Assembly (NCBI GenBank): GCA_963789955.1
Contig: CAWBMV010000034.1
Span: 992,001-1,056,000 of the forward strand
Source of the DNA: an uncultured Candidatus Rokubacteria bacterium
GTDB taxonomy: Bacteria > Methylomirabilota > Methylomirabilia > Rokubacteriales > CSP1-6
Direction of reading: 5' to 3'
Length of the DNA stretch: 64,000 nucleotides
Shown: one piece after another, positions 1-64,000 of the stretch
Layout of the letters: the number at the start of each line of letters is the position of its first letter
Position numbering within the stretch: position 1 is the stretch's first letter
Position numbers and translations under genes: made by a program
The notes under the pieces: generated by a model
The model's database searches: none
What the model was told of the DNA's origin: nothing
What the model saw: the letters and a program-made list of their open reading frames with translations, nothing else

Positions 1-209
1 TGGCGAAGCTCTTCGCCTCCGAGACCGCGGTCAAGATCACGGACGAAGCGGCCAGGATCTTCGCCTCCTACGGGCTCGCGATGGAGTATCCGGTCCAGCG
101 CTACTTCCGGGACGCGCGCTTCCTCCTGCCGGGAGGAGGCACCTCCGAGATCCTGCGCGTGATCATCGGGCGCGATCTCGACTGGGACCGAGGCCCGGCA
201 TTCGCCTGA
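1..209 (+). CDS. Acyl-CoA dehydrogenase, C-terminal fragment (runs in from the window edge)
   Basis: Read manually from position 3: [57 protein letters not shown]..., TGA at 207-209. Typical ACAD C-terminal motifs (AKLF, R.FRDA, GTSEI). Confidence 0.9.
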   Translation, partial: AKLFASETAVKITDEAARIFASYGLAMEYPVQRYFRDARFLLPGGGTSEILRVIIGRDLDWDRGPAFA

Positions 210-235
210 ACACCTAGCCCCTGACGGGAGGAACG

Positions 236-688
236 ATGCAATCACGCGGACGCTTCTTCGAGGATTTCAAGGTCGGCGAGGTGCTCGTGACCGGCCGCCG
301 CACGGTGGAGGGCGGCGACGTCTCGCGCTTCGCGGGCCTGACCGGCGACTTCAACCCGCTGCACACCGACGAGGTGTTCGCCGCGCAAACGCCGTTCGGC
401 GCCCGCGTGGCTCACGGTATCCTGACTCTCGCGGTGTCCAACGGGCAGCAGAACCTCTCGGGCTGGTTCGAGGGCACGGCCCTGGCGCTCCTCGGGCTCG
501 ACCGGCTGCGGTTCACCGCGCCGGTGAAGTTCGGCGACACCATCAACACCGAGATGACGGTCAAGCAGGCGCGCGAGTCCGCCAAGGGCGACCGCGGCGT
601 CGTGACCTTCGACGTCGTGGTGAAGAATCAGCGCGGCGAGGTGGTCTGCACCTACGAGGAGAACGTGCTCATGCGGAGGCGCGGGTGA
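236..688 (+). CDS. MaoC/PaaZ-like (R)-specific enoyl-CoA hydratase (hot-dog fold)
   Basis: [25 protein letters not shown] and PVKFGDTI motifs; GGGAGG RBS upstream. Confidence 0.9.
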
Positions 689-1428
689 AGCTCCGGGACC
701 GGATCGCGCTGGTCACGGGCGCGGCGAGCGGGATCGGCGCCGCGACGGCGCGTCGGTTCGCGCGCGAAGGCGCGACGGTCGCGATCAACGACGCGAAGCC
801 CGAAGGGCTCGACGCGGTCGCCGGCGAGATCCGCGCGGCCGGCGCGAAGGCGCTGGTGCTGCCGGGCGACGTGACGAAGAAGGCCGACTGCGAGCGGATC
901 GTGCAGGACGTCACCCGGACGTTCGGCCGGCTCGACATCCTGATCAACAACGCCGGGATCAATCGCGACGCGATGGCCGCCAAGATGACCGAGGAGCAGT
1001 GGGATGCGGTCCTGTCGGTGAACCTCAAGGGCACGTTCCTGTGCGCCCAGGCGGCGCTTCCGGGGATGCGCGAGCGGGCCTGGGGGCGGGTCGTCAACAC
1101 CTCGTCCATCGGCTCGCTCGGCAACATCGGGCAGGCGAACTACGCGGCGTCGAAGGCCGGCGTCATCGGGCTCACGAAGACGCTCGCGCTGGAATACGCC
1201 AAGTACGGCGTGACCGTGAACGCGATCGCGCCGGGGCCGGTCATGACGGCGATGCTGGCCGGCGTCCCGGAGGCGATCCGGGAGCGCATCATCGCCCAGG
1301 TGCCGGTCGGGAGAATCGCGTCGCCCGACGAGATCGCGGGGGTGCACGTGTTTCTCGCGTCGGACGATGCCGCGTTCATCACCGGGCAGGTCATCTTCGC
1401 CGACGGCGGGATGTCGGTGGGGATCTGA
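685..1428 (+). CDS. SDR 3-oxoacyl-(ACP/CoA) reductase, FabG/PhaB-like
   Basis: [13 protein letters not shown] and [14 protein letters not shown] (YxxxK) motifs; GTGA overlap with the upstream gene. Confidence 0.92.
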
Positions 1429-1437
1429 GAGGCGGTC

Positions 1438-2607
1438 ATGAGAAACGTCGCGCTGATCGGAGCGGGGGTCTCGAAGTTCGGCGTTCGGAAGGCGAGCTAT
1501 CGCGACCTGATCTGGGAGGCCGGCAAGGCGTGCTTCGACAGCGTGCCGGCGGTCAAGCCCAAAGACGTCGAAGGTCTCGTCGTCGGGTCGGTCATGCCGG
1601 AGCGGACGGCGTTCCAGTCCCACATCTCGTCGATGGCCGCCGAGGCCCTCGGGATCAGGCCGAGCGCCTTGAGCGCGCGCACGGAGCACATGTGCGCCTC
1701 GGGCACGGTCGGCATTCGCTATGCCTATGCCTTCATCGCCGCCGGACTGGCGGATCTCGTCATGGTGCTCGGCGTGGAGAAGCTGAACCAGCCGAACGGC
1801 GACGAGGCGATCCTGAACATGGGGACGGGTGTCGATCGCGAGTGGGAGGCCTCGTTCGGGCTCACCGCGCCGCCCTGCTTCGCGCTGGCCGCGCAGCGCC
1901 ACATCGCGGAGTACGGGACCACCGAGGAGCAGCTCGCGATGGTCGGCGTGAAGAACCACACGCACGCCTCGAAGAACCCCAACGCGCATTTTCAGCGGGG
2001 CGCGACGCTCGAGCAGGTGCTCGGCTCGCGCATGATCTCCTCGCCGCTCCGGCTCTTCATGTGCTCGCCGATCACCGACGGGGCGGCCGCGGTGCTGGTC
2101 GCGTCGGAGGAGCGCGCGCGCGAATTCACCGACCACCCGGTGTGGATCCGCGGCACCGGCCAGGCGCTCGACGGGTTCCAGCTGACGTCGCTTCACGAGG
2201 ACTACGCGCACTGGCCGGCGCTCGCGCGCGCGGCGCAGTCGGCCTACGGGATGGCGGGCGTGCGGGCGCAGGACATCGACGTCGCCGAGGTCCACGACTG
2301 CTTCGCGATCGCCGAGCTGATCGCCTACGAGGAGCTCGGGTTCTGCCGCAAGGGTGAGGCCGGCGCCTTCGTCGCCGACGGTCGAAGCGACTACGGCGGC
2401 GACGTCGTGGTGAACCCGCGCGGCGGACTCATGGGCTGCGGACATCCGCTCGGCGCCACCGGCGTCGCGCAGGCGGCCGAGGTGTTCGCTCAGCTCCGCG
2501 GCGAGGCCGGCGCCCGCCAGGTCCCGGACGCATCGGTCGGTCTCACGCACAACAACAGCGGGATGGGCGAGCACGTGGTCATGATCTACGGCCGCGAGCG
2601 TCGATGA
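1438..2607 (+). CDS. SCP2-type thiolase
   Basis: MCASG (catalytic Cys), EVHDCF, GHPLGATG; C-terminal HNNSG in place of CxG. Confidence 0.92.
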   Translation: MRNVALIGAGVSKFGVRKASYRDLIWEAGKACFDSVPAVKPKDVEGLVVGSVMPERTAFQSHISSMAAEALGIRPSALSARTEHMCASGTVGIRYAYAFIAAGLADLVMVLGVEKLNQPNGDEAILNMGTGVDREWEASFGLTAPPCFALAAQRHIAEYGTTEEQLAMVGVKNHTHASKNPNAHFQRGATLEQVLGSRMISSPLRLFMCSPITDGAAAVLVASEERAREFTDHPVWIRGTGQALDGFQLTSLHEDYAHWPALARAAQSAYGMAGVRAQDIDVAEVHDCFAIAELIAYEELGFCRKGEAGAFVADGRSDYGGDVVVNPRGGLMGCGHPLGATGVAQAAEVFAQLRGEAGARQVPDASVGLTHNNSGMGEHVVMIYGRERR

Positions 2608-3557
2608 AGCACGTCGCGGTCCTCGGGCCGGGAAGGATCGGGCGCCAGATCGCGCTCGCCTTCGCCCTCGGCGGGAGCCGCGTGTCCCTGGTCGACGTCA
2701 AGACTCGTCCGGCCGGCGGCGCCGCCGCGGTGTTCGCCGATGCGCGACGCGAGGTCCGCCGAGACCTCACGTTGATGGCCGAGGAGGGCGTGATCCAGCG
2801 CGCCGAGATCGAGCCGGCGCTCGGCCGAATCGACGACCGGACCGGGCTCGAAGGCCTCGAAGGCTGCGGGTTCGTGCAGGAAGCGCTGCCCGAGCTCGTC
2901 GACCTCAAGCGCGACGTTCTCGGGCGAGTGTCGGCGGCCGTCTCGCCCGAGACGATCATCGCCTCGACCAGCTCCACGATCTCGCCGAAGCACATGGCCG
3001 ACGCGGTCCGCGGCCCCGAGCGCTTCCTCGTCGTCCACTGGCTGAACCCGGCGCACATCATCCCGCTCGTGGAGGTCGTACCCGGACAGGCGACCGCGAG
3101 CACGGTCGTCGAGCGGACCATCGCCGCCCTCGAGAAGCTCGGCAAGGTTCCCGTGCGCTGCGCCGACTCGCCCGGATTCATCGGACCCCGGATGCAGGCG
3201 CTGCTGATGAACGAGGCCGTGCGTCTGGTCGAGGAAGGCGTCGCGACGCCGGAAGACGTCGACCGCGCCTTCAAGGCCGGCATGGGGTTTCGCTACGCGA
3301 CGGTCGGCATCTTCGAGTTCATCGACTGGGGCGGCGTCGACATCCTCCACCGCGCGAGCGGGTTCCTGGCCAAGGCGCTCGGCGACGACCGCTTTCGCGC
3401 CGCGCGGCTGGTCGAGGAGAAAATCGCGCGCAACGAGCTCGGCCCGAAGACCGGGCGCGGCTTCTTCGACTACGCGGGCGATCGGCGCGAGGCGTTCGAG
3501 ACCGCCAAGGTGCGCGACCTGCTCCGCCAGCTCCGGCGCCGGCGGGAGACGACGTGA
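2604..3557 (+). CDS. 3-hydroxyacyl-CoA (3-hydroxybutyryl-CoA-like) dehydrogenase
   Basis: GPGRIG Rossmann motif, EALPE, STSST, HWLNP..IPLVEVV, PGFI..R, KTGRGFFDY. Confidence 0.9.
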   Translation: MKHVAVLGPGRIGRQIALAFALGGSRVSLVDVKTRPAGGAAAVFADARREVRRDLTLMAEEGVIQRAEIEPALGRIDDRTGLEGLEGCGFVQEALPELVDLKRDVLGRVSAAVSPETIIASTSSTISPKHMADAVRGPERFLVVHWLNPAHIIPLVEVVPGQATASTVVERTIAALEKLGKVPVRCADSPGFIGPRMQALLMNEAVRLVEEGVATPEDVDRAFKAGMGFRYATVGIFEFIDWGGVDILHRASGFLAKALGDDRFRAARLVEEKIARNELGPKTGRGFFDYAGDRREAFETAKVRDLLRQLRRRRETT

Positions 3558-3982
3558 GCTACTTCCGGGCCACCGATCCGTTTCCGCTGGAGTCGGCCGA
3601 GCACACGAAGCTCCACGAGTTCTACGCGCGGCTCGCCGCCGGGCGGCTGGCGACGACGCGGTGCGCGGGCTGCAAGCGGCTCGCCTGGCCGCCGCGCGCG
3701 TTCTGTGGTGAATGCGGCTCGGACGCGTTCGACTGGGTCGACCTGTCGGGTGAAGGCACGATCCACGCGTTCACGATTCAGGAGGTGGGATTGCCCGGCG
3801 GCTTCGCGGGCCCGCGCGTCTTCGCGATCGTGAAGATCGATGGCCTCCGCGTGTTCTCGATCCTGGTCGACGCCGAGCCGGCGAAGGTGGCGATCGGCCA
3901 GGCCGTCCGCGTGTCGCCGCTCAGGGTCGCCGACGACCCGAACGGCAACGCGCGCTGGCTGCCGGCGTTCCGTCCGGCATGA
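3554..3982 (+). CDS. DUF35 Zn-ribbon/OB-fold protein (thiolase partner)
   Basis: CAGC...[11 protein letters not shown] followed by [10 protein letters not shown]. Confidence 0.88.
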
Positions 3983-4362
3983 AGGTGCTGATCGCCAAGC
4001 CCGGGCTCGACGGCCACGATCGGGGCGCCAAGGTCGTGGCCCACGCGCTCCGCGACGCGGGATTCGAGGTGGTCTACTCCGGACTCAAGCGGACGCCGGA
4101 CGAGATCGTGCGGGAAGCGATCCAGGAGGACGTCGACGTCATCGGTCTCTCGGTGCTCTCGGGCGCCCACCTCTTGCTGGCGCGCCGGATCATCGACGGG
4201 CTGCGGGCCCAGGACGCCGGCGACATCGCGGTGGTCGTCGGGGGTATCATTCCTCCGCGTGACGTCGAGGCGCTGAAGCAGCTGGGCGTGCGCCACGTGT
4301 TCCCGATGGGGACGCCGCTCCCCGACATCGTGAAGGCGTTCAAGAAGGAGCCGCCGCGTTGA
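3979..4362 (+). CDS. Acyl-CoA mutase small, cobalamin-binding subunit
   Basis: [13 protein letters not shown] (DxHxxG), [15 protein letters not shown]. Confidence 0.95.
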
Positions 4363-4410
4363 TTCCGCCGTGGGTCGACTTTCTCGAGCGATAGGGTCCA
4401 GGAGAACACG

Positions 4411-6006
4411 ATGAAAGAGATCAAAGCGCACGCCGGCTTCCCGATCGCACCGGTCTATGGTCCCGAGGACGTCGCGGGTGTCGACTTCGACCGCGACATC
4501 GGGCGGCCCGGCGAGTATCCGTACACGCGCGGGATCCACAAGCACATGTACCGCGACCGGCTCTGGACGATGCGCCAGTACGTCGGCTTCGGCACGCCGG
4601 CGGAGACCAACGCCCGATTCAAGTACCTGATGGCGCACGGGCAGGATGCGCTCAACGTCGCCTTCGACCTGCCGACGCAGCTCGGCCTCGACTCCGACGA
4701 TCCCAAGGCGGAAGGCGAGGTCGGTCGGGTCGGGATGGCGGTCGACACGCTCGCCGACATGGAGGAAGCGTTCGCCGGCATCCCGCTCGACCGCGTGAGC
4801 GTGTCGCTCACGATCAACGGCATGGCCGCGCCGATCACCGCCATGTACTACGCCGTCGCCGAGAAGCAGGGCGTGGCCGCCGAGCGCGTGGTCACCACGC
4901 CGCAGAACGACATCCTGAAAGAGTTCATCGCACGGGGCACGTGGATCTATCCGGTCGATCCCTCGCTGCGCCTCGTCGCGGATCTCATCGAGTTCTCGGC
5001 GCGCCACTATCCGCGCGCCAACCCCGTGTCCGTCTGCGGCTATCACATCCGCGAGGCCGGGTGCACCACCGCGCAGGAGATGGCGTACGGTCTGGCGATC
5101 GCCGCCGCCTACATCGAGCTGATGCTCGCGCGCGGCCTGGCGGTGGACGACTTCGCGCCGCGGATCTCGTTCAACTTCACCGCCTGGGGAAAGATCTTCG
5201 AGGAGGTCGCGAAGTTCCGCGCGGGGCGGCGGCTCTACGCGCGTATGCTCCGCGAGCGCTTCCACGCGTCCAATCCGAAATCGTGGATGTTCCGGAGCCT
5301 GATCGGCGGCGGCGGCTCGGCGTTCGCGGTCCAGGAGCCCGAGAACAACATCGTGCGCGGCGCGTACATCGCGCTCGCCGCGTCGCTCTCGGGCGCGCAG
5401 ACGATGGCGCTGCCGACCTACGACGAGGCGTACACCATCCCGTCGCCCAAGGCTCAGCTGATCGCGCTGCGCACGATGCAGATCTGCGCCGAGGAGTCGG
5501 GCGCGGCCGACACGGTGGATCCGCTCGCCGGCTCGTACTACGTGGAGTCCCTCACCAACGCGATGGAGAAGCGGATCGGGGAGGAGCTGGCGAGCGTCGA
5601 GCGCATGGGCGGCATCGTCGAGGCCGTCCGGACCGGCGCGATCCAGGCGGAGGTGGCGCGCCAGGCGTACCTGTACGAGCAGAGGGTCGTCTCGGGCGAG
5701 ATCCCGCGCGTCGCGGTCAACTGCCACGTCGGCGACGTCCCCGCCGAGGCCGATCGCGAGGTGGAGCTCTACGCCTTCGATTCGAAGGCGCACGCCGCTC
5801 AGCTGGCCAAGCTCGAGCGTACCCGCGCCCAGCGGGACGGCAGCGCGGCGCGGACGGCGCTGCGCCGGGTGGCCGAGGCGGCGCGCGGACGAGACAATCT
5901 GATGGACCCGATCATGGAAGCCGTGAAGGCGTACGCGACGCTCGGCGAGATCGCCCAGGCCATGCGCGACGTGTTCGGCGAGCACAAGGAAGCCGTGAAG
6001 TTCTGA
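4411..6006 (+). CDS. Adenosylcobalamin-dependent acyl-CoA mutase large subunit (methylmalonyl-CoA mutase family, atypical active site)
   Basis: [61 protein letters not shown]. Confidence 0.93.
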   Translation: MKEIKAHAGFPIAPVYGPEDVAGVDFDRDIGRPGEYPYTRGIHKHMYRDRLWTMRQYVGFGTPAETNARFKYLMAHGQDALNVAFDLPTQLGLDSDDPKAEGEVGRVGMAVDTLADMEEAFAGIPLDRVSVSLTINGMAAPITAMYYAVAEKQGVAAERVVTTPQNDILKEFIARGTWIYPVDPSLRLVADLIEFSARHYPRANPVSVCGYHIREAGCTTAQEMAYGLAIAAAYIELMLARGLAVDDFAPRISFNFTAWGKIFEEVAKFRAGRRLYARMLRERFHASNPKSWMFRSLIGGGGSAFAVQEPENNIVRGAYIALAASLSGAQTMALPTYDEAYTIPSPKAQLIALRTMQICAEESGAADTVDPLAGSYYVESLTNAMEKRIGEELASVERMGGIVEAVRTGAIQAEVARQAYLYEQRVVSGEIPRVAVNCHVGDVPAEADREVELYAFDSKAHAAQLAKLERTRAQRDGSAARTALRRVAEAARGRDNLMDPIMEAVKAYATLGEIAQAMRDVFGEHKEAVKF

Positions 6007-6008
6007 CG

Positions 6009-8294
6009 ATGGCCGAGCCGTTCGACGTCATCGGCAAATCGACCCCCAAGCGGGACGGCCCGGACAAGGTCACCGGGCGGACGCGCTATCTGCACGACCT
6101 CGAGCTGCCAAGGCTCTTGCACGGAAAGATCTTGCGCACGCCGGTGCCGCACGCACGGATCGTCCGGGTCGACACGAGCCGCGCCCGCGCGCTGCCGGGC
6201 GTGCTGGCGGTGCTGACGGGCGAAGACGTCGAGCAGCGGCCCTTCGGCTTCGCCAAGGACCAGATCGCGCTCAAGCGCGGCAAGGTGCGGTGCATCCGGG
6301 ACGAGGTGGCGGCGGTGGCGGCCGAGACGGCCGAGATCGCAGAGGAAGCACTCGCGTTGATCGACGCCGACTACGCGCCGCTGCCAGCGGTGTTCGATCC
6401 GCTGGCCGCGCTCGAGCCGGGCGCGCCGCTCGTGCACGAGGAGCTCACGACCAACGCGCATCATCTCCGCTACCGATTCGTTCACGGCGACGTCGACCGC
6501 GCGTTCGACGAGGCGGCGGCCGTGGTCGAGGACACGTACCGGTTGAACTTCGTCACGCCGGCGTGTCTCGGCACGATGGTCGCCATCGCCGACTGGGAGC
6601 CCACCACCGGCAGCCTCACCATGTGGTCCACGACCCAGGTGCCGTTCCTGTACCAGCGCGACCTCGGCGAGGCGCTCGGGATCGGCGGCGATCGCGTCCG
6701 GGTGCTGCAGCCTCCGGTCGGCGGCAACTTCGGCCGAGGCCTCGACATCTACCCGATCGACGTCATCGCCGCCATGCTCGCCCGCGCGGCGCGTCGGCCG
6801 GTGAAGATCGAGTTCGACCGCGTGGAGGAGTTCGTGGCCTGTCCGACGCGCGAGCCGTGCGCGATCCGGCTGCGCACGGCGGCCGACCGGGACGGACGGC
6901 TCCTCGCTCGCGACGCGCACGTGACGATCGACAGCGGCGCCTACACCTCCTGGGGCTCGACGACGCCCTACGTGATGATGTCGACGGTCGCCGGGCTCTA
7001 CCGGGTGCCGAACGTACGTTTCGACACGAGGATCGCGTACACGAACAATCCCTACTCCGGCTCGATGCGCGGCTACGGCAATCCCGAGTCCACGTTCGCG
7101 GTCGAGTCGCAGATGGACGACCTGGCCGATCGGCTCGGCATGGATCGACTCGAGCTCAGACGGCGGAACGTGACGAAGTCGGGCGACGTCAACCCCCAGG
7201 GATTCGTGCTCACCTCGTTCGCGATGCGTGAGTGCCTCGAGGCCGCGGCGGAGGAGATCGCGAAGACCCCGCCGCCAACGGTGCCCGGCTGGAAGCGCGG
7301 TGTCGGCTACGCCGGCATGTTCCACGTCGGCGGCGGCGCGCGCATCTACCGCTCGGACGGGTGCGGCGCGATCGTGAAGCTCGACGACTTCGGCAAGGTC
7401 ACGCTCATCACGGGCGCGAGCGAGATCGGCCAGGGCTCGGAGACGGTGCTCGCCATGATCGTCGCCGAGACGCTCGGCGTGCCGCTCGAGCGGGTCGACG
7501 TCGTCAACTCGGACACGAGCGTCAGACCCTGGGACGTCGGCACCCACGCGAGCCGCACGACGTTCGTCGCCGGCAATGCCGCGCGTCTGGCCGCGGAGAA
7601 GGTGAAGGCGCAGCTGCTCGAGACGGCCGCCGTGCAGTTCGGGGAGCCCGCGTCCGCGCTCTCTGTGAAGGGCGGCTGGGTCTTCGTCGAGCGCGACCCG
7701 CCGCGCCGACTCCAGTACGAGGCGGTGGGACGCGCGGGCCACTTCCGGGGCGGCGGCCGCATGCTGGTGGCCGAAGCGTTCTATGATCCGCCGACCACGA
7801 TGCTCGACAAGGATTTTCAGGGCAACGTGTCGGCCGCCTACACCTCGGCGTTTCAGGCGGTGCTCGTCGACGTCGATCCCGAGACGGGGCGAGTCGCCGT
7901 CCGCAAGGTCGTGTCCGCGCACGACGTCGGCCGGGCGCTGAATCCGGCCGCTGCCGAGGGCCAGGTGCACGGGGGCATCCACATGGGGCTCGGCTATGCG
8001 CTCTCCGAGAAGCTCGTCGTGGAGCAGGGCCAGGTGCTGAGCCAGACGTTCATGGACTATGCGGTGTTCAAGGCCGACGACATGCCCGAGATCGTCGTGC
8101 GGCTGATCGAATCCGTCGACGCCGAGGGGCCCTTCGGGGCCAAGGGCCTGGGCGAGTCCGGCGTGATTCCCGTCGCCGCCGCCGTTCGCAACGCGATCAA
8201 GGACGCGATCGGTGAGCGATTCACCGAGCTGCCGATCACCTCCGACCGCGTGCTCGTGTCCATTCAGCGGGCGGCCACACGCCATCCGCGGTAG
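6009..8294 (+). CDS. Xanthine dehydrogenase family molybdopterin-binding large subunit
   Basis: True start is ATG 6009 inside ORF 4941..8294. KVTG...Y, HARI, GGNFG, MRGYG, GQGSET, ASRTT, EGQVHGG and GAKGLGE motifs. Confidence 0.92.
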   Translation: MAEPFDVIGKSTPKRDGPDKVTGRTRYLHDLELPRLLHGKILRTPVPHARIVRVDTSRARALPGVLAVLTGEDVEQRPFGFAKDQIALKRGKVRCIRDEVAAVAAETAEIAEEALALIDADYAPLPAVFDPLAALEPGAPLVHEELTTNAHHLRYRFVHGDVDRAFDEAAAVVEDTYRLNFVTPACLGTMVAIADWEPTTGSLTMWSTTQVPFLYQRDLGEALGIGGDRVRVLQPPVGGNFGRGLDIYPIDVIAAMLARAARRPVKIEFDRVEEFVACPTREPCAIRLRTAADRDGRLLARDAHVTIDSGAYTSWGSTTPYVMMSTVAGLYRVPNVRFDTRIAYTNNPYSGSMRGYGNPESTFAVESQMDDLADRLGMDRLELRRRNVTKSGDVNPQGFVLTSFAMRECLEAAAEEIAKTPPPTVPGWKRGVGYAGMFHVGGGARIYRSDGCGAIVKLDDFGKVTLITGASEIGQGSETVLAMIVAETLGVPLERVDVVNSDTSVRPWDVGTHASRTTFVAGNAARLAAEKVKAQLLETAAVQFGEPASALSVKGGWVFVERDPPRRLQYEAVGRAGHFRGGGRMLVAEAFYDPPTTMLDKDFQGNVSAAYTSAFQAVLVDVDPETGRVAVRKVVSAHDVGRALNPAAAEGQVHGGIHMGLGYALSEKLVVEQGQVLSQTFMDYAVFKADDMPEIVVRLIESVDAEGPFGAKGLGESGVIPVAAAVRNAIKDAIGERFTELPITSDRVLVSIQRAATRHPR

Positions 8295-8302
8295 GAGTCG
8301 AT

Positions 8303-9496
8303 ATGAAGCTCTTCGAAGGCGTTCGCGTGCTGGACCTCTCACGGATGCTGGCGGGGCCGTACGGCTCCATGCTGCTCGCCGACATGGGCGCCGAGGTGAT
8401 CAAGATCGAGGATCCCGACGGCGGCGACCCGATGCGGATCATGGGGCCGCCGTTTTTGCCCGACGGCGAGTCGGCGTACTTCCTCGCGATCAACCGCAAC
8501 AAGAAGTCGCTCGCGCTCGATCTGGCGCGCGACCGCGGCCGCGAGGTGTTCTACGACCTCGTCCGGCAGTCGGACGTCGTCTGGGAGAACTTCCGGCCGG
8601 GCATCATGGAGCGGCTCGGCCTCGCGTACTCGAAGCTCTGGTCGCTCAATCAACGGATCATCGTCTGCTCGGTCTCGGCCTACGGGCAGGACGGGCCCTA
8701 TCGCGACTGGCCGGCGTTCGACCTCGCGCTGCAGGCGATGGGCGGCGCGATGTCCGTCACCGGCGAGGCGGGCGGCCGGCCGGTGCGCATGGGCTTGCCG
8801 ATGGCGGATCTCGCCGGCGGCATGTTCGGCGCCTTCTCCATCGCCGGCGCGCTGTTCCGCCGCGAGCGGACGGGCGAGGGCGCTCACATCGACCTCTCGC
8901 TGCTCGACTGTCAGGTCTCGCTCCTCACGTACATCGCGCAGTACTTCTGGACGAACGGGCGCGTGCCGATTCCGCTCGGCTCCGGCCACGCCTCGGTCGT
9001 GCCGTACTCGGCGCTGCAGACTCGTGACGGGCACCTGATCGTCGCGATCTTCGCCGAGAAGTTCTGGCCGCTCTTCTGCCGCGCGGTCGAGCATCCGGAG
9101 TGGGAGCGCGATCTGCGATTCGCCACCAATCGCGACCGGGTTCTGCATCGCGACGTCCTGATGCCGCTCGTCGAGGCCGCGTTCCGCACGCGCACGACCC
9201 GGGAGTGGCTCGAGCGGTTGCAGGGCGCGAACGTGCCGGCGACGCCGATCCTCAGCGTCGATCGCGTGCTGTCCGATCCGCAGGTGCTTCAGCGCGGCAT
9301 GGTCGTGGAGATGAACCATCCGCGCCACGGAAAGACGCAGACGCTCGGCTCGCCGGTCAAGATCGACGGCGCGCTGGGCCTCGAGGTGACGCCGCCGCCA
9401 CGGCTCGGCGAGCACACGAACGACATCCTGTCCCGTGTGCTCAAGTACACGAACGTGAAGATCGCGGAGCTCCACGCGACCGGAGCCATCGCGTGA
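8303..9496 (+). CDS. Class III CoA-transferase (CaiB/BaiF family)
   Basis: VLDLSRMLAGP, GAEVIKIE, NRNKKS, ENFRPG, catalytic Asp in PMADLAGG, PPRLGEHT. Confidence 0.93.
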   Translation: MKLFEGVRVLDLSRMLAGPYGSMLLADMGAEVIKIEDPDGGDPMRIMGPPFLPDGESAYFLAINRNKKSLALDLARDRGREVFYDLVRQSDVVWENFRPGIMERLGLAYSKLWSLNQRIIVCSVSAYGQDGPYRDWPAFDLALQAMGGAMSVTGEAGGRPVRMGLPMADLAGGMFGAFSIAGALFRRERTGEGAHIDLSLLDCQVSLLTYIAQYFWTNGRVPIPLGSGHASVVPYSALQTRDGHLIVAIFAEKFWPLFCRAVEHPEWERDLRFATNRDRVLHRDVLMPLVEAAFRTRTTREWLERLQGANVPATPILSVDRVLSDPQVLQRGMVVEMNHPRHGKTQTLGSPVKIDGALGLEVTPPPRLGEHTNDILSRVLKYTNVKIAELHATGAIA

Positions 9497-10602
9497 ACGT
9501 CGCGATCCTCGGCGCGAGCCACGGCGGATTCACGACCGCGGCGGACCTCGCCCTCGCCGGTCACGCGGTTCGCCTCTGGGCGCGATCCGCACAGGCGCTG
9601 GGGCCTCTGGCGCACGATCCCACGATCGTGCTCACCGCCGAGGGGCGCTCCGGCACCGCCCGCCTGGCGCGGGCGACGACGGATCTCGCCGAAGCGCTCG
9701 CCGGCGCCGAGATCGTGATCGCGCCGATCCCCGCGACCGGCCACGACGACCTGGCCAAGAGCCTGGCGCCGCACGTGAACGAGCGCCAGATCATCCTGCT
9801 CACGCCGGGGACGCTCGGCAGCTATGCGATCGCGCGCGCGCTCGCCCGCGCCGGCGCCCGGCAGCCCTTTTCTTTCGCGGAGACCGGGACCCTGCCGTAT
9901 CTGACGCGAAGGACGGGGCCGGCGGCGGTGTCGGCGCCCGTGCGCGCCGCGAATCTTCCGCTCGGCGTGTTCCCGGCGTCGCGCACCAAGCAGACGGTCG
10001 CGCGGCTCGCCGACCTGTTTCCAGCCGCGCGCCCCTGCGTCGACGCGCTCGACGTGGCGCTGACGAACGCGGGGCCCGTGATCCACCCGCCGCTGGTGCT
10101 CCTCAACGCGGGCGCGATCGACGGCGGAGCCTTCGACGTCCACGCTGCGGGAACCACGCCGAGTGTCCGGCGGTTGATCGACGTGGTCGATGCCGAACGG
10201 GTCGCGACGCGCACGGAGTGGGGGTACCCGGCGCCGCACTATGAGCTCGCCACCTATTACGACGAGGCGCGCGCCGCCGAGGGCCTCTACGGCGCGGGCG
10301 CCAGGACGAAGCTCCTCGCGAGCGGTCTCTGGAGTGAGATCGTCACGATGCAGCACCGGTACGTCACCGAGGACGTGGCGTTCGGCCTGGCGCTCTTCGA
10401 GTCGGCGGGGCGCGCGGCGGGTGTCGACACGCCGGGTGTCTCGGGACTCCTCCTGATGTTTCGCGCGCTGCTCGGCCGTGAGCTGTCGGGACGCGGCCGA
10501 GCGCTGGAGCACCTCGGGCTCGGTGACTTCAGCCGGCGCGAGATCCGTGGATTCCTCGACCAGGGCTGGGAGTCGCCGATGTGGCCGAAGGTGATCCGTT
10601 GA
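9493..10602 (+). CDS. NAD/NADP octopine/nopaline (opine) dehydrogenase family protein
   Basis: GTG 9493 overlaps the upstream stop. VAILGASHGG, ETGTLPY, N...IHPP..LLN, RYVTEDV motifs. Confidence 0.85.
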   Translation: MNVAILGASHGGFTTAADLALAGHAVRLWARSAQALGPLAHDPTIVLTAEGRSGTARLARATTDLAEALAGAEIVIAPIPATGHDDLAKSLAPHVNERQIILLTPGTLGSYAIARALARAGARQPFSFAETGTLPYLTRRTGPAAVSAPVRAANLPLGVFPASRTKQTVARLADLFPAARPCVDALDVALTNAGPVIHPPLVLLNAGAIDGGAFDVHAAGTTPSVRRLIDVVDAERVATRTEWGYPAPHYELATYYDEARAAEGLYGAGARTKLLASGLWSEIVTMQHRYVTEDVAFGLALFESAGRAAGVDTPGVSGLLLMFRALLGRELSGRGRALEHLGLGDFSRREIRGFLDQGWESPMWPKVIR

Positions 10603-11073
10603 GCGCTCCGCCCGCGCTCGAAGCCGATGGCCGGGGCGGTCTCACGCTGGGCGGCGCGCGCTATCTGCTGATCCGGCCCGAAACGCTCGTCGGGCTCCAG
10701 AAGGCGGTGGAGCACGGCGCTCGGCGAGCGCGCGGCGTCGTGCATCGCCGCTGGAGGCCGGGCCGGCGGCGCGCGGGCGGCGGCGTCGCTCGGCGGATCG
10801 GCGGAAGAGCGAGTCGGCCGTCTGCTCCGGATCGGCGGTGAGATCGGCTGGGGCGAGTTCGCGCTCGAGCGTCTGACCGCGACCGAGCTGTCGGTCAGCG
10901 TGCGCCATTCGCCCGTCGCCGAGTCGTACGGGCCGTCCGCGGCCCCGGTGTGCCATCTCATCCGCGGCGTGCTCGAATCGCTGGCGACCGCGACCTTCGG
11001 TCGGCCGGCCACGGTCGCCGAGACCGCGTGCGTCGCGACGGGCGCGCCGGCCTGTCGCTTCGTGGCCTCGTGA
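10599..11073 (+). CDS. V4R-domain small-ligand-binding protein (one frameshift near 10718)
   Basis: Joined frames read MSAPP...RYLLIRPETLVGLQKAVEH/ALGERAA...IGWGEF...HSPVAESYG...PVCHLIRGVL...ETACVATGAPACRF, the V4R C...E..C...G...C.F signature. Confidence 0.8.
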
Positions 11074-11948
11074 CGGGCGCCGCCCTCGTCCACGTCGTGG
11101 TCAGCGGCCTCGCGACCGGCTCGATCTACGCGCTGATGGCGATCAGCCTCGTCATCATCTACAACGCGACCCGGACGCTCAACTTCGCGCAGGGCGAGAT
11201 GCTGATGATCTCGACGTTCGTGGGCTGGACCGCGCTGCAGGTGCTCGCGGTGCCTCTGGTCGTCGCGCTGCTGGTCGCCGTGGTCGCCGCGGCGCTCCTG
11301 GGCTTCCTGCTCGAGCGGCTGGTCATCCGCCATGCGATCTCGGCGACGCACTTCGACGTACTGATCATCACGCTCGGCTTGTCGCTGATGCTGCGCTCGG
11401 CCGCCGGGATCGCGTGGACCCACGACGAGTTTCCGTTCCCGTCGTTCTTCGGGAACCGGCCCCTCGCGATCGGCCCGGTGCGCGTGGCGCCGGTGTCGCT
11501 CGGCATCATCGGCGCGTCGCTCGGGCTCATGCTGGCCCTCGCCGCGCTGTTCCGCTGGACGCGCCTGGGCCGCGCGATGCGCGCGGTCGCGCAGAATCAG
11601 CGGGCGGCGCGGCTCATGGGGATCAGCGTCGAGCGCGTCTACTCGTCGTCCTGGGTCATCGCCTCGGTCGTCGGCGCCGTCGCCGGCGTGCTGATCGCGC
11701 CGGTCATCTTCCTTTCGTCGAAGATGGGGCTCGTCGCCATCAACGGATTCACGGCGGCCGTCCTGGGCGGGTTCGGCTCGATGCCGGGCGCGGTGGTCGG
11801 CGGCATGCTGCTGGGTGTCCTCGAGAACCTGGCGCCGCTCTACCTGCCCGCCTCGATCAAGCACTCCGTGCCGTTCCTGGTCATGATCACGATCCTGCTC
11901 GTGCGGCCCGGCGGCGTGCTCGGGCGCGTCGCGCGGCGAAAGGTCTGA
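11070..11948 (+). CDS. Branched-chain amino acid-type ABC transporter permease (LivH-like)
   Basis: GSIYALMA, NFAQGE, TRLGRAMRAVAQN, GGFGS; hydrophobic. Confidence 0.92.
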   Translation: MTGAALVHVVVSGLATGSIYALMAISLVIIYNATRTLNFAQGEMLMISTFVGWTALQVLAVPLVVALLVAVVAAALLGFLLERLVIRHAISATHFDVLIITLGLSLMLRSAAGIAWTHDEFPFPSFFGNRPLAIGPVRVAPVSLGIIGASLGLMLALAALFRWTRLGRAMRAVAQNQRAARLMGISVERVYSSSWVIASVVGAVAGVLIAPVIFLSSKMGLVAINGFTAAVLGGFGSMPGAVVGGMLLGVLENLAPLYLPASIKHSVPFLVMITILLVRPGGVLGRVARRKV

Positions 11949-12898
11949 TGCGACACGCCGCGCTCGCGACCGGCGCCGCGGTGGTGCTCGGCTGGCCGTG
12001 GGCCGCGCCGCCCTACTTCGTCTTCCTGGCGAGCCTGATCGCGATCAACGCGATCGTGGCCATCGGGCTCAATCTCCTCTCCGGCTACACGAATCAGCTG
12101 TCGTTCGGCCACGCCGGGTTCCTGGCGATCGGCGCGTACGCGGCGGCGATCCTCACGATCCGCGCGCCGGCGCTGCCGGTGCCGGTGACGCTCCTGATCG
12201 CGGGCCTCGTCACCGCGGCGGTGGGGTTGGCGCTGGGCGTGCCGTGCTTGAGGCTCGAAGGGCTCTATCTGGCCATGGCGACCCTCGCCTTCGGCTTCGT
12301 CGTGGTCGAGGCGATTCTGAGTCTCGACTGGCTCACGCGCGGTAACGACGGCCTGCGCGTGCCGGCGGCGCGCCTCGGCCCCTGGATGCTCTCGACCGAC
12401 ACCTCCCGCTACTACCTGGTCATGGCGGTCGCCGCGCTGTTGATCGTCGCCGCCGTCAACATCAGCCGGACGCGGACCGGGCGCGCGCTCCTGGCCGTGC
12501 GCGAGAGCGAGATCGCGGCGCAGGCGAGCGGCATCCACCTGGCCGCGTACAAGACCTTGGCCTTCGTCGTGTCGGCCTTCTACACCGGCGTGGCCGGCGG
12601 CCTCTTCGCACTCGTCGTCGGCTTCCTCTCGCCCGATTCCTTCGACGTCTTCCTGTCGGTGGACTTCGTCGCGATGATCATCGTCGGCGGCCTCGGCTCG
12701 ATCCTGGGCTCCGTGGTGGGCGCCGCCGTCATCACGACCCTCAACGACTCACTCGCCGGCTTTCAGAACTACCGGCCGCTGATTTTCGGCGCGATCCTGA
12801 TAACGTCCATGCTGTTCATGCCCGGCGGCATCGCGAGCGCGCTCGGTAAGATTGCCGGGGCGCGCTCCAGGCCCTCTCGACAAGGAGACGATCGATGA
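11948..12898 (+). CDS. ABC transporter permease (LivM-like)
   Basis: GLNLLSGY..QLSFGHAGF, YLAMATLAF, GRALLAVRESE, GGLGS. Confidence 0.92.
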   Translation: MRHAALATGAAVVLGWPWAAPPYFVFLASLIAINAIVAIGLNLLSGYTNQLSFGHAGFLAIGAYAAAILTIRAPALPVPVTLLIAGLVTAAVGLALGVPCLRLEGLYLAMATLAFGFVVVEAILSLDWLTRGNDGLRVPAARLGPWMLSTDTSRYYLVMAVAALLIVAAVNISRTRTGRALLAVRESEIAAQASGIHLAAYKTLAFVVSAFYTGVAGGLFALVVGFLSPDSFDVFLSVDFVAMIIVGGLGSILGSVVGAAVITTLNDSLAGFQNYRPLIFGAILITSMLFMPGGIASALGKIAGARSRPSRQGDDR

Positions 12899-14059
12899 TC
12901 AGCCGCTCGAGCGTTCTGCTGCTCCTGGCTCTCGCGCTTGAGCGCGCTGCCCGCCGGCGCCCAGACGCCGGGTGTCAGCGACACCGAGATCGTGATCGGC
13001 GGATCGAACTCGTTCTCGGGCCCGCTCGCCTTCACGGGAGAGCAGATCACCAAATACGGCGTCGATCTCTACTTCAAGGTGATCAACGACGCGGGCGGGA
13101 TCCACGGGCGCAAGGTCCGCACCGTCTACTACGACGACGCCTATCGCCCGCAAGACGCCGTGGCCAACACCAAGAAGCTCGTCGAGCAGGACCGCGTCTT
13201 CGCGATCATCATCCCGCAGGGCTCGCCGCCGGTGGTCGCGACGCTCGACTATCTCGAGGAGAACAAGGTCCCGCTGCTCTTCCCGTATCAGAGCTCGCCG
13301 GTGACCCGCGGCAAGCGCTACGTGATGCAGGGGATGACCCTGAGCGATCGGTCGTCGAAGATGATGATCGACTACCTGGCCGGGCAGCGGAAGGTCAAGA
13401 AGTTCGCCGCGCTCTACCAGGACGACGAGTACGGCAAGTCGTTTCTCACCGCCTTCGAGAAGGATCTGGGGCGCTACGGCCTCAAGCTCGTCGCCGCCGA
13501 ATCGGTCAAGCGCGGGGTCACCGACGTGAGCGCGCAGGTCGCGAAGCTCCAGGCGGCGAAGCCCGAGGTGACGTTCCTCGTGCTGGTGCCGGGCCCGGGC
13601 GCGCAGGCATTGAAGGAGCGCCAGAAGATCGGCTGGACCGACACGATCATGGTCTCGACGGGCCCGCTGACGGACGAGCGCTACCTGGCGCTCGCCGGGG
13701 ACGCCGCCGAGGGGGTCGAGGGGCTCTCGCTCTGGCCCGATCCGGTGAGCTCCGATCTGCCGGGCGTGAAGCTCTACCGGGAGCACATGCGGCGCTACTT
13801 CCCGCAGAACGAGCCGAATCGGTACTCGATCGCCGGCTACTTCGCGGCCATGCTCTTCGCGGAAGGCGCCAAGCGCGCCGGCCGGAACCTGACGCGCGAC
13901 TCGCTGATGACCGCGCTCGAGTCCTTCAAGGGCTACGAGAGCGGCATCCTGCCGCCGATCACGATCGGCCCCGACCACGAGACGCAGAAGCAGGGATTCT
14001 GGGTGCGGGTCGAGAAGGGCAGCTTCAAGCCGATGACGGACTGGCTCAAGTCCGAGTAA
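12895..14059 (+). CDS. ABC substrate-binding protein (LivK-like; frameshift in the signal peptide near 12935)
   Basis: AQTPGVSDTEIVIG, INDAGGIHGRK, DDAYRP; signal peptide starts in the 12895 frame. Confidence 0.9.
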
Positions 14060-14063
14060 GGCG

Positions 14064-14828
14064 GTGCTCGGTGTCGAAGATCTCTCGATCAGCTTCGGCG
14101 GCCTCGCGGCGCTGAGCGGGCTCAGCTTCGAGGTCCGCGATCGGGAGATCTTCGCGCTGATCGGCCCCAACGGCGCCGGCAAGTCGACCGTGTTCAACGT
14201 GATCACGGGCCTCTACCGTCCCTCGAAGGGCCGGATCACTCTCGGCGGCGACGACTTGCGCGCGCTGGCGCCGCATCAGATCGCGCGGCGGGGTGTCGCG
14301 CGCACGTTCCAGAACACCGAGGTGTTTCGCCAGCTGACGGCCCTCGACAACGTCCTGATCGGCCGCCACAGCCATCTGCGTACGGGCGTGATTCGCGGCG
14401 CGCTGTGGCTGCCGGGTGTCCGGAGCGAGGAAGCGCGCGCGCGCGAGGCGGCCCACGCGCTGCTGGCGCGCTTCGGGCTCGGCGACGTCGCCGCGACCGA
14501 AGCGGGCAGCCTGCCGCTGGGCGCCCAGAAGCGGCTCGAGATCGCCCGGGCGCTGGCCTCCGAGCCGCGGCTCCTCCTGCTCGACGAGCCGGCGGGCGGG
14601 CTCAACCCCACGGAGACCAGGACGTTGATGGCGGTCATCCGAGGCCTGCGGGACGAACGCGGGCTGACGATCGTGGTGGTCGAGCACGACATGGAGCTGG
14701 TGATGGGTATCTCGGACCGCGTGGCCGTGCTCGACCACGGGCGCAAGATCGCGGAAGGCGAGCCCCGGCAGATCGTGACCGACGCCGCTGTCGTCGAGGC
14801 GTATCTGGGCAGCGAGGAGGACGCGTGA
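14064..14828 (+). CDS. ABC ATP-binding protein (LivG-like)
   Basis: GPNGAGKST, RTFQN, LLDEPAGG, EHDM. Confidence 0.93.
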   Translation: MLGVEDLSISFGGLAALSGLSFEVRDREIFALIGPNGAGKSTVFNVITGLYRPSKGRITLGGDDLRALAPHQIARRGVARTFQNTEVFRQLTALDNVLIGRHSHLRTGVIRGALWLPGVRSEEARAREAAHALLARFGLGDVAATEAGSLPLGAQKRLEIARALASEPRLLLLDEPAGGLNPTETRTLMAVIRGLRDERGLTIVVVEHDMELVMGISDRVAVLDHGRKIAEGEPRQIVTDAAVVEAYLGSEEDA

Positions 14829-15562
14829 TTCCCGTGCTCGAGCTCGACGACGTCGCGGTCGCGTACGGCAAGCGGCGCGCGCTCGACGGGCTGACCTTGC
14901 GCGTGTTGCCGGGCGAGATCGTCACGTTGCTGGGCGCGAACGGCGCGGGAAAGTCGACGACCTTGCGCGCGGTGTCCGGGCTCGTGCGACCGACGCAGGG
15001 TCGCATCCGCTACGAGGGCCGCGACATCACCCGCGTCCCGGCCGACACCATCGTGGCCGCCGGCGTCAGCCACGTCCCCGAGGGCCGCGAGATCTTCCCG
15101 GAGTTCTCGGTTCACGAGAACCTGCTCGTCGGCGGCCACACCGTGGAGCGGTCGCGGATCGTCGAGCGGCTGGAGTCGGTCTTCCGCCTCTTCCCCGTGC
15201 TCCGCGATCGGAAGGCGCAGATCGCCGGCACCCTCTCGGGCGGCGAGCAGCAGATGCTCGCCATCGGCCGCGCGCTGATGACGCGGCCGCGGCTCCTGCT
15301 CCTGGACGAGCCCTCGCTCGGGCTGGCGCCGATCCTCGCGCGCGAGATCTTCCGGGTGATCCGGCGCATCAACGACGACGGCGTCGCGGTGCTGCTCGTC
15401 GAGCAGAACGCGCGGCGCGCGCTCGCGCTCGCCTCCCGCGGCTACGTCCTCGAGACCGGGCGGCTCGTCACGTCGGGCACGAGTGCCCAGCTCACGGCCG
15501 ATCCGCGCGTCCGCACCGCCTACCTCGGACTCGACCGCGTCCGCGGCGACGTCGCGGGCTGA
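14825..15562 (+). CDS. ABC ATP-binding protein (LivF-like)
   Basis: GANGAGKST, LSGGEQQM, DEPSLGLAP, VEQNA. Confidence 0.93.
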   Translation: MIPVLELDDVAVAYGKRRALDGLTLRVLPGEIVTLLGANGAGKSTTLRAVSGLVRPTQGRIRYEGRDITRVPADTIVAAGVSHVPEGREIFPEFSVHENLLVGGHTVERSRIVERLESVFRLFPVLRDRKAQIAGTLSGGEQQMLAIGRALMTRPRLLLLDEPSLGLAPILAREIFRVIRRINDDGVAVLLVEQNARRALALASRGYVLETGRLVTSGTSAQLTADPRVRTAYLGLDRVRGDVAG

Positions 15563-15596
15563 CGCGCTAGACTCCATGGCCGTGAGCGGGAGCACG

Positions 15597-16868
15597 ATGT
15601 GGCAGCCCGAGCTCGAGACCCTCGATCGCGAGCCGCTCGAGCGGCTCGTCGTCGAGCGGATGCGCGCGACGCTCGCTCGAGTCCTGAGCGAGCCGGCCTG
15701 GGCGCGCCGTCTCGGGGGCGTCCGCCCCGGAGACATCGCGCGTGTCGCGGACTGGCGGACGCTGCCGTTCCTCACCAAGGACGAGCTCCGCGACGCGTAC
15801 CCCTACGGGCTCGCGTGCGCGCGCGCGGCCGGCTACCGGCGCATCCAGATGTCGAGCGGCACGACCGGCAACCCGATCTTGAATCCGTACACGGACGGCG
15901 ATGTGGCGCAGTGGGGCGAGGTCATGGCGCGCTGCTACGCCGCCGCGGGTGTCGGCCGCGACGACGTCATCCAGATCACGCCCTCGTTCGGCCTGTTCAC
16001 CGGCGGATTCGGCTTCCACTACGGCGCCGAGAGGATCGGGGCGATGGTGATCCCCACCGGCGCCGGCCGGACGGCGCTGCAGCTCCGCCTCATGCGCGAT
16101 CTGAAGGCGACCGTCGTCACCGCGATCGCGACCTATCCGCTGCGCCTGATCGAGGCGGCGCGCGAGGACGGCTTCGATCTGGCCTCGCTCTCGCTCCGGG
16201 TCGGCATCCTCGGCTCGGAGATGTGGTCCGACGAGCTGAGAGCGCGCATCGAGCGTGAGCTCGGCATCCGGACCTTCGACATCATCGGCATGACCGAGAC
16301 CGGCGGGCCCGGACTCGGCATCGACTGCGCCGCCCGCCGCGGCGTCCACGTCTGGGAAGACCACTACTACCCCGAGGTCATCGATCCGATGACCGGCGCG
16401 GTCGTGCCGGACGGGACGGAGGGTGAGCTCGTCCTCTCGACCTTGACGCGCGAGGGGCTGCCGCTCGTCCGCTATCGAACGCACGACCTGACGCGGATCG
16501 TGTCGCGCGCGCGCTGTGACTGCGGCCGCACGTCGCTGAGGCTCGACCGGCTTCGCGGCCGCGTCGACGACATGGTGATCTACAAGGGCATCAACTTCTA
16601 TCCGCGACAGATCGAGACCGCCTTGTTGAAGCACGCCGGCGTGAGCCACGAGTATCAGGTCGTGCTCGACTCGGATGGCGGCGGCGAGCGGATGACGATC
16701 CACGTCGAGACGGACCCCGGGTGCGACCCGGCGGTCGCCGCGCGGATCCGGCGGGAGCTCCACGACGTGCTGGCGCTGAGTCCCGAGATTCGTCTGTGCG
16801 CCCACGGCGCGATCGAGCGGGCGCAGGGCAAGGCGGTGCGCGTCGTCGATCGCCGTCCGCGGCGATGA
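15597..16868 (+). CDS. Phenylacetate-CoA ligase family (PaaK-like) aryl/acyl-CoA ligase
   Basis: LPFLTKDELRDAYPYG, SSGTTG, GLFTGG.GFHYGAE, WEDH, RYRTHDL, GRVDDM, GKAVRVVDRR. Alternative start at 15576. Confidence 0.9.
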   Translation: MWQPELETLDREPLERLVVERMRATLARVLSEPAWARRLGGVRPGDIARVADWRTLPFLTKDELRDAYPYGLACARAAGYRRIQMSSGTTGNPILNPYTDGDVAQWGEVMARCYAAAGVGRDDVIQITPSFGLFTGGFGFHYGAERIGAMVIPTGAGRTALQLRLMRDLKATVVTAIATYPLRLIEAAREDGFDLASLSLRVGILGSEMWSDELRARIERELGIRTFDIIGMTETGGPGLGIDCAARRGVHVWEDHYYPEVIDPMTGAVVPDGTEGELVLSTLTREGLPLVRYRTHDLTRIVSRARCDCGRTSLRLDRLRGRVDDMVIYKGINFYPRQIETALLKHAGVSHEYQVVLDSDGGGERMTIHVETDPGCDPAVAARIRRELHDVLALSPEIRLCAHGAIERAQGKAVRVVDRRPRR

Positions 16869-18040
16869 GTCGCGGGCTCCTCGCGGGCGTGACCGTGCTG
16901 AGCCTCGAGCAGGCCACGACGTTGCCGTTCCTGACCTATCGGCTCGCCTGCGACGGCGCCCGGGTCATCCGTGTCGAGAATGCCGAGCGGCCCGATCCGA
17001 ACCGGTTCGTCGGCAGCGACGTGCTTCACGAGCCGGCGATGCGCAGCTATTTCCTGCCGAACAACTGCGGCAAGGAAGCGATCACCCTGAACCTCGGCCA
17101 TCCCGAGGGCCAGGCGCTCTTGCGACAGCTGATCGTGAAGCTCGGTGTCGACGTGTTCGCCTGCAACCAGCGCCCGCGAAGCTACGCCCGTCTCGGGATC
17201 GAGCCCGGGCCGCTCACGGCCGTGAAGCCGGATCTGATCTGGCTCGGGATCACCGGATTCGGACCCGAGCACGACGAGGCGGCGTACGATCCGGTGCTCC
17301 AGGCGCGCTCGGGGTTCATGGAGCTGACGGGCGAGCCGAACGGGTCGCCGCTCGTCTTCGGCTTGCCGATGGTCGATCTGGGCGCGGCCGAGCACGGCTA
17401 CGGCGAGGTGATGAAGGCGCTCTATCGCCGCGCGACGACGGGCGAGGGCGCGCGGATCGACGTGTCGATGCTCCGGAGCGCGGTGTCGTGGATGGTCGCG
17501 CCCGTCGCGCTCTCGAGCCTCGGCGAGCGCGTGACTCGCAAGGGCAATCGCCATCAGTTCTTCGCGCCGGTGGCCGTGCACCGGACCCGCGACGGCCACG
17601 TCTATCTGGCGATCGGCAACGATCAGCAGTGGGCGGCGCTGACGGCGCTGCCCGCGTTCAGCCGGCTCGCTCGGCCCGAGTACACCGCCAACGCGGGCCG
17701 CATCGGCGACGTCGAGCGGCTCGACCGCGAGCTGGCCGCGTGCTTCGCCGGTCTCTCGAGCGACGAGGCGCTCGAATCGCTGCGGCGGGCGGGCGTGCCG
17801 GTCTCTCGCGTGAACACCCTGGCCGACGTGATGGTCGATCGGTTCGTCGCCGACAAGCTCGTGGAGATCACGGACCCGCGCTCGGGGCTCCGGATCGCGC
17901 TGCCGGCCCCGCCGGTCGGCGCGCCGCCGGCGCTCAGCTTTCCGCCCCGACTCGGCGAGCACAATGAGAAGATCTACGGCGAAGCGCTCGGCCTGGGGCC
18001 CGAGCAGCTTGCCGACCTGCAGCGGCGACAGATCGTCTGA
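16865..18040 (+). CDS. Class III CoA-transferase (CaiB/BaiF family), divergent
   Basis: LAGVTVLSLEQA, GARVIRVE, PMVDLGA, PPRLGEHN. Confidence 0.88.
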   Translation: MSRGLLAGVTVLSLEQATTLPFLTYRLACDGARVIRVENAERPDPNRFVGSDVLHEPAMRSYFLPNNCGKEAITLNLGHPEGQALLRQLIVKLGVDVFACNQRPRSYARLGIEPGPLTAVKPDLIWLGITGFGPEHDEAAYDPVLQARSGFMELTGEPNGSPLVFGLPMVDLGAAEHGYGEVMKALYRRATTGEGARIDVSMLRSAVSWMVAPVALSSLGERVTRKGNRHQFFAPVAVHRTRDGHVYLAIGNDQQWAALTALPAFSRLARPEYTANAGRIGDVERLDRELAACFAGLSSDEALESLRRAGVPVSRVNTLADVMVDRFVADKLVEITDPRSGLRIALPAPPVGAPPALSFPPRLGEHNEKIYGEALGLGPEQLADLQRRQIV

Positions 18041-18054
18041 GGGAGACGCGAACC

Positions 18055-19202
18055 ATGAACGACGTGTTTTATCTCACCGAAGAGCAGCGGATGATCCGCG
18101 ATCTCGCCCGCAAGGTCGCGCGCGACCGGATCGCGCCGAACGCTGCGCAAGTACGACGAGGAAGAGAGCTATCCGACGGAGTCGATGCGCGCGCTCGTCG
18201 ACGCCGGCCTCTTCGGCATCTGGGTGCCGGAAGAGTACGGCGGCTCGAACATGGGCTGCCTCGCGCTCTCGCTGGTCGCCGAGGAGCTCGGGTGGGCGTG
18301 CGCGGGCACGACGACGAACTTCGGCGCCCATCCGCTCGGCGGGCTGCCGATCGTGCTGGCCGGCAGCGAGGAGCAGAAGAAGAAGTACCTGCCGCGGCTC
18401 GCGACCGGCGAGTTCATGGCGGCCTACTCGCTCTCGGAGCCGGGATCGGGCTCGGACGCCGCGAGCCTCCGGACGACGGCGGTGCGCAAGGGGGATCACT
18501 ACGTCCTGAACGGATCGAAGCAGTGGTGCTCCCACGGCGACCACGCCGATGTGCTCACGGTCTTTGCGACGGTCGATCCGGGCAAGCGCGCGAAGGGCAT
18601 CACGGCGTTTCTCATCGAGAAGGGCATGCCCGGCTTCTCGGTCGGCAAGAAAGAACGGAAGATGGGTATCCGCTGCTCGCCCACCGTGGCGCTCCACTTC
18701 ACGGACTGCGCCGTGCCGGTCGCAGCAGCGCCTGGGTGACGAAGGCGAGGGATTCAAGATCGCGATGCGCACGCTCGACATGACGCGACCGATGACGGGC
18801 GCGATGGCCGTCGGGATCGGCCAGGCGGCGCTCGATGCGGCGACGGCGTACGCGAAGGAGCGCCAGCAGTTCGGCCAGCCGATCGCCGCGTTCCAGGGCA
18901 TCCAGTTCATGCTCGCGGACATGGCGATGCAGGTGCACGCGGCGCGGCTCATGGTCCATCACGCCGCCCGGCAGGTCGACGCCGGCATCCGCGGCAACAC
19001 CTTGGAGGCGTCGATGGCCAAGTGCTGGGCCGGCGACGCCGCCATGAAGGTCGCCACCGATGCCGTGCAGATCTTCGGCGGCTACGGATACACGCGCGAG
19101 TTCCCGGTGGAGCGGTTCATGCGCGACGCGAAGATCATGCAGATCTACGAGGGGACGAATCAGATCCAGCGAATGATCATCGCCAAGGAGCTTCTAGGAT
19201 GA
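18055..19202 (+). CDS. Acyl-CoA dehydrogenase (frameshifts near 18145 and 18725)
   Basis: Three consecutive ORF pieces: [10 protein letters not shown] / PEEYGG...SEPGSGSD...KMGIR / GEGFKIAM...[17 protein letters not shown]. Confidence 0.9.
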
Positions 19203-20464
19203 CCCATCGACTGAACCGACGTACGTTCTTGAAAGCAACGGCGGGCAGCGCCGCGGTTCTCGGCTTCCCGCTGCCCCTGCGCGCTCAGCCGAAGACGTTC
19301 AAGATCGGCGCGATTCATCCGGTGACCGGCGCGCTCGCCGAGCCCGGCCAGGCGTGCCGTCTCGGGGCGCAGATGGCCGTCGACGCCATCAACGCGGCCG
19401 GCGGCATCAAGTCCAAGGGTGGCATCCGGCTCGAGCTGATCGTCGGCGATACGCAGACCAAGCCCGAGAACGGCCGCGTCGAGGCCGAGCGCGTGGTGAC
19501 CCAGGGCGCCCAGATGCTGCTGGGCTCCTTCGACTCGGGCAGCACCAACGCGATGGTCTCGGTCGCGCAGCAGCGGCGTGTGCCGTTCCTGATCGACATC
19601 GCCGCCGCCGATCCCATCACCGCGAACGTCGCCGCGTCGGTCAAGAGCGGTCAACAGAAGGTCCAGTACGTCTACCGCAACTTCCCCACCGGGTCGAGCT
19701 TCGGCCGCAAGGCCGTCCAGTACTTCATCGACATCTTCAAGGAAGCCAATGTGTCGCCCAAGCGGGTCGTGCTGATGTACTGCAACGACCTCTTCGGCCA
19801 GAGCCAGGCGCGCGGCTTCCAGGCGGCTCACAAGGCCGCCACTCCCTCGTGGGACATCGTCGAGGTCATCCCGTGGCCGGAGCCGCCGACGGATCTTTCG
19901 ACAGAAGTCTCGAAGGCGAAGGCGGCGAAGCCGGACATCATCGCGCCGATCACGCGTCCGGCGTCGGCGCTGCTGCTGTTCCCGGAGATCCGCAAGCAGC
20001 GGATCGAGATGATGGGCATCGTCGGCCCGGGCAGCCCGGGGATCTACGAGTCCGGTCAGATCGCGCAGCTCAAGGAAGACCTCGAGTACGTGCTGACCAG
20101 CGTGCCCTGGGCGAACTTCAAGAATCCGAAGACGATGACCGTCGCCGACGAGTACCGCAAGCGCTCGGGCGGCAAGACCTTCGACACCAACTCCGGCTAC
20201 TCCTACGACGCCGCGTTCGTCATCGCCGACATCCTCGAGCGCGCGACGTCGCTCGGCGACCCCGACGCGATCGTCGACGCCATGCAGAAGACGAACTACG
20301 CCGGCGGATTGATGCAGTACGGCGGACCGGTCGTCTTCAACGAGGTCGGCGACAACCCCAACGCGATTCCGACCATGATCCAGATCTTGAGCCAGAAGCC
20401 TGTCGCCGTGTGGCCCAAAGACGCGGCGATGCAGAAGTTCGTCTTCCCGCGGCCTCACGCATAA
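19199..20464 (+). CDS. ABC substrate-binding protein (Liv family) with Tat signal
   Basis: NRRTFLK twin-arginine signal; INAAGGI...DTQ motif. Confidence 0.9.
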
Positions 20465-20467
20465 GCT

Positions 20468-20640
20468 CCGGCGTCGGAGGGCGGCGAGCGGGCGTGGGAG
20501 GGGTCGGACGGACCACGCGGCGCGCGTGCGCTGCCCCGCGGCGGCTGGGCTCCATCCCGGCGCGCGTCGTCCGCCGCTCGCTTGGAGGGAACGGGTCCGC
20601 TCGACCCCTCCCACGCCCGCTCGCCGCCCTCCGACGCCGG
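20468..20640. repeat. Long inverted repeat (39-bp perfect arms), REP/MITE-like
   Basis: 20468-20506 CCGGCGTCGGAGGGCGGCGAGCGGGCGTGGGAGGGGTCG is the exact reverse complement of 20602-20640; intergenic. Confidence 0.9.
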
Positions 20641-20702
20641 GACAACCCGCAGCGGCGGCACCACCCCATTCCGGCGCGCGAGCCTAGTCACTCGGAGTTG
20701 AC

Positions 20703-21575
20703 GTGGATTTGACGCTTGTGGTGCAGGGGGTGGTTAGCGGGCTTTTGTTTGGGGGCGTCTATAGCCTCATGGCGGTGGGGCTCACGTTGATTTTTGGGGT
20801 GATGCGCGTGGTGAATTTTGCGCACGGGGACATGATGGTGTGGGGCATGTATCTCGCGTACATGTTCGCGACGCGGGCTGGGGTCGATCCGTATCTGAGC
20901 TTCATCGTGTGCGCGGCCGCGCTCTTTGGGCTCGGGGTCCTGGTGCAGCGGGGTCTCGTCGATCGCATCATCGAGGCGCCGCACGAGATGCAGATTCTCT
21001 TGATGCTCGGCGTCGCGCTCGTGCTCGAGAACGTGGCCCTGGTGGCGTTCGGGCCCGAGCCGACGCGCGTCCGGTCGCCGCTGGCATCGGCCACGATCTG
21101 GCTCGGCCCGGTGTTCGTGGACGTCGCGCGGCTCGTCACGTTTCTCGTCGCGGTCGCGCTCACGAGCGCCCTCTGGGTCTTTCTCTTCCGCACCGATCTC
21201 GGCCGCACGATCCGGGCGGCCGCCGACAACACGTACGGCGCGCTCGTCATCGGCACCGACGTACGGCGGGTGTACGCGATCGCCTTCGGGATCGGCGCCG
21301 CGTGCGTGGGCGCCGCCGGCGCGCTGGTCTCGCCGATCCTGCCGTTTCAGCCGCCGACCGGGCTCTCGCTGTCGGTGGCCTCGTTCAACATCGTGATCAT
21401 CGGCGGCATGGGCAGCCTCCTGGGCGCCTTCGTCGGCGGGCTCCTGGTGTCGCTCGCCGAGTCGCTGGGCGCCGTGTTCCTCAAGCCGTCGCTCAAGGAG
21501 CTGTTCAGCTTCTCGCTCCTGATCGTGATCCTCCTCTTCCGGCCCGCCGGCCTCTTCGGTCGCCGCTCGGCATGA
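20703..21575 (+). CDS. ABC permease (LivH-like)
   Basis: GGVYSLMAVGLTLIFGVMRVVNFAHGD, GRTIRAAADN, GGMGS. Confidence 0.93.
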   Translation: MDLTLVVQGVVSGLLFGGVYSLMAVGLTLIFGVMRVVNFAHGDMMVWGMYLAYMFATRAGVDPYLSFIVCAAALFGLGVLVQRGLVDRIIEAPHEMQILLMLGVALVLENVALVAFGPEPTRVRSPLASATIWLGPVFVDVARLVTFLVAVALTSALWVFLFRTDLGRTIRAAADNTYGALVIGTDVRRVYAIAFGIGAACVGAAGALVSPILPFQPPTGLSLSVASFNIVIIGGMGSLLGAFVGGLLVSLAESLGAVFLKPSLKELFSFSLLIVILLFRPAGLFGRRSA

Positions 21576-22524
21576 GGTGGGCGCTCGCCGGAGCCCTCGT
21601 GGCGCTGGTGGCGCTCCCGGCGGTGCTGAGCTCGTACGCGCTCACCCTGTTCATCCTGATCTTCTTCTACGGCTTTCTCGGCCAGGCCTGGAACATCGTC
21701 GGCGGCTACGCCGGCCAGCTCTCGGCCGGCCACGCCGCGTTCGTCGGGGTCGGCGGCTACACCGCGGCGATGCTGTCGATCGAGCTCGGGCTGACGCCGT
21801 GGGTCGGCATGCTCGCGGGCGGCGCGCTCGCGGCGCTGCTCGGCGCGATCATCGGCTATCTCGGCTTTCGCTTCGGGCTGCGCGGCTTCTACTTCGTGCT
21901 CCTCACCGTCGCGTTCGCCGAGATCTGCCGCATCGCCGTCTCGAACATCGACGCGCTCGGCGGCCCGCTCGGTCTCTACATCACGTTCACCGGCAACCCG
22001 CGGCAGTTCCAGTTCCAGGACGGGCGCGTGTACTACTACATCGCGCTGGCGCTCATGCTGGTGGCGACCTTGACCGCGTGGGCCATCGAGCGGCGCCGCT
22101 TCGGCGTCTATCTGGCGGCGATCCGCGAGGACGAGGCGGCCGCCGAGGCGCTCGGCGTGAACGCGTTCAAGTACAAGATGCTGGCGATGGTCGTGTCGTC
22201 GTTTCTCACCGGGCTCGGCGGCACGTTCTACGCGTTCTATCTCTTCTCGCTGCAACCGAACACGCTCTTCGGCATCCCGTTGTCGGTCGAGATCATCATC
22301 CGGCCGATCGTCGGCGGCGCCGGCACGCTCCTGGGGCCGATCGTCGGCTCCTTCATCCTCACGCCCCTGGCCGAGATCTCCCGGCTCTATCTCGGGCAGG
22401 GGGGACTGCACGGCGCGCACCTCATCGCGTACGGCCTGCTCCTGATCGGCGTGGTCCTGTTCCTGCCCGAGGGGGCTTACCCGCGTCTTCGGCGCGCGCT
22501 GGCGCGACGCGCGGGCGGCGCGCG

Positions 22525-22528
<4 letters not shown>
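21572..22528 (+). CDS. ABC permease (LivM-like)
   Basis: AWNIVGGYAGQLSAGH, AIREDEAAAEALG. Confidence 0.92.
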
Positions 22529-23236
<708 letters not shown>

Positions 23237-23259
<23 letters not shown>

Positions 23260-23947
23260 CGGAGTCGAGGCCGGCTACGCCGACCTGACCGCGATCTCGG
23301 GAGTCTCGCTCGAGGTGCGAGACGGCGAGGCCGTCGCATTGATCGGCTCGAACGGCGCCGGCAAGACGACGACCCTGAGAGCGATCAGCGGGCTCCTGCC
23401 GCTGCGCGCCGGACGCATCGAGTTCGAGGGCGCGCGGCTCGACGGGCTGCGCTCGGCCGAGATCGTCGCGCGCGGTATCGCCCACGTGCCGGAGGGCCGC
23501 CAGCTCTTTCCCTCGTTGACCGTGCGCGACAATCTCGAGCTCGGCGCGCGCGCGTCGGACCGCGCGCGACGCGGCGACACGCTCGAGCGCGTCTTCACGC
23601 TGTTCCCGCGGCTGCGGGAGCGCGAGCGCCAGCTGGCCGGGACCTTGTCGGGCGGCGAGCAGCAGATGTGCGCGATCGGCCGCGGGCTCATGGCGCGGCC
23701 GCGGCTCCTGCTGCTCGACGAGCCGAGCCTCGGGCTCGCGCCCGTGATGGTGAAGCTCATCTTCGAGACGCTCCAGCACGTCAACGACACCGGCACCACG
23801 ATCATGCTCGTCGAGCAGAACGTCCCGCGGGCGCTCCAGCTCTCGCATCGAGGCTACGTGCTCGAGAACGGCCGCCTGGCGCTCGAGGGCACGCGCGCGA
23901 GCCTGCTCGCGAGCCCCCACGTGAAGCGCGCCTACCTCGGTCTCTGA
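23237..23947 (+). CDS. ABC ATP-binding protein (LivF-like)
   Basis: GSNGAGKTT, LSGGEQQM, DEPSLGLAP. Confidence 0.93.
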
Positions 23948-23976
23948 CCCGCCGTCCCCGGCCATCGCCGCCCCTC

Positions 23977-24020
23977 TTGACAATGGGCCGGCCCTCGGGC
24001 TATTTCTTAGGGCCTCCTAA
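23977..24020 (+). promoter_or_regulatory. Sigma70-type promoter with a DtxR/IdeR-like palindromic operator
   Basis: Perfect -35 TTGACA at 23977-23982, AT-rich -10-like region at about 24001-24006, then palindrome TTAGG-GCCT-CCTAA at 24007-24020 directly before the hemP ATG. Confidence 0.6.
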
Positions 24021-24021
24021 T

Positions 24022-24234
24022 ATGGACAAGACGGTACACCGAAGCTCCGAGGTTGCGCGACACGACGCGGCGGGCCTGCCCGCGTTCGACGGGCACGCCG
24101 TCGAGCCGGCGGTCGTCCGCCGCGTGGAGAGCGCCGCCCTCTTTCAGCGCGGCCGCGAGGTGATCATCGTTCACCGCGGCCAGGAGTACCGCCTGCGCAT
24201 CACGAAGTCGGACAAGCTGATTCTGACGAAATAG
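24022..24234 (+). CDS. hemP: Hemin uptake protein HemP
   Basis: C-terminus S..LF...REVII.HRGQEYRLRITKSDKLILTK is the HemP signature; heads an iron-uptake operon. Confidence 0.85.
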   Translation: MDKTVHRSSEVARHDAAGLPAFDGHAVEPAVVRRVESAALFQRGREVIIVHRGQEYRLRITKSDKLILTK

Positions 24235-24378
24235 CCAGCCCGCTCGAGGCCTTCACGGCCCGAGCCAGCCAGCCACCGAAGAGCCCGGGCGAGAGAGCCG
24301 GGGTCGTGAACGTCGTCGTCGAGAAGACATCGGAGGATACATGCGCCGTCTGTCGGGTCGTGCGCGGGGAGAAGAGCG

Positions 24379-25005
24379 GTGAGAGGGGTGATCGTGGTGC
24401 TCGCGCGGGGTGGACCCGTCATGATTCCGCTGGCGGCCTGCTCCGTTCTCGCGCTCGCGGTGATCATCGACCGCGCCTGGACGTGGTGGCGCCTGGGCCG
24501 GAGCCGCGACCACGAGATCATCCTGGCGCGCGCGGCCAAGGGCGAGTGGACCGAGGCCTGGAAGCTAGGCGAGGAATCACGCTCGCCCGTCGCGCGCGTG
24601 CTCGCCGCCGGCATCCTGCACCGCAACCCGGCGCCGACCCTGGCGATGGAAGCGGCCGCGCGCCACGAGATCGCGAGACTCAAGCGCTTCCTGCCCGTGC
24701 TCGACACGATCGTCACGCTCTCGCCGCTCCTCGGGTTGCTCGGCACCGTGACGGGCATGATCGCCGCCTTCGGCATCATGGGCCAGTCCGGGATGAACTC
24801 GCCCCACGCCATCACCGGCGGCGTCGCCGAGGCGCTGATCGCCACCGCGGTCGGCCTGGGCATCGCGATCGCCGCGCTGGTGCCGCTCAACTTCTTCAAC
24901 AGCCGAATCGACGCCATGCACGAGACCATCGAGCGCTACGGCTCGCACCTCGAGCTCCTGCTGGCCGAGGCGCCCAAGCGAAGCGCGGAGGCGCACGGCC
25001 CGTGA
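24379..25005 (+). CDS. exbB: MotA/TolQ/ExbB proton channel
   Basis: GG.VMIPL, SPLLGLLGTVTGMI, GGVAEALIATAVGL. Confidence 0.9.
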   Translation: MRGVIVVLARGGPVMIPLAACSVLALAVIIDRAWTWWRLGRSRDHEIILARAAKGEWTEAWKLGEESRSPVARVLAAGILHRNPAPTLAMEAAARHEIARLKRFLPVLDTIVTLSPLLGLLGTVTGMIAAFGIMGQSGMNSPHAITGGVAEALIATAVGLGIAIAALVPLNFFNSRIDAMHETIERYGSHLELLLAEAPKRSAEAHGP

Positions 25006-25415
25006 GGCTGCGCCGCCGGGAGTCGCGCCGGGCGCGAATCGAGATCGTTCCGATGATCGACGTCGTCTTCTTCCTGCTCGTCTTCTTCATGATGGCGAGC
25101 CTCTCGATGGCGGTGTACGCCGGGCTGCCGGTGAACCTGCCCCAGGCCGCGACCGGGCAGGTCGCGGCCTCCGAGACCGCGTCGGTCACGATCGATCACG
25201 ACGGACACGCATACCTGAACCGCGAGCCGGTCGCCATGGCGGATCTCGATCAGCGCGTGCGCCAGCTGCTCCAGGGCAATCCGGCGCTCGCCATCGTCAT
25301 CAACGCCGACGGCGACGCCGCGCATCGCCACGTCGTGGCGGTGCTCGACGCGCTCCGCCTGGCCGGCGTGAGCCGGATGGCCATCGCGGTGACGCCCACA
25401 TCGGAGGCGCGGTGA
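25002..25415 (+). CDS. exbD: Biopolymer transporter ExbD/TolR
   Basis: IEIVPMIDVVFFLLVFFM, VNLP, INAD; GTG at 25002. Confidence 0.9.
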   Translation: MRLRRRESRRARIEIVPMIDVVFFLLVFFMMASLSMAVYAGLPVNLPQAATGQVAASETASVTIDHDGHAYLNREPVAMADLDQRVRQLLQGNPALAIVINADGDAAHRHVVAVLDALRLAGVSRMAIAVTPTSEAR

Positions 25416-26219
25416 TGAGCGAAGCGATCGGAATGGCGCGCGAGGGTAGCCTTGCTGGATGGCCCTTCTGGGCGTCGGTGCTCACGCACATCGTGGGCCT
25501 CGGCGCGGTGTCGGCGGTGGCGGTCACGTCGGCTTCCACGCCTCCGCCTCCGGTGCCCATCGAGCTCGTCAGGCTCGAGCAGCCCGCGCCGCCGGAAGTA
25601 CCCAAGCCGAAGGTCGTCAAGGCGCCGTTGACGAAGCCGATCCTGCATCAACCGACGACCGCGTCCGCACCGGTTTCGTCCGCGCCCGCATCGCTGCTCG
25701 ACGACGCGCCCAGGACCGAGACGCCCGCGCCGCTGCCGGACCCCATCGCGCCCGATCGCCGCTTCCTCGCCTCCGCCGCGCCGAGCATTTCGAGCACGAG
25801 CAACGGCATCCCCGCCGGCGCCGGCGCGCTGTTCGCAACCGGCGATCTTCCGGTGGCCGGGCACGGCTCGAGCGGGGGCCGCGGCGGGGACGGCACCGGC
25901 CAGACGATCGCGTCGACGGGCAGCGGGGCCGGTCTCACCGGAATTTGCGCGGCCCCTCGGCGGCTATCAGACGACGCCGCGCTATCCCGAGTCGGCGCGC
26001 CGCCAGGGCGTCGAGGGCATCGCGACCTTGCGCTTCATCGTGCTCGCGAACGGCCGCGTCGGCCAGATCGCCGTCTCACGCTCCGCCGGACATGTCGATC
26101 TCGATCGCGCCGCGGTGGAAGCCGTGAGGACGTGGCGCTTCGACCCTGCCCGCCGTGGAAAGGAGGCCGTGGCCGTATGGGTCACGCTGCCGGTACGCTT
26201 CGAGCTCCACAACGACTAG
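25412..26219 (+). CDS. tonB: Energy transducer TonB (frameshift near 25945)
   Basis: TM with S...H motif (SVLTH), Pro-rich linker; the C-terminal domain (YPESARRQGVEG...LDRAAVEAVRTWRFDPA...PVRFEL) continues in the next frame. Confidence 0.85.
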
Positions 26220-27043
26220 ACGATCCGCGGCGCCGCCGCCGCGGAAGTCACTGGACCGCTGTCGGCCTTGCGTTCTGCGCGATCGCGAGCGCGACCGGAG
26301 GCGTCGAGCCGGCCGGCGCTCAGACCCTGTGGGACGATCCCGCCTTCGCCCTCTACCGCCAGGCGGTGGAGGCGATGGACCGCAAGGACTACGCGCAGGC
26401 GGCCGATCTCGCCGGTCAGGCGGCGGCGCGCTTTCCGAATCACGTGCTCGCGTACTACCTGACCGGACAAGCGACCGCGGCGCAGGGACGCTGGGCCGAG
26501 GCGGCCGTGGCCTTCGAGAAGGTCGTCGAGCTCTATCCCGCGTCGTTCGCCGGCCAGCGCGACCTGGGCACGTCGTACGATCACCTCGGCCGCACCGACG
26601 ACGCCGTGCGCGCCTGGGACAAGGCGCTCGCGCTTCACGACTCCGACGACGTGCGCGCGAGCCTGGCCTTCTTGCTCGTCAAGGAAGGCCGGCGGCCTCA
26701 GGCGCTGCAGCACCTCGGTGTCCTCGCCGAGCATGGGAGCAAGCGGCCCGAGGTGTGGACGACGATCGCGCGCCTGAGCTACGAGAGCGGCGATCTCAAG
26801 GCCAGCGAGAAGGCCTTCGTGCAGGCCGTGGCGCTCAAGGACGAAGGGCGCACGTGGTTCAACCTCGGCGTGGTCCGCGCGCGTCTGAACGACTCACCCG
26901 GCGCGCTCGACGCCTTCGAGCACGCCGCCCAGCACACCGACACCAAGGAGCAAGCGCAGAAGGAGATCGCGCGGATCCGCGGCGCCGCGAAGCCGACGAC
27001 CACGGAGCGCGTCCCGGTGGAGCGGATCCCGCGCACGCGATGA
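26177..27043 (+). CDS. Exported tetratricopeptide-repeat protein
   Basis: AGGAGG at 26161 then ATG 26177 (start tentative); signal-like segment ending AGA-Q; TPR-type repeats (AYYLTG, WFNLGVV). Confidence 0.75.
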   Translation: MGHAAGTLRAPQRLDDPRRRRRGSHWTAVGLAFCAIASATGGVEPAGAQTLWDDPAFALYRQAVEAMDRKDYAQAADLAGQAAARFPNHVLAYYLTGQATAAQGRWAEAAVAFEKVVELYPASFAGQRDLGTSYDHLGRTDDAVRAWDKALALHDSDDVRASLAFLLVKEGRRPQALQHLGVLAEHGSKRPEVWTTIARLSYESGDLKASEKAFVQAVALKDEGRTWFNLGVVRARLNDSPGALDAFEHAAQHTDTKEQAQKEIARIRGAAKPTTTERVPVERIPRTR

Positions 27044-28284
27044 CCCTTCGCAAGGTCATCTTCTGGCTTCATCTCCTGACCGGAACGATGGCCGGCTCGG
27101 TGATCCTCGTCATGGCGGTGTCCGGCGTGCTGCTCGCCTTCGAGCCGCAGATCGTCGAGTGGTCGGAGCGCGAGCTTCGCGCGGTCCCGGCGCCGGCGGC
27201 CGACGCGAAGCGGGTCGAGCTCGACACGATCGTCGCCGAAGCGCGCCGCGCGCACCCCGAAGGCCGGCCCACCCTGGTGACGGTGCGCGCCGAGCCACGA
27301 TCGAGCGTCCGGGTCGCCTTCGGCCGCGAGGGCGCGCTGTATGTCGATCCCTATACGAGCGCCGCGCTCGGGGCGAGCTCGAAGATCGCCGACGCGCTCC
27401 ACGTCGTCGAGGACTGGCACCGGTGGCTCGGCTCGCGCGAGATCGGCCGGCCCTTCACCGGCGTGTGCAATCTCGCGTTCCTGGGGATGGCGATCAGCGG
27501 CGTCTACCTCTGGTGGCCGCGCCCGATGCGCCGGGGCGCGGTCAAGGCCGTGGCCGTGCCGAGCTTTCGGCTGCGCGGCCGGGCGCGCGACTTCAACTGG
27601 CACAACTCGATCGGGATCTGGTGCGCACCGGTGTTGATCGTGATCACGCTCACCGGCGCCGTCATGTCCTATCAGTGGGCGAACGATCTGCTGTATCGGC
27701 TCACCGGTAACGTCCCGCCGCCGCCGGCCGGTGGTCCGGGCGCCGGCCCACCGGGCGGAAGCCGCCAGGCCCGGCAGAGGAGCGACGCGCCCGCGACGGG
27801 CGAGTCGCGTCAGACGAACCTCGCGGCGGTTCTGGCGCGGGCGGAGCAGCAGGTGCCCGGCTGGGTCGCGATCACCTTGCGCCTGCCGCAGCGTCCGGGC
27901 GCGCCGATCGTGGCGATCGTGCAGGAGCCGCCGGCCTGGCATCCGACGCCGCGCTCCCAGCTGACGCTCGATGCGTCGACCGCCGCCGTGGTCAGCTGGG
28001 AGCCCTTCGCCGCCCAGAATCTCGGTCGTCGTCTGCGCTCGTGGGTGCGGCCGCTCCACACCGGAGAAGCCGCCGGCATCGTCGGCCAGGCCATCGTCGG
28101 CCTCGCGTCCACGGGCGGAGCGTTTCTCGTCTACACCGGCATCGCACTCGCGTGGCGCCGCTTCCGCGGCTGGAGGGGTGCGGCATACCCCGTCGGCGCG
28201 CGGCGCTCGTCATCCGACCATCGCCAGCAAGTTACGGGGTCGACCCGTGCCAGCCAGCCTCGGTCCACTACCCATGGAGGCTAG
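27040..28284 (+). CDS. PepSY-associated TM-helix protein (PiuB-like iron-regulated membrane protein)
   Basis: FWLHLLTG, YVDPYT, WHRWL, SGVYLWWP, WHNSIG, LHTG: conserved His pattern. Confidence 0.88.
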   Translation: MTLRKVIFWLHLLTGTMAGSVILVMAVSGVLLAFEPQIVEWSERELRAVPAPAADAKRVELDTIVAEARRAHPEGRPTLVTVRAEPRSSVRVAFGREGALYVDPYTSAALGASSKIADALHVVEDWHRWLGSREIGRPFTGVCNLAFLGMAISGVYLWWPRPMRRGAVKAVAVPSFRLRGRARDFNWHNSIGIWCAPVLIVITLTGAVMSYQWANDLLYRLTGNVPPPPAGGPGAGPPGGSRQARQRSDAPATGESRQTNLAAVLARAEQQVPGWVAITLRLPQRPGAPIVAIVQEPPAWHPTPRSQLTLDASTAAVVSWEPFAAQNLGRRLRSWVRPLHTGEAAGIVGQAIVGLASTGGAFLVYTGIALAWRRFRGWRGAAYPVGARRSSSDHRQQVTGSTRASQPRSTTHGG

Positions 28285-28286
28285 GC

Positions 28287-30464
28287 ATGCGTCGACTGCG
28301 TCGCTCCGTAGAACGATCATCCGCACGGAAGAAGATTCTCCGGCGGCTCATGGCTCCGACTCTTGGCGTCGGGCTCCTGGTCGCGTCGTCCGCGCCCGTC
28401 TTCGGGCAGGCGACCGACAAGGCGCAGGCGACCGACAAGGACGACGTCAAGATGCCGGGCGTCGACGTCCGCGGCCAGCGGACCAACGGCTACAAGGTCG
28501 ACGAGTCGGCGAATCCGAAGCTCCCTGATTCGCTTCAGGACACGCCGCAGTCCATCACGATCGTGCCGCTCGAGGTGATGCGCGAGCAAGCCGCCTTCAG
28601 CCTGCGCGATGCCCTGCGCAACGTGACCGGCGTCAGCATCGCCGCGGGCGAGGGGGGCGGCGCCCAGGGCGACAACCTCACCCTGCGCGGATTCTCGGCG
28701 CGCAACGACATCTTCGTCGACGGCATCCGTGACTTCGGCCAGTACACCCGGGACACGTTCAACCTCGAGTCGGTCGAGGTCCTCAAGGGCCCGTCGGCCG
28801 TCATGTTCGGGCGCGGCTCCACCGGCGGCGCGATCAACCAGGTCAGCAAGTCGCCGAGCCTCCAGCCGGGTCGCACCTTCTCGCTGACCTCCGGCTACGG
28901 ACCGACGGTGCGGGGCACCGTCGACGTCAACCAGCCGCTCGGCGACACGTCGGCGCTGCGGCTGAACCTGCTCGGCTACTACAACGACGTCGTCGATCGC
29001 GACGAGATCTGGCTGTCGCGCTTCGGTATCGCGCCGGCCTACACCGTCGGGCTCGGAACGCCGACGCAGTTCTCCGCGTACTTCTACTACACGCACGACG
29101 AAGGCACGCCGGACTACGGCTTTCCCTACGTGTTCGGGACCGTGCCGGACGTGCCGCGCGGCAACAACTACGGGCTGGCCAACCAGGACTTCGAGCGCGA
29201 CGACGTCTACATCTTGACCCTGCGGCTCGACCATGCGTTCAGCGACGCGATCAAGATGCGCAACGCGTTGCGCGTCGCGTACTATCATCGCGAAGCCGCC
29301 GTCTCGCCGCCGGCGAACCCGGTCGTGCCGGCCGGTACGCCGCTCTCGCTGATCACGGTCACCCGCGGCCACACCGAGCGCGACGAGCACGACAGCAACT
29401 TCACCGAGCAGACCGACTTCACGTTCCGGTTCGATACCTGGGGGCTCAAGCACACCCTGATCGCGGGCCTCGAGTTCTCCTACGAGGTCTCGGACGTCAC
29501 GCGCTGGGGCTTCACCAACGTCCCCACCACGAACCTGATCTTTCCCGATCCGCTGCGCCCGACCAGCCTGGGCCGGACCACGAACTTCCGCGGCCGGACC
29601 GAGGCGTTCAACTTCGGGGCGTACTTCGTCGATGAGATCGCGATCACCCAGTGGCTGAAGATCATGGGCGGGCTCCGCTTCGACCACTTCGACACCGACT
29701 TCGAGAACAAGTTCCTGCGCCAGGAGTTCTCCCAGATCAACAACGAGTTCAGCCCGCGGGCGGCCCTCGTCGTCCAGCCGACGCCCCAGCAGACCTACTA
29801 CTTCTCCTACGGAACCTCGTTCAACCCGTCGGCCGAAGGGCTGACGCTCGCGATCAACACCACCAGCGCCGAGCCCGAGAAGAACGTGAGCTACGAGCTC
29901 GGCGCCAAGTGGGACCTCTTCGGCGAGCCGGCTCTCGGTCGCCACCGCCGTCTTCCAGATCGACAAGACCAATGCGCGGACGACCGACCCGGCGCTCGGG
30001 GTCATGGTCAACGAGGGTACGCAGCGCGTGCGCGGCTTCGAGGTGTCCGGCGCCGGGACCATCCTGCCCCGCTGGAACATCTTCGCCGGCTACACCTTCC
30101 TCGACACCGAGGTCGTCGACTCCCTCGACGTCGTCACCGGCATACCGGTCGAGGGCAAGGAGATCCCGAACGTCGCCCGGCACACCGCGACCCTGTGGAC
30201 CACGTGGGACATCACGGATCAGTGGCAGGTGGGCGGCGGCGCGTTCTACTCCAGCCGCCGGTTCGCGAACAACATCAACACCAACGAGGTGCCGTGGTAC
30301 GTGCGCGGCGACATCACGGCGCGTATCGACCGGTCAAATCATTCGAGCTGCGTGCCAACATCATCAACGTCTCGGACGAGCGCTACACCGATGGCGTGCA
30401 TCCGTCTCACGCGATCCCGGGGACGGCGCGCACCTACCTGCTCACCGGGACCTGGAGCTTCTGA
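28287..30464 (+). CDS. TonB-dependent siderophore receptor (Fiu/PiuA-like; compensating frameshifts near 29925 and 30322)
   Basis: [34 protein letters not shown]...[11 protein letters not shown]-terminal aromatic residue (WSF). The 29925-30322 segment lies in the 30004 frame. Confidence 0.9.
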
Positions 30465-30465
30465 C

Positions 30466-31146
30466 ATGTTGCTGCATTTGCCTTCCGTCCTGACCGAGGC
30501 GCAGGTGGCGCGCTGCCGCGAGCTGATGGAGCGCGCGAAATGGGTCGACGGACGCGTCACCGCCGGGCACCAGTCGGCCAAGGCCAAGCACAATCTCCAG
30601 ATCGCCGAGGGCACGCCCGAGGCGCGCGAGATGGGCGAGATGATCGTGGTCGCCCTGGAGCGCAATCGCCTCTTCGTGTCGGCGGCGCTCCCGCAGCGCG
30701 TCTTCCCGCCGCTGTTCAACCGCTACGAGCCGGGCATGAACTTCGGGGCCCACGTGGACAACGCAATCCGCCAGGTCCCCGGCGCCCCGCTCCGGGTTCG
30801 GACGGATCTCTCGATGACGCTCTTCCTCACCCGGCCGGAGGACTACGACGGCGGCGAGCTCGTCGTCGAGGACACCTTCGGCGCCCACTCGGTCAAGCTG
30901 CCGGCCGGTGATGCGATCCTCTATCCGGGCACGAGCCTGCACCGGGTCAACCCGGTGACGCGCGGGGTGAGGCTCGCGTCGTTCTTCTGGATCCAGAGCA
31001 TGATCCGCGACGACGGCCAGCGCACCGTGCTCTTCGACCTCGACATGGCCATCAACCAGGTGGCCGAGGCGATTCCGGAGCACCGCGCGGTGATCGCGCT
31101 GACGAGCTGCTATCACAATCTTCTCCGCGGCTGGGCGGAGGGCTGA
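30466..31146 (+). CDS. ybiX: PKHD-type Fe(II)/2-oxoglutarate hydroxylase (YbiX/PiuC)
   Basis: [59 protein letters not shown]. Confidence 0.93.
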
Positions 31147-31164
31147 TCGGGAGGGGGCGGCGAG

Positions 31165-31660
31165 ATGTCCGTCTCGCCTCGTTGCGCACGCGCGATCGCC
31201 GCGGCCATCAGCCCGGCGTTCGCCGCCGATCCGACTCCGCCCGGTGCTGCGCGCGTGACGGTTCGAATGTCGCGACCCGAAGCGTTCGCCGACTTCAAGG
31301 CCACGTGCGTCGGCAGGACGTGCGCACCCGCGGCCTCATCGACGGTCTGACCCAGTTCGCCGCGATCCGTGCCACCGGCGCGGAGCGCCGGACGGCGGAG
31401 CGCTCGACGTCACCCTTCCGAGTCGACATGGCCGGCATGGACGTGCGCGGCCCGCAGGCCTCCTCGACGCGTGACGCTCGAATCCACGGCGTGCGCATCC
31501 GGCTCGCGCTTGTGCCTGTCGATCGGACGGAAAGGTCGTGAGCACCGCTCGCCGACCTCGCGATGGCTGACTGAGCGAGACGTGGCTGCGGCCAGCGATC
31601 CGTAGCGATCCGCGACGTATCTCCTCCAGGAATGGTTCAGCGGGAGTTCCCGGCCTCGAG
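31165..31660 (+). pseudogene. Degraded DUF3016-like exported protein gene
   Basis: Fragments across frames: signal-like N-terminus, VTV...PEAFADF, LDVTL/VDMAG, RIRL, SDP*...LLQEWF. Order matches my recollection of DUF3016; multiple indels and a stop. Confidence 0.5.
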
Positions 31661-31939
31661 CTCGTGCGCGCCGAGATCGACGGCGACCAGCAGGGCGTGA
31701 ACGCGTCGCTCGTGGTCCGTCGCGCCGGGCTCGCTGATCCATCGCGATCGGCTGCGCTCATCACGTGGATCTGCTCTGGCCACTGGTGTCGCTGGCGCCG
31801 GTTGCGTCCCGCTGATTTCGACGACCGCGCCGGCGCCGGCGAATAGCGCGAAGCGCGCCGGAAGGCTGTCGTCGCCGCAGACCCCCCGAGACCGAGGTGC
31901 GATACTCTGTGGGCCCCCAGAGGGGAGGAGGGGTCCGGC

Positions 31940-33025
<1,086 letters not shown>

Positions 33026-33213
33026 GCGTCGCGGCTGCCGCCGCCGCCCCGTCGGATCACCGCAATTCTTGTCCGCCGCGCGGCGAGTCGACGGCTCGCC
33101 GAGAAAGATGGTACGATAGGCACGTCGCGGGCGCTCTCGGGCCGAAGTGCCTTTCGGAGTTGGCGTTTCTCTTCCGTGTCTCAGCGCTGTCGCGATTGCT
33201 GTCGGCGTTCGGA

Positions 33214-33240
33214 GTTCTAGAACACTGAGGTTCTATGAAC
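33214..33240. promoter_or_regulatory. Tandem palindromic operator candidates for the adjacent GntR/HutC regulator
   Basis: GTTCTAGAAC (33214-33223) and GTTCTATGAAC (33230-33240), similar to the GT..TA..AC boxes of HutC-subfamily regulators. Confidence 0.5.
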
Positions 33241-33984
33241 GGCAGGATGAAGCTGAACAGTCGAGTGCCCCGCTACCACCGCATCGCGGAGACCTTGCGC
33301 GAACGAATCCGCGGCGGCGAGCTCGCTTCCGGCGCACGGCTCGACAATCAGCGCCAGCTCGCGAAGAGCTTCGGCGTGACCTTGATGACCCTCCGTCAGG
33401 CGCTCGAGCTCCTCGAGCGCGAGCACCTCATCACGCGTCGCCACGGGCTCGGCACGTTCGTCGCCGCGCCGTCGATCGACTACGACATCCTGCAGCTTCG
33501 CCGCTTCGCCGGCGATCTCTCGGCCAAGGGCGAGCACGTCGCGACCCGGCTGCTGGGCACGCGGTTCGCGGCGCCTGACCGGCGCGTCGCCGAGGCGCTG
33601 CGCCTCTCCGGCCGGCCGCGCGTGCTCGTGCTCGATCGGCTCCGCCTGGTCGATGCGCATCCGATGAGCCTCCAGCGGTCGTTCCTGCCGTCGCCGCTCG
33701 GTGACGAGGTCGTCCGCGCCGATCTCGCGCTGACGCCGCTGCACCAGGTGCTCGAGTTCAAGCTGGGCGTGATCATCACGCGCGCGCACGAGAGCGTCTC
33801 GGCGGTGCGCCTGGGCCGACGCGAGGCTCGCGATCTCGGCTGCGGCGCCGGCGAGCCGGCGTTCGAGTCCGAGCGCGTCTCGTACGACGCCGGCGGCGCG
33901 CCGGTCGTCTTCGATCGAGTCTTCATCCCGGGCGACCGCTTCCGGATCACCCGCGAACTTCACTACGAAGGAGCGACGTCATGA
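33235..33984 (+). CDS. GntR-family regulator, HutC/UTRA subfamily
   Basis: PRY..IA..LR..I..G, LAKSFGVT..TLRQAL, GLGTFV, UTRA-like C-terminus. Alternative start at 33247. Confidence 0.9.
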   Translation: MNGRMKLNSRVPRYHRIAETLRERIRGGELASGARLDNQRQLAKSFGVTLMTLRQALELLEREHLITRRHGLGTFVAAPSIDYDILQLRRFAGDLSAKGEHVATRLLGTRFAAPDRRVAEALRLSGRPRVLVLDRLRLVDAHPMSLQRSFLPSPLGDEVVRADLALTPLHQVLEFKLGVIITRAHESVSAVRLGRREARDLGCGAGEPAFESERVSYDAGGAPVVFDRVFIPGDRFRITRELHYEGATS

Positions 33985-34760
33985 AGATCGTTGTCACCAT
34001 CAAGCAGGTGCCGGACACGGCCACCCAGGTGAAGATCGCGGCGGACGGGAAGTCGATCGACACCACGGGCATCACGTGGATCGTCTCGCCCTACGACGAG
34101 TTCGCCGTGGAGGAGGCGCTCCGGATCAAGGAAAAGCGCGGCCAGGGCGAGGTGGTGGCGGTTTCCCTCGGCCCGGATCGCGTGAAGGAGGCGCTGCGCT
34201 CCAGCCTCGCGATGGGATGCGATCGCGCGATCCACCTGAACGATGCCGCGTGGTCGGCGGCGGACACCCTGGCGACCGCGAAGGCGCTGGCCGCCGTGAT
34301 CAAGCAGGAAGCGCCGCAGCTCGTGCTGTGCGGCCGTCAGGCGATCGACGACGACATGGGCGCCGTGACGGCGCAGCTCGCCGAGCTGCTGGGCTGGCCG
34401 TGCGCCTACTGGATCATGGAGGAAACGATCGACGCCGACGGCAAGTCTGTCCGGGCCGCGCGCCAGGTCGAGGGCGGCCTCGAGGTCTTCGACCTGCCGC
34501 TGCCCGCCGTGCTGGCGGCGCAGAAGGGGCTCAACGAGCCGCGCTACCCGACCCTGAAGGGGATCATGGGCGCCAAGAAGAAGGAGATCAAGGACGTGAA
34601 GGCGGCCGACCTCGGGATCTCGGCCGAGCCGTCGCAGCTCTCGATCGTCGGACTCGAGGCGCTGCCGGCGCGTCCGCCGGGACGCATCATCCAGGGTGAC
34701 GTGCCCACCGCGGTGAAAGAGCTCGTCCGCGCCCTGCGCGAAGACGCCAAAGCGATTTAG
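33981..34760 (+). CDS. etfB: Electron transfer flavoprotein beta subunit
   Basis: KQVPDT, PYDEFAVEEAL, CGRQAIDDD, NEPRYP.L.GIM.AKKK. Confidence 0.95.
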   Translation: MKIVVTIKQVPDTATQVKIAADGKSIDTTGITWIVSPYDEFAVEEALRIKEKRGQGEVVAVSLGPDRVKEALRSSLAMGCDRAIHLNDAAWSAADTLATAKALAAVIKQEAPQLVLCGRQAIDDDMGAVTAQLAELLGWPCAYWIMEETIDADGKSVRAARQVEGGLEVFDLPLPAVLAAQKGLNEPRYPTLKGIMGAKKKEIKDVKAADLGISAEPSQLSIVGLEALPARPPGRIIQGDVPTAVKELVRALREDAKAI

Positions 34761-34772
34761 CGAGAGGACACC

Positions 34773-35754
34773 ATGCCCAACGCGTTCTGGTGCATCGTCG
34801 AAGACGATCGAAACGGCTCGCCGAAGAAGGTCATGGCCGAGGTGATCGGCGAAGCCGCGCGGCTCGCGCCCGGCCGGGTCGAGGCGGTGTGGCTCACCGA
34901 CAAGGCGAGCGACGCCGGCTTGAAGCAGCTGGGCGAGTGGGGTGCCGGCAAGGTGCTGCTGCTCGAGAACGCCGCGTTCGCGCCGTACCGCAGCGAGGTC
35001 TGGACGGCGGCGGCCGCGGATCTCGCGACGAAGGAGTCGCCGGCGGCGATCTTCGCGCCGGTCACGAGCCGTCAGCGAGAGTTCGTCGGCGCGCCTGGCC
35101 GCGCGGCTGGGGGTGGGGCTCTCGGCCGACTCGGTCCGGTTCGCGATGGAGGGCGACAAGCTCGTCGCGACCCGTCCGGTCTACGCGGGCAAGCTGCTCT
35201 CGAAGGTGACGTGGGCGAAGTCGCCGTGGGTCGCGACCCTGAGACCCAACGTGTTCCGTCCCGCCGAGAGCCAGCCCGGCAAGACCGCGTCGGTCGAGCG
35301 GCCGAGCCTCACCGCGGCGGGCGCGCAGATGAAATTCGTCGAGCGCCGCGAGGAAGTCTCGACCGGGCTCCCCGAGCTGACCGAAGCGGAGACCGTCATC
35401 TCCGGCGGGCGCGGCATGAAGGGCCCGGAGAACTACGTGATCCTGGAAGAGCTGGGCCGAGTCATCGGCGCGGCGGTCGGCGCGTCGCGCGCGGCCGTGG
35501 ACGCGGGCTGGCGGCCGCATCGCTTCCAGATCGGCCAGACCGGGCGGACGATCTCGCCCAAGCTCTATCTCGGCTTCGGCGTGTCGGGCGCGATCCAGCA
35601 CCTGGCGGGCATGCGGACGTCGAAGGTGATCGTGGCGGTGAACAAGGACCCGGAGGCGCCGATCTTCAAGATCGCCGATTTCGGGATCGTGGCCGATCTG
35701 TTCGAGGTCGTGCCCGAGCTGACGAAAGAGTTCAAGAAGCTCCTGGAGAAATAG
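34773..35754 (+). CDS. etfA: Electron transfer flavoprotein alpha subunit (frameshift near 35088)
   Basis: [43 protein letters not shown]. Confidence 0.93.
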
Positions 35755-35764
35755 GAAGACAGGC

Positions 35765-36922
35765 GTGACGTTCGATCTGACGTCCGAGCAGCAGCTGATC
35801 CAGGCCACGGCGCGGGAGTTCGCCGAGACCCAGATCAAGCCCATCGCCGCCGAGATCGACCGCGACTCGCGCTTCCCGCACGAGACGATCAAGCGGATGG
35901 GCGAGCTCGGACTCATGGGCATCGTCATTCCCGAGCAATGGGGCGGCAGCGGCGCCGGCGCGGTCGCCTACGTGGTCGCGCTCGAAGAGATCGCGCGGGT
36001 GTGCGCGAGCCACGCCGTGGTCATGTCGGTCAACAACTCGCTCTACGGCGACCCGCTCGCGCGGTTCGGCACCGACGCTCAGCGCGAGCAGTTCCTGACG
36101 CCGGTCGCCTCGGGTCACGCGCACGGATGCTTCGCGCTCACCGAGCCGCAGGCGGGCTCGGACGCGACGAACCAGGCGACCCTGGCCGTGCGCGACGGCG
36201 ATCACTACGTGCTGAACGGGCGCAAGCGCTTCATCACGAACGGGCGCGAGTCGTCGTTCGCGCTCGTGTTCTGTCAGACCGATCGCGCCAAAGGCCACCA
36301 CGGCATCACCGCCTTCGTGGTCGAGAAGGGCACGCCGGGCTTCACGGTGGGAAAGACCGAGGACAAGCTCGGCATCCGCGCCTCGGACACGGCCGAGCTG
36401 CTCTTCGACGACTGCCGCGTGCCGGTGCTGCACCGCATCGGCGACGAGGGACAGGGATTCAAGATCGCCATGACGGCGGTCGACGGCGGGCGGATCGGGA
36501 TCGCCGCGCAGGCGGTCGGGATCGCGACCGGAGCCTACGAGCGCTCGGTGGCGTACGCGCGGGAGCGCAAGGCCTTCGGCGTGATCATCGGCGAGCACCA
36601 GATGGTCCAGTGGATGCTGGCCGACATGGCCGTGGCGATCGACGGCGCGCGGCTCCTGACGCGCAAGGCCGCCGCGCTCAAGGATGCCGGCCGGCCGTAT
36701 CGCACCGCCGCCGCGATGGCCAAGCTGTTCGCCGCCGAGACGGCGATGAAGGTCACGACCGACGCGATCCAGGTTCACGGCGGCTACGGCTTCATCAAGG
36801 AGTACGAGGTCGAGCGTGCCTTCCGCGACGCGAAGATCACGCAGCTGTACGAGGGGACGTCGCAGATCCAGAAGCTGGTGGTCGCACGCCACCTGCTGCG
36901 AGGTGACCATGGCCGAGCCTGA
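35765..36922 (+). CDS. Short-chain (butyryl-CoA-like) acyl-CoA dehydrogenase
   Basis: [48 protein letters not shown]. Confidence 0.93.
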
Positions 36923-38523
36923 GCGCGGGCCCGAGCGCCCGGTGCGGTTCGAGACGTTGTCGGGGATCCCGATCGAACCGCTCTACACGCCCGAGAGCCT
37001 GCAGCAGTGGTCGCCCGAAGAGAAGCTCGGGCGCCCCGGCGAGTACCCGTTCACCCGCGGCGTCTATCCGACGATGTACCGGGGTCGGCTCTGGACGATG
37101 CGGATGTTCGCCGGATTCGGCCGGCCGGAGGACACGAACGCCCGCTTCAAGTACCTGCTCGAGCAGGGACAGACGGGGCTCTCGACCGCGTTCGACATGC
37201 CCGCGCTGATGGGCTACGACGCCGATCACCCGCGGGCCCGGGGCGAGGTCGGCAAGGAAGGCGTGTCGATCTCGACCCTGGACGACTTCGAGCGGCTGTT
37301 CGCGGGGATCCCGCTCGGCGACGTCACGACGTCGATGACGATCAACTGCACGGCGTCGGTCGCGCTCGCGATGTACCTGGCCGTCGCCGAGAAGCAGGGC
37401 GTGTCGTGGAGCCGCGTCGGCGGCACGATGCAGAACGACATGCTGAAGGAGTTCATCGCCCAGAAGGAATGGATCTGTCCGCCCGATCCGGCCGTCCGGA
37501 TCGTCGTCGACATGATCGAGTTCACGGCGAAGCACGTCCCGCGCTTCAACCCGGTCTCGATCTCGGGCTATCACATCCGCGAGGCGGGGGCGACGGCGGT
37601 GCAGGAGCTCGCGTTCACGCTGGCCGACGGGCTCGGCTACGTCGAGGCGGCCTGCGCGCGCGGCCTGGACGTCGACAGCTTCGCGCCGAGGCTCTCGTTC
37701 TTCTTCGACATCCACAACGACTTCTTCGAGGAGATCGCCAAGCTCCGGGCGGCGCGGCGCCTCTGGGCGCGGTTCATGAAGGAGCGGTTCGGCGCCAAGA
37801 AGCCGGAGTCGATGCGGCTCCGGACGCACACGCAGACGGCCGGCGTCTCGGCGACCGCGCAGCAGCCGCTCAACAACGTCGCGCGCGTCGCGATCCAGGC
37901 GCTGGCGGCGGTGCTGGGCGGCGCGCAGTCGCTGCACACCAACTCGTACGACGAGACGTGGGCGCTGCCGACCGAGGACGCCGTGACGGTCGCGCTCCGG
38001 ACGCAGCAGATCATCGCCGAGGAGTCCGGCGTCGCGCTGACGATCGACCCGCTCGGCGGCTCGTACTTCCTCGAGACGTTGACGGACCAGATGGAGGCGG
38101 CGCGCGCTCGAGTACATCCGGAAGATCGACGCGATGGGCGGCATCGTCCGGGCGATCGACACGGGCTATCCGCAGCGCGAGATCGCCGACGCCGCGTATC
38201 GCTATCAGCTGATGGACGACCGGCGCGAGAAGGTCGTGGTCGGCGTCAACAAGTACGTGATGACCGAGGAGCGGCCGATCAACTTCCTGAAGATCGACGC
38301 GGCGGTCGAGCACGAGCAGATCGAGCGCGTCGGGCGCTTCAAGGCCGCGCGCGACGGCAGCAAGGTCGAGCGGCGGCTCAAGCAGCTGGCCGAGGCGTGC
38401 CGCGAGCAGCGCAACGTCATGCCGGTCTTGATCGATGCGGTAAAGGACTACGTCAGTCTCGGAGAAATCTCAGACGTCTACCGCCAGGTGTTCGGGCTCT
38501 ACCGCGAGCCGATCATCTTTTAG
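36909..38523 (+). CDS. icmA: Isobutyryl-CoA mutase large subunit (frameshift near 38100)
   Basis: [10 protein letters not shown] (Phe at the MCM Tyr89 position) and KEFIAQKEW (Gln at the MCM Arg207 position), the ICM signature; HTQTAG and SLHTNSYDE conserved. Confidence 0.82.
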
Positions 38524-38595
38524 AGGCGGCAGATGAATGTGGATTCCGGCACGGGTGAATGACGCCGTAGCGGCCGCGTAAGGGAGAGAGATGAA

Positions 38596-39665
38596 ATGAC
38601 TGAGCCGATCCGGATCGCGCAGTCGACGGTGAAGAAACAGAAGCCCAAGGACAGTGAGCTCACCTTCGGGACGGTCTTCACGGACCACATGTTCGTGATG
38701 GACTTCCAGGAAGAGAAGGGATGGTACGACCCGCGCATCGAGCCGTACGGGCCGTTCCCGATGGATCCGGCGACGGCCGTCCTGCACTACGCGCAGGCCG
38801 TCTTCGACGGGCTCAAGGCGTTTCGCCAGCGCAACGGCAAGGTCGGTCCTCTTCCGGCCGCAGAAGCACGTCGCGCGGTTGATCGAGTCGTCGAAGCGGC
38901 TCTGCATCCCGCCGCTCGATCCGGAGCTGGCGCTGAAGTCGCTGGTGACCCTGGTCGGGATGGAGAAGGACTGGGTGCCGTCGACTGTCGGGACGTCGCT
39001 CTACGTGCGGCCGACGATCATCGCCAACGAGGCGTTCCTCGGCGTGCGGCCGGCGAGGTCCTACATCTATTACGTGATCCTCTCGCCGGTCGGCGCCTAC
39101 TATCCCGAAGGCATGAACCCGGTGAAGATCCTCGTGGTCGACAAGTACGTGCGCGCGGTCGAGGGCGGCGTGGGCGGTGCTAAGACCGGTGTGAACTACG
39201 CGGCGAGCCTCTACGCCGCGGAAGAAGCCAAGCACGCGGGCTTCACGCAGGTGCTGTGGCTCGACGGCGCGGGAGCGCAAGTACATCGACGAAGTCGGCA
39301 CGATGAACATCATGCTGAAGATCGGCGACGAGATCATCACGCCGCCGCTCAGCGGCACGATCCTGGCCGGCGTGACGCGCGACTCCGTGCTGACCTTGAT
39401 GCGCGAGTGGGGGCTGCGCGTCTCCGAGCGCCCGGTGACGATCGACGAGGTCGCCGCGGCCGCGCACAAGGGCAAGCTCGAGGAAGTCTGGGGCACCGGC
39501 ACCGCCGCGGTCATCTCGCCCGTGGGCGAGCTCTCCTACAAGGGCGAGCGGATCGTGATCAACGGCGGGCGCATCGGCCCGCTGACCCAGAAGCTCTACG
39601 ACACGATCGTCGGCATCCAGTACGGCACGGCGCCGGACACGCACGGCTGGACGGTGCCGGTCTAG
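38596..39665 (+). CDS. ilvE: Branched-chain amino acid aminotransferase (frameshifts near 38850 and 39270)
   Basis: FGTVFTDHM, LHYAQ..F.GLKA, SLYVRP, AKTG.NYAASL, QVLWLD, ILAGVTRDS, GTGTAAVISP. Confidence 0.92.
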
Positions 39666-39674
39666 GCGATCACG

Positions 39675-40097
39675 ATGAGCGACTGCGTCTTCTGCAAGAT
39701 CCGCGACGGACAGATTCCCTCGACGAAGGTCTACGAGGACGAGCGGACCCTCTGCATCATGGACATCAACCCGCTCAACGCCGGGCATTGCCTCGTGCTG
39801 ACCAAGACGCACGTCGCCACGATCTTCGACGCCGAGCCGGCCGACCTGCAGGCGGCCATCACCACGGCCAAGCGTGTCGCGACCGCCCAGCGCGCCGCGC
39901 TGAAGCCGGACGGCTTGAACATGCTCCAGGCCAACGGGCCGGCGGCGTTCCAGTCGGTGCCGCACTTCCATCTGCACCTGATCCCGCGCTGGACCAATGA
40001 CGGCAAGGGGTTCGACTGGAAGCTCGTCCCGGGCGACCGGGACCGTATCGCGAAGGCGAGCGAGCAGATCCGCGCCGCGCTCGCGGGAGGCAAGTGA
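39675..40097 (+). CDS. HIT-family (Hint-like) nucleotide hydrolase
   Basis: CVFCKI, DINP...[17 protein letters not shown]. Confidence 0.93.
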
Positions 40098-40501
40098 TGG
40101 CCGAACGATCGATCCGCGTCGTCGTCGCCAAGCCGGGGCTCGACGGGCACGACCGCGGCGCGAAGATCGTGGCGCGGGCGCTGCGCGATGCCGGCTTCGA
40201 GGTGATCTACACGGGTCTCCATCAGACGCCCGAGCAGATCGTCGCCACCGCGGTCCAGGAAGACGCGGACGCCATCGGACTCTCCGTGCTCTCCGGCGCC
40301 CACAACTATCTCTTCCAGCGCGTCCTCGAGCTGCTCGCCGAGCAGGGCGCGGGCGACGTCGCGGTGTTCGGCGGCGGGATCATCCCGCCCGAGGACATCG
40401 CGTCGTTGAAGGCGATGGGCGTCAAGGAGCTGTTCACGCCGGGCACCTCCACGCAGGACATCGTCCGCTTCGTCCGCGAGCACATTCGCGCGGCGGTCTG
40501 A
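40097..40501 (+). CDS. icmB: Cobalamin-binding small subunit, probable IcmB
   Basis: [36 protein letters not shown]; same operon as icmA. Confidence 0.8.
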
Positions 40502-40504
40502 GTC

Positions 40505-41650
40505 GTGGACTTCGACCTCACGCCCGAGCAGCAGCAGGTGCGGGACGTCGCGCGACAGTTCGCGGAGGCCGAGCTCGGCGACAAGATCGCGCCGTTCGAC
40601 GAGCGCCACGAGTTCCCCCACGCGATCGTGGCCAAGCTCGGGCCGCTCGGCTTCCTCGGCGTGGTGGTGCCCGAGGAGCTCGGCGGCGCCGGCCTCGACT
40701 ACGTGTCCTACGCGCTGATCGTCGAGGAGCTGTGCCGCGGCGACGCCTCGGTCGGCATCACGATGTGGGCGCACAACTCGCTCTGCACCAACCACATCGC
40801 GAGCTTCGCGTCGCCGGCGCTGAAGCAGAAATATCTGCCCGATCTCGTCAGCGGCCGCGTGCTCGGCGCCTGGGGCCTCACCGAGCCGGGCTCGGGCTCC
40901 GACGCGGCCGCGCTCGCGACGCGCGCCGAGCTGCGCGACGGGCACTGGGTCCTGAACGGCAGCAAGGCGTTCATCACCAACGGCTCGGTCGGCTCGACCG
41001 CCGTCGTCATGGCCCGCACCGATCCCGAGCGCAAGACCCGGGGCATCTCCGCCTTCATCCTCGACAAGAGCACGCCGGGCTTCATCCGGGGCAAGCCGTA
41101 CCGGAAGCTCGGCCTGCACGCGTCGGACACCGCCGAGATGATCTTCGAGGACGCGCGCGTCCCGGCCGAGAACCTCATCGGCGAGCGGGGCAACGGCTTC
41201 GTCCAGGCGATGCAGGTGCTCGAGGGCGGACGGATCGCGATGGCGGCCATGGGCGTCGGCATCGCCCAGGCGGCCGTCGACCAGGCGGTCAAGTACATGA
41301 AGCAGCGCAGCGCGTTCGGCCGCACGCTCGCCGAGTTCAACGGCCTCCAGGGCATGATCGCGGAGGTCGCGACCGAGGTCGAGGTGTCGCGCCTGCTCAC
41401 CCTGCGCGCGGCGCACTTGAAAGACACGGGTCGGCCGGCGATGCACGCGGCCGCGATGGCCAAGCTGTTCGCGTCGGAGACCGCGATGAAGGCGGCGTCG
41501 AAAGCGGTGCAGATCCACGGCGGCGCGGGCTACATCACGGAATTCCCCGTCGAGCGCATCTTCCGCGACGCCAAGCTGACCGAGATCGGCGAGGGCACCT
41601 CCGAGATCCAGCGCCTCGTCATCGCCCGGGAGATCCTCCAGCTCACGTGA
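40505..41650 (+). CDS. Acyl-CoA dehydrogenase
   Basis: [37 protein letters not shown]. Confidence 0.93.
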
Positions 41651-42426
41651 GCGCTCGCCCCGAGCTGATCGTCGTCGAGGGCGTGACCAAGCGCTACCTC
41701 ACCAGCTCGGGCCCGGTGGAAGCGCTCCACGACGTCTCGCTCGCGGTCGAGGAGGGCGCCTTCTGCACGCTCATCGGGCCTTCCGGGTGCGGCAAGTCCA
41801 CGCTCCTCGGCATGCTCGGTGGCCTCGTCGCCCCGGATCAGGGGCGGCTGCTCGTCGACGGCCGCCCGGTGACCGGCCCCGATCCGCGGCGCGTCGCGAC
41901 CGTGTTCCAGGAGGCCGGTCTCTTTCCGTGGCGGACGACGCTTCAAAATGTCGAATTCGGCCTCGAGCTCCAGGGCGTGCCGGCCGAGCGGCGCCGCCGA
42001 ACGGCGACCGACCTGCTGGGCCCGCTCGGGCTCTCCGGCTTCGCCGAGAAGTATCCGCGCGAGCTGTCCGGCGGGATGAAGCAGCGCGTGGCGATCGGGC
42101 GCGCGCTCGCGCTCGACGCGAAAATCCTCTTGATGGACGAGCCGTTCGGCGCGCTCGACGAGCAGACGCGCGTCCTCATGGGCGAGTGGCTGCTCGACAT
42201 CTGGCGGCGCACCGGCAAGACCGTGATCTTCGTCACGCACAGCCTCCACGAGGCGCTGTTCCTCTCGACCCGGGTGGCCGTGATGACCGCGCGGCCCGGG
42301 CGGATCAAGGCGGCGCTCGACCTGACGATGGAATACCCGCGGTCGATGGAGTCGCCGGAGATGGTCGCGCTTCGCGCCAAGCTCTGGAGCGAGATCCGTG
42401 AGGAGTCGCTGAGAGCGATGCGATGA
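41647..42426 (+). CDS. NitT/TauT-family ABC ATP-binding protein
   Basis: [44 protein letters not shown]. Confidence 0.93.
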
Positions 42427-43181
42427 CGGCCCGCGCGACGGTCGTCGGCCTGCGGCTGGCGCTGCTCGCGCTCCTCCTGGTGATCTGGGAGGTCGCGGGC
42501 CGGGCCGTGAATCCGCTCCTCGGCGTCCCGCCGTCGGCGGTCCTGCCGGCGCTGCGCGACCTGGTACTCCTGCGCTCGTATCCCGATCTTCCGGCGAGCA
42601 TCCTGCTCACGTTGCGCGAGATCGGCACCGCCTACGCTCTGGCGGTCGCGGCCGGGCTCGCCTGCGGATTCATGCTCGGCATGCATCGGCTCGTCGGGCG
42701 CGTGTGGGGGCCGATGCTCGCGGCGCTCTACGCGGTGCCGGCGGTCGTCTGGTATCCCTCGCTCATGCTCTTCTTCGGCCTCGACGCCGCCTCGAAGATC
42801 GCCTTCGGCTTCCTGCTCGGCTTCTTTCCGATCGCGCTCGCGGTGCTCGCCGGTATCCGCCAGGTGAACCCGCAGCTCGTCGTGGTCGCGCGCGCGTACG
42901 GCGCGGGCACGGTGACCGTCTTTCGTCGGGTGATGCTGCCCGCGATGCTCTTCACGCTCGTCGGCGGGCTCAGGACGGGGCTCGCGCTGTGCGTGATCGG
43001 CGTGGTCGTCGGCGAGATCCTCGGCTCGAAGGCCGGCATGGGCGCCCTCATCAATCACGCCTACGGGCTCCTTCGCACGGGAGACTACGTCGCGCTGGTG
43101 CTCGTCACCCTCGTCATGGTCGTGGGCTCCGATGTGCTGGCGAGTCTGCTCGAGCGCCGCGCGCGGCGGTGGTCGGAATGA
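42423..43181 (+). CDS. NitT/TauT-family ABC permease
   Basis: WE...PPSAV, EAA-like loop ARAYGA, VVGEI...GMG. Confidence 0.9.
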   Translation: MTARATVVGLRLALLALLLVIWEVAGRAVNPLLGVPPSAVLPALRDLVLLRSYPDLPASILLTLREIGTAYALAVAAGLACGFMLGMHRLVGRVWGPMLAALYAVPAVVWYPSLMLFFGLDAASKIAFGFLLGFFPIALAVLAGIRQVNPQLVVVARAYGAGTVTVFRRVMLPAMLFTLVGGLRTGLALCVIGVVVGEILGSKAGMGALINHAYGLLRTGDYVALVLVTLVMVVGSDVLASLLERRARRWSE

Positions 43182-43915
43182 GGGTCAGAGCTCTCCAGCT
43201 CGTGACCGTGATCGTCGGGCTCGGCGCCTGGGAGCTGGCCGCGCGGATGGGCTGGGTCGACCCGCTCTTCGTCCCCGCGCCGAGCGCCATCGCGCCGGCG
43301 CTCGTCAGAATCAGCGGCGGAGCTCTCGCCGGGCTCGCCGATACGCTCGGCAAGACCGCCGTCGCCTACGTGCTGTCGGTGGTGCTCGGCGTCTCCGCGG
43401 GTGTCGCCGTCGGCTCGGTGCGGCTCCTGCGCGACGTCCTGTCCCCGTACGTGATCGCGCTCTACGGGATGCCGAAGATCCTGGTGCTGCCGTGGATCGT
43501 CCTCTTGCTCGGCTACGGCACGACCCCGGCGGTCTTCTACGGCACGCTCCACGGCTTCTTTCCGATCATGGTCCTGGTCATGGGGGCCGTGCGCGACGTC
43601 GACCGGACGCTCGTGACGGTCGCGCGCTCGCTCGGCGCGACGACGTGGCAGCTCTACTGGAAGGTGCTCCTGCCGGCGATCGTCCCGTCCGTGCTGGGCG
43701 GCATGCGTCTCGGCGTCGTGTTCTGCCTGCTCGGCGTCCTCGTGGTCGAGATGTTCGCCGGGGTTCGCGGGATGGGCTACGTGCTGGGCTCCTACGCCAA
43801 CGGTTTTCAGGCGCCCGAGCTGTTCGCGGCGACCGCGCTCGTCTCGGCCGCGTCGATCGCGATCGTCCTGACGCTCGACCATCTGAACGACAAGCTCTCG
43901 CGCTGGCGCGGCTAG
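43178..43915 (+). CDS. NitT/TauT-family ABC permease
   Basis: WE...PAPS, MPKI, ARSLGA, VVEMF...GMG. Confidence 0.9.
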   Translation: MRVRALQLVTVIVGLGAWELAARMGWVDPLFVPAPSAIAPALVRISGGALAGLADTLGKTAVAYVLSVVLGVSAGVAVGSVRLLRDVLSPYVIALYGMPKILVLPWIVLLLGYGTTPAVFYGTLHGFFPIMVLVMGAVRDVDRTLVTVARSLGATTWQLYWKVLLPAIVPSVLGGMRLGVVFCLLGVLVVEMFAGVRGMGYVLGSYANGFQAPELFAATALVSAASIAIVLTLDHLNDKLSRWRG

Positions 43916-44080
43916 CTCTCCGGGCCGGTCCAGGGCTTCCCAGTCACCGCCCAGTTCTTGAACACCGGGCCCTGCCTGGCTGCAACAGCCGCCTTATATT
44001 CCATCGGGTTGCAGCGCACTCGAGACCGCCGTTCGCTGGAATGCGGATTGCTCTTATTCAAGGGCAGGAGGGCAACGGCG

Positions 44081-44299
44081 ATGAGCTCGGATTCCGACGT
44101 GGCGACGGCAACGGAAGTCATGACCGTGTACATGGCGCTCGACGGTGGGCTGCACCACGCCCGCTGCAACCAGCGGCTCTCGCTCCACGGGCAGCGCGCG
44201 GGGCTCGAGCTGGATTTCTACTGCCTCACGTGCACCGAGAGCGTGACGATTCCGTTCTGCGTGGTCGAGCGGATCCCGGTCGCGGATTCGGCCTGCTAG
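44081..44299 (+). CDS. Small hypothetical protein, putative Zn-binding (72 aa)
   Basis: AGGAGG RBS; HxxC...CxxC pattern (HARC, CLTC); host-like codons. Confidence 0.65.
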   Translation: MSSDSDVATATEVMTVYMALDGGLHHARCNQRLSLHGQRAGLELDFYCLTCTESVTIPFCVVERIPVADSAC

Positions 44300-44342
44300 C
44301 GCGACCGGGCCCGTCCGACTTCGATGGACGACTCGCAGCAGA

Positions 44343-44900
44343 TCATTTGGCGATCTTGCTGATCTTCGATCCTTGTAGTCCGGCTCCGGCCATCAGGCCC
44401 TTCTGGTCGAAGATGAGCGCGTAGATGTCTTGCGTCACGGTCGAGCTCGTCGTCGACTTTCCCGCGCCCTCGTCCAGCACGACGATGCTCGGCCCCAGTC
44501 CGACCTCGAAGCCGTCGCTCTTGTCCAGGTAGCTGAGCGCGGACTCGTTCATGAAGAAGAGCGCGTACCCGAACGCCTGAGCGCCCGCCTGCCAGCCGTA
44601 CGACGCCGCCACCGTGTTGTAGTAGCCGACGTTCTTGTTCCCCTTGCGAAGGACGCCCTCGCCGTACTGGGCGCCGAACATGAACCCGGCCTTGTAGATA
44701 CTCGGAAAGATGAGAATCGCCTTGGCCTGAGACGCCAGCTTCTTGGCCTCCGGCTTGTGTGCGTAGAGCTTGGCCAGCACCGCGTTGGCGTCGCGGTTGA
44801 TGTCCGCGGCCGATGCCGCCAGCGCGGGTCGAGTGTTCACCGAGGACGTCGCGGCCAGGGCCACTGCCAGCAGGGCGGCTACGAGCCGTGCTTTCAGCAT
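44343..44900 (-). CDS. Exported SYLF/YSC84-like lipid-binding protein
   Basis: Signal peptide; LIFP.I.KAGF.FGAQYGEGVL, S.G.Q.G.Q, QKGLMAG..LQGSKI. Confidence 0.8.
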   Translation of the reverse strand: MLKARLVAALLAVALAATSSVNTRPALAASAADINRDANAVLAKLYAHKPEAKKLASQAKAILIFPSIYKAGFMFGAQYGEGVLRKGNKNVGYYNTVAASYGWQAGAQAFGYALFFMNESALSYLDKSDGFEVGLGPSIVVLDEGAGKSTTSSTVTQDIYALIFDQKGLMAGAGLQGSKISKIAK

Positions 44901-44967
44901 TGTTCGCTCCCTCCAATCGTGCGCGATGAGATCCGGACGCCCAGCGTCTCCACGGTCCGTCGCTGAC

Positions 44968-45448
44968 CTATTTGACGAGCGGGATGCCGCGCGCGAGCTC
45001 GTAGTTCACGAGGGCCCGAGCCTTGTTCTCGATCTGGTACAGCTTCGCGACCTTCATGCGGCGGCAAGACTCTACTGAAGCGCGGCTGGTACGACGTCAG
45101 TATCGCGACGTGATCGCGCTCGATGGCCAGGTACTGCTTGACGAGGGTCGTCGCCTGCTCGTCGGTCATCGACTGGTACGTCTTGGCGTAGGTGTCGAGG
45201 AATTTCAACACACGGTCGTAGTGACTGACCATGTCGCTCTGATAGGCGTTGTAGACCGGCCAGAATGCCTTGGCCTCGCCTTCGGTGAGCTCGAGCACCG
45301 CGGCCACCACGGCCTTCTTGTCCGCTCGCAGCTTCTCGCGCAGGACTTCCATATCGTCGGCGGGCTTGTCCTGCGCGACGGCCACGCCACCCACGAGACA
45401 GGCGAGGACGCTTCCGAACGCGAACAGATTCCTTCGCGCATACCTCAT
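44968..45448 (-). CDS. Exported helical hypothetical protein (Spy/CpxP-like LT..E..AFWPVY motif; frameshift near 45060)
   Basis: Signal ending AVA-Q; LELTEGEAKAFWPVYNAYQ; the C-terminus MKVAKLYQIENKARA...IPLVK* lies in an adjacent frame. Confidence 0.7.
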
Positions 45449-46420
45449 GGGCCGTTGGCTCCTTTCGGCTGGCTGCGGCACATCGCGGTACGATACCCGA
45501 CCTTCGCGGTCTCCGCTACAGGACCACCGACTCTCCCGTCGAGTGCGGCGACACCGACGTCGCGCGGCTACTCCCCCCGCAGGGTCGGGTCGAGGAGATC
45601 GCGGAGCCAGTCGCCGGTGCGGCTCACCACGATCGAGGTGAGCATGAGCACGATCCCCGGCGCCGTCGAGATCCACCACGCCGAGTCGAGATACTCGCGC
45701 CCCTCTTGCACCATGCCGCCCCACGAAGGCGTCGGCGGCTGGACGCCGAGGCCGAGGAACGAGAGCGTCGCCTCCAGCACGATCGCGCGCGCGAGCTCGA
45801 GCGTGGCGATGACGACCAGCGACGAGAGCACGTTGGGCAGCACGTGCCGGGCGATCACGCGCAAGACCGAGCCGCCGAGCGCGTGGATCGCGTCGACGAA
45901 CTCGCGTGAGCGCAGCACCAGCACCTGCGAGCGGAGCACGCGCGCGTAGGTCACCCAGCCCGACAGCCCGATGACGACGATCAGGGTGGGCAAGCTCGGG
46001 CCGAGCACGGCGATGATCCCGATCGCCAGGAGGATGAACGGGAACGCGAGCTGGGCGTCGGCGAGCGTCATGATCGTGCTGTCGGCCCAGCCCCCGCGGA
46101 ACCCGGCCAGCAGTCCGAGCGAGGCGCCGAGCAGCCCGCCCACGATCACCGCCGCGAAGCCCACCAGCAGGGACACCCGCGCGCCGAAGATCACGCGCGA
46201 GAGGACGTCGCGCCCGAGGTGGTCGGTGCCGAGCAGATGGGCTTTGCCGTCGGCCCCGGCGAACGTAGGCGCCGAGAGCCGGCCCCGGAGGGACTGGCGA
46301 ATGGGATCGGCGGGCGCGATCAACGGCGCGGCCAGCGCCGCCAGGATCAAGAGCGCGACGAACACGGCGCCGCCGATCGCGAGGCCGCGGGTCCGGCGCG
46401 CGCGGCTCGCCGGCGCGCGC

Positions 46421-47348
<928 letters not shown>

Positions 47349-47355
47349 GGGCAAT

Positions 47356-47382
47356 GGGGCGGAGCCTCGCGGGCTCCGCCCC
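47356..47382 (-). other. 11-bp GC-rich hairpin between the binding-protein and permease genes (mRNA stabiliser or partial terminator)
   Basis: GGGGCGGAGCC-TCGCG-GGCTCCGCCCC. Confidence 0.55.
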
Positions 47383-47393
47383 GGGAAACCGGT

Positions 47394-48943
47394 CTACGCG
47401 CGGCGGAACTTGAAGTTGAAGCGACGGATCTCGAGCTGCTGGAGCGGATCCGGCGTCCACTCCACGTACTTCTGAAGGCCGTAGTCCTCGTACGGCTGGA
47501 TCACCGGGACCCACGGGAAGTGCTCGAGGAAGAGCTGCGTCATCTTCTTGTACGCGTCGGCGCGGAACTTCTCGTCGACCGAGAACCGCGCGGCGTTGCC
47601 CAGCTCGTCGAACTCCGGGTGGCGCCAGTAGTCCTGAGGACGCGCCCGGACCGAGGAGCCGCCACATCATGCCGTCCGGATCTCGCAAGGTCGAGGTGGG
47701 ATCCGACCACCAGAGCTCCCTTGAAGCTCTTCTCGCGGATCCGCTGGGCGCGGACCGAATACTCGAGGACCTCGACCTTCGAGTTGACGCCCACGTCGCG
47801 CCACATGGCCTGGATCGCCTCGGCCATCGGCTTGTCGCCGGCCATGTAGCCCACGGTGGTCTCGATGACGATCTCCTCGCCCTTGTATCCAGCCTTCTTC
47901 AGCCGCGCCTTCGCCTCGGCCGGATTGAAGGCCAGCGGCGGCAGCGAGGCGTCGAAGTGATTGTCGCCCTTGGCGATCATGCCGTTCGGCACGACGCCGC
48001 GGCCGCGCCACAGCTCCTTCACGATGGCCTCGCGATCGATGGCCAGCGAGAGCGCCTGCTTCACGAGGGGATTGTCGAGCGGCGGCCGCTTCGAGTTCAC
48101 GGCGAGGACGTAGAGCCCGCCGTAGAGCGCTCCGCTGACCACGCGTGCCGGCATTGCCCTTGACCCGCTCGCCCTGGTCCGGCGGTACCTGCGTGATCAG
48201 GTCGACCTCGCCCTTGAGCAGCGCCGCGACGCGCGGCGCCATCTCGGGCAGCGCCCTCACGATGAGGCGATCGAAATCCGACGCGACCGCCCCAGTAGTC
48301 GGGGTTCGACTCCAGCACGAGCTTGTCGTCCTTCGTCCACGAGACGAAGCGTGTCGGCCCGGTGCCGATCGGCTTCAGGTTGAAGGCGTCCGGGCCGACA
48401 CGTCTCGACGTACTTCTTCGGGATCATCTGACCGCCGTAGAAGCCCAGCCGCGCCGGCAGCAGCGGATCGGGCTTCTTGGTATGGACGACGGCGGTGCCG
48501 GGGTCGGGCGCCTCGACTCGCTCGACCGTCGAGAGGACGGTGGTCACCCGATTGCCCTTGAGGCTGGTATCGAGCGAGCGATCGATGCTGAATTTCACGT
48601 CGGCCGACGTGAAGGGGTCGCCGTTGTGGAATTTGACGCCGGAGCGAAGCTTGAAGACCCACGCCGTCTGGCCCTGGAGCTTCCACTCTGTGGCGAGGCT
48701 CGGCGCGAGCTTGCCGTCAGGGCGCCGGCTCGTCAGGTTGTCGAAGATATTGAACGAGATGCGGATGTCGTTCGACGACGTGCTCAGATGCGGGTCCAGC
48801 GCGGCGATGTCACCGCCCTGCGCGACGACGAGCTCGCGCTTCTGGGTGGTCTGGGCCCGCGCGGGCTGCGGCAACACGGGGAGCGAAGCGGCGGCGCCGG
48901 CTGCCGCGATCTTGAGCACGTCACGTCGAGTCATCTCTGCCAT
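47394..48943 (-). CDS. Peptide/nickel ABC substrate-binding protein (family 5) with Tat signal; several frameshifts
   Basis: TRRDVLK, LDPH, PSLAT.W, F.LR.GVKFHNG.PFT..DVKFS, then AALLKGEVD, KQALSLAIDR, LKKAGY in successive frames. Confidence 0.85.
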
Positions 48944-48974
48944 GGTGGCCTCCTGGTTCGCGGATCAGTGCGGG

Positions 48975-49005
48975 TCTATATGGGGAGCTTTGCCAATCCT
49001 GTCAA
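48975..49005 (-). promoter_or_regulatory. Promoter candidate for the dpp-like operon
   Basis: The minus strand reads TTGACA-N17-CATATAGA ahead of an AGGAGG RBS and the ATG at 48943. Confidence 0.5.
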
Positions 49006-49011
49006 GCGCCA

Positions 49012-49295
49012 CTACGTCGCGGGCGCGGCCTCGGGTTGAGCGAGCGGCGAGCGTCGTACCCGCGCCTGCACGTCGCTGACGACGTCGCGCGCCATTCGTA
49101 TTCGGGGGGATCACGAGGCTCCAGAGGACGTCGAGGGTCACGACTTCTGTGTCGGGCGTGACCGTGGCCCGGGATGAACAGGGGACCGATCGTGAACTCG
49201 GGATTCGGGCGCGAGGCGAGGAAGACCTGACCACACGCAACGTCGGGCGCCGCCGCGGCCAGCACCAGCGCGAGGGTCCAGGCGGCGCGTCTCAT
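49012..49295 (-). pseudogene. Internally deleted paralog of the 49309-50646 membrane protein
   Basis: N-terminus GQVFLASRPNPEFTIGPLF matches GQVFIARQPKPEFTVGPLF; it is joined to DVVSDVQARVRRSPLAQPEAAPAT*, matching the C-terminus DRVLDVQAQVNRSKLTQPGPA*. Confidence 0.75.
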
Positions 49296-49308
49296 CCGCC
49301 CGATTCGT

Positions 49309-50646
49309 TCAGGCCGGCCCGGGCTGGGTCAGCTTGCTCCGGTTGACCTGCGCCTGGACGTCGAGGACGCGGTCGCCGTCGATCTCGATCTCGACCTCGT
49401 GGTGCTCGATGTCCCAGCGGTTCACGGTGGCGAGCCATCCGAACCGGCGGCGGCGATGCGGTACCACGCGACGCCCGCGGTAGACCAGCGTGCGGCGTCC
49501 GGGCTTGCTCAGGCGCTCGCGCTCCTCGGGATCGGGCCCGCAGAGATCGAGCACCTGGGCGTGCGTCGTTTCCCCGGGCGCGATCCGCGCGAGCGCCTCG
49601 CGCGGGACGATCGTGCCGGTCTCGCGCGGCCCCGGCGCTCCGCTCGAGGGCCCGAACTGGATGCGTCCCTGCAGTCGGGCCGCGACGGTCTTGACGAGCA
49701 TCGTGACGAGCGGGCCGGCGAGATTGCCGAGCACGAAGAAGAGCGTCGCGAAGAGGAGCGGAGACCACGCCTTCCAGCCCGTGAAGTACCCGTATTGCAC
49801 CGACAGCACCTGAGGCCGGACGCCCTCGGACGGATCGAGATAGACGGACACGATCTCGGTCGCGCGTCGCGTCTCGCTCGTGCGCCGCTGGCTCGAGCCC
49901 GGATAGACCTCGTGGATCTTCAGATGGTCGGCGTCGGCGAAGTTGACGGTGAGCTGCGAGGGATCGTCGGCCAGGTGGACGACGCGGTCGCGGTACGCCA
50001 GATACATCGGAAAGAGCGCCCGCGTCCGCACGTCGTTGAAGCTCAACGTGAGGATCTGACGCTCGCCCCACAGCGTGTTCTCGAGCCAGGTGGCTCGCTT
50101 CTGTCGCCGCAATCCGGTCAGACGCATCTGGAGCTCGATGAGCCACGTCCGGTCGGCGAGCCGCGGCGTCCACGGGATCCGGATCCAGCTGGCCGGCGTG
50201 CCCTGCCCGAGCGGCCCGGGTTCGCGCGTGTACGTGACGTAGGGAGCGCCGCCGGCAATCCGCTCGGGTTTCGGCCGGTCGCGCCCGACGGCGATCGCGC
50301 GCGCCGTCAGCGGCAACCGTCCTTCACGCTTCACCTCGAAGCCGCGGCCCTCGATGGTCTTGCGGAGCTCGGGATCCGGCGCTCCGGCCACCGCCTCGCC
50401 GTCCACCTCGCCGGGCCACAGAAGGTAGAGGTCTTGCGCGAGCGCGTCGCTCTTGGCCGTGGCCGGCACGACCAGGCCGAACAGCACGCTGACCTCGATC
50501 GGTCCGTGCCCGGGTCCGACGTTGGCCCGCACGAAGAGCGGACCGACCGTGAACTCGGGTTTGGGCTGGCGGGCGATGAAGACTTGCCCGTACGCGGCGG
50601 CCGGCGCCACTGCGAGCGCCAGCACCGCGAGGAGCCGGGCGGCTAA
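49309..50646 (-). CDS. Uncharacterised single-pass membrane protein (about 440 aa) with a possible C-terminal SmpA/BamE-like segment; start codon not resolved
   Basis: Signal ending AYG-Q, about 290-aa soluble domain, TM (PLLFATLFFVLGNLAGPLV), then ARIAPGETTHAQVLDLCGP. Confidence 0.7.
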   Translation of the reverse strand, partial: LAARLLAVLALAVAPAAAYGQVFIARQPKPEFTVGPLFVRANVGPGHGPIEVSVLFGLVVPATAKSDALAQDLYLLWPGEVDGEAVAGAPDPELRKTIEGRGFEVKREGRLPLTARAIAVGRDRPKPERIAGGAPYVTYTREPGPLGQGTPASWIRIPWTPRLADRTWLIELQMRLTGLRRQKRATWLENTLWGERQILTLSFNDVRTRALFPMYLAYRDRVVHLADDPSQLTVNFADADHLKIHEVYPGSSQRRTSETRRATEIVSVYLDPSEGVRPQVLSVQYGYFTGWKAWSPLLFATLFFVLGNLAGPLVTMLVKTVAARLQGRIQFGPSSGAPGPRETGTIVPREALARIAPGETTHAQVLDLCGPDPEERERLSKPGRRTLVYRGRRVVPHRRRRFGWLATVNRWDIEHHEVEIEIDGDRVLDVQAQVNRSKLTQPGPA

Positions 50647-51615
50647 ATCCGAACAGGCGTGAACTCTCGCGTGTAGTGCGCATCGAGCGGAAGCTTCTTC
50701 TTGATCAGGCCGTACTCGAGCAGCGTGTCTTGCATCACGGCCAGCGCTTCCACGTTGATGCTCCCATCGACCGGCAGCAGGGGACCCGAGATCTTGTGCG
50801 CGCCGAGCACGGCCTCCGGGGTCCAGCCGAGCTTCTTCGACACGAGCTGCGCGGCCTCCTTGGGGTTGTCGCGCATCAGCTTGATCGCGCGGAAGAGGGC
50901 CTTCTGGCTCTTCCGGATCGCATCGGCCTGCTTGGCGATCGCGTCCTCCGACGCGTACTGGATCTGGCTGATCCACTTCGGCGTCACCGAGTCCAGGCGC
51001 ATGAGCACCTTGGACTTGCCCTGCAGCTCGGTCACGGCGCCGCCGTCGCCCCAGACGTAGGCGGCGATCTCCTTGCGCGCCATCGCCGCGAGCTGAGCGT
51101 CGAGGCCGCCGAGGCCGACGATCTGCACGTCCTTGTCCGGATCCCAGCCCTCCTTCTTGGCGACCATGCGGGCGAAGACCCACGTGGTCGCGCCCACGCG
51201 GGTGACGCCGATCGTCTTCCCGCGGAGGTCGGCGACCTTCTGAATGCCGGGCGCCACGTTCAGGGTGAAGTGGTTGCCCTCGGTGTGAGTCGCGATCATC
51301 TTGATCGGCGAGCCGGCTTCGCGGAAGACGAAGATGTCGGTGCTGCCGGTGATCCCGATCAGACAGTCGCCCGCCATCACCGCCTTGAGGAGATCGGGGC
51401 CGCCGCGAAAGGGCACGTACTCGGCGGCGAGGCCCTCGGTTTTGAAGTAGCCCTGATCGAGGGCGACGATGACCGGCCCAGCCATCGAGTAGTCGCCGAG
51501 CACGGCACTCCCGATCTTGACCGCGGTCTGCGCGCGAGCGACGCGCGCGAATAGCGGCGTCGCTCCGGTCGCGAGAGCGGTAGCTGAGGAACCGGCGACG
51601 CGTGGTGACGGGCAT
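50643..51615 (-). CDS. NitT/TauT (NMT1/SsuA-like) substrate-binding protein with Tat signal (frameshift near 51560)
   Basis: TRRRFL; A..QGYFK.EGL, GG, DLRGKTIGVT..G. Confidence 0.85.
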
Positions 51616-51765
51616 GGGCGATGGCTCCTTTTGCCTCAAGGGTCGACGCGCCTGGCGGCCTTGACATTCCACCAGCACGCGGTGATCGTACAACTTCGTG
51701 AGTCTCATCGACAATTTGTCGTCTCAGTGTCGTGGGCGAGTCGCGGAACGCGACGGAGCGTCTCG

Positions 51766-52546
51766 ATGACCGAATCACCCGTTACCTACGAAGCACGGGA
51801 CGGAGTCGGCTGGATCACCTTGAACCGACCGGCCGTACTCAACGCGCTGTCCACCGAGCTCGCGAGCGCACTCGCCGAGCACGCGGAGACCGCCGCCGCC
51901 GACCCGCGTGTGATGCAGGTGATCGTGCGCGGCGCGGGGCGCGCGTTCTGCTCGGGCATGGATCGGACCGCGCTCGCCGCGGGCACGATCGGCGAGGCGT
52001 TTTTCCGGCACTGGACCCGTGCGCTCGACTGTCTCGAGGACATGCCGAAGATCACGATCGCCGTCCTGCACGGCTACTCGATCGGCGGCGGCTTGCAGCT
52101 GGCGCTCGGCTGCGACCTCCGGCTCGCCACCGAGGACGCCGTGCTCGGCCTGGGCGCCACGCGCCACGGGCTGGTGCCGGACGGCGCGGTGCTGCGGCTC
52201 GCGCGCGTGATCGGCCTGGGACGCGCCAAGGAGCTGGCGCTCCTGAACGATGACGTGAGCCCGGCCGAGGCGCGGGCGATCGGCCTGATCAACTGGGTGT
52301 GCGCGCCGGCCGACCTCGACCGGACGCTCGCGTCGGTCCTCGAGAAGGCGCGCAGCGCCGGCGCCCACCGCGACCGCCCACACCAAGCGCCTGCTCCACG
52401 CCTCGTTCCACCACGACCCGCGGACGATTCTCGAGGACGTGCTGCGGGCCCAGGCCGACTGCGCCGCGTCGTGGGAGATGGGCGAGGCCAACCAGGCCTG
52501 GCGCGAGAAGCGCGACGCGCGCTTTTATCCGCCCGAGCCCCGGTGA
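51766..52546 (+). CDS. Enoyl-CoA hydratase/isomerase (crotonase) family protein (frameshift near 52360)
   Basis: ITLNRP..LNAL, GAGRAFCSGMD, IGGGLQLALGCDLR; C-terminus to TGA 52544-52546 in the next frame. Confidence 0.85.
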
Positions 52547-52558
52547 GTCGGAGGCCCC

Positions 52559-53355
52559 ATGGCGTACACGGACATCCTCTACGAGAAGAAACGCGGCGTC
52601 GCCTGGATCACGATCAACCGGCCCGAGGTGCGCAACGCGTTCCGCCGACGGACCGTCGACGAGCTGATCGACGCGTTCCGCGACGCGCGCTGGGACCGCG
52701 GCGTCGGCGTCGTCGTGCTCACCGGCGCCGGCGACAAGGCCTTCTGCTCCGGCGGCGATCAGAAGGAGCGCGGCGAGGGCGGCTACGCGCGGCGCGGCCG
52801 GCGCGGCGAGCATCGGCCGATCGACGTCGCGGCGCTGCACAGCGTGATCCGCAACATCCCGAAGCCGGTGATCGCCATGGTGAACGGCTACGCGATCGGC
52901 GGCGGCCACGTGCTGCACGTGCTCTGCGATCTCTCGATCGCCGCCGACACCGCGATCTTCGGCCAGACCGGGCCGCGCGTCGGCAGCGTCGATCCGGGCT
53001 TCGGCACCGCCTACCTCGCGCGCGTCGTCGGCGAGAAGAAGGCGCGCGAGATCTGGTACCTCTGCCGCCAGTACTCGGCGCAGGAGGCGCTCGCGATGGG
53101 ACTCGTCAACAAGGTCGTCCCGCCGCGGAGCTGCGCGCCGAGGTCGAGACGTGGTGCGCGCGAGCTGCTCGAGAAGAGCCCGACGGCGCTCACGCTCGCC
53201 AAGCACTCCTTCAACGCCGACACCGACCACGCGCGCCGGCATGGCGCAGTTCGGAGCACGCGCTCGAGCTCTACTACCAGACCGCCGAGGCGAAGGAAGG
53301 ACGCAACGCGTTCGTCGAGAAGCGGCCCGTCGATTTCAAGAAGTTCCGAAAATGA
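52559..53355 (+). CDS. BadI/MenB-family crotonase (2-ketocyclohexanecarboxyl-CoA hydrolase-like); frameshifts at about 53120-53235
   Basis: [63 protein letters not shown]. Confidence 0.85.
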
Positions 53356-53492
53356 CAAAAGGGGCAGGACGAGTCGGCCCGGTGTCGTCAGGCTGACACC
53401 CCGGCGGGTGCGGCCGAACGCCGATAGGCCGAGCTTTTCAACGATCTAAGCCGCCTCCGCGACCTGGCAGGGGGATTGCCCCATCGAGGGAC

Positions 53493-53747
53493 ATGACGTG
53501 GCGAGCGATCATGTCCTTCGTGGTGACGCCGGCCGCGCTCGCGCTGGTCGCGGCTCTGGCGCTCGGCGCGGTCGTCGCGACCGGCGAGGATTCCACGGTG
53601 CGTCCGGCGGTTCTGGTCGGCGACGATCTGCTTCGCATCTTCCAGGAAGGCAAGGACGCCGCCGAGCAGGCGGACCCGCCCGAGATCAGTCTCGGCACCG
53701 CGTTCGACCCGCAGCCGCCGCCGCCGACTCCGTCGGACTACCGATAG
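53493..53747 (+). CDS. Small hypothetical exported/membrane protein
   Basis: GAGGG RBS, hydrophobic N-terminus, Pro/acidic tail. Confidence 0.45.
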   Translation: MTWRAIMSFVVTPAALALVAALALGAVVATGEDSTVRPAVLVGDDLLRIFQEGKDAAEQADPPEISLGTAFDPQPPPPTPSDYR

Positions 53748-53779
53748 CGCCCCCCTCGATGTAGACTGCCGCCCGGCAC

Positions 53780-54035
53780 ATGGCCGGGCTCCTCTCCCGC
53801 TACTTCGCCTTCAGAGAGCGATCGACCGATCTCGCGGACCGAGGTTCGCGCGGGTGTCACGACGTTCACCTGGTCGATCACCAACGGCGATCGGCGCGGG
53901 ATTCGTCACGTACACCGCGATCAAGCTGCGACGCGGGCGCGGCCACCAGTTGAGCTGGATGGTCTACCTCGCGTGCGCGGCGTTCATCGTGTACTTCTGC
54001 CTGCCGTTGATCGAGGGCGCCGGCCAAGTGGGGGA
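53780..54035 (+). pseudogene. Internally deleted NCS2/AzgA-type nucleobase permease
   Basis: MAGLLSRYFAFRERSTDL.TEVRAGVTTF (family N-terminus) fused directly to TWSITNG.GAGFVTYTAIKL..GRG..LSWMVY (family C-terminus). Confidence 0.75.
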
Positions 54036-54103
54036 GCCGGTGCGCGCGCGGCGTTCCACCAGGGGACACGCGTCGCGTAAGTCCTCGTTATCCCGGCAAT
54101 TTC

Positions 54104-54133
54104 TTGACACAACCGCCACGCTTCGGCTAGACT
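54104..54133 (+). promoter_or_regulatory. Sigma70-type promoter of the ligase/ABC operon
   Basis: TTGACA (54104-54109)-N18-TAGACT (54128-54133). Confidence 0.65.
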
Positions 54134-54238
54134 CGCGCCACCGGGAGCGGGTCTGCGCGCCGGGGCTCGAGCCGGCATGGGCCCGCTCGGATCTGCCCTC
54201 CCTCGAGGCAGTAAACCCTGACTGATCGCGGAGGCGAA

Positions 54239-56180
54239 TTGAAGGCAGTCTCGGACCACGACACGTTTCCCAAGCTCGTGCGCGAGAATGCGCGGCGCCT
54301 CGCCGACAAGGTCGCGATCCGCGAGAAAGATCTCGGCATCTGGCAGTCGTCCACGTGGTCCGAGTATTTCGAGCAGGCGCGCCTCATCGCGCTCGGCCTC
54401 GCCTCTCTCGGCTTCGCGCGCGGCGACCGCGTGGCGATCGTCGGCGACAACCGCCCGCAGCTCTACTGGGCGGTGATGGCGGCGCAGGCGCTCGGCGGCG
54501 TCCCCGTGCCGATCTATCAGGACTCCATCGAGCGCGAGATGGAGTACATCGTCGAGCACTCCGAGGCGCGGTTCGCGATCGTCGAGGATCAGGAGCAGGT
54601 CGACAAGCTCCTGGGTGTCCGGGCCCGCTGCCGTCACCTGCAGCACCTGGTCTACGACGATTCGCGCGGCCTGCGCGGCTACCGCGAGCCCGGGCTCATG
54701 AGCCTGGCCGAGCTGACCGAGCAGGCAAAGAAGTTCGACGCGACCCACCCCGGGCACTTCGACCTCGAGCTCGGCCGGGGCGCCGCCGACGACACCGCGA
54801 TCATCTGCTATACCTCCGGGACCACCGGCGCGCCGAAGGGCGCGATGCTCTCGCATCGGAACTTGATCGCGACCGCGCGCAACGCGGCGACGTTCGAGGG
54901 GCTACGCCAGGACGAAGAGGTGCTCTCGTATCTGCCGATGGCGTGGGTGGGCGACCACGTCTTTTCCTATGCGCAGGCGATCGTCACCGGGTTCACGATC
55001 AACTGTCCGGAGAGCGCGGCGACGGTGCTCGCCGATCTGAAAGAGATCGCCCCGACTTATTTCTTCGGGCCGCCGCGCATCTGGGAGAGCATCCTGACCG
55101 GCGTGATGGTGCGAGTCGAGGACGCCGCGCCGCTCGAAGCGCGCGCTGGTCCACTTCTTCCTGCGCCTGGCCCAGGACATCGAACGCAAGCGCCTGGGCC
55201 GTCAGCCGATCCCGCTCTGGCAGCGCCTGCTATACCCGTTGGGAAGCCTGCTCGTCTACGGGCCGCTCAAGGACAATCTCGGCTTCTCGCGCGTGCGTCG
55301 CGCCTACACCGCGGGCGAGGCGATCGGCCCGGAGATCTTCCTGTTCTTCCGCGGGCTCGGCGTCAATGTCAAGCAGCTCTACGGCATGACCGAGGCCAGT
55401 GTGTTCGTGACGATCCAGCGGGACGGCGACGTGCGGCTCGATACGGTGGGCACGCCGATCACCGACGTCGAGGTCCGGATCTCCGATGCCGGCGAGGTGC
55501 TGTTCCGCGGCCCCGGGGTGTTTCAGGGCTACGCCAAGAACCCGGAGGCCACCCAGCAAACGCTCGACGAGGGCTGGATCCACTCGGGCGACGCCGGCTT
55601 CCTCGATCGCGATGGCCATCTCGTGATCATCGATCGGGCCAAGGACGTGAGCCGCCTCGCGGACGGCACGATGTTCGCGCCCAAGTTCATCGAGAACAAG
55701 CTCAAATTCTCGCCCTACGTCCGCGAGGCGGTGTGCATCGGCCAGGCCCGCCCGTGCGTGACCGCGTTCATCAACATCGATCTGGCGGCCGTCGGCAGCT
55801 GGGCGGAGCGGCGGAACATCGCGTACACGAGCTATGGCGATCTCGCGCAGAAGCCGGAGGTGTACGAGCTGATCCGCCGAGAAGTCGAGCGCGTGAACGC
55901 GAGCCTGGCCGAGGACGACGTCTTGCGCGGGGCGCAGGTCAGGCGGTTCCTGATCCTCCACAAGGAGCTCGATCCGGACGACGAGGAGATCACGCGCACC
56001 CGCAAGGTGCGGCGCGGGTACATCGCGCAGAAGTACGCGGCGCTCATCGACGCGCTCTACTCGGGGCAGGATCGTGTGCAGGTCGAGGCGAAGGTGACCT
56101 ACGAGGACGGCCGCACCGGCACCATGCGGGCGGACGTGGTGATCCGCGACGTCGGGGCGCCCGTTCCGGTGGCGCGATGA
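54239..56180 (+). CDS. Long-chain acyl-CoA synthetase-like AMP-binding protein (frameshift near 55135)
   Basis: REKDLGIWQ, YTSGTTGAPKG, YLPMAW, QLYGMTE, SGDAG, IIDRAKD, ELDPDDEEITRTRKVRR. Confidence 0.92.
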
Positions 56181-56962
56181 ACGAAACCGGCGGGCCGCTG
56201 CTCGAGGTCGAGGGTGTGAGCGTGCGGTTCGGCGCGCTGCTCGCGGTCCACCAGGTCGGCCTGAGCGTCCGGCGGCGGGAGATCGTGGCGATCATCGGAC
56301 CCAATGGCGCCGGCAAGACCACCTTGCTCAACGCCGTGAGCGGGTTCTATCACCCATACGAGGGGCGGATCGCCTTCGAGGGCCGCGATCGCACGCGCCT
56401 GTCACCGCCGGACGTGGCCGCCCTCGGCATCGCCCGCACGTTCCAGAACGTCGCCCTGTTCAAGGGCATGAGCGTGCTCGACAACATCATGACGGGCCGG
56501 CTCCTGAAGATGCGCGGAAGCTTCCTGATGGAGGCGCTCTACTGGGGCCCGGCCAAGCGCCAGGAGCTCGAGCACCGGGCCGTCGTCGAGCGGATCATCG
56601 ACTTCCTGGAGATCCAGGCGATTCGCAAGACGCCGGCGGGTCGCCTGCCGTACGGCCTGCAGAAGCGGGTCGAGCTCGCCCGGGCGCTGGCCGCCGAGCC
56701 CAAGCTCCTGCTGCTCGACGAGCCGATGGCCGGGATGAACGTCGAGGAGAAGGAAGACATGTGCCGCTTCATCCTCGACGTCAATCAGGAGTTCGGCACG
56801 ACGATCGCCCTCATCGAGCACGACATGGGCGTGGTCATGGACATCTCCGATCGCGTGGTGGTGCTCGATTACGGCCGCAAGATCGCCGACGGCCCGCCGG
56901 CGCAGGTGCGGAGCGACCAGGCGGTGCTCGACGCGTACCTGGGTGTCGCGCATGAATCTTGA
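56177..56962 (+). CDS. ABC ATP-binding protein (LivG-like)
   Basis: GPNGAGKTT, RTFQN, LPYGLQKRVEL, DEPMAGMN. Confidence 0.92.
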   Translation: MNETGGPLLEVEGVSVRFGALLAVHQVGLSVRRREIVAIIGPNGAGKTTLLNAVSGFYHPYEGRIAFEGRDRTRLSPPDVAALGIARTFQNVALFKGMSVLDNIMTGRLLKMRGSFLMEALYWGPAKRQELEHRAVVERIIDFLEIQAIRKTPAGRLPYGLQKRVELARALAAEPKLLLLDEPMAGMNVEEKEDMCRFILDVNQEFGTTIALIEHDMGVVMDISDRVVVLDYGRKIADGPPAQVRSDQAVLDAYLGVAHES

Positions 56963-56983
56963 TCGAAGGGGGCCTCGACCGCG

Positions 56984-57922
56984 ATGCTAGAGCTCCTGTA
57001 CGCGGTGGCGGTCGCGCCGTTCAAGGACATGGCGGGAGCGCCGGCGTTCCTCGTCGAGGTGCTGATCGGCGGGATCTTCGCCGGTCTCATGTACTCGCTG
57101 GTGGCGCTCGGCTTCGTGCTGATCTTCAAGGCGTCCGGAGTCTTCAACTTCGCGCAGGGCGTGATGGTGCTGTTCGCCGCGCTCACCCTGGTCGGGCTGC
57201 TGGAGCGCGGCGCGCCCGTGATCGTCGCGCTCGTGCTGACGACCGGCGTCATGGTGGCGCTGGCGTTCGCGATCGAGCGGCTCGTGCTGCGTCCGCTCGT
57301 CAACCAGGCGCACATCATCCTGTTCATGGCGACGATCGGCCTCAACTTCTTCCTCGAGGGCTTCGGCGAGATGTTGTGGGGAGCCAACGTCAAGAAGCTC
57401 GACATCGGGATCCCCGATCGCTCGTTCATCGTCCGCGGCGTGCAGATCAACCAGCTCGAGCTGACGGCGGCGATCACCGCCGCCGTGCTGGTCACCGTGC
57501 TCGCGCTGTTCTTCCAGCGGACCCGCATCGGCCGCGCGCTCCGCGCGGTCGCCGACGACCACGAGGCGGCGCTCTCGATCGGTGTCCCGCTCAAGACGAT
57601 CTGGATCGTGGTGTGGTCGGTGGCGGGTGTCGTGGCGATGGTCGCCGGGTTGATGTGGGGCGCCAAGAGCGGCGTGCAGTTCAGCCTCTCGCTCATCGCG
57701 CTCAAGGCGCTGCCCGTGCTCATCCTGGGCGGTTTCGAGTCCGTGCCGGGCGCGATCGTCGGCGGGCTCATCATCGGCGTCGGCGAGAAGCTCGGCGAAG
57801 TCTACTGGGGGCCCCTCGTGGGCGGCGCCATCGAGAACTGGTTCGCCTACGTGCTCGCCCTGGGCTTCTTGCTGGCGCGGCCGCAAGGATTGTTCGGCGA
57901 AAAGATCATCGAGCGCGTATGA
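56984..57922 (+). CDS. ABC permease (LivH-like)
   Basis: GLMYSLVALGFVLIFKASGVFNFAQG, GRALRAVADD, RPQGLFG. Confidence 0.93.
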   Translation: MLELLYAVAVAPFKDMAGAPAFLVEVLIGGIFAGLMYSLVALGFVLIFKASGVFNFAQGVMVLFAALTLVGLLERGAPVIVALVLTTGVMVALAFAIERLVLRPLVNQAHIILFMATIGLNFFLEGFGEMLWGANVKKLDIGIPDRSFIVRGVQINQLELTAAITAAVLVTVLALFFQRTRIGRALRAVADDHEAALSIGVPLKTIWIVVWSVAGVVAMVAGLMWGAKSGVQFSLSLIALKALPVLILGGFESVPGAIVGGLIIGVGEKLGEVYWGPLVGGAIENWFAYVLALGFLLARPQGLFGEKIIERV

Positions 57923-57948
57923 CACTCGTACTCGCTTTCCTGCTGGTT

Positions 57949-58047
57949 CAGCGCGTGACGCCCCGGAGGGCGGGTGGGGTGTTGAGGTCAATCCTGACAA
58001 CACGGGTCGCCAGGGGCACCCCCACGCCCGCCCTCCGGGGCGCGCTG
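57949..58047. repeat. Inverted-repeat element related to 20468-20640
   Basis: CGCCCCGGAGGGCGGG (57959-57974) pairs with CCCGCCCTCCGGGGCG (58027-58042), extended by CAGCGCG/CGCGCTG; shares CCCACGCCCGC and CCCTCCG with the first element. Confidence 0.75.
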
Positions 58048-58114
58048 GCGGTGATTCAGGCATGACAAGCGGGTTTTCAGGCGTCAGCGATGATTCACAC
58101 GGGGTGAGTCGGTC

Positions 58115-59191
58115 GTGATCTACAGGGAGGCGGGGCAGTTCAAGACCACGTATGGCGCCGATCAGGCCGTCTTCCCGATTCTGCAGGATCGCATCGTCGT
58201 CGCGGTGGCCGTGGTGGCCGCGTTCGTGGTGCCACCGCTCGTCGCGAGCGAGTACTGGCTGCAGGCGGTGCTGATCCCGTTCCTCGTCTACGCACTGGCC
58301 GCCATCGGGCTCAATCTCCTGACGGGCTACGCCGGGCAGCTCTCGCTCGGCACCGGCGGCTTCATGGCCGTCGGCGCCTACTCGGCGTTCAAGCTCGCGA
58401 CCGCGTTCCCGCACCTCAACATTATCGTCGTCTTCCTGCTCTCGGGCGTGGTCGCCGCGGGCGTCGGGCTCTTCTTCGGTATCCCCAGTCTCCGGATCAA
58501 GGGCTTCTACCTGGCGGTCGCCACCCTGGCCTCGCAGTTTTTCCTGATCTGGCTCTTCAACAAGGTCGCGTGGTTCACCAACTACGCTTCATCGGGCACC
58601 ATCACCGCGCCGGACCGGACCGTCTTCGGCGTCGTCGTGACCGGCCCGAACTCGGCGGCGTCGGCGCGATACCTCATGGCGCTCGGGCTGGTCGCGGTGT
58701 TCGCGGTCGTCGCCAAGAACCTGGTGCGGGGACGCGTCGGCCGCTCGTGGATGGCCATCCGCGACCGCGACATCGCCGCCGAGATCATCGGCGTGCGGCC
58801 GCTGCGCACGAAGCTCCTCGCCTTCGCCATCAGCTCGTTCTATTGCGGCGTGGCCGGCGCCGGGCTCGTATTCCTCTATCTCGGGACCGCCGAGACCCTG
58901 GCCTTCGACATCAGCATCTCGTTCCTGGTGCTCTTCATGGTGATCATCGGCGGTCTCGGCAGCATCCTGGGCTCGTTCCTCGGCGCGGCGTTCATCGTCC
59001 TGGTCCCGATCGTCCTCAGCAACGCGCCTCACGCCGTCGGGCTCCAGCTTCCAGTGGCGCTCCAGAAACAGATCGAGCTGATGGTGTTCGGCGGACTGAT
59101 CATCCTCTTCCTGATCGTCGAGCCGCGCGGACTGGCGCGGCTGTGGCAGATCTCGAAAGAGAAGCTGCGACTCTGGCCGTTTCCCCACTGA
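58115..59191 (+). CDS. ABC permease (LivM-like)
   Basis: YREAGQFKTTY, GLNLLTGYAGQLSLG, GRSWMAIRD, KEKLRLWPFPH. Confidence 0.93.
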   Translation: MIYREAGQFKTTYGADQAVFPILQDRIVVAVAVVAAFVVPPLVASEYWLQAVLIPFLVYALAAIGLNLLTGYAGQLSLGTGGFMAVGAYSAFKLATAFPHLNIIVVFLLSGVVAAGVGLFFGIPSLRIKGFYLAVATLASQFFLIWLFNKVAWFTNYASSGTITAPDRTVFGVVVTGPNSAASARYLMALGLVAVFAVVAKNLVRGRVGRSWMAIRDRDIAAEIIGVRPLRTKLLAFAISSFYCGVAGAGLVFLYLGTAETLAFDISISFLVLFMVIIGGLGSILGSFLGAAFIVLVPIVLSNAPHAVGLQLPVALQKQIELMVFGGLIILFLIVEPRGLARLWQISKEKLRLWPFPH

Positions 59192-59213
59192 ACGTGGTCG
59201 AAAGGAGAATGTC

Positions 59214-60527
59214 ATGAGGATACGAGGGTTCTGGATCGCGCTGCTGACCGCGCTGGTGATCTCGACGCCGCTGCTGGCCGCGGCCCAATCGAAGGAGATC
59301 TTCATCCCGCTCCTGGTCTATCGGACGGGCCCGTACGCGCCGAGTGGCGTCCCGATCGCCGACGGCTTCGTCGACTACTTCAGGCTCCTGAACGAGCGCG
59401 ACGGCGGTATCAACGGCGTCAAGATCGCATGGGAGGAATGCGAGACGCAGTACGACACCAAACAGGGAGTCGAGTGCTACGAGCGGCTGAAGGGCAAGAG
59501 CCCGGTGCTCGTGAATCCGTACAGCACCGCGATCACCTATTCGCTGATCCCCAAGGCACCGGTCGACAAGATCGTGGTGTTCTCGATGGGCTACGGCATG
59601 AGCGCCGCCTCCGACGGACGGTGGTTCCCCTGGGTGTTCAACTTTCCGACCAACTACTGGAGCCAGGCTTCGGCCGTCATCCGCTACATCGGCCAGCAGG
59701 AGGGCGGGCTCGAGAAGCTGAAGGGCAAGAAGATCGCCCACATCTTCCACAACAGTGCCTACGGCAAGGAGGCCAACCCGACCCTCGAGGAGCTCTCCAA
59801 GAAGTACCAGTTCGAGCTCTCGCTGCTGGCGGTCGACCACCCGGGCCAGGAGCAGAAGGCGACGTGGCTCCAGGTGCGACGGCTGAATCCGGACTGGATC
59901 TTCATGTCCGGCTGGGGCGTCATGAACCAGGTCGCCGTCAAGGAGGCCGCGTCGGTCGGCTTCAAGATGGACCATTTCATCGGTAACTGGTGGTCGGCGA
60001 ACGACTCGGACGTCGTCCCGGCCGGCGAGGGCGCCAACGGCTACAAGGGCGCCACGTTCCACGCCCCGGGCACCAACTTCAAGGTGCACGCGGACCTCCT
60101 CAAGTTCGTGTACGACAAGGGCAAGGGCTCCGGCAAGAAGGAAGACATGGGCGCCCCGCTCTACAACCGCGGGCTCGTCAACGCGATGTTGTCGGCCGAG
60201 GCCATTCGCACCGCGATGGCGAAGTACGGCAACAGGTCGCTCACCAGCGAGCAGGTGCGGTGGGGCTTCGAAAATCTCAACCTGACCGAGCAGCGGCTCG
60301 AGCAGGTCGGCATGAAGAGCTTCACGCACCCCATCAAGGTCAGCTGTGAGGACCACGAGGGGAGTGGCCCCATCCTGATCCAGCAATGGAATGGCAAGAA
60401 GTGGAACGTCGTCTCCGACTGGATCGCGCCGATGCGCGACGTGGTCCGGCCGAAGATCGAGGCGGCGGCCATCGAGGAGTCGAAGAAGCTCGGCTACACG
60501 ATGCGCGACTGCGCGAAGGAGAAGTAG
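59214..60527 (+). CDS. ABC substrate-binding protein (Liv family)
   Basis: Signal peptide; YRTGPYAP, NERDGGINGVK, ECETQY, C.DHEG. Confidence 0.92.
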   Translation: MRIRGFWIALLTALVISTPLLAAAQSKEIFIPLLVYRTGPYAPSGVPIADGFVDYFRLLNERDGGINGVKIAWEECETQYDTKQGVECYERLKGKSPVLVNPYSTAITYSLIPKAPVDKIVVFSMGYGMSAASDGRWFPWVFNFPTNYWSQASAVIRYIGQQEGGLEKLKGKKIAHIFHNSAYGKEANPTLEELSKKYQFELSLLAVDHPGQEQKATWLQVRRLNPDWIFMSGWGVMNQVAVKEAASVGFKMDHFIGNWWSANDSDVVPAGEGANGYKGATFHAPGTNFKVHADLLKFVYDKGKGSGKKEDMGAPLYNRGLVNAMLSAEAIRTAMAKYGNRSLTSEQVRWGFENLNLTEQRLEQVGMKSFTHPIKVSCEDHEGSGPILIQQWNGKKWNVVSDWIAPMRDVVRPKIEAAAIEESKKLGYTMRDCAKEK

Positions 60528-60536
60528 AGGCGCGCG

Positions 60537-61355
60537 GTGGCGAGCGAGACGCCGCGGCCGCTCCTGGCGGTGAGCAACATCGAGGTCATCTACGATCACG
60601 TGATCCTCGTGTTGAAGGGCGTGTCGCTCGCGGTCGCCGAGGGGGGCATCGTCGCCCTCCTCGGCGCCAACGGCGCGGGCAAGTCCACGACGCTCAAGGC
60701 CATCTCGGGACTTCTGCGCACGGAGCGCGGTGAGGTGACAAAGGGCACGATCGAGCTCGCGGGCAAGGCGATCCACCGGCAGGACCCGTCCGAGGTCGTG
60801 AAGCACGGCGTCGTGCAAATCATGGAAGGGCGGCACGTGTTCGAGCACCTGACGGTCGAGGACAATCTTTTGACCGGCGCCTATACGCGGCGCAACGGCC
60901 AGTCCACGCGCGGCGATCTCGAGCGCGTCTACCACTATTTCCCGCGGCTGACCGAGCGCCGCCTGTTCAAGGCGGGTTACGTCTCGGGCGGCGAGCAGCA
61001 GATGGTCGCCATCGGCCGCGCGTTGATGGCGCGACCGACGTTGATGCTCCTGGACGAGCCGTCGATGGGCCTCGCGCCGAAGCTCGTGACCGAAATCTAT
61101 GAGATTGTTACGCGGCTCAACCGCGAGGAGCGGGTCGCGGTGCTGTTGGCCGAGCAAAACGCGACCATGGCATTACAGGTTGCTCAACATGGCTATGTCA
61201 TGGAGAATGGCCGGATCGTACTGGACGGGGATGCCCGGACGATCAGCCAGAACGAGGACATCAAGGAGTTCTATCTGGGCCTGACGGGTGTTGGCCAGAG
61301 GAAGAGTTATCGGGACGTGAAGCACTACCGACGACGAAAGCGGTGGCTGTCATGA
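60537..61355 (+). CDS. ABC ATP-binding protein (LivF-like)
   Basis: GANGAGKST, SGGEQQM, DEPSMGLAP, KEFYLG. Confidence 0.93.
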   Translation: MASETPRPLLAVSNIEVIYDHVILVLKGVSLAVAEGGIVALLGANGAGKSTTLKAISGLLRTERGEVTKGTIELAGKAIHRQDPSEVVKHGVVQIMEGRHVFEHLTVEDNLLTGAYTRRNGQSTRGDLERVYHYFPRLTERRLFKAGYVSGGEQQMVAIGRALMARPTLMLLDEPSMGLAPKLVTEIYEIVTRLNREERVAVLLAEQNATMALQVAQHGYVMENGRIVLDGDARTISQNEDIKEFYLGLTGVGQRKSYRDVKHYRRRKRWLS

Positions 61356-62146
61356 GCGCGCTTCTGGAGATCCGCGAAGCGTCCAAGGCGTTCGGCGGCG
61401 TCCAGGCCGTCAGCCGCGTCTCCCTCGAAGCCCAGAAGGGCGAGATTCTCTCGGTCATCGGGCCCAACGGCGCCGGCAAGACCACGGTCCTTAACATGAT
61501 CAGCGGCTTCTACCATCCCGACACCGGCCGGATCGTCCTCGAGGGGCGTGACGTGACCGAGTTGGCGCCGAGCAAGATCGCCGAGCTCGGCATCGCTCGA
61601 ACCTTCCAGAATATCGCGCTGTTCCGGGGCATGACCGTCCTCGACAACCTGCTTCTCGGCCGCCACGTCCACATGAAGACCGGGGTACTAGGAGCCTTCG
61701 CCTACTGGGGATTCGCCCAGAAGGAAGAGGTCGCCCACCGGCGGCGCGTCGAGGACATCATCGACTTCTTGCGAATCCAGGACTTGCGCCGCCGGCCGAC
61801 CGGCTCGCTGGCCTATGGTCTCCAGAAGCGCGTCGAGCTCGGCCGCGCGCTGGCGCTCGACCCGAAGATCCTGCTGCTCGACGAGCCGATGGGCGGATGC
61901 AATCACGAGGAGAAGGAGGACATGGCGCGCTTCATCCTCGACGTGAACGAGGAGTGGGGGGTCACCGTGATCCTGATCGAGCACGACATGGGCGTGGTCA
62001 TGGACATCTCCGACCGCGTCGCGGTGCTGGACATGGGCCAGAAGATCGCCGACGGCACGCCCGACGAGGTTCGGGCCAACCCGCGCGTCATCAAGGCGTA
62101 CCTCGGAGAGACCAAAGCCGACGCCCCGGGAGGTTCCCGTGGTTGA
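61352..62146 (+). CDS. ABC ATP-binding protein (second LivG-like paralog)
   Basis: GPNGAGKTT, RTFQN, YGLQKRVEL, EHDMGVVMDISDRV. Confidence 0.92.
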   Translation: MSALLEIREASKAFGGVQAVSRVSLEAQKGEILSVIGPNGAGKTTVLNMISGFYHPDTGRIVLEGRDVTELAPSKIAELGIARTFQNIALFRGMTVLDNLLLGRHVHMKTGVLGAFAYWGFAQKEEVAHRRRVEDIIDFLRIQDLRRRPTGSLAYGLQKRVELGRALALDPKILLLDEPMGGCNHEEKEDMARFILDVNEEWGVTVILIEHDMGVVMDISDRVAVLDMGQKIADGTPDEVRANPRVIKAYLGETKADAPGGSRG

Positions 62147-64000
62147 AACCACGCTCGCCCGCCTGCTGCAGCGCAACGCACGTGACCTCCACGACAAGCC
62201 GGCGATCCGCGAGAAGGATCGCGGGATCTGGCAGACCTGGACGTGGCGTCAGTACCACGACGAGGTCCGTGATTTCGCCCTCGGCCTGGCCGCGCTCGGC
62301 TTCAAGCGCGGCGAACGGCTCTCGGTCATCGGCGACAACCGTCCGCGACTCTATTGGGCACAGGTCGCCGCGCAGACGCTCGGTGGAGTGCCGGTGCCGG
62401 TTTACCAAGACTCGATCGCGAAGGAGCTCGCGTTCGTCTGGAACCACGCCGAGTGCGCGGTGATCGTGGCCGAGGACCAGGAGCAGGTCGACAAGGTGCT
62501 CAGCCTCCGGGCCGAGCTCCCGGCGCTGCGTCTCGTCGTGTACGACGACGCGCGCGGAATGCTCCATTACAAGCACGACTGGCTCCGCTCCTATCAATCC
62601 GTCCAGGAGCTCGGGCGCGAGTTCGCCGCCAAGAACCCCGGCTATTTCGAAGTCGAGGTGGACAAGGGCAAGTCCGAGGACGTCGCCATCATCTGCTACA
62701 CGTCTGGCACCACCGGCAACCCGAAGGGCGTCATGCTGACGCACGCGAACGCCATCGCCATCGCGGACGCGTTCCGCAAGGCCGACGACGTCCGCCCCGA
62801 GGACGACGCGCTCGCGTACCTGCCGATGGCGTGGGCGGGCGACGCTGCCTACACCCTGTTCCTCAGCCTCGTGGTGGGCTTCTGCTCCAACTGCCCGGAG
62901 AGCCCGGAGACGGTCCAGCGTGACTTGCGCGAGCTGGGGCCGACGACCGTGCTGGCGCCGCCCCGCATCTGGGAAAACATGTTGACGAGCATCCAGGTGA
63001 AGGCCGCCGACGCGCCCGCGCTCAAACGGTGGGTCTTCGAGACCTTCCGGTCGGCCGCCGAGCGGGCGGAGATCCTTCGCGCCGACGCCAAGCCGATTCC
63101 GCTCGCCCTGCGCCTGGCGTGCATGCTCGGCAACGTGCTCGTGTACACGCCGATCCGCGATCAGCTCGGCCTGCGGCGCGCCAAGTGGGCGCTGACGGGT
63201 GGGGCACCACTCGGACCGGACACGTTCCGCTTCTTCCGGTCGATCGGCGTCAACCTCAAGCAGGTCTACGGCTCGACGGAGACGACGGGCCTGGTGTCGC
63301 TGCAGCCGAGCGACGAGGCCAACCCGACGACCGCCGGCCGGCCGTGTCCAGGCATCGAGGTCAAGATCGCCGAGCGCGGCGAGGTGCTGGTCCGCGGCCC
63401 TGTCGTCTTCAAGGGTTACCTGAAGAACGACGAGGCCACGCGCGAGGTCATCGATTCCGACGGCTGGTTCCGGACGGGGGACGCGGGGTTCGTGGACCCG
63501 CGCGGCCACCTCGTCATCATCGATCGGGCCAAGGACGTCGGCGCCCTCCACGACGGCACGCCCTTCGCGCCGCAGTTCATCGAGAACAAGCTGAAGTTCA
63601 GCCCGTTCATCCGCGAGGCGGTGGCCTTCGGCAACGACCGCGCATTCGTCACCGCGATGATCGCGATCGATCTGAACACCGTCGGGAACTGGGCCGAGCG
63701 CCGCGGGATCGCCTACACGAGCTACGCGGACCTCAGCCAGAAGCCCGAGGTGTCCGACCTGATCCGCGAGGAGATCGGCAAGGGCAATGAGACGCTGCCG
63801 GAGTCGACGCGGATCCGCCGATTCCTGCTCCTCACCAAGGACCTCGAGGCCGACGACGCCGAGATGACGCGCACGCGAAAGGTACGCCGACGTTTCGTGG
63901 CCGAGAAGTACGCCCCGGTCATCGACGCTTTCTACTCGGGCGGTCACGCGGTCGAGTTGGAGGCGACCATCACGTACGAGGACGGCCGTCAGGCCGTCAT
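62139..64000 (+). CDS. Second long-chain acyl-CoA synthetase-like AMP-binding protein (runs off the window end)
   Basis: Not in the ORF track because there is no stop in the window. Read from GTG 62139: REKDRGIWQTWTW, YTSGTTGNPKG, YLPMAW, QVYGSTE, TGDAG, TRTRKVRR. Confidence 0.92.
   Translation, partial: MVETTLARLLQRNARDLHDKPAIREKDRGIWQTWTWRQYHDEVRDFALGLAALGFKRGERLSVIGDNRPRLYWAQVAAQTLGGVPVPVYQDSIAKELAFVWNHAECAVIVAEDQEQVDKVLSLRAELPALRLVVYDDARGMLHYKHDWLRSYQSVQELGREFAAKNPGYFEVEVDKGKSEDVAIICYTSGTTGNPKGVMLTHANAIAIADAFRKADDVRPEDDALAYLPMAWAGDAAYTLFLSLVVGFCSNCPESPETVQRDLRELGPTTVLAPPRIWENMLTSIQVKAADAPALKRWVFETFRSAAERAEILRADAKPIPLALRLACMLGNVLVYTPIRDQLGLRRAKWALTGGAPLGPDTFRFFRSIGVNLKQVYGSTETTGLVSLQPSDEANPTTAGRPCPGIEVKIAERGEVLVRGPVVFKGYLKNDEATREVIDSDGWFRTGDAGFVDPRGHLVIIDRAKDVGALHDGTPFAPQFIENKLKFSPFIREAVAFGNDRAFVTAMIAIDLNTVGNWAERRGIAYTSYADLSQKPEVSDLIREEIGKGNETLPESTRIRRFLLLTKDLEADDAEMTRTRKVRRRFVAEKYAPVIDAFYSGGHAVELEATITYEDGRQAV

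Follow-up and report, generated by a model that had tools for sequence, protein, structure and literature searches.

The operon that opens the window (the whole 64,000-nt stretch of a Rokubacterial contig that was analysed) represents no new kind of pathway but a rearranged form of the known O2-independent route of indoleacetate (IAA) degradation, found here in uncultured soil bacteria of wide distribution. Judging from phylogeny and gene order, it would be a Rokubacterial iaa variant whose O2-free steps lead to 2-aminobenzoyl-CoA from IAA or from an indole-acetate closely resembling it, a reading to which we assign a probability of roughly 70%.

All gene families that the sequence-only reading had listed as co-oriented and tightly packed were found at their places on the + strand by ORFs, Pfam and NCBIfam (Table 1). 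From gntR to the second Liv binding protein the cluster comprises 24 genes with 23 junctions. Neighbouring genes overlap at 14 of these, by 4 nt in 13 cases and by 1 nt in the remaining one; the widest gap measures 103 nt. The true operon start lies before window base 1, as gntR, hyuA, hyuB and the 5' 951 nt of the first acyl-CoA dehydrogenase (ACAD) gene are contiguous and co-oriented on the same contig (Pfam). The claim that hydantoinase genes are absent thus holds for the window but not for the operon, and the suggested inspection of the upstream DNA, while yielding these genes, revealed no FAD/FeS subunits of a xanthine dehydrogenase (XDH) within the operon.

Table 1. Features of the operon. 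Plain positions are those of the window; L001 is a longer stretch of the same contig, in which 19601 is window position 1.
Feature	Position	Strand	Evidence or remark
Putative operator TGTCTAGACA	L001 13968-13977, outside window		palindrome in 41/51 upstream regions
HutC/UTRA GntR regulator	L001 14003-14728, outside window	+	Pfam
Hydantoinase A	L001 about 14725-16797, outside window	+	Pfam; outside IaaCE clade by trees
Hydantoinase B	L001 16794-18545, outside window	+	Pfam; outside IaaCE clade by trees
IaaF-type decarboxylating benzylmalonyl-CoA dehydrogenase, 3' end	1..209; whole gene L001 18649-19809	+	GGG for YEG
MaoC (R)-type enoyl-CoA hydratase	236..688	+	Pfam; in 9/10 relatives
FabG-like short-chain dehydrogenase	685..1428	+	NCBIfam; in 1/10 relatives, common in sister family
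SCP2-type thiolase, DUF35 partner	1438..2607	+	PRK06064 over cut-off
PRK08269-like 3-hydroxyacyl dehydrogenase	2604..3557	+	best NCBIfam PRK08269, 365 bits vs cut-off 427
DUF35 zinc-ribbon/OB-fold thiolase partner	3554..3982	+	Pfam
B12-binding mutase small subunit, IaaG-like	3979..4362	+	49% to IaaG
Mutase large subunit, IaaH clade	4411..6006	+	53% to IaaH
XDH-family Mo subunit, IaaK clade	6009..8294	+	47-51% to IaaK
Class III CoA-transferase 1, not IaaL	8303..9496	+	Pfam; separate clade; also in sister-family clusters
Opine-dehydrogenase-family protein, iac/iad-adjacent subfamily	9493..10602	+	41-44% to proteobacterial proteins, shared motifs
Stand-alone V4R protein	10599..11073	+	Pfam V4R; assembly frameshift near 10715
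Liv-type ABC transporter 1 (livH, livM, binding protein 12895-14059, livG, livF)	11070..15562	+	Pfam
PaaK-type arylacetate-CoA ligase, in place of IaaB	15576..16868 (start 15576 or 15597)	+	
Class III CoA-transferase 2, IaaL clade	16865..18040	+	42-45% to IaaL
Second ACAD, ordinary YEG motif	18055..19202	+	Pfam; two assembly frameshifts
Liv-type ABC transporter 2	19199..23947	+	overlaps last ACAD by 4 nt

Four single-base frameshifts interrupt the V4R gene (~10715), the leader of the binding protein (~12938) and the last ACAD gene (~18148, ~18722). Since the extra base is missing at each site in near-identical contigs from three of four runs (two DNA libraries and one RNA library, the latter used as a sequence check and counted neither for expression nor habitat) and since the genes are intact in relatives, we regard these frameshifts as assembly errors. 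Synteny in relatives, whose absence would have counted against the sequence-only reading, was borne out: save for individual losses or insertions, gene order is preserved in all ten relatives, which were selected via the opine dehydrogenase. Of 80 metagenome loci inspected, 25 end too near the IaaF-like gene; in all 55 that have upstream DNA, this gene is immediately preceded by hyuB. As such, the arrangement is not due to chance.

The proposal that the operon follows iaa logic, i.e. Mo hydroxylase, CoA ligase, class III transferase, B12 mutase, decarboxylating ACAD and beta-oxidation, is upheld by the IaaF, IaaH, IaaK and IaaL clades. The first ACAD, the mutase large subunit, the Mo subunit and CoA-transferase 2 fall into supported clades with these proteins, at 42-53% identity across the core and with the genome's own paralogs outside, and by tree they are orthologs; the counterparts of IaaF, IaaK and IaaL are also reciprocal best matches in 3/3 reference genomes. 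The reference side of all trees, which were mostly FastTree or quick trees, consists of three Rhodocyclales loci (A. buckelii, A. anaerobium and one Rhodocyclales MAG, not EbN1) retrieved via a published iaaF primer. On these loci the labels IaaA/B/C/E/I/J/M are our own assumption, made from protein family, the order of the genes and an agreement in length with PMC8453981 (707/564 aa).

The first ACAD, 48-49% identical to IaaF and in its own clade with it, carries GGG where ordinary ACADs have YEG, as do 119 of its 120 close homologs among the matches listed, three of which bear the JGI name 'benzylmalonyl-CoA dehydrogenase'. This motif marks the IaaF subclass, every member of which sits in an iaa operon (PMC8360864 Discussion); as one sulfate reducer has three IaaF paralogues (PMC8360864), the clade may nevertheless span more than one substrate. 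The mutase large subunit groups with IaaH at a support of 100 (quick tree) and shares with it the segments SVCGYH, a Gly-rich GGG and QTMAL..YDEAYTIP, where MCM has SISGYH, HCQTSG and QSLHTN. For the small subunit, IaaG orthology rests on position, because another small subunit of the genome scores slightly higher against IaaG. A single-sequence AlphaFold model of the mutase (pLDDT 38) was set aside, and the search of plasmid records with the mutase returned generic homologs only, at about 48% or less. Clade support is likewise 100 for the Mo subunit with IaaK (FastTree) and for CoA-transferase 2 with IaaL; an IaaL-clade transferase is lacking in several related clusters.

In such a pathway, the substrate would be taken up through a Liv ABC transporter and, going by protein family, activated to IAA-CoA by the PaaK-type ligase. 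The IaaK ortholog would hydroxylate C2 to yield the oxindole, its FeS/FAD subunits being presumably encoded elsewhere, whereupon the ATP-dependent HyuAB, although not orthologous to IaaCE, could open the lactam to (2-aminophenyl)succinyl-CoA. After the orthologous IaaL-type transferase had moved the CoA, the IaaGH-type B12 mutase, as orthology and pocket motifs suggest, would form (2-aminobenzyl)malonyl-CoA, which the IaaF-type enzyme with its GGG signature would oxidise and decarboxylate to 2-aminocinnamoyl-CoA; MaoC, FabG and the SCP2-thiolase/DUF35 pair may then release acetyl-CoA and 2-aminobenzoyl-CoA. As no class I benzoyl-CoA reductase B (bcrB) was found in the genome, a PRK08255-family monooxygenase, its gene lying outside the operon, would probably use O2 to attack the ring. 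The genome carries boxB and a PRK08255 protein over cut-off, the latter presumably a 2-aminobenzoyl-CoA monooxygenase; among the ORFs chosen around its gene there was no family match, and the IOR-like genes of the genome score below cut-off.

Several observations speak against this reading, namely the lack of an IaaE-type gene, a ligase, thiolase, binding protein and regulators that are not Iaa orthologs, and core identities of 42-53%. Whether the genes are orthologs of a complete iaa cluster can hence be affirmed for IaaF/H/K/L only: with ligase, lactamase, thiolase, binding protein and regulator non-orthologous and iaaIJ missing, the cluster is not a straightforward complete copy. IaaB and IaaA orthologs found no match within the cluster. 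The ligase scores below the cut-off of the NCBIfam PaaK models and has phenylacetate-CoA ligases as its best solved relatives, the Aromatoleum iaa thiolase does not match the SCP2-type thiolase, and the Liv 1 binding protein is 26% identical to the Aromatoleum iaa binding protein. Liv 2, which comes next after the cluster in most relatives with long enough contigs, is probably co-transcribed with the last ACAD gene, while its membership in the pathway is uncertain. The V4R protein, counted by the sequence-only reading among the gene set, is present here but absent from five of ten relatives, for which reason we rejected it as an essential pathway enzyme; it may bind a ligand. The V4R protein of an intact relative weakly matches domains of phenol-sensing regulators (E 0.011).

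These replacements could also mean that the chemistry is the same but that its entry or substrate has shifted, such that after the loss of iaaCE and iaaIJ another lactam is opened to an (amino)arylsuccinate, e.g. the six-ring lactam 2-oxo-1,2,3,4-tetrahydroquinoline-4-carboxylate, a ring-substituted oxindole-acetate or another heteroaryl-acetate. We consider this unlikely, even though ligase, transporter and regulator are non-orthologous and the resident hydantoinase belongs by trees to another clade than IaaCE. An IaaE-type gene occurs in none of 17 genomes of the genus, the host genome (87% complete) included, and in 16 of 251 of the phylum; in longer operon versions (G121, G212, G239, G242), IaaCE-type genes (48-49%/56-58% to A. 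buckelii; by tree, the G242 and G239 copies are in the IaaCE clade) lie between V4R and livH, and since both lactamases coexist in one operon the preferred lactam of the resident one may differ. In a Natrinema locus, moreover, this type of lactamase and the dehydrogenase pair discussed below occur together, and there is no mutase or IaaF within 50 kb. On the other hand, nearly all fetched copies with contigs that extend to its position retain the Mo subunit of IaaK type (not seen in G117), which in the iaa route yields the five-ring oxindole. Genes for FAD/FeS subunits (iaaIJ) are present neither in the operon nor in the fetched same-family copies, and no partner candidate was singled out in the genome, but such lack is the local norm, as 24 of 34 XDH-family loci of the host genome have no small subunits. 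The same lactamase type occurs in 16 of 17 sister-family genomes, where in the fetched clusters FAD and FeS subunits precede the Mo subunit, and the accessory dehydrogenases are tied to IAA elsewhere.

The latter are the opine dehydrogenase and its PRK08269-like partner, which we propose to constitute an accessory feeder module. PDB 1bg6 matches the window's opine dehydrogenase over its full length (E 8e-40) with His, Arg289 and Asp294 aligned, positions we presume to be the catalytic residues of 1bg6. The protein shares subfamily motifs and 41-44% identity with proteins of Acinetobacter, Paracoccus and other proteobacteria, and the best 12 plasmid matches of the PRK08269-like protein all adjoin an opine dehydrogenase homolog; the PRK08269 model is passed by the Acinetobacter and Paracoccus partners, but not by that of the window. 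Five of these 12 records have the pair near iac/iad loci (iacC-type genes are no more than about 13 kb away in four, and in the fifth the pair abuts an iadCDEFGHIJ-ordered cluster), with iacC occurring in 31 of 72,556 plasmid-search records. No iac/iad neighbour was detected in the other seven, five covered with 10-15 kb flanks and two by the iacC search alone (among the matches listed, 30/31). The iad region of Variovorax opens with genes for an opine dehydrogenase and a 3-hydroxybutyryl-CoA dehydrogenase (PMC9613470 Supp. Table 1), and upon addition of IAA the z-score of the former rises from -1.61 to +1.50 in the wild type and from -1.56 to +3.34 in an iadDE mutant (PMC9613470 Supp. Table 9); strain CL14 is linked to the window's protein indirectly, via annotation and identities in that supplement.

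With hydantoinase genes just upstream and the opine dehydrogenase, once taken as a pointer to a new substrate, tied to IAA loci elsewhere, both grounds given for a different substrate and a new pathway fail. The opine dehydrogenase stands without the PRK08269-like partner in some relatives and is absent from 21 of 21 sister-family genomes; it was found neither in the three reference genomes nor in a sample of 300 genomes from the class to which the references belong, a search with no positive control. That HyuAB might make up a single opine-lactam module together with the opine dehydrogenase is an idea weakened by this sister-family count, set against that of HyuB, and by the G241 and G242 clusters, in which HyuB is present and the dehydrogenase missing; the Natrinema locus keeps it alive. 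One could speculate that the pair, using NAD, oxidises an indolyl C3 acid, either an N-substituted tryptophan or indole-3-lactate, at its alpha-carbon. The resulting indole-3-pyruvate would then enter as IAA(-CoA), a suggestion we make tentatively and with the odds somewhat against it. Among the papers listed by our literature search, none assigns the pair a function. In main text, PMC9613470, PMC12633357 and PMC11676955 do not mention octopine, nor do PMC8383072, PMC11630574, PMC12852158, PMC7225977 and PMC10329457 mention opine/octopine.

A different role for the extra genes, compatible with the IAA reading, would be that the YEG ACADs, CoA-transferase 1, the PRK08269-like dehydrogenase and Liv 2 beta-oxidise indole-3-butyrate-like acids to IAA-CoA. 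Two ordinary YEG ACAD paralogs do flank the operon (the last ACAD is in a sister clade to the one upstream of gntR, by tree via relatives), which also contains an additional transferase and an additional ABC system, and the Variovorax regulator binds indole-3-butyrate and -propionate too (PMC9613470 Supp. Table 2). This assignment leaves the opine dehydrogenase without a role, however; the proteobacterial PRK08269 gene goes with the opine dehydrogenase, mostly with no beta-oxidation ACAD or thiolase adjoining, and according to the abstract of PMC7225977 reports of indole-3-butyrate or -propionate degradation were lacking, so that it, too, appears improbable. Ordinary propionate or branched-chain acid metabolism, with a methylmalonyl- or isobutyryl-CoA mutase beside generic beta-oxidation genes, is extremely unlikely, in agreement with the sequence-only reading. 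In its favour, the TIGR00640/TIGR00641 MCM-domain models score over cut-off and Tyr is retained at the MCM Tyr89-equivalent position, but the pocket segments (MCM HCQTSG, QSLHTN) depart from MCM just as in IaaH, the large subunit lies outside the MCM clade by tree with PRK09426 below cut-off, the genome has other mutases (one beside ETF and an ilvE-like gene within the window), and trees as well as the GGG-type ACAD and the IaaK and IaaL clades contradict it.

Returning to the IAA variant, an IaaF-like gene is present in 114 of 251 genomes of the phylum (Rokubacteria), and our literature search yielded no paper tying a Rokubacterial lineage to indoleacetate. A survey of auxin degraders relied on iac and iad markers only (PMC11630574), and an iaa-type route in these soil genomes would hence escape it. 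Rokubacteria might be a large unrecognised soil auxin sink that uses a hybrid route with an O2-free, B12-dependent upper part and an O2-dependent ring attack; the dehydrogenase pair, common to all three known IAA-catabolic systems, might turn an unrecognised tryptophan-derived metabolite (N-substituted tryptophan/opine or indole-3-lactate) into IAA, and the second lactamase clade might open a six-ring quinolinone lactam from cyclised (2-aminophenyl)succinyl-CoA. As a whole this combination is rather doubtful. The operon extends B12-dependent arylsuccinate chemistry to another lineage, and a two-gene dehydrogenase module recurs beside three unrelated IAA pathways; as it is IAA-induced in a genetically tractable strain, its function is directly testable.

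The iaa operon for anaerobic indoleacetate degradation in Aromatoleum aromaticum/evansii was reportedly described by Ebenau-Jehle in 2012 and Schuhle in 2016. The comparison draws on PMC8360864, PMC8453981 and PMC9613470. Common to both systems are IaaF (GGG), the IaaGH mutase, the IaaK Mo subunit and the IaaL transferase, as well as an ATP-dependent hydantoinase pair just 5' of iaaF, GntR-family control and a Liv-type binding protein. In contrast, the window operon has a PaaK-type instead of the FACL-type IaaB ligase, a lactamase of another clade than IaaCE (iaaCE being lost in the genus), no iaaIJ, and MaoC/FabG/SCP2-thiolase/DUF35 where the reference iaa loci have a classical thiolase and a crotonase-dehydrogenase fusion; an additional transferase, ACAD, V4R and the dehydrogenase pair are its extras, and its genome shows PRK08255 and boxB but no bcrB. 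With regard to the pair, 1bg6 is an N-(1-D-carboxylethyl)-L-norvaline dehydrogenase whose subfamily motifs differ from those of the window protein, so that its substrate is not transferable. Variovorax paradoxus CL14 iad genes 77/76 and their P. putida 1290 homologs (PMC9613470 Supp. Table 1) resemble the window's pair in annotation and in the association with IAA catabolism; while genes 77/76 are adjacent and tied to the O2-dependent iad/iac routes, the two genes of the window lie 6 kb apart within an iaa-type operon.

Judged by its sequence, the operon appears to work like the iaa pathway, the O2-independent degradation of indoleacetate (IAA) in Aromatoleum, and to have the same core by descent. 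Reference iaa loci (A. buckelii, A. anaerobium and a Rhodocyclales MAG) were retrieved by the iaaF primer of PMC8360864, a paper that defines the IaaF subclass by GGG in place of YEG; GGG is carried by the first ACAD and by 119/120 close homologs. Identity to the references amounts to 48-49% for this ACAD, 48-50% and 53% for the small and large mutase subunits, 47-49% for the Mo subunit, 42-43% for the second CoA-transferase, 36/29% for the hydantoinase and 26-31% for the binding protein. IaaF, IaaK and IaaL were recovered as reciprocal best hits in 3/3 genomes, with A. buckelii proteins only in the search into the source genome, where the best IaaH match is the operon's mutase large subunit. 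The putative pocket segments of this subunit are those of IaaH where MCM differs.

In trees of the best 26-40 matches, with source-genome paralogs included and partial matches under 60-80% coverage left out, the large subunit groups with IaaH (support 100, quick IQ-TREE), and the Mo subunit, first ACAD and second transferase group with IaaK, IaaF and IaaL (99-100, FastTree). The comparison with Iaa proteins proposed by the sequence-only reading supports these four clades but not IaaCE: by IQ-TREE, hydantoinase B is not a member of the IaaE clade, and hydantoinase A likewise stands apart from the iaa references.

All gene families listed in that reading were found on the + strand (ORFs, Pfam, NCBIfam), in a window of about 65-72% GC; close homologs of the source genome carry the NCBI label Rokubacteria/Methylomirabilota. 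The operon starts about 5.6 kb 5' of the window, where gntR(UTRA) is followed by the genes for hydantoinases A and B and then by the first ACAD, and 14 of its 23 junctions up to the second binding protein overlap (largest gap 103 nt). The four frameshifts, in V4R, the binding-protein leader and twice in the last ACAD, are assembly errors, since each is a single extra base that near-identical contigs in 3/4 public runs lack. About 34 nt 5' of gntR lies the palindrome TGTCTAGACA, a candidate operator, whose exact 10-mer occurs once in the source genome; the motif GTNTANAC was found in 41/51 distinct upstream regions vs 0.5 in shuffles.

Coordinates of single features and neighbouring loci (L001 and L143, fetched loci of the source genome and of relative G192)
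Feature	Position	Remarks
Last ACAD	window 18055..19202	
Putative iron/haem uptake cluster	window 24025-31146	HemP-like, ExbB, ExbD, TonB, TPR, PepSY-like, TonB-dependent receptor genes (named by translations only)
trpD (anthranilate phosphoribosyltransferase)	window 31940-33025	sole one over cut-off in source genome
Second mutase locus	window 33235-41650	GntR, ETF beta/alpha, ACAD, second mutase large subunit, ilvE-like, HIT, mutase small subunit, ACAD
Second mutase large subunit	window about 36900-38558	frameshifted; Phe at Tyr89-equivalent position
YEG-type ACAD (paralog of last ACAD) and DinB_2 gene	L001 12194-13875	5' of gntR in many relatives
Second GGG-type ACAD	L143 10001-11125	about 50% to window's; own branch in IaaF clade

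The second mutase locus resembles one for the breakdown of branched-chain acids and would include an isobutyryl-CoA-mutase-like enzyme, which we take the Phe to indicate, and its ETF could serve as partner of the operon's dehydrogenases.

An IaaF-like gene (at least 70% identity) is present in 114/251 phylum genomes, this being 121 matches minus 7 at 42-46% identity. The opine dehydrogenase occurs in 87/251, every one in a single family; 79 of the 87 also carry the IaaF-like gene, on the same contig in 51 (always 8-17 kb apart) and on separate contigs in 28. Synteny extends to relatives: counts from kin not being independent, gene order is kept in 10/10 relatives chosen on the opine dehydrogenase, with V4R missing in 5/10 and FabG in 9/10, and hyuB stands immediately 5' of the IaaF-like gene in 55/55 informative metagenome loci. 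Core-gene gaps in relatives (loci L026-L045, L126-L160) are hot spots for unrelated, genome-specific single-gene insertions (alpha/beta hydrolase, metallophosphoesterase, methyltransferases, ankyrin proteins, cytochrome b, ABC binding proteins).

With regard to the substrate, we assign a probability of about 0.72 to IAA or a close analogue. The sequence-only reading had taken the opine dehydrogenase as a sign of a new substrate; this enzyme instead points back to IAA, owing to its iac/iad neighbours, the IAA response in Variovorax and motifs in common, and another lactam or heteroaryl acid seems unlikely. All 12 best plasmid matches of the 3-hydroxyacyl dehydrogenase adjoin an opine dehydrogenase homolog; in 4/12 records (Acinetobacter, three Burkholderia) the distance from the pair to an iacC-type gene is at most about 13 kb (iac functions from PMC11676955 Table 3), in a Paracoccus record the pair abuts genes matching iadCDEFGHIJ by order, class and length, and 7/12 show no iac/iad neighbours, 5 of them in flanks of 10-15 kb and 2 by the iacC search. 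Since only 4 of 30 listed iacC records carry the pair (iacC occurs in 31/72,556 plasmid records), it is accessory to iac. According to PMC9613470, such a pair starts the Variovorax iad region, its homologs have accession numbers adjacent to P. putida 1290 iac genes, and the opine dehydrogenase is up with IAA even in an iadDE mutant. The window's enzyme has 41-44% identity and subfamily motifs in common with the proteobacterial proteins and retains His, Arg and Asp of 1bg6. We tentatively favour a role in which it would oxidise the alpha-carbon of either indole-3-lactate or N-substituted tryptophan, giving indole-3-pyruvate. The literature searched, with subscription journals and further supplements outside its scope, gave no function for the pair and, among the matches listed, no paper on an iaa-type pathway in Rokubacteria. 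A plasmid record of the haloarchaeon Natrinema gelatinilyticum (L175) holds a lactamase of the resident type (47%), an SDR and the dehydrogenase pair, followed by ligase, transferase and XDH subunits; the 50 kb around this locus contain neither a mutase nor IaaF.

The source genome (87% complete) yielded no bcrB and contains boxB and a PRK08255 protein over cut-off, which suggests that the aromatic product may be handled O2-dependently. A trpD-like ORF lies within about 1 kb after the operon's last genes in relatives G007 and G021; the placement of trpD possibly reflects recycling of a 2-aminobenzoate product, or chance.

Straightforward orthology with a complete iaa cluster, also considered in the sequence-only reading, holds for the core (IaaF/H/K/L), whereas ligase, lactamase, thiolase and small subunits set the operon apart from strict iaa membership. 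IaaE-type genes occur in 16/251 phylum genomes and in 0/17 of the source genus. Because four relatives (G121, G212, G239, G242) carry them between V4R and livH, in addition to the resident lactamase of the same operon, their loss from the window's version would be the simplest explanation. The suggested upstream check recovered hydantoinase A/B, but FAD/FeS subunit genes for the Mo enzyme are not encoded in the operon; they are present in sister-family clusters. As 24/34 XDH-family loci with a large subunit in the source genome have no adjacent FeS/FAD genes, small subunits may be common to several large subunits. Finally, unlike the iaa references, the operon has a PaaK-type ligase and an SCP2-type thiolase with DUF35, and MaoC/FabG take the position of the crotonase-dehydrogenase fusion of one reference iaa locus.

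Follow-up and report, generated by a model that had tools for sequence, protein, structure and literature searches.

What does the B12-dependent mutase encoded at positions 4411 to 6006 of this DNA act on? The window, that is, the whole stretch of 64,000 nucleotides analysed here, carries on its + strand an intact gene for the large (substrate-binding) subunit of an acyl-CoA mutase (531 amino acids; TIGR00641, 591.7 bits against a cut-off of 303.8), whose product bears the database name methylmalonyl-CoA mutase. A sequence-only reading had proposed instead a mutase for a bulky alkyl- or aryl-substituted malonyl- or succinyl-CoA, neither methylmalonyl-CoA mutase (MCM) nor ethylmalonyl-CoA mutase (Ecm), working with a small subunit at 3979 to 4362. 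The partner is indeed encoded there (+ strand; TIGR00640, 161.5 bits against a cut-off of 57.45), as a B12-binding subunit that is the counterpart of IaaG, and it precedes the large subunit in all 21 loci compared, namely our own and 20 chosen from mutase-positive relatives with long contigs. The wider proposal is supported by a sister branch containing IaaH, by pocket changes common to both and by an IaaF-type neighbour, and it can be narrowed to aryl substrates.

Residues were numbered by HMMER alignment to the P. shermanii MCM (1req), shifted by one residue to bring Tyr89, Arg207 and His244 into register. On this scale, MRQY (4570-4581) and KEFIARG (4918-4938) provide the equivalents of Tyr89 and Arg207, as had been supposed: Y57 (Y89), R175 (R207) and H212 (H244) are kept, together with Gln197 and Tyr243. 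The strands RSLIGGGG (5293-5316) and QTMALPTYDE (5398-5427) contain the three substitutions named earlier, His to Leu (L297 for H328), Gln to Gly (G299 for Q330) and Asn to Pro (P335 for N366). That list was correct as far as it went; however, it missed N255 for F287, A333 for H364, T331 for S362, C209 for S241, N82 for S114 and P164 for I196. By analogy with MCM and Ecm, the changed residues presumably line the substrate pocket. Kept and replaced pocket positions alike show no variation across the 121 sequences aligned, namely the protein itself and its 120 best homologues (83 to 94% identical), whose source names point to Rokubacteria; the pocket substitutions are therefore neither chance nor sequencing error.

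The closest described relative of this protein, judged by sequence comparison, is IaaH. IaaGH is the proposed phenylsuccinyl-CoA/benzylmalonyl-CoA mutase of anaerobic indoleacetate degradation (PMC8360864), and the iaaF primer published in the same paper was used to retrieve reference iaa loci. It led to three Rhodocyclales loci with the iaa gene order, two in Aromatoleum (A. buckelii and A. anaerobium) and one in a metagenome-assembled genome of Rhodocyclales. The studied strain EbN1 is thus not among our Aromatoleum references; the retrieved IaaC and IaaE have lengths of 708 and 564, compared with the 707 and 564 tabulated for A. aromaticum in PMC8453981. Aromatoleum-type IaaH is 53% identical to the 4411-6006 product (52.7% in the own-genome search) and IaaG is 49% identical to the small subunit. 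Both systems have split small and large subunits in the same order, and both retain Y89, R207 and H244. In the comparison made here, they also have in common a pocket signature of N114, C241, N287, a hydrophobic residue 328, a small residue 330, a Gly run, T362 and A364, which offers a means of recognizing IaaH-type aryl mutases that databases label methylmalonyl-CoA mutase. The two types differ in fixed ways. The Aromatoleum-type strands read RMIAAGGGG and QTMALCSYDE, and the motif pairs are RMIA(A/G)GGGG in IaaH versus RSLIGGGGS here, ALCSYDE versus ALPTYDE and TAQ versus TPQ. Residue 366 is Pro in the Rokubacteriales proteins and Cys in all 14 IaaH-side rows, and the further fixed pocket differences (Rokubacteriales/IaaH) are Leu/Ile at 328, Ile/Ala at 329 and Pro/Ala at 196.

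Phylogenetic trees placed the Rokubacteriales mutases in one clade (support 100/100) beside a sister group that holds IaaH and other branches (97/94), the joint clade being supported at 100/99; a second tree of 95 rows recovered the same three nodes at 100, 97 and 98. The joint clade is separate from MCM, isobutyryl-CoA mutase (ICM), 2-hydroxyisobutyryl-CoA mutase (HCM) and an Ecm-like protein, and within it the Rokubacteriales proteins form a sister branch and are not nested in the IaaH group. Sampling in these trees is biased, since the metagenome rows were picked by motif: the motif scan returned at least 120 stretches, and those analysed were 80 listed loci plus one genome match, 14 of them of the window's type. 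No closer IaaH paralogue was found in the phylum sample, where all 68 matches at E ≤ 1e-175 were this same mutase gene (51 to 56%), and no subfamily member came up in searches of plasmids, the best match there reaching 48%. Of 401 Pseudomonadota genomes, 2 carry the shared motif, the centre genome being one of them. The IaaH family is seen to comprise several branches, and every branch has a hydantoinase of its own.

The neighbouring genes point in the same direction. Just upstream of the window lie hydantoinase A and B genes (C34:987152-990945) and a GntR gene (all three within C34:986403-990945), with hydantoinase A found in 12 and hydantoinase B in 13 of the 21 loci; all genes that follow, up to 18040, are on the + strand. 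The window opens with the 3′ end (1-209) of an IaaF-type acyl-CoA dehydrogenase gene (whole gene C34:991049-992209; 19 of the 21 loci). Its product is 49% identical to IaaF (48.5% in the own-genome search), groups in the IaaF clade with a support of 100 and bears a GGG motif (LLPGGGTSE, 132-140) that recurs in 19 of 19 cluster copies. In PMC8360864, GGG in place of YEG is described as the mark of IaaF, which decarboxylates benzylmalonyl-CoA and for which O2 was the only acceptor found. Next come genes for a MaoC-like (R)-hydratase of a beta-oxidation module (236-688; PF01575; 10 loci), a FabG-like SDR that is likely a 3-hydroxyacyl-CoA dehydrogenase (685-1428; 8 loci), an SCP2/BbsB-type thiolase in the place of IaaA (1438-2607; PRK06064 above cut-off; all 21 loci), a PRK08269-like protein resembling 3-hydroxyacyl-CoA dehydrogenases (2604-3557; 9 loci) and a ChsH2/DUF35 Zn-ribbon OB-fold protein that is likely the thiolase partner (3554-3982; PF12172 and PF01796; all 21 loci). 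The two mutase subunits, likewise present in every locus, are followed by a molybdo-hydroxylase large subunit of the IaaK lineage (6009-8294; 20 loci), which is 46.8% identical to IaaK, the best of 56 matches in the genome. A reading of this subunit as 4-hydroxybenzoyl-CoA reductase, taken from its top match, was rejected: IaaK itself has the same top match, so the match is not diagnostic.

Farther downstream are family III CoA-transferase 1 (8303-9496; 20 loci), which is 30% identical to IaaL, falls in a separate clade and is not of the IaaL lineage; an opine-dehydrogenase-like protein (9493-10602; PF02317; 1bg6, E 8e-40; 13 loci); and a V4R-domain gene (10599-11067), frameshifted in the assembly near 10715, the two frames of which match a relative's V4R protein. 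A Liv-type ABC transporter (11070-15562) comprises two permeases, a binding protein (12938-14059; 26% to IaaM) and two ATPases, and the run ends with a PaaK-type arylacetate-CoA ligase in the place of IaaB (15543-16868; TIGR02155, 391 bits, below the cut-off of 646) and with family III CoA-transferase 2 (16865-18040), which is of the IaaL lineage (41.8% to IaaL, best of 39 in the genome). The own-genome best matches of IaaH, IaaF, IaaK and IaaL all lie inside the cluster, and in FastTree trees the IaaF, IaaK and IaaL counterparts each group with the Iaa protein at 100. Single-base frameshifts affect the V4R gene (10715), an acyl-CoA dehydrogenase gene at 18055-19202 (18148 and 18723) and boxB (C34:892029-893431); a contig of run X1 lacks one base at 10715, 18148 and 18723, which makes errors of assembly, or differences between strains, the likely cause. 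Scans for promoters and terminators gave matches at chance level, and the soil and sediment RNA-library contigs that cover the region cannot, as contigs, show transcription. Beyond the cluster, 24388-30461 encodes ExbB/ExbD, a PepSY-TM protein and a TonB-dependent receptor.

Neighbours of the IaaF, IaaG, IaaK and IaaL lineages in one operon make aryl-succinyl chemistry likely, and we hold aryl- or otherwise bulky-succinyl chemistry to be very probable. That the substrate derives from an indole ring is a step less secure, though still favoured. From their sequence relationships, the large and small subunits together probably convert (2-aminophenyl)succinyl-CoA, or a ring-substituted form of it, to (2-aminobenzyl)malonyl-CoA in a variant of the indoleacetate pathway, with indoleacetate or 2-oxindoleacetate as the likeliest substrate of that pathway. 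The mutase chemistry itself is already described. In the active site, by analogy with MCM, Tyr57 and Arg175 would hold the free carboxylate and His212 would serve the radical step, while Leu297, Gly299-302, Ala333, Pro335 and Asn255 would open room for the aromatic ring. In the proposed scheme, the ABC transporter would take up the substrate, the PaaK-type ligase would form the arylacetyl-CoA, the Mo enzyme would hydroxylate C2, giving an oxindole lactam that the ATP-dependent hydantoinase A/B would open to an arylsuccinate, and the CoA-transferases would add or shift CoA. The mutase would then move the thioester carbon by a radical 1,2-migration. Its product would be oxidized and decarboxylated to aminocinnamoyl-CoA by the GGG dehydrogenase, and MaoC, SDR and thiolase/DUF35 would release acetyl-CoA and 2-aminobenzoyl-CoA. 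Such a mutase would be a candidate biocatalyst for benzylmalonyl-CoA.

For the last intermediate we propose an oxygen-using exit, because BcrB was not found in the organism's own genome (87% complete). This genome does contain MeaB (C34:1159906) and a frameshifted BoxB. It also encodes, on contig C37, a protein that scores above the cut-off for the PRK08255 family and combines an FAD monooxygenase with an OYE domain. We take this family to include both 2-aminobenzoyl-CoA monooxygenase/reductase and salicylyl-CoA 5-hydroxylase. The C37 monooxygenase/reductase would remove 2-aminobenzoyl-CoA by an oxygen-using route; the reaction of 2-aminobenzoyl-CoA monooxygenase/reductase is described in PMC3534580, in passages that make no tie to the PRK08255 model. 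If the scheme is true, an oxygen-independent upper pathway would apparently be coupled to an oxygen-using lower one. A PRK08255-family protein occurs in 40 of 78 genomes that have a pathway marker and in 1 of 28 that have none, counts that are inflated by kinship; in six genomes its gene and that of the mutase are 22 to 34 kb apart, and in three it lies between the hydantoinase and mutase modules.

The distribution of the cluster was examined in a phylum sample of 151 genomes, 106 of the order Rokubacteriales and 45 outside it. With presence taken as at least 70% identity among the matches listed, six partial matches included, the mutase is found in 76 of the 106 genomes and, again among the matches listed, in none of the 45. 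The dehydrogenase is present in 74 of the 106 and hydantoinase B in 72 (two matches at 55 to 56% left out), and all three occur together in 68. An IaaH-like mutase among iaa-like genes in most of the sampled Rokubacteriales genomes makes it likely that these soil bacteria break down indoleacetate, or a compound close to it, along a variant route. Were the substrate indoleacetate or 2-oxindoleacetate, the order would rank as a widespread and overlooked soil consumer of auxin-type compounds, given the occurrence of the gene in 76 of its 106 sampled genomes; a limited literature search, conducted mostly at the level of listings, returned no statement of such consumption by Rokubacteriales. In three family f2 genomes, a TrpB2-type gene precedes the cluster, either immediately or at a distance of about 7 kb (L216:1512-2873, L213:10707 and L214:101-1462), and in the window trpD (31940-33022) lies about 14 kb past the cluster; this proximity is a possible indole link or chance.

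The gene set departs from the canonical iaa operon in several respects. The core hydantoinase is 36% and 29% identical to IaaC and IaaE, respectively, ranks no higher than third and fourth among the matches in its genome and forms its own clade, i.e., it is not orthologous to IaaCE; a search with hydantoinase B found only close relatives with generic names. No orthologues of IaaB or IaaA occur in the cluster, their best genome matches (35.5% and 26.4%) lying outside it, and where the iaa operon has IaaB and IaaA, the Rokubacteriales cluster has the PaaK-type ligase and SCP2-thiolase/DUF35/MaoC/SDR. It also has an extra CoA-transferase and the opine-dehydrogenase-like gene. In this cluster the Mo enzyme lacks its FAD and FeS subunits: counterparts of IaaI and IaaJ are missing beside the IaaK-type gene and were seen in only 6 of the 21 loci; paralogues are encoded elsewhere in the genome. 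With a non-orthologous hydantoinase and with IaaA and IaaB replaced, the cluster is iaa-like and not a canonical iaa operon, and the known iaa pathway leaves CoA-transferase 1, the opine-dehydrogenase-like gene and V4R without explanation. Displacement of the hydantoinase step does occur, as the arrangement of locus L126 indicates, and this speaks for an indole ring: the L126 operon has iaaQABFGHIJKLM in canonical form but no iaaCE, and a non-IaaCE hydantoinase adjoins it. Locus L081 unites IaaCE orthologues with MaoC and SDR.

These departures bear on the alternative that best survives, in which the same chemistry acts on another ring, i.e., on an N-heterocyclic acetate or lactam such as an oxindole that is substituted or N-alkylated, a compound of the pyrrole or pyridine type or a saturated lactam, indoleacetate being used only by strains with an extra IaaCE-like pair. 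We consider this possible but rather unlikely. The separate hydantoinase lineage and the extra CoA-transferase speak for it, as do the invariance of the clade-specific pocket residues and the presence of the opine-dehydrogenase-like gene in more than half of the loci (see the count above). One Desulfocarbo genome contains three IaaF paralogues (PMC8360864), a hint that the family handles several substrates. An IaaE-like gene (56 to 62%) is present in 10 of the 151 genomes, our own not among them. In six it is no more than 10 kb away from the mutase, and in 4 of 4 loci examined it belongs to the mutase's same-strand gene run, which favours an indole ring; all 10 genomes keep the core hydantoinase too. 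The two hydantoinases thus coexist, and this co-retention fits a second substrate as well as it fits redundancy. On the other hand, locus L103 pairs a Rokubacterial-type hydantoinase (66/78%) and CoA-transferase 1 (57%) with an IaaH-motif mutase, the near-canonical iaa cluster of locus L091 (86% to IaaH) also has opine-dehydrogenase-like and PRK08269-like genes, and the link to the PRK08255 family argues for an aminobenzoyl- or salicylyl-type product.

Should another ring nevertheless be the substrate, the Rokubacteriales branch could, as a tentative reading, represent a second, undescribed B12 route for N-heterocycles, with a mutase retuned (Leu328, Ile329 and Pro366) for a substrate other than plain indoleacetate and with an oxygen-using exit. 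Its own lactam hydrolase, the extra CoA-transferase and the opine-dehydrogenase-like enzyme might then feed the mutase, a possibility we hold just as guardedly. In that event, about 70% of the sampled genomes of this soil and sediment order would carry an unrecognized sink for a plant- or tryptophan-derived heterocycle. Where Rokubacterial clusters have the extra IaaCE-like pair, they also include V4R and a gene of the VOC/glyoxalase family, perhaps for an epimerase, and in some cases a luciferase-like monooxygenase (L217:10905-12780, L218:10130-10540 and L220:11014-11439).

The preferred reading, an aryl mutase of a variant indoleacetate pathway, has also to be weighed against an alkylmalonyl- or alkylsuccinyl-CoA mutase of the MatB/ActD or alkane-degradation type acting on medium-chain aliphatic substrates. 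Such mutases have been proposed (PMC5719088), and an overlap of substrates is plausible in that IaaF weakly accepts alkylmalonyl-CoA of C4 and above (PMC8360864). However, the 4411-6006 protein falls in a clade with IaaH in trees that covered MCM, ICM, HCM and an Ecm-like protein; the hydantoinase, the IaaK-type Mo enzyme and the PaaK-type ligase fit an N-heteroaryl acetate; and no CCR-type or alkylsuccinate-synthase gene is found among the conserved neighbours in the 21 loci. We therefore regard an aliphatic substrate as improbable.

A divergent MCM or Ecm of central metabolism, to which the kept Tyr89/Arg207 pair, the database name and a Pro366 as in the Ecm-like protein might point, is the least credible alternative of all, given that His328, Gln330, Asn366 and Phe287 are all lost, that a separate MCM-type gene with these MCM residues intact is present in the genome (C1:695705) and that the protein is only 35% identical to the Ecm-like protein and lies outside its branch. 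MCM (P. shermanii 1req and human 2xij) is alike in fold family, carboxylate pair, His244, Tyr243 and Gln197, and unlike in H328, Q330, N366, F287, H364 and W334, which are replaced here; loss of the first four sets the protein apart from MCM. The earlier analogy with Ecm held in part. The literature searched yielded no usable Ecm residue data and nothing usable on Ferroglobus. The stand-in for Ecm/MeaA was a Methylobacterium protein (L225), whose assignment is by sequence motifs and not by annotation. It resembles the Rokubacteriales protein in Y89/R207, loss of His328, Pro366 and Cys241, but has Gly328 and retains Gln330 and Phe287. An Ecm identity would call for the Gly328/Gln330/Pro366/Phe287 set and a place in the Ecm branch, and of these only Pro366 is common to both. 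With Gln330 and Phe287 kept, with so low an identity and with placement outside the clade, Pro366 in the Ecm-like protein is probably convergent.

The best solved-structure match of the large subunit is the 2-hydroxyisobutyryl-CoA mutase 4r3u (E 9.5e-139), which, like isobutyryl-CoA mutase, has the same two-subunit layout. However, 4r3u has Ile89 and Gln207 where the 4411-6006 protein has Tyr and Arg, and the Phe/Ile89 plus Gln207 mark of ICM and HCM is absent here. That mark is found in the window's second mutase (36916-38520), in which the strand RTHTQTAG (37821) and the ten-residue strand (37926) contrasted with QTMALPTYDE in the sequence-only reading are both present: its MRMF and KEFIAQK give Phe89/Gln207, so that it is of the isobutyryl-CoA-mutase type and not MCM. 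The gene is frameshifted near 38100, and around it are genes for ETF, two acyl-CoA dehydrogenases and its own small subunit (40097-40498).

A third branch of the IaaH family is characterized by RG[LI]FGGGG[SY], QTTALCSFDE and Gly at 164 and occurs in loci of about 41 to 56% GC (L084, L098, L108, L110, L111, L112, L130, L132, L133, L139, L147, L156 and others). These loci have their own hydantoinase, PaaK-type ligase and GntR, possibly for another substrate class. One IaaH-side member, P0125, has the B12-binding domain fused N-terminally (688 amino acids). Finally, among P0124-P0272 many 50%-cluster representatives keep Tyr89/Arg207 with different, unassigned pocket motifs (for example P0124, P0126, P0127, P0132 and P0133), a variety that suggests more undescribed substrate classes.
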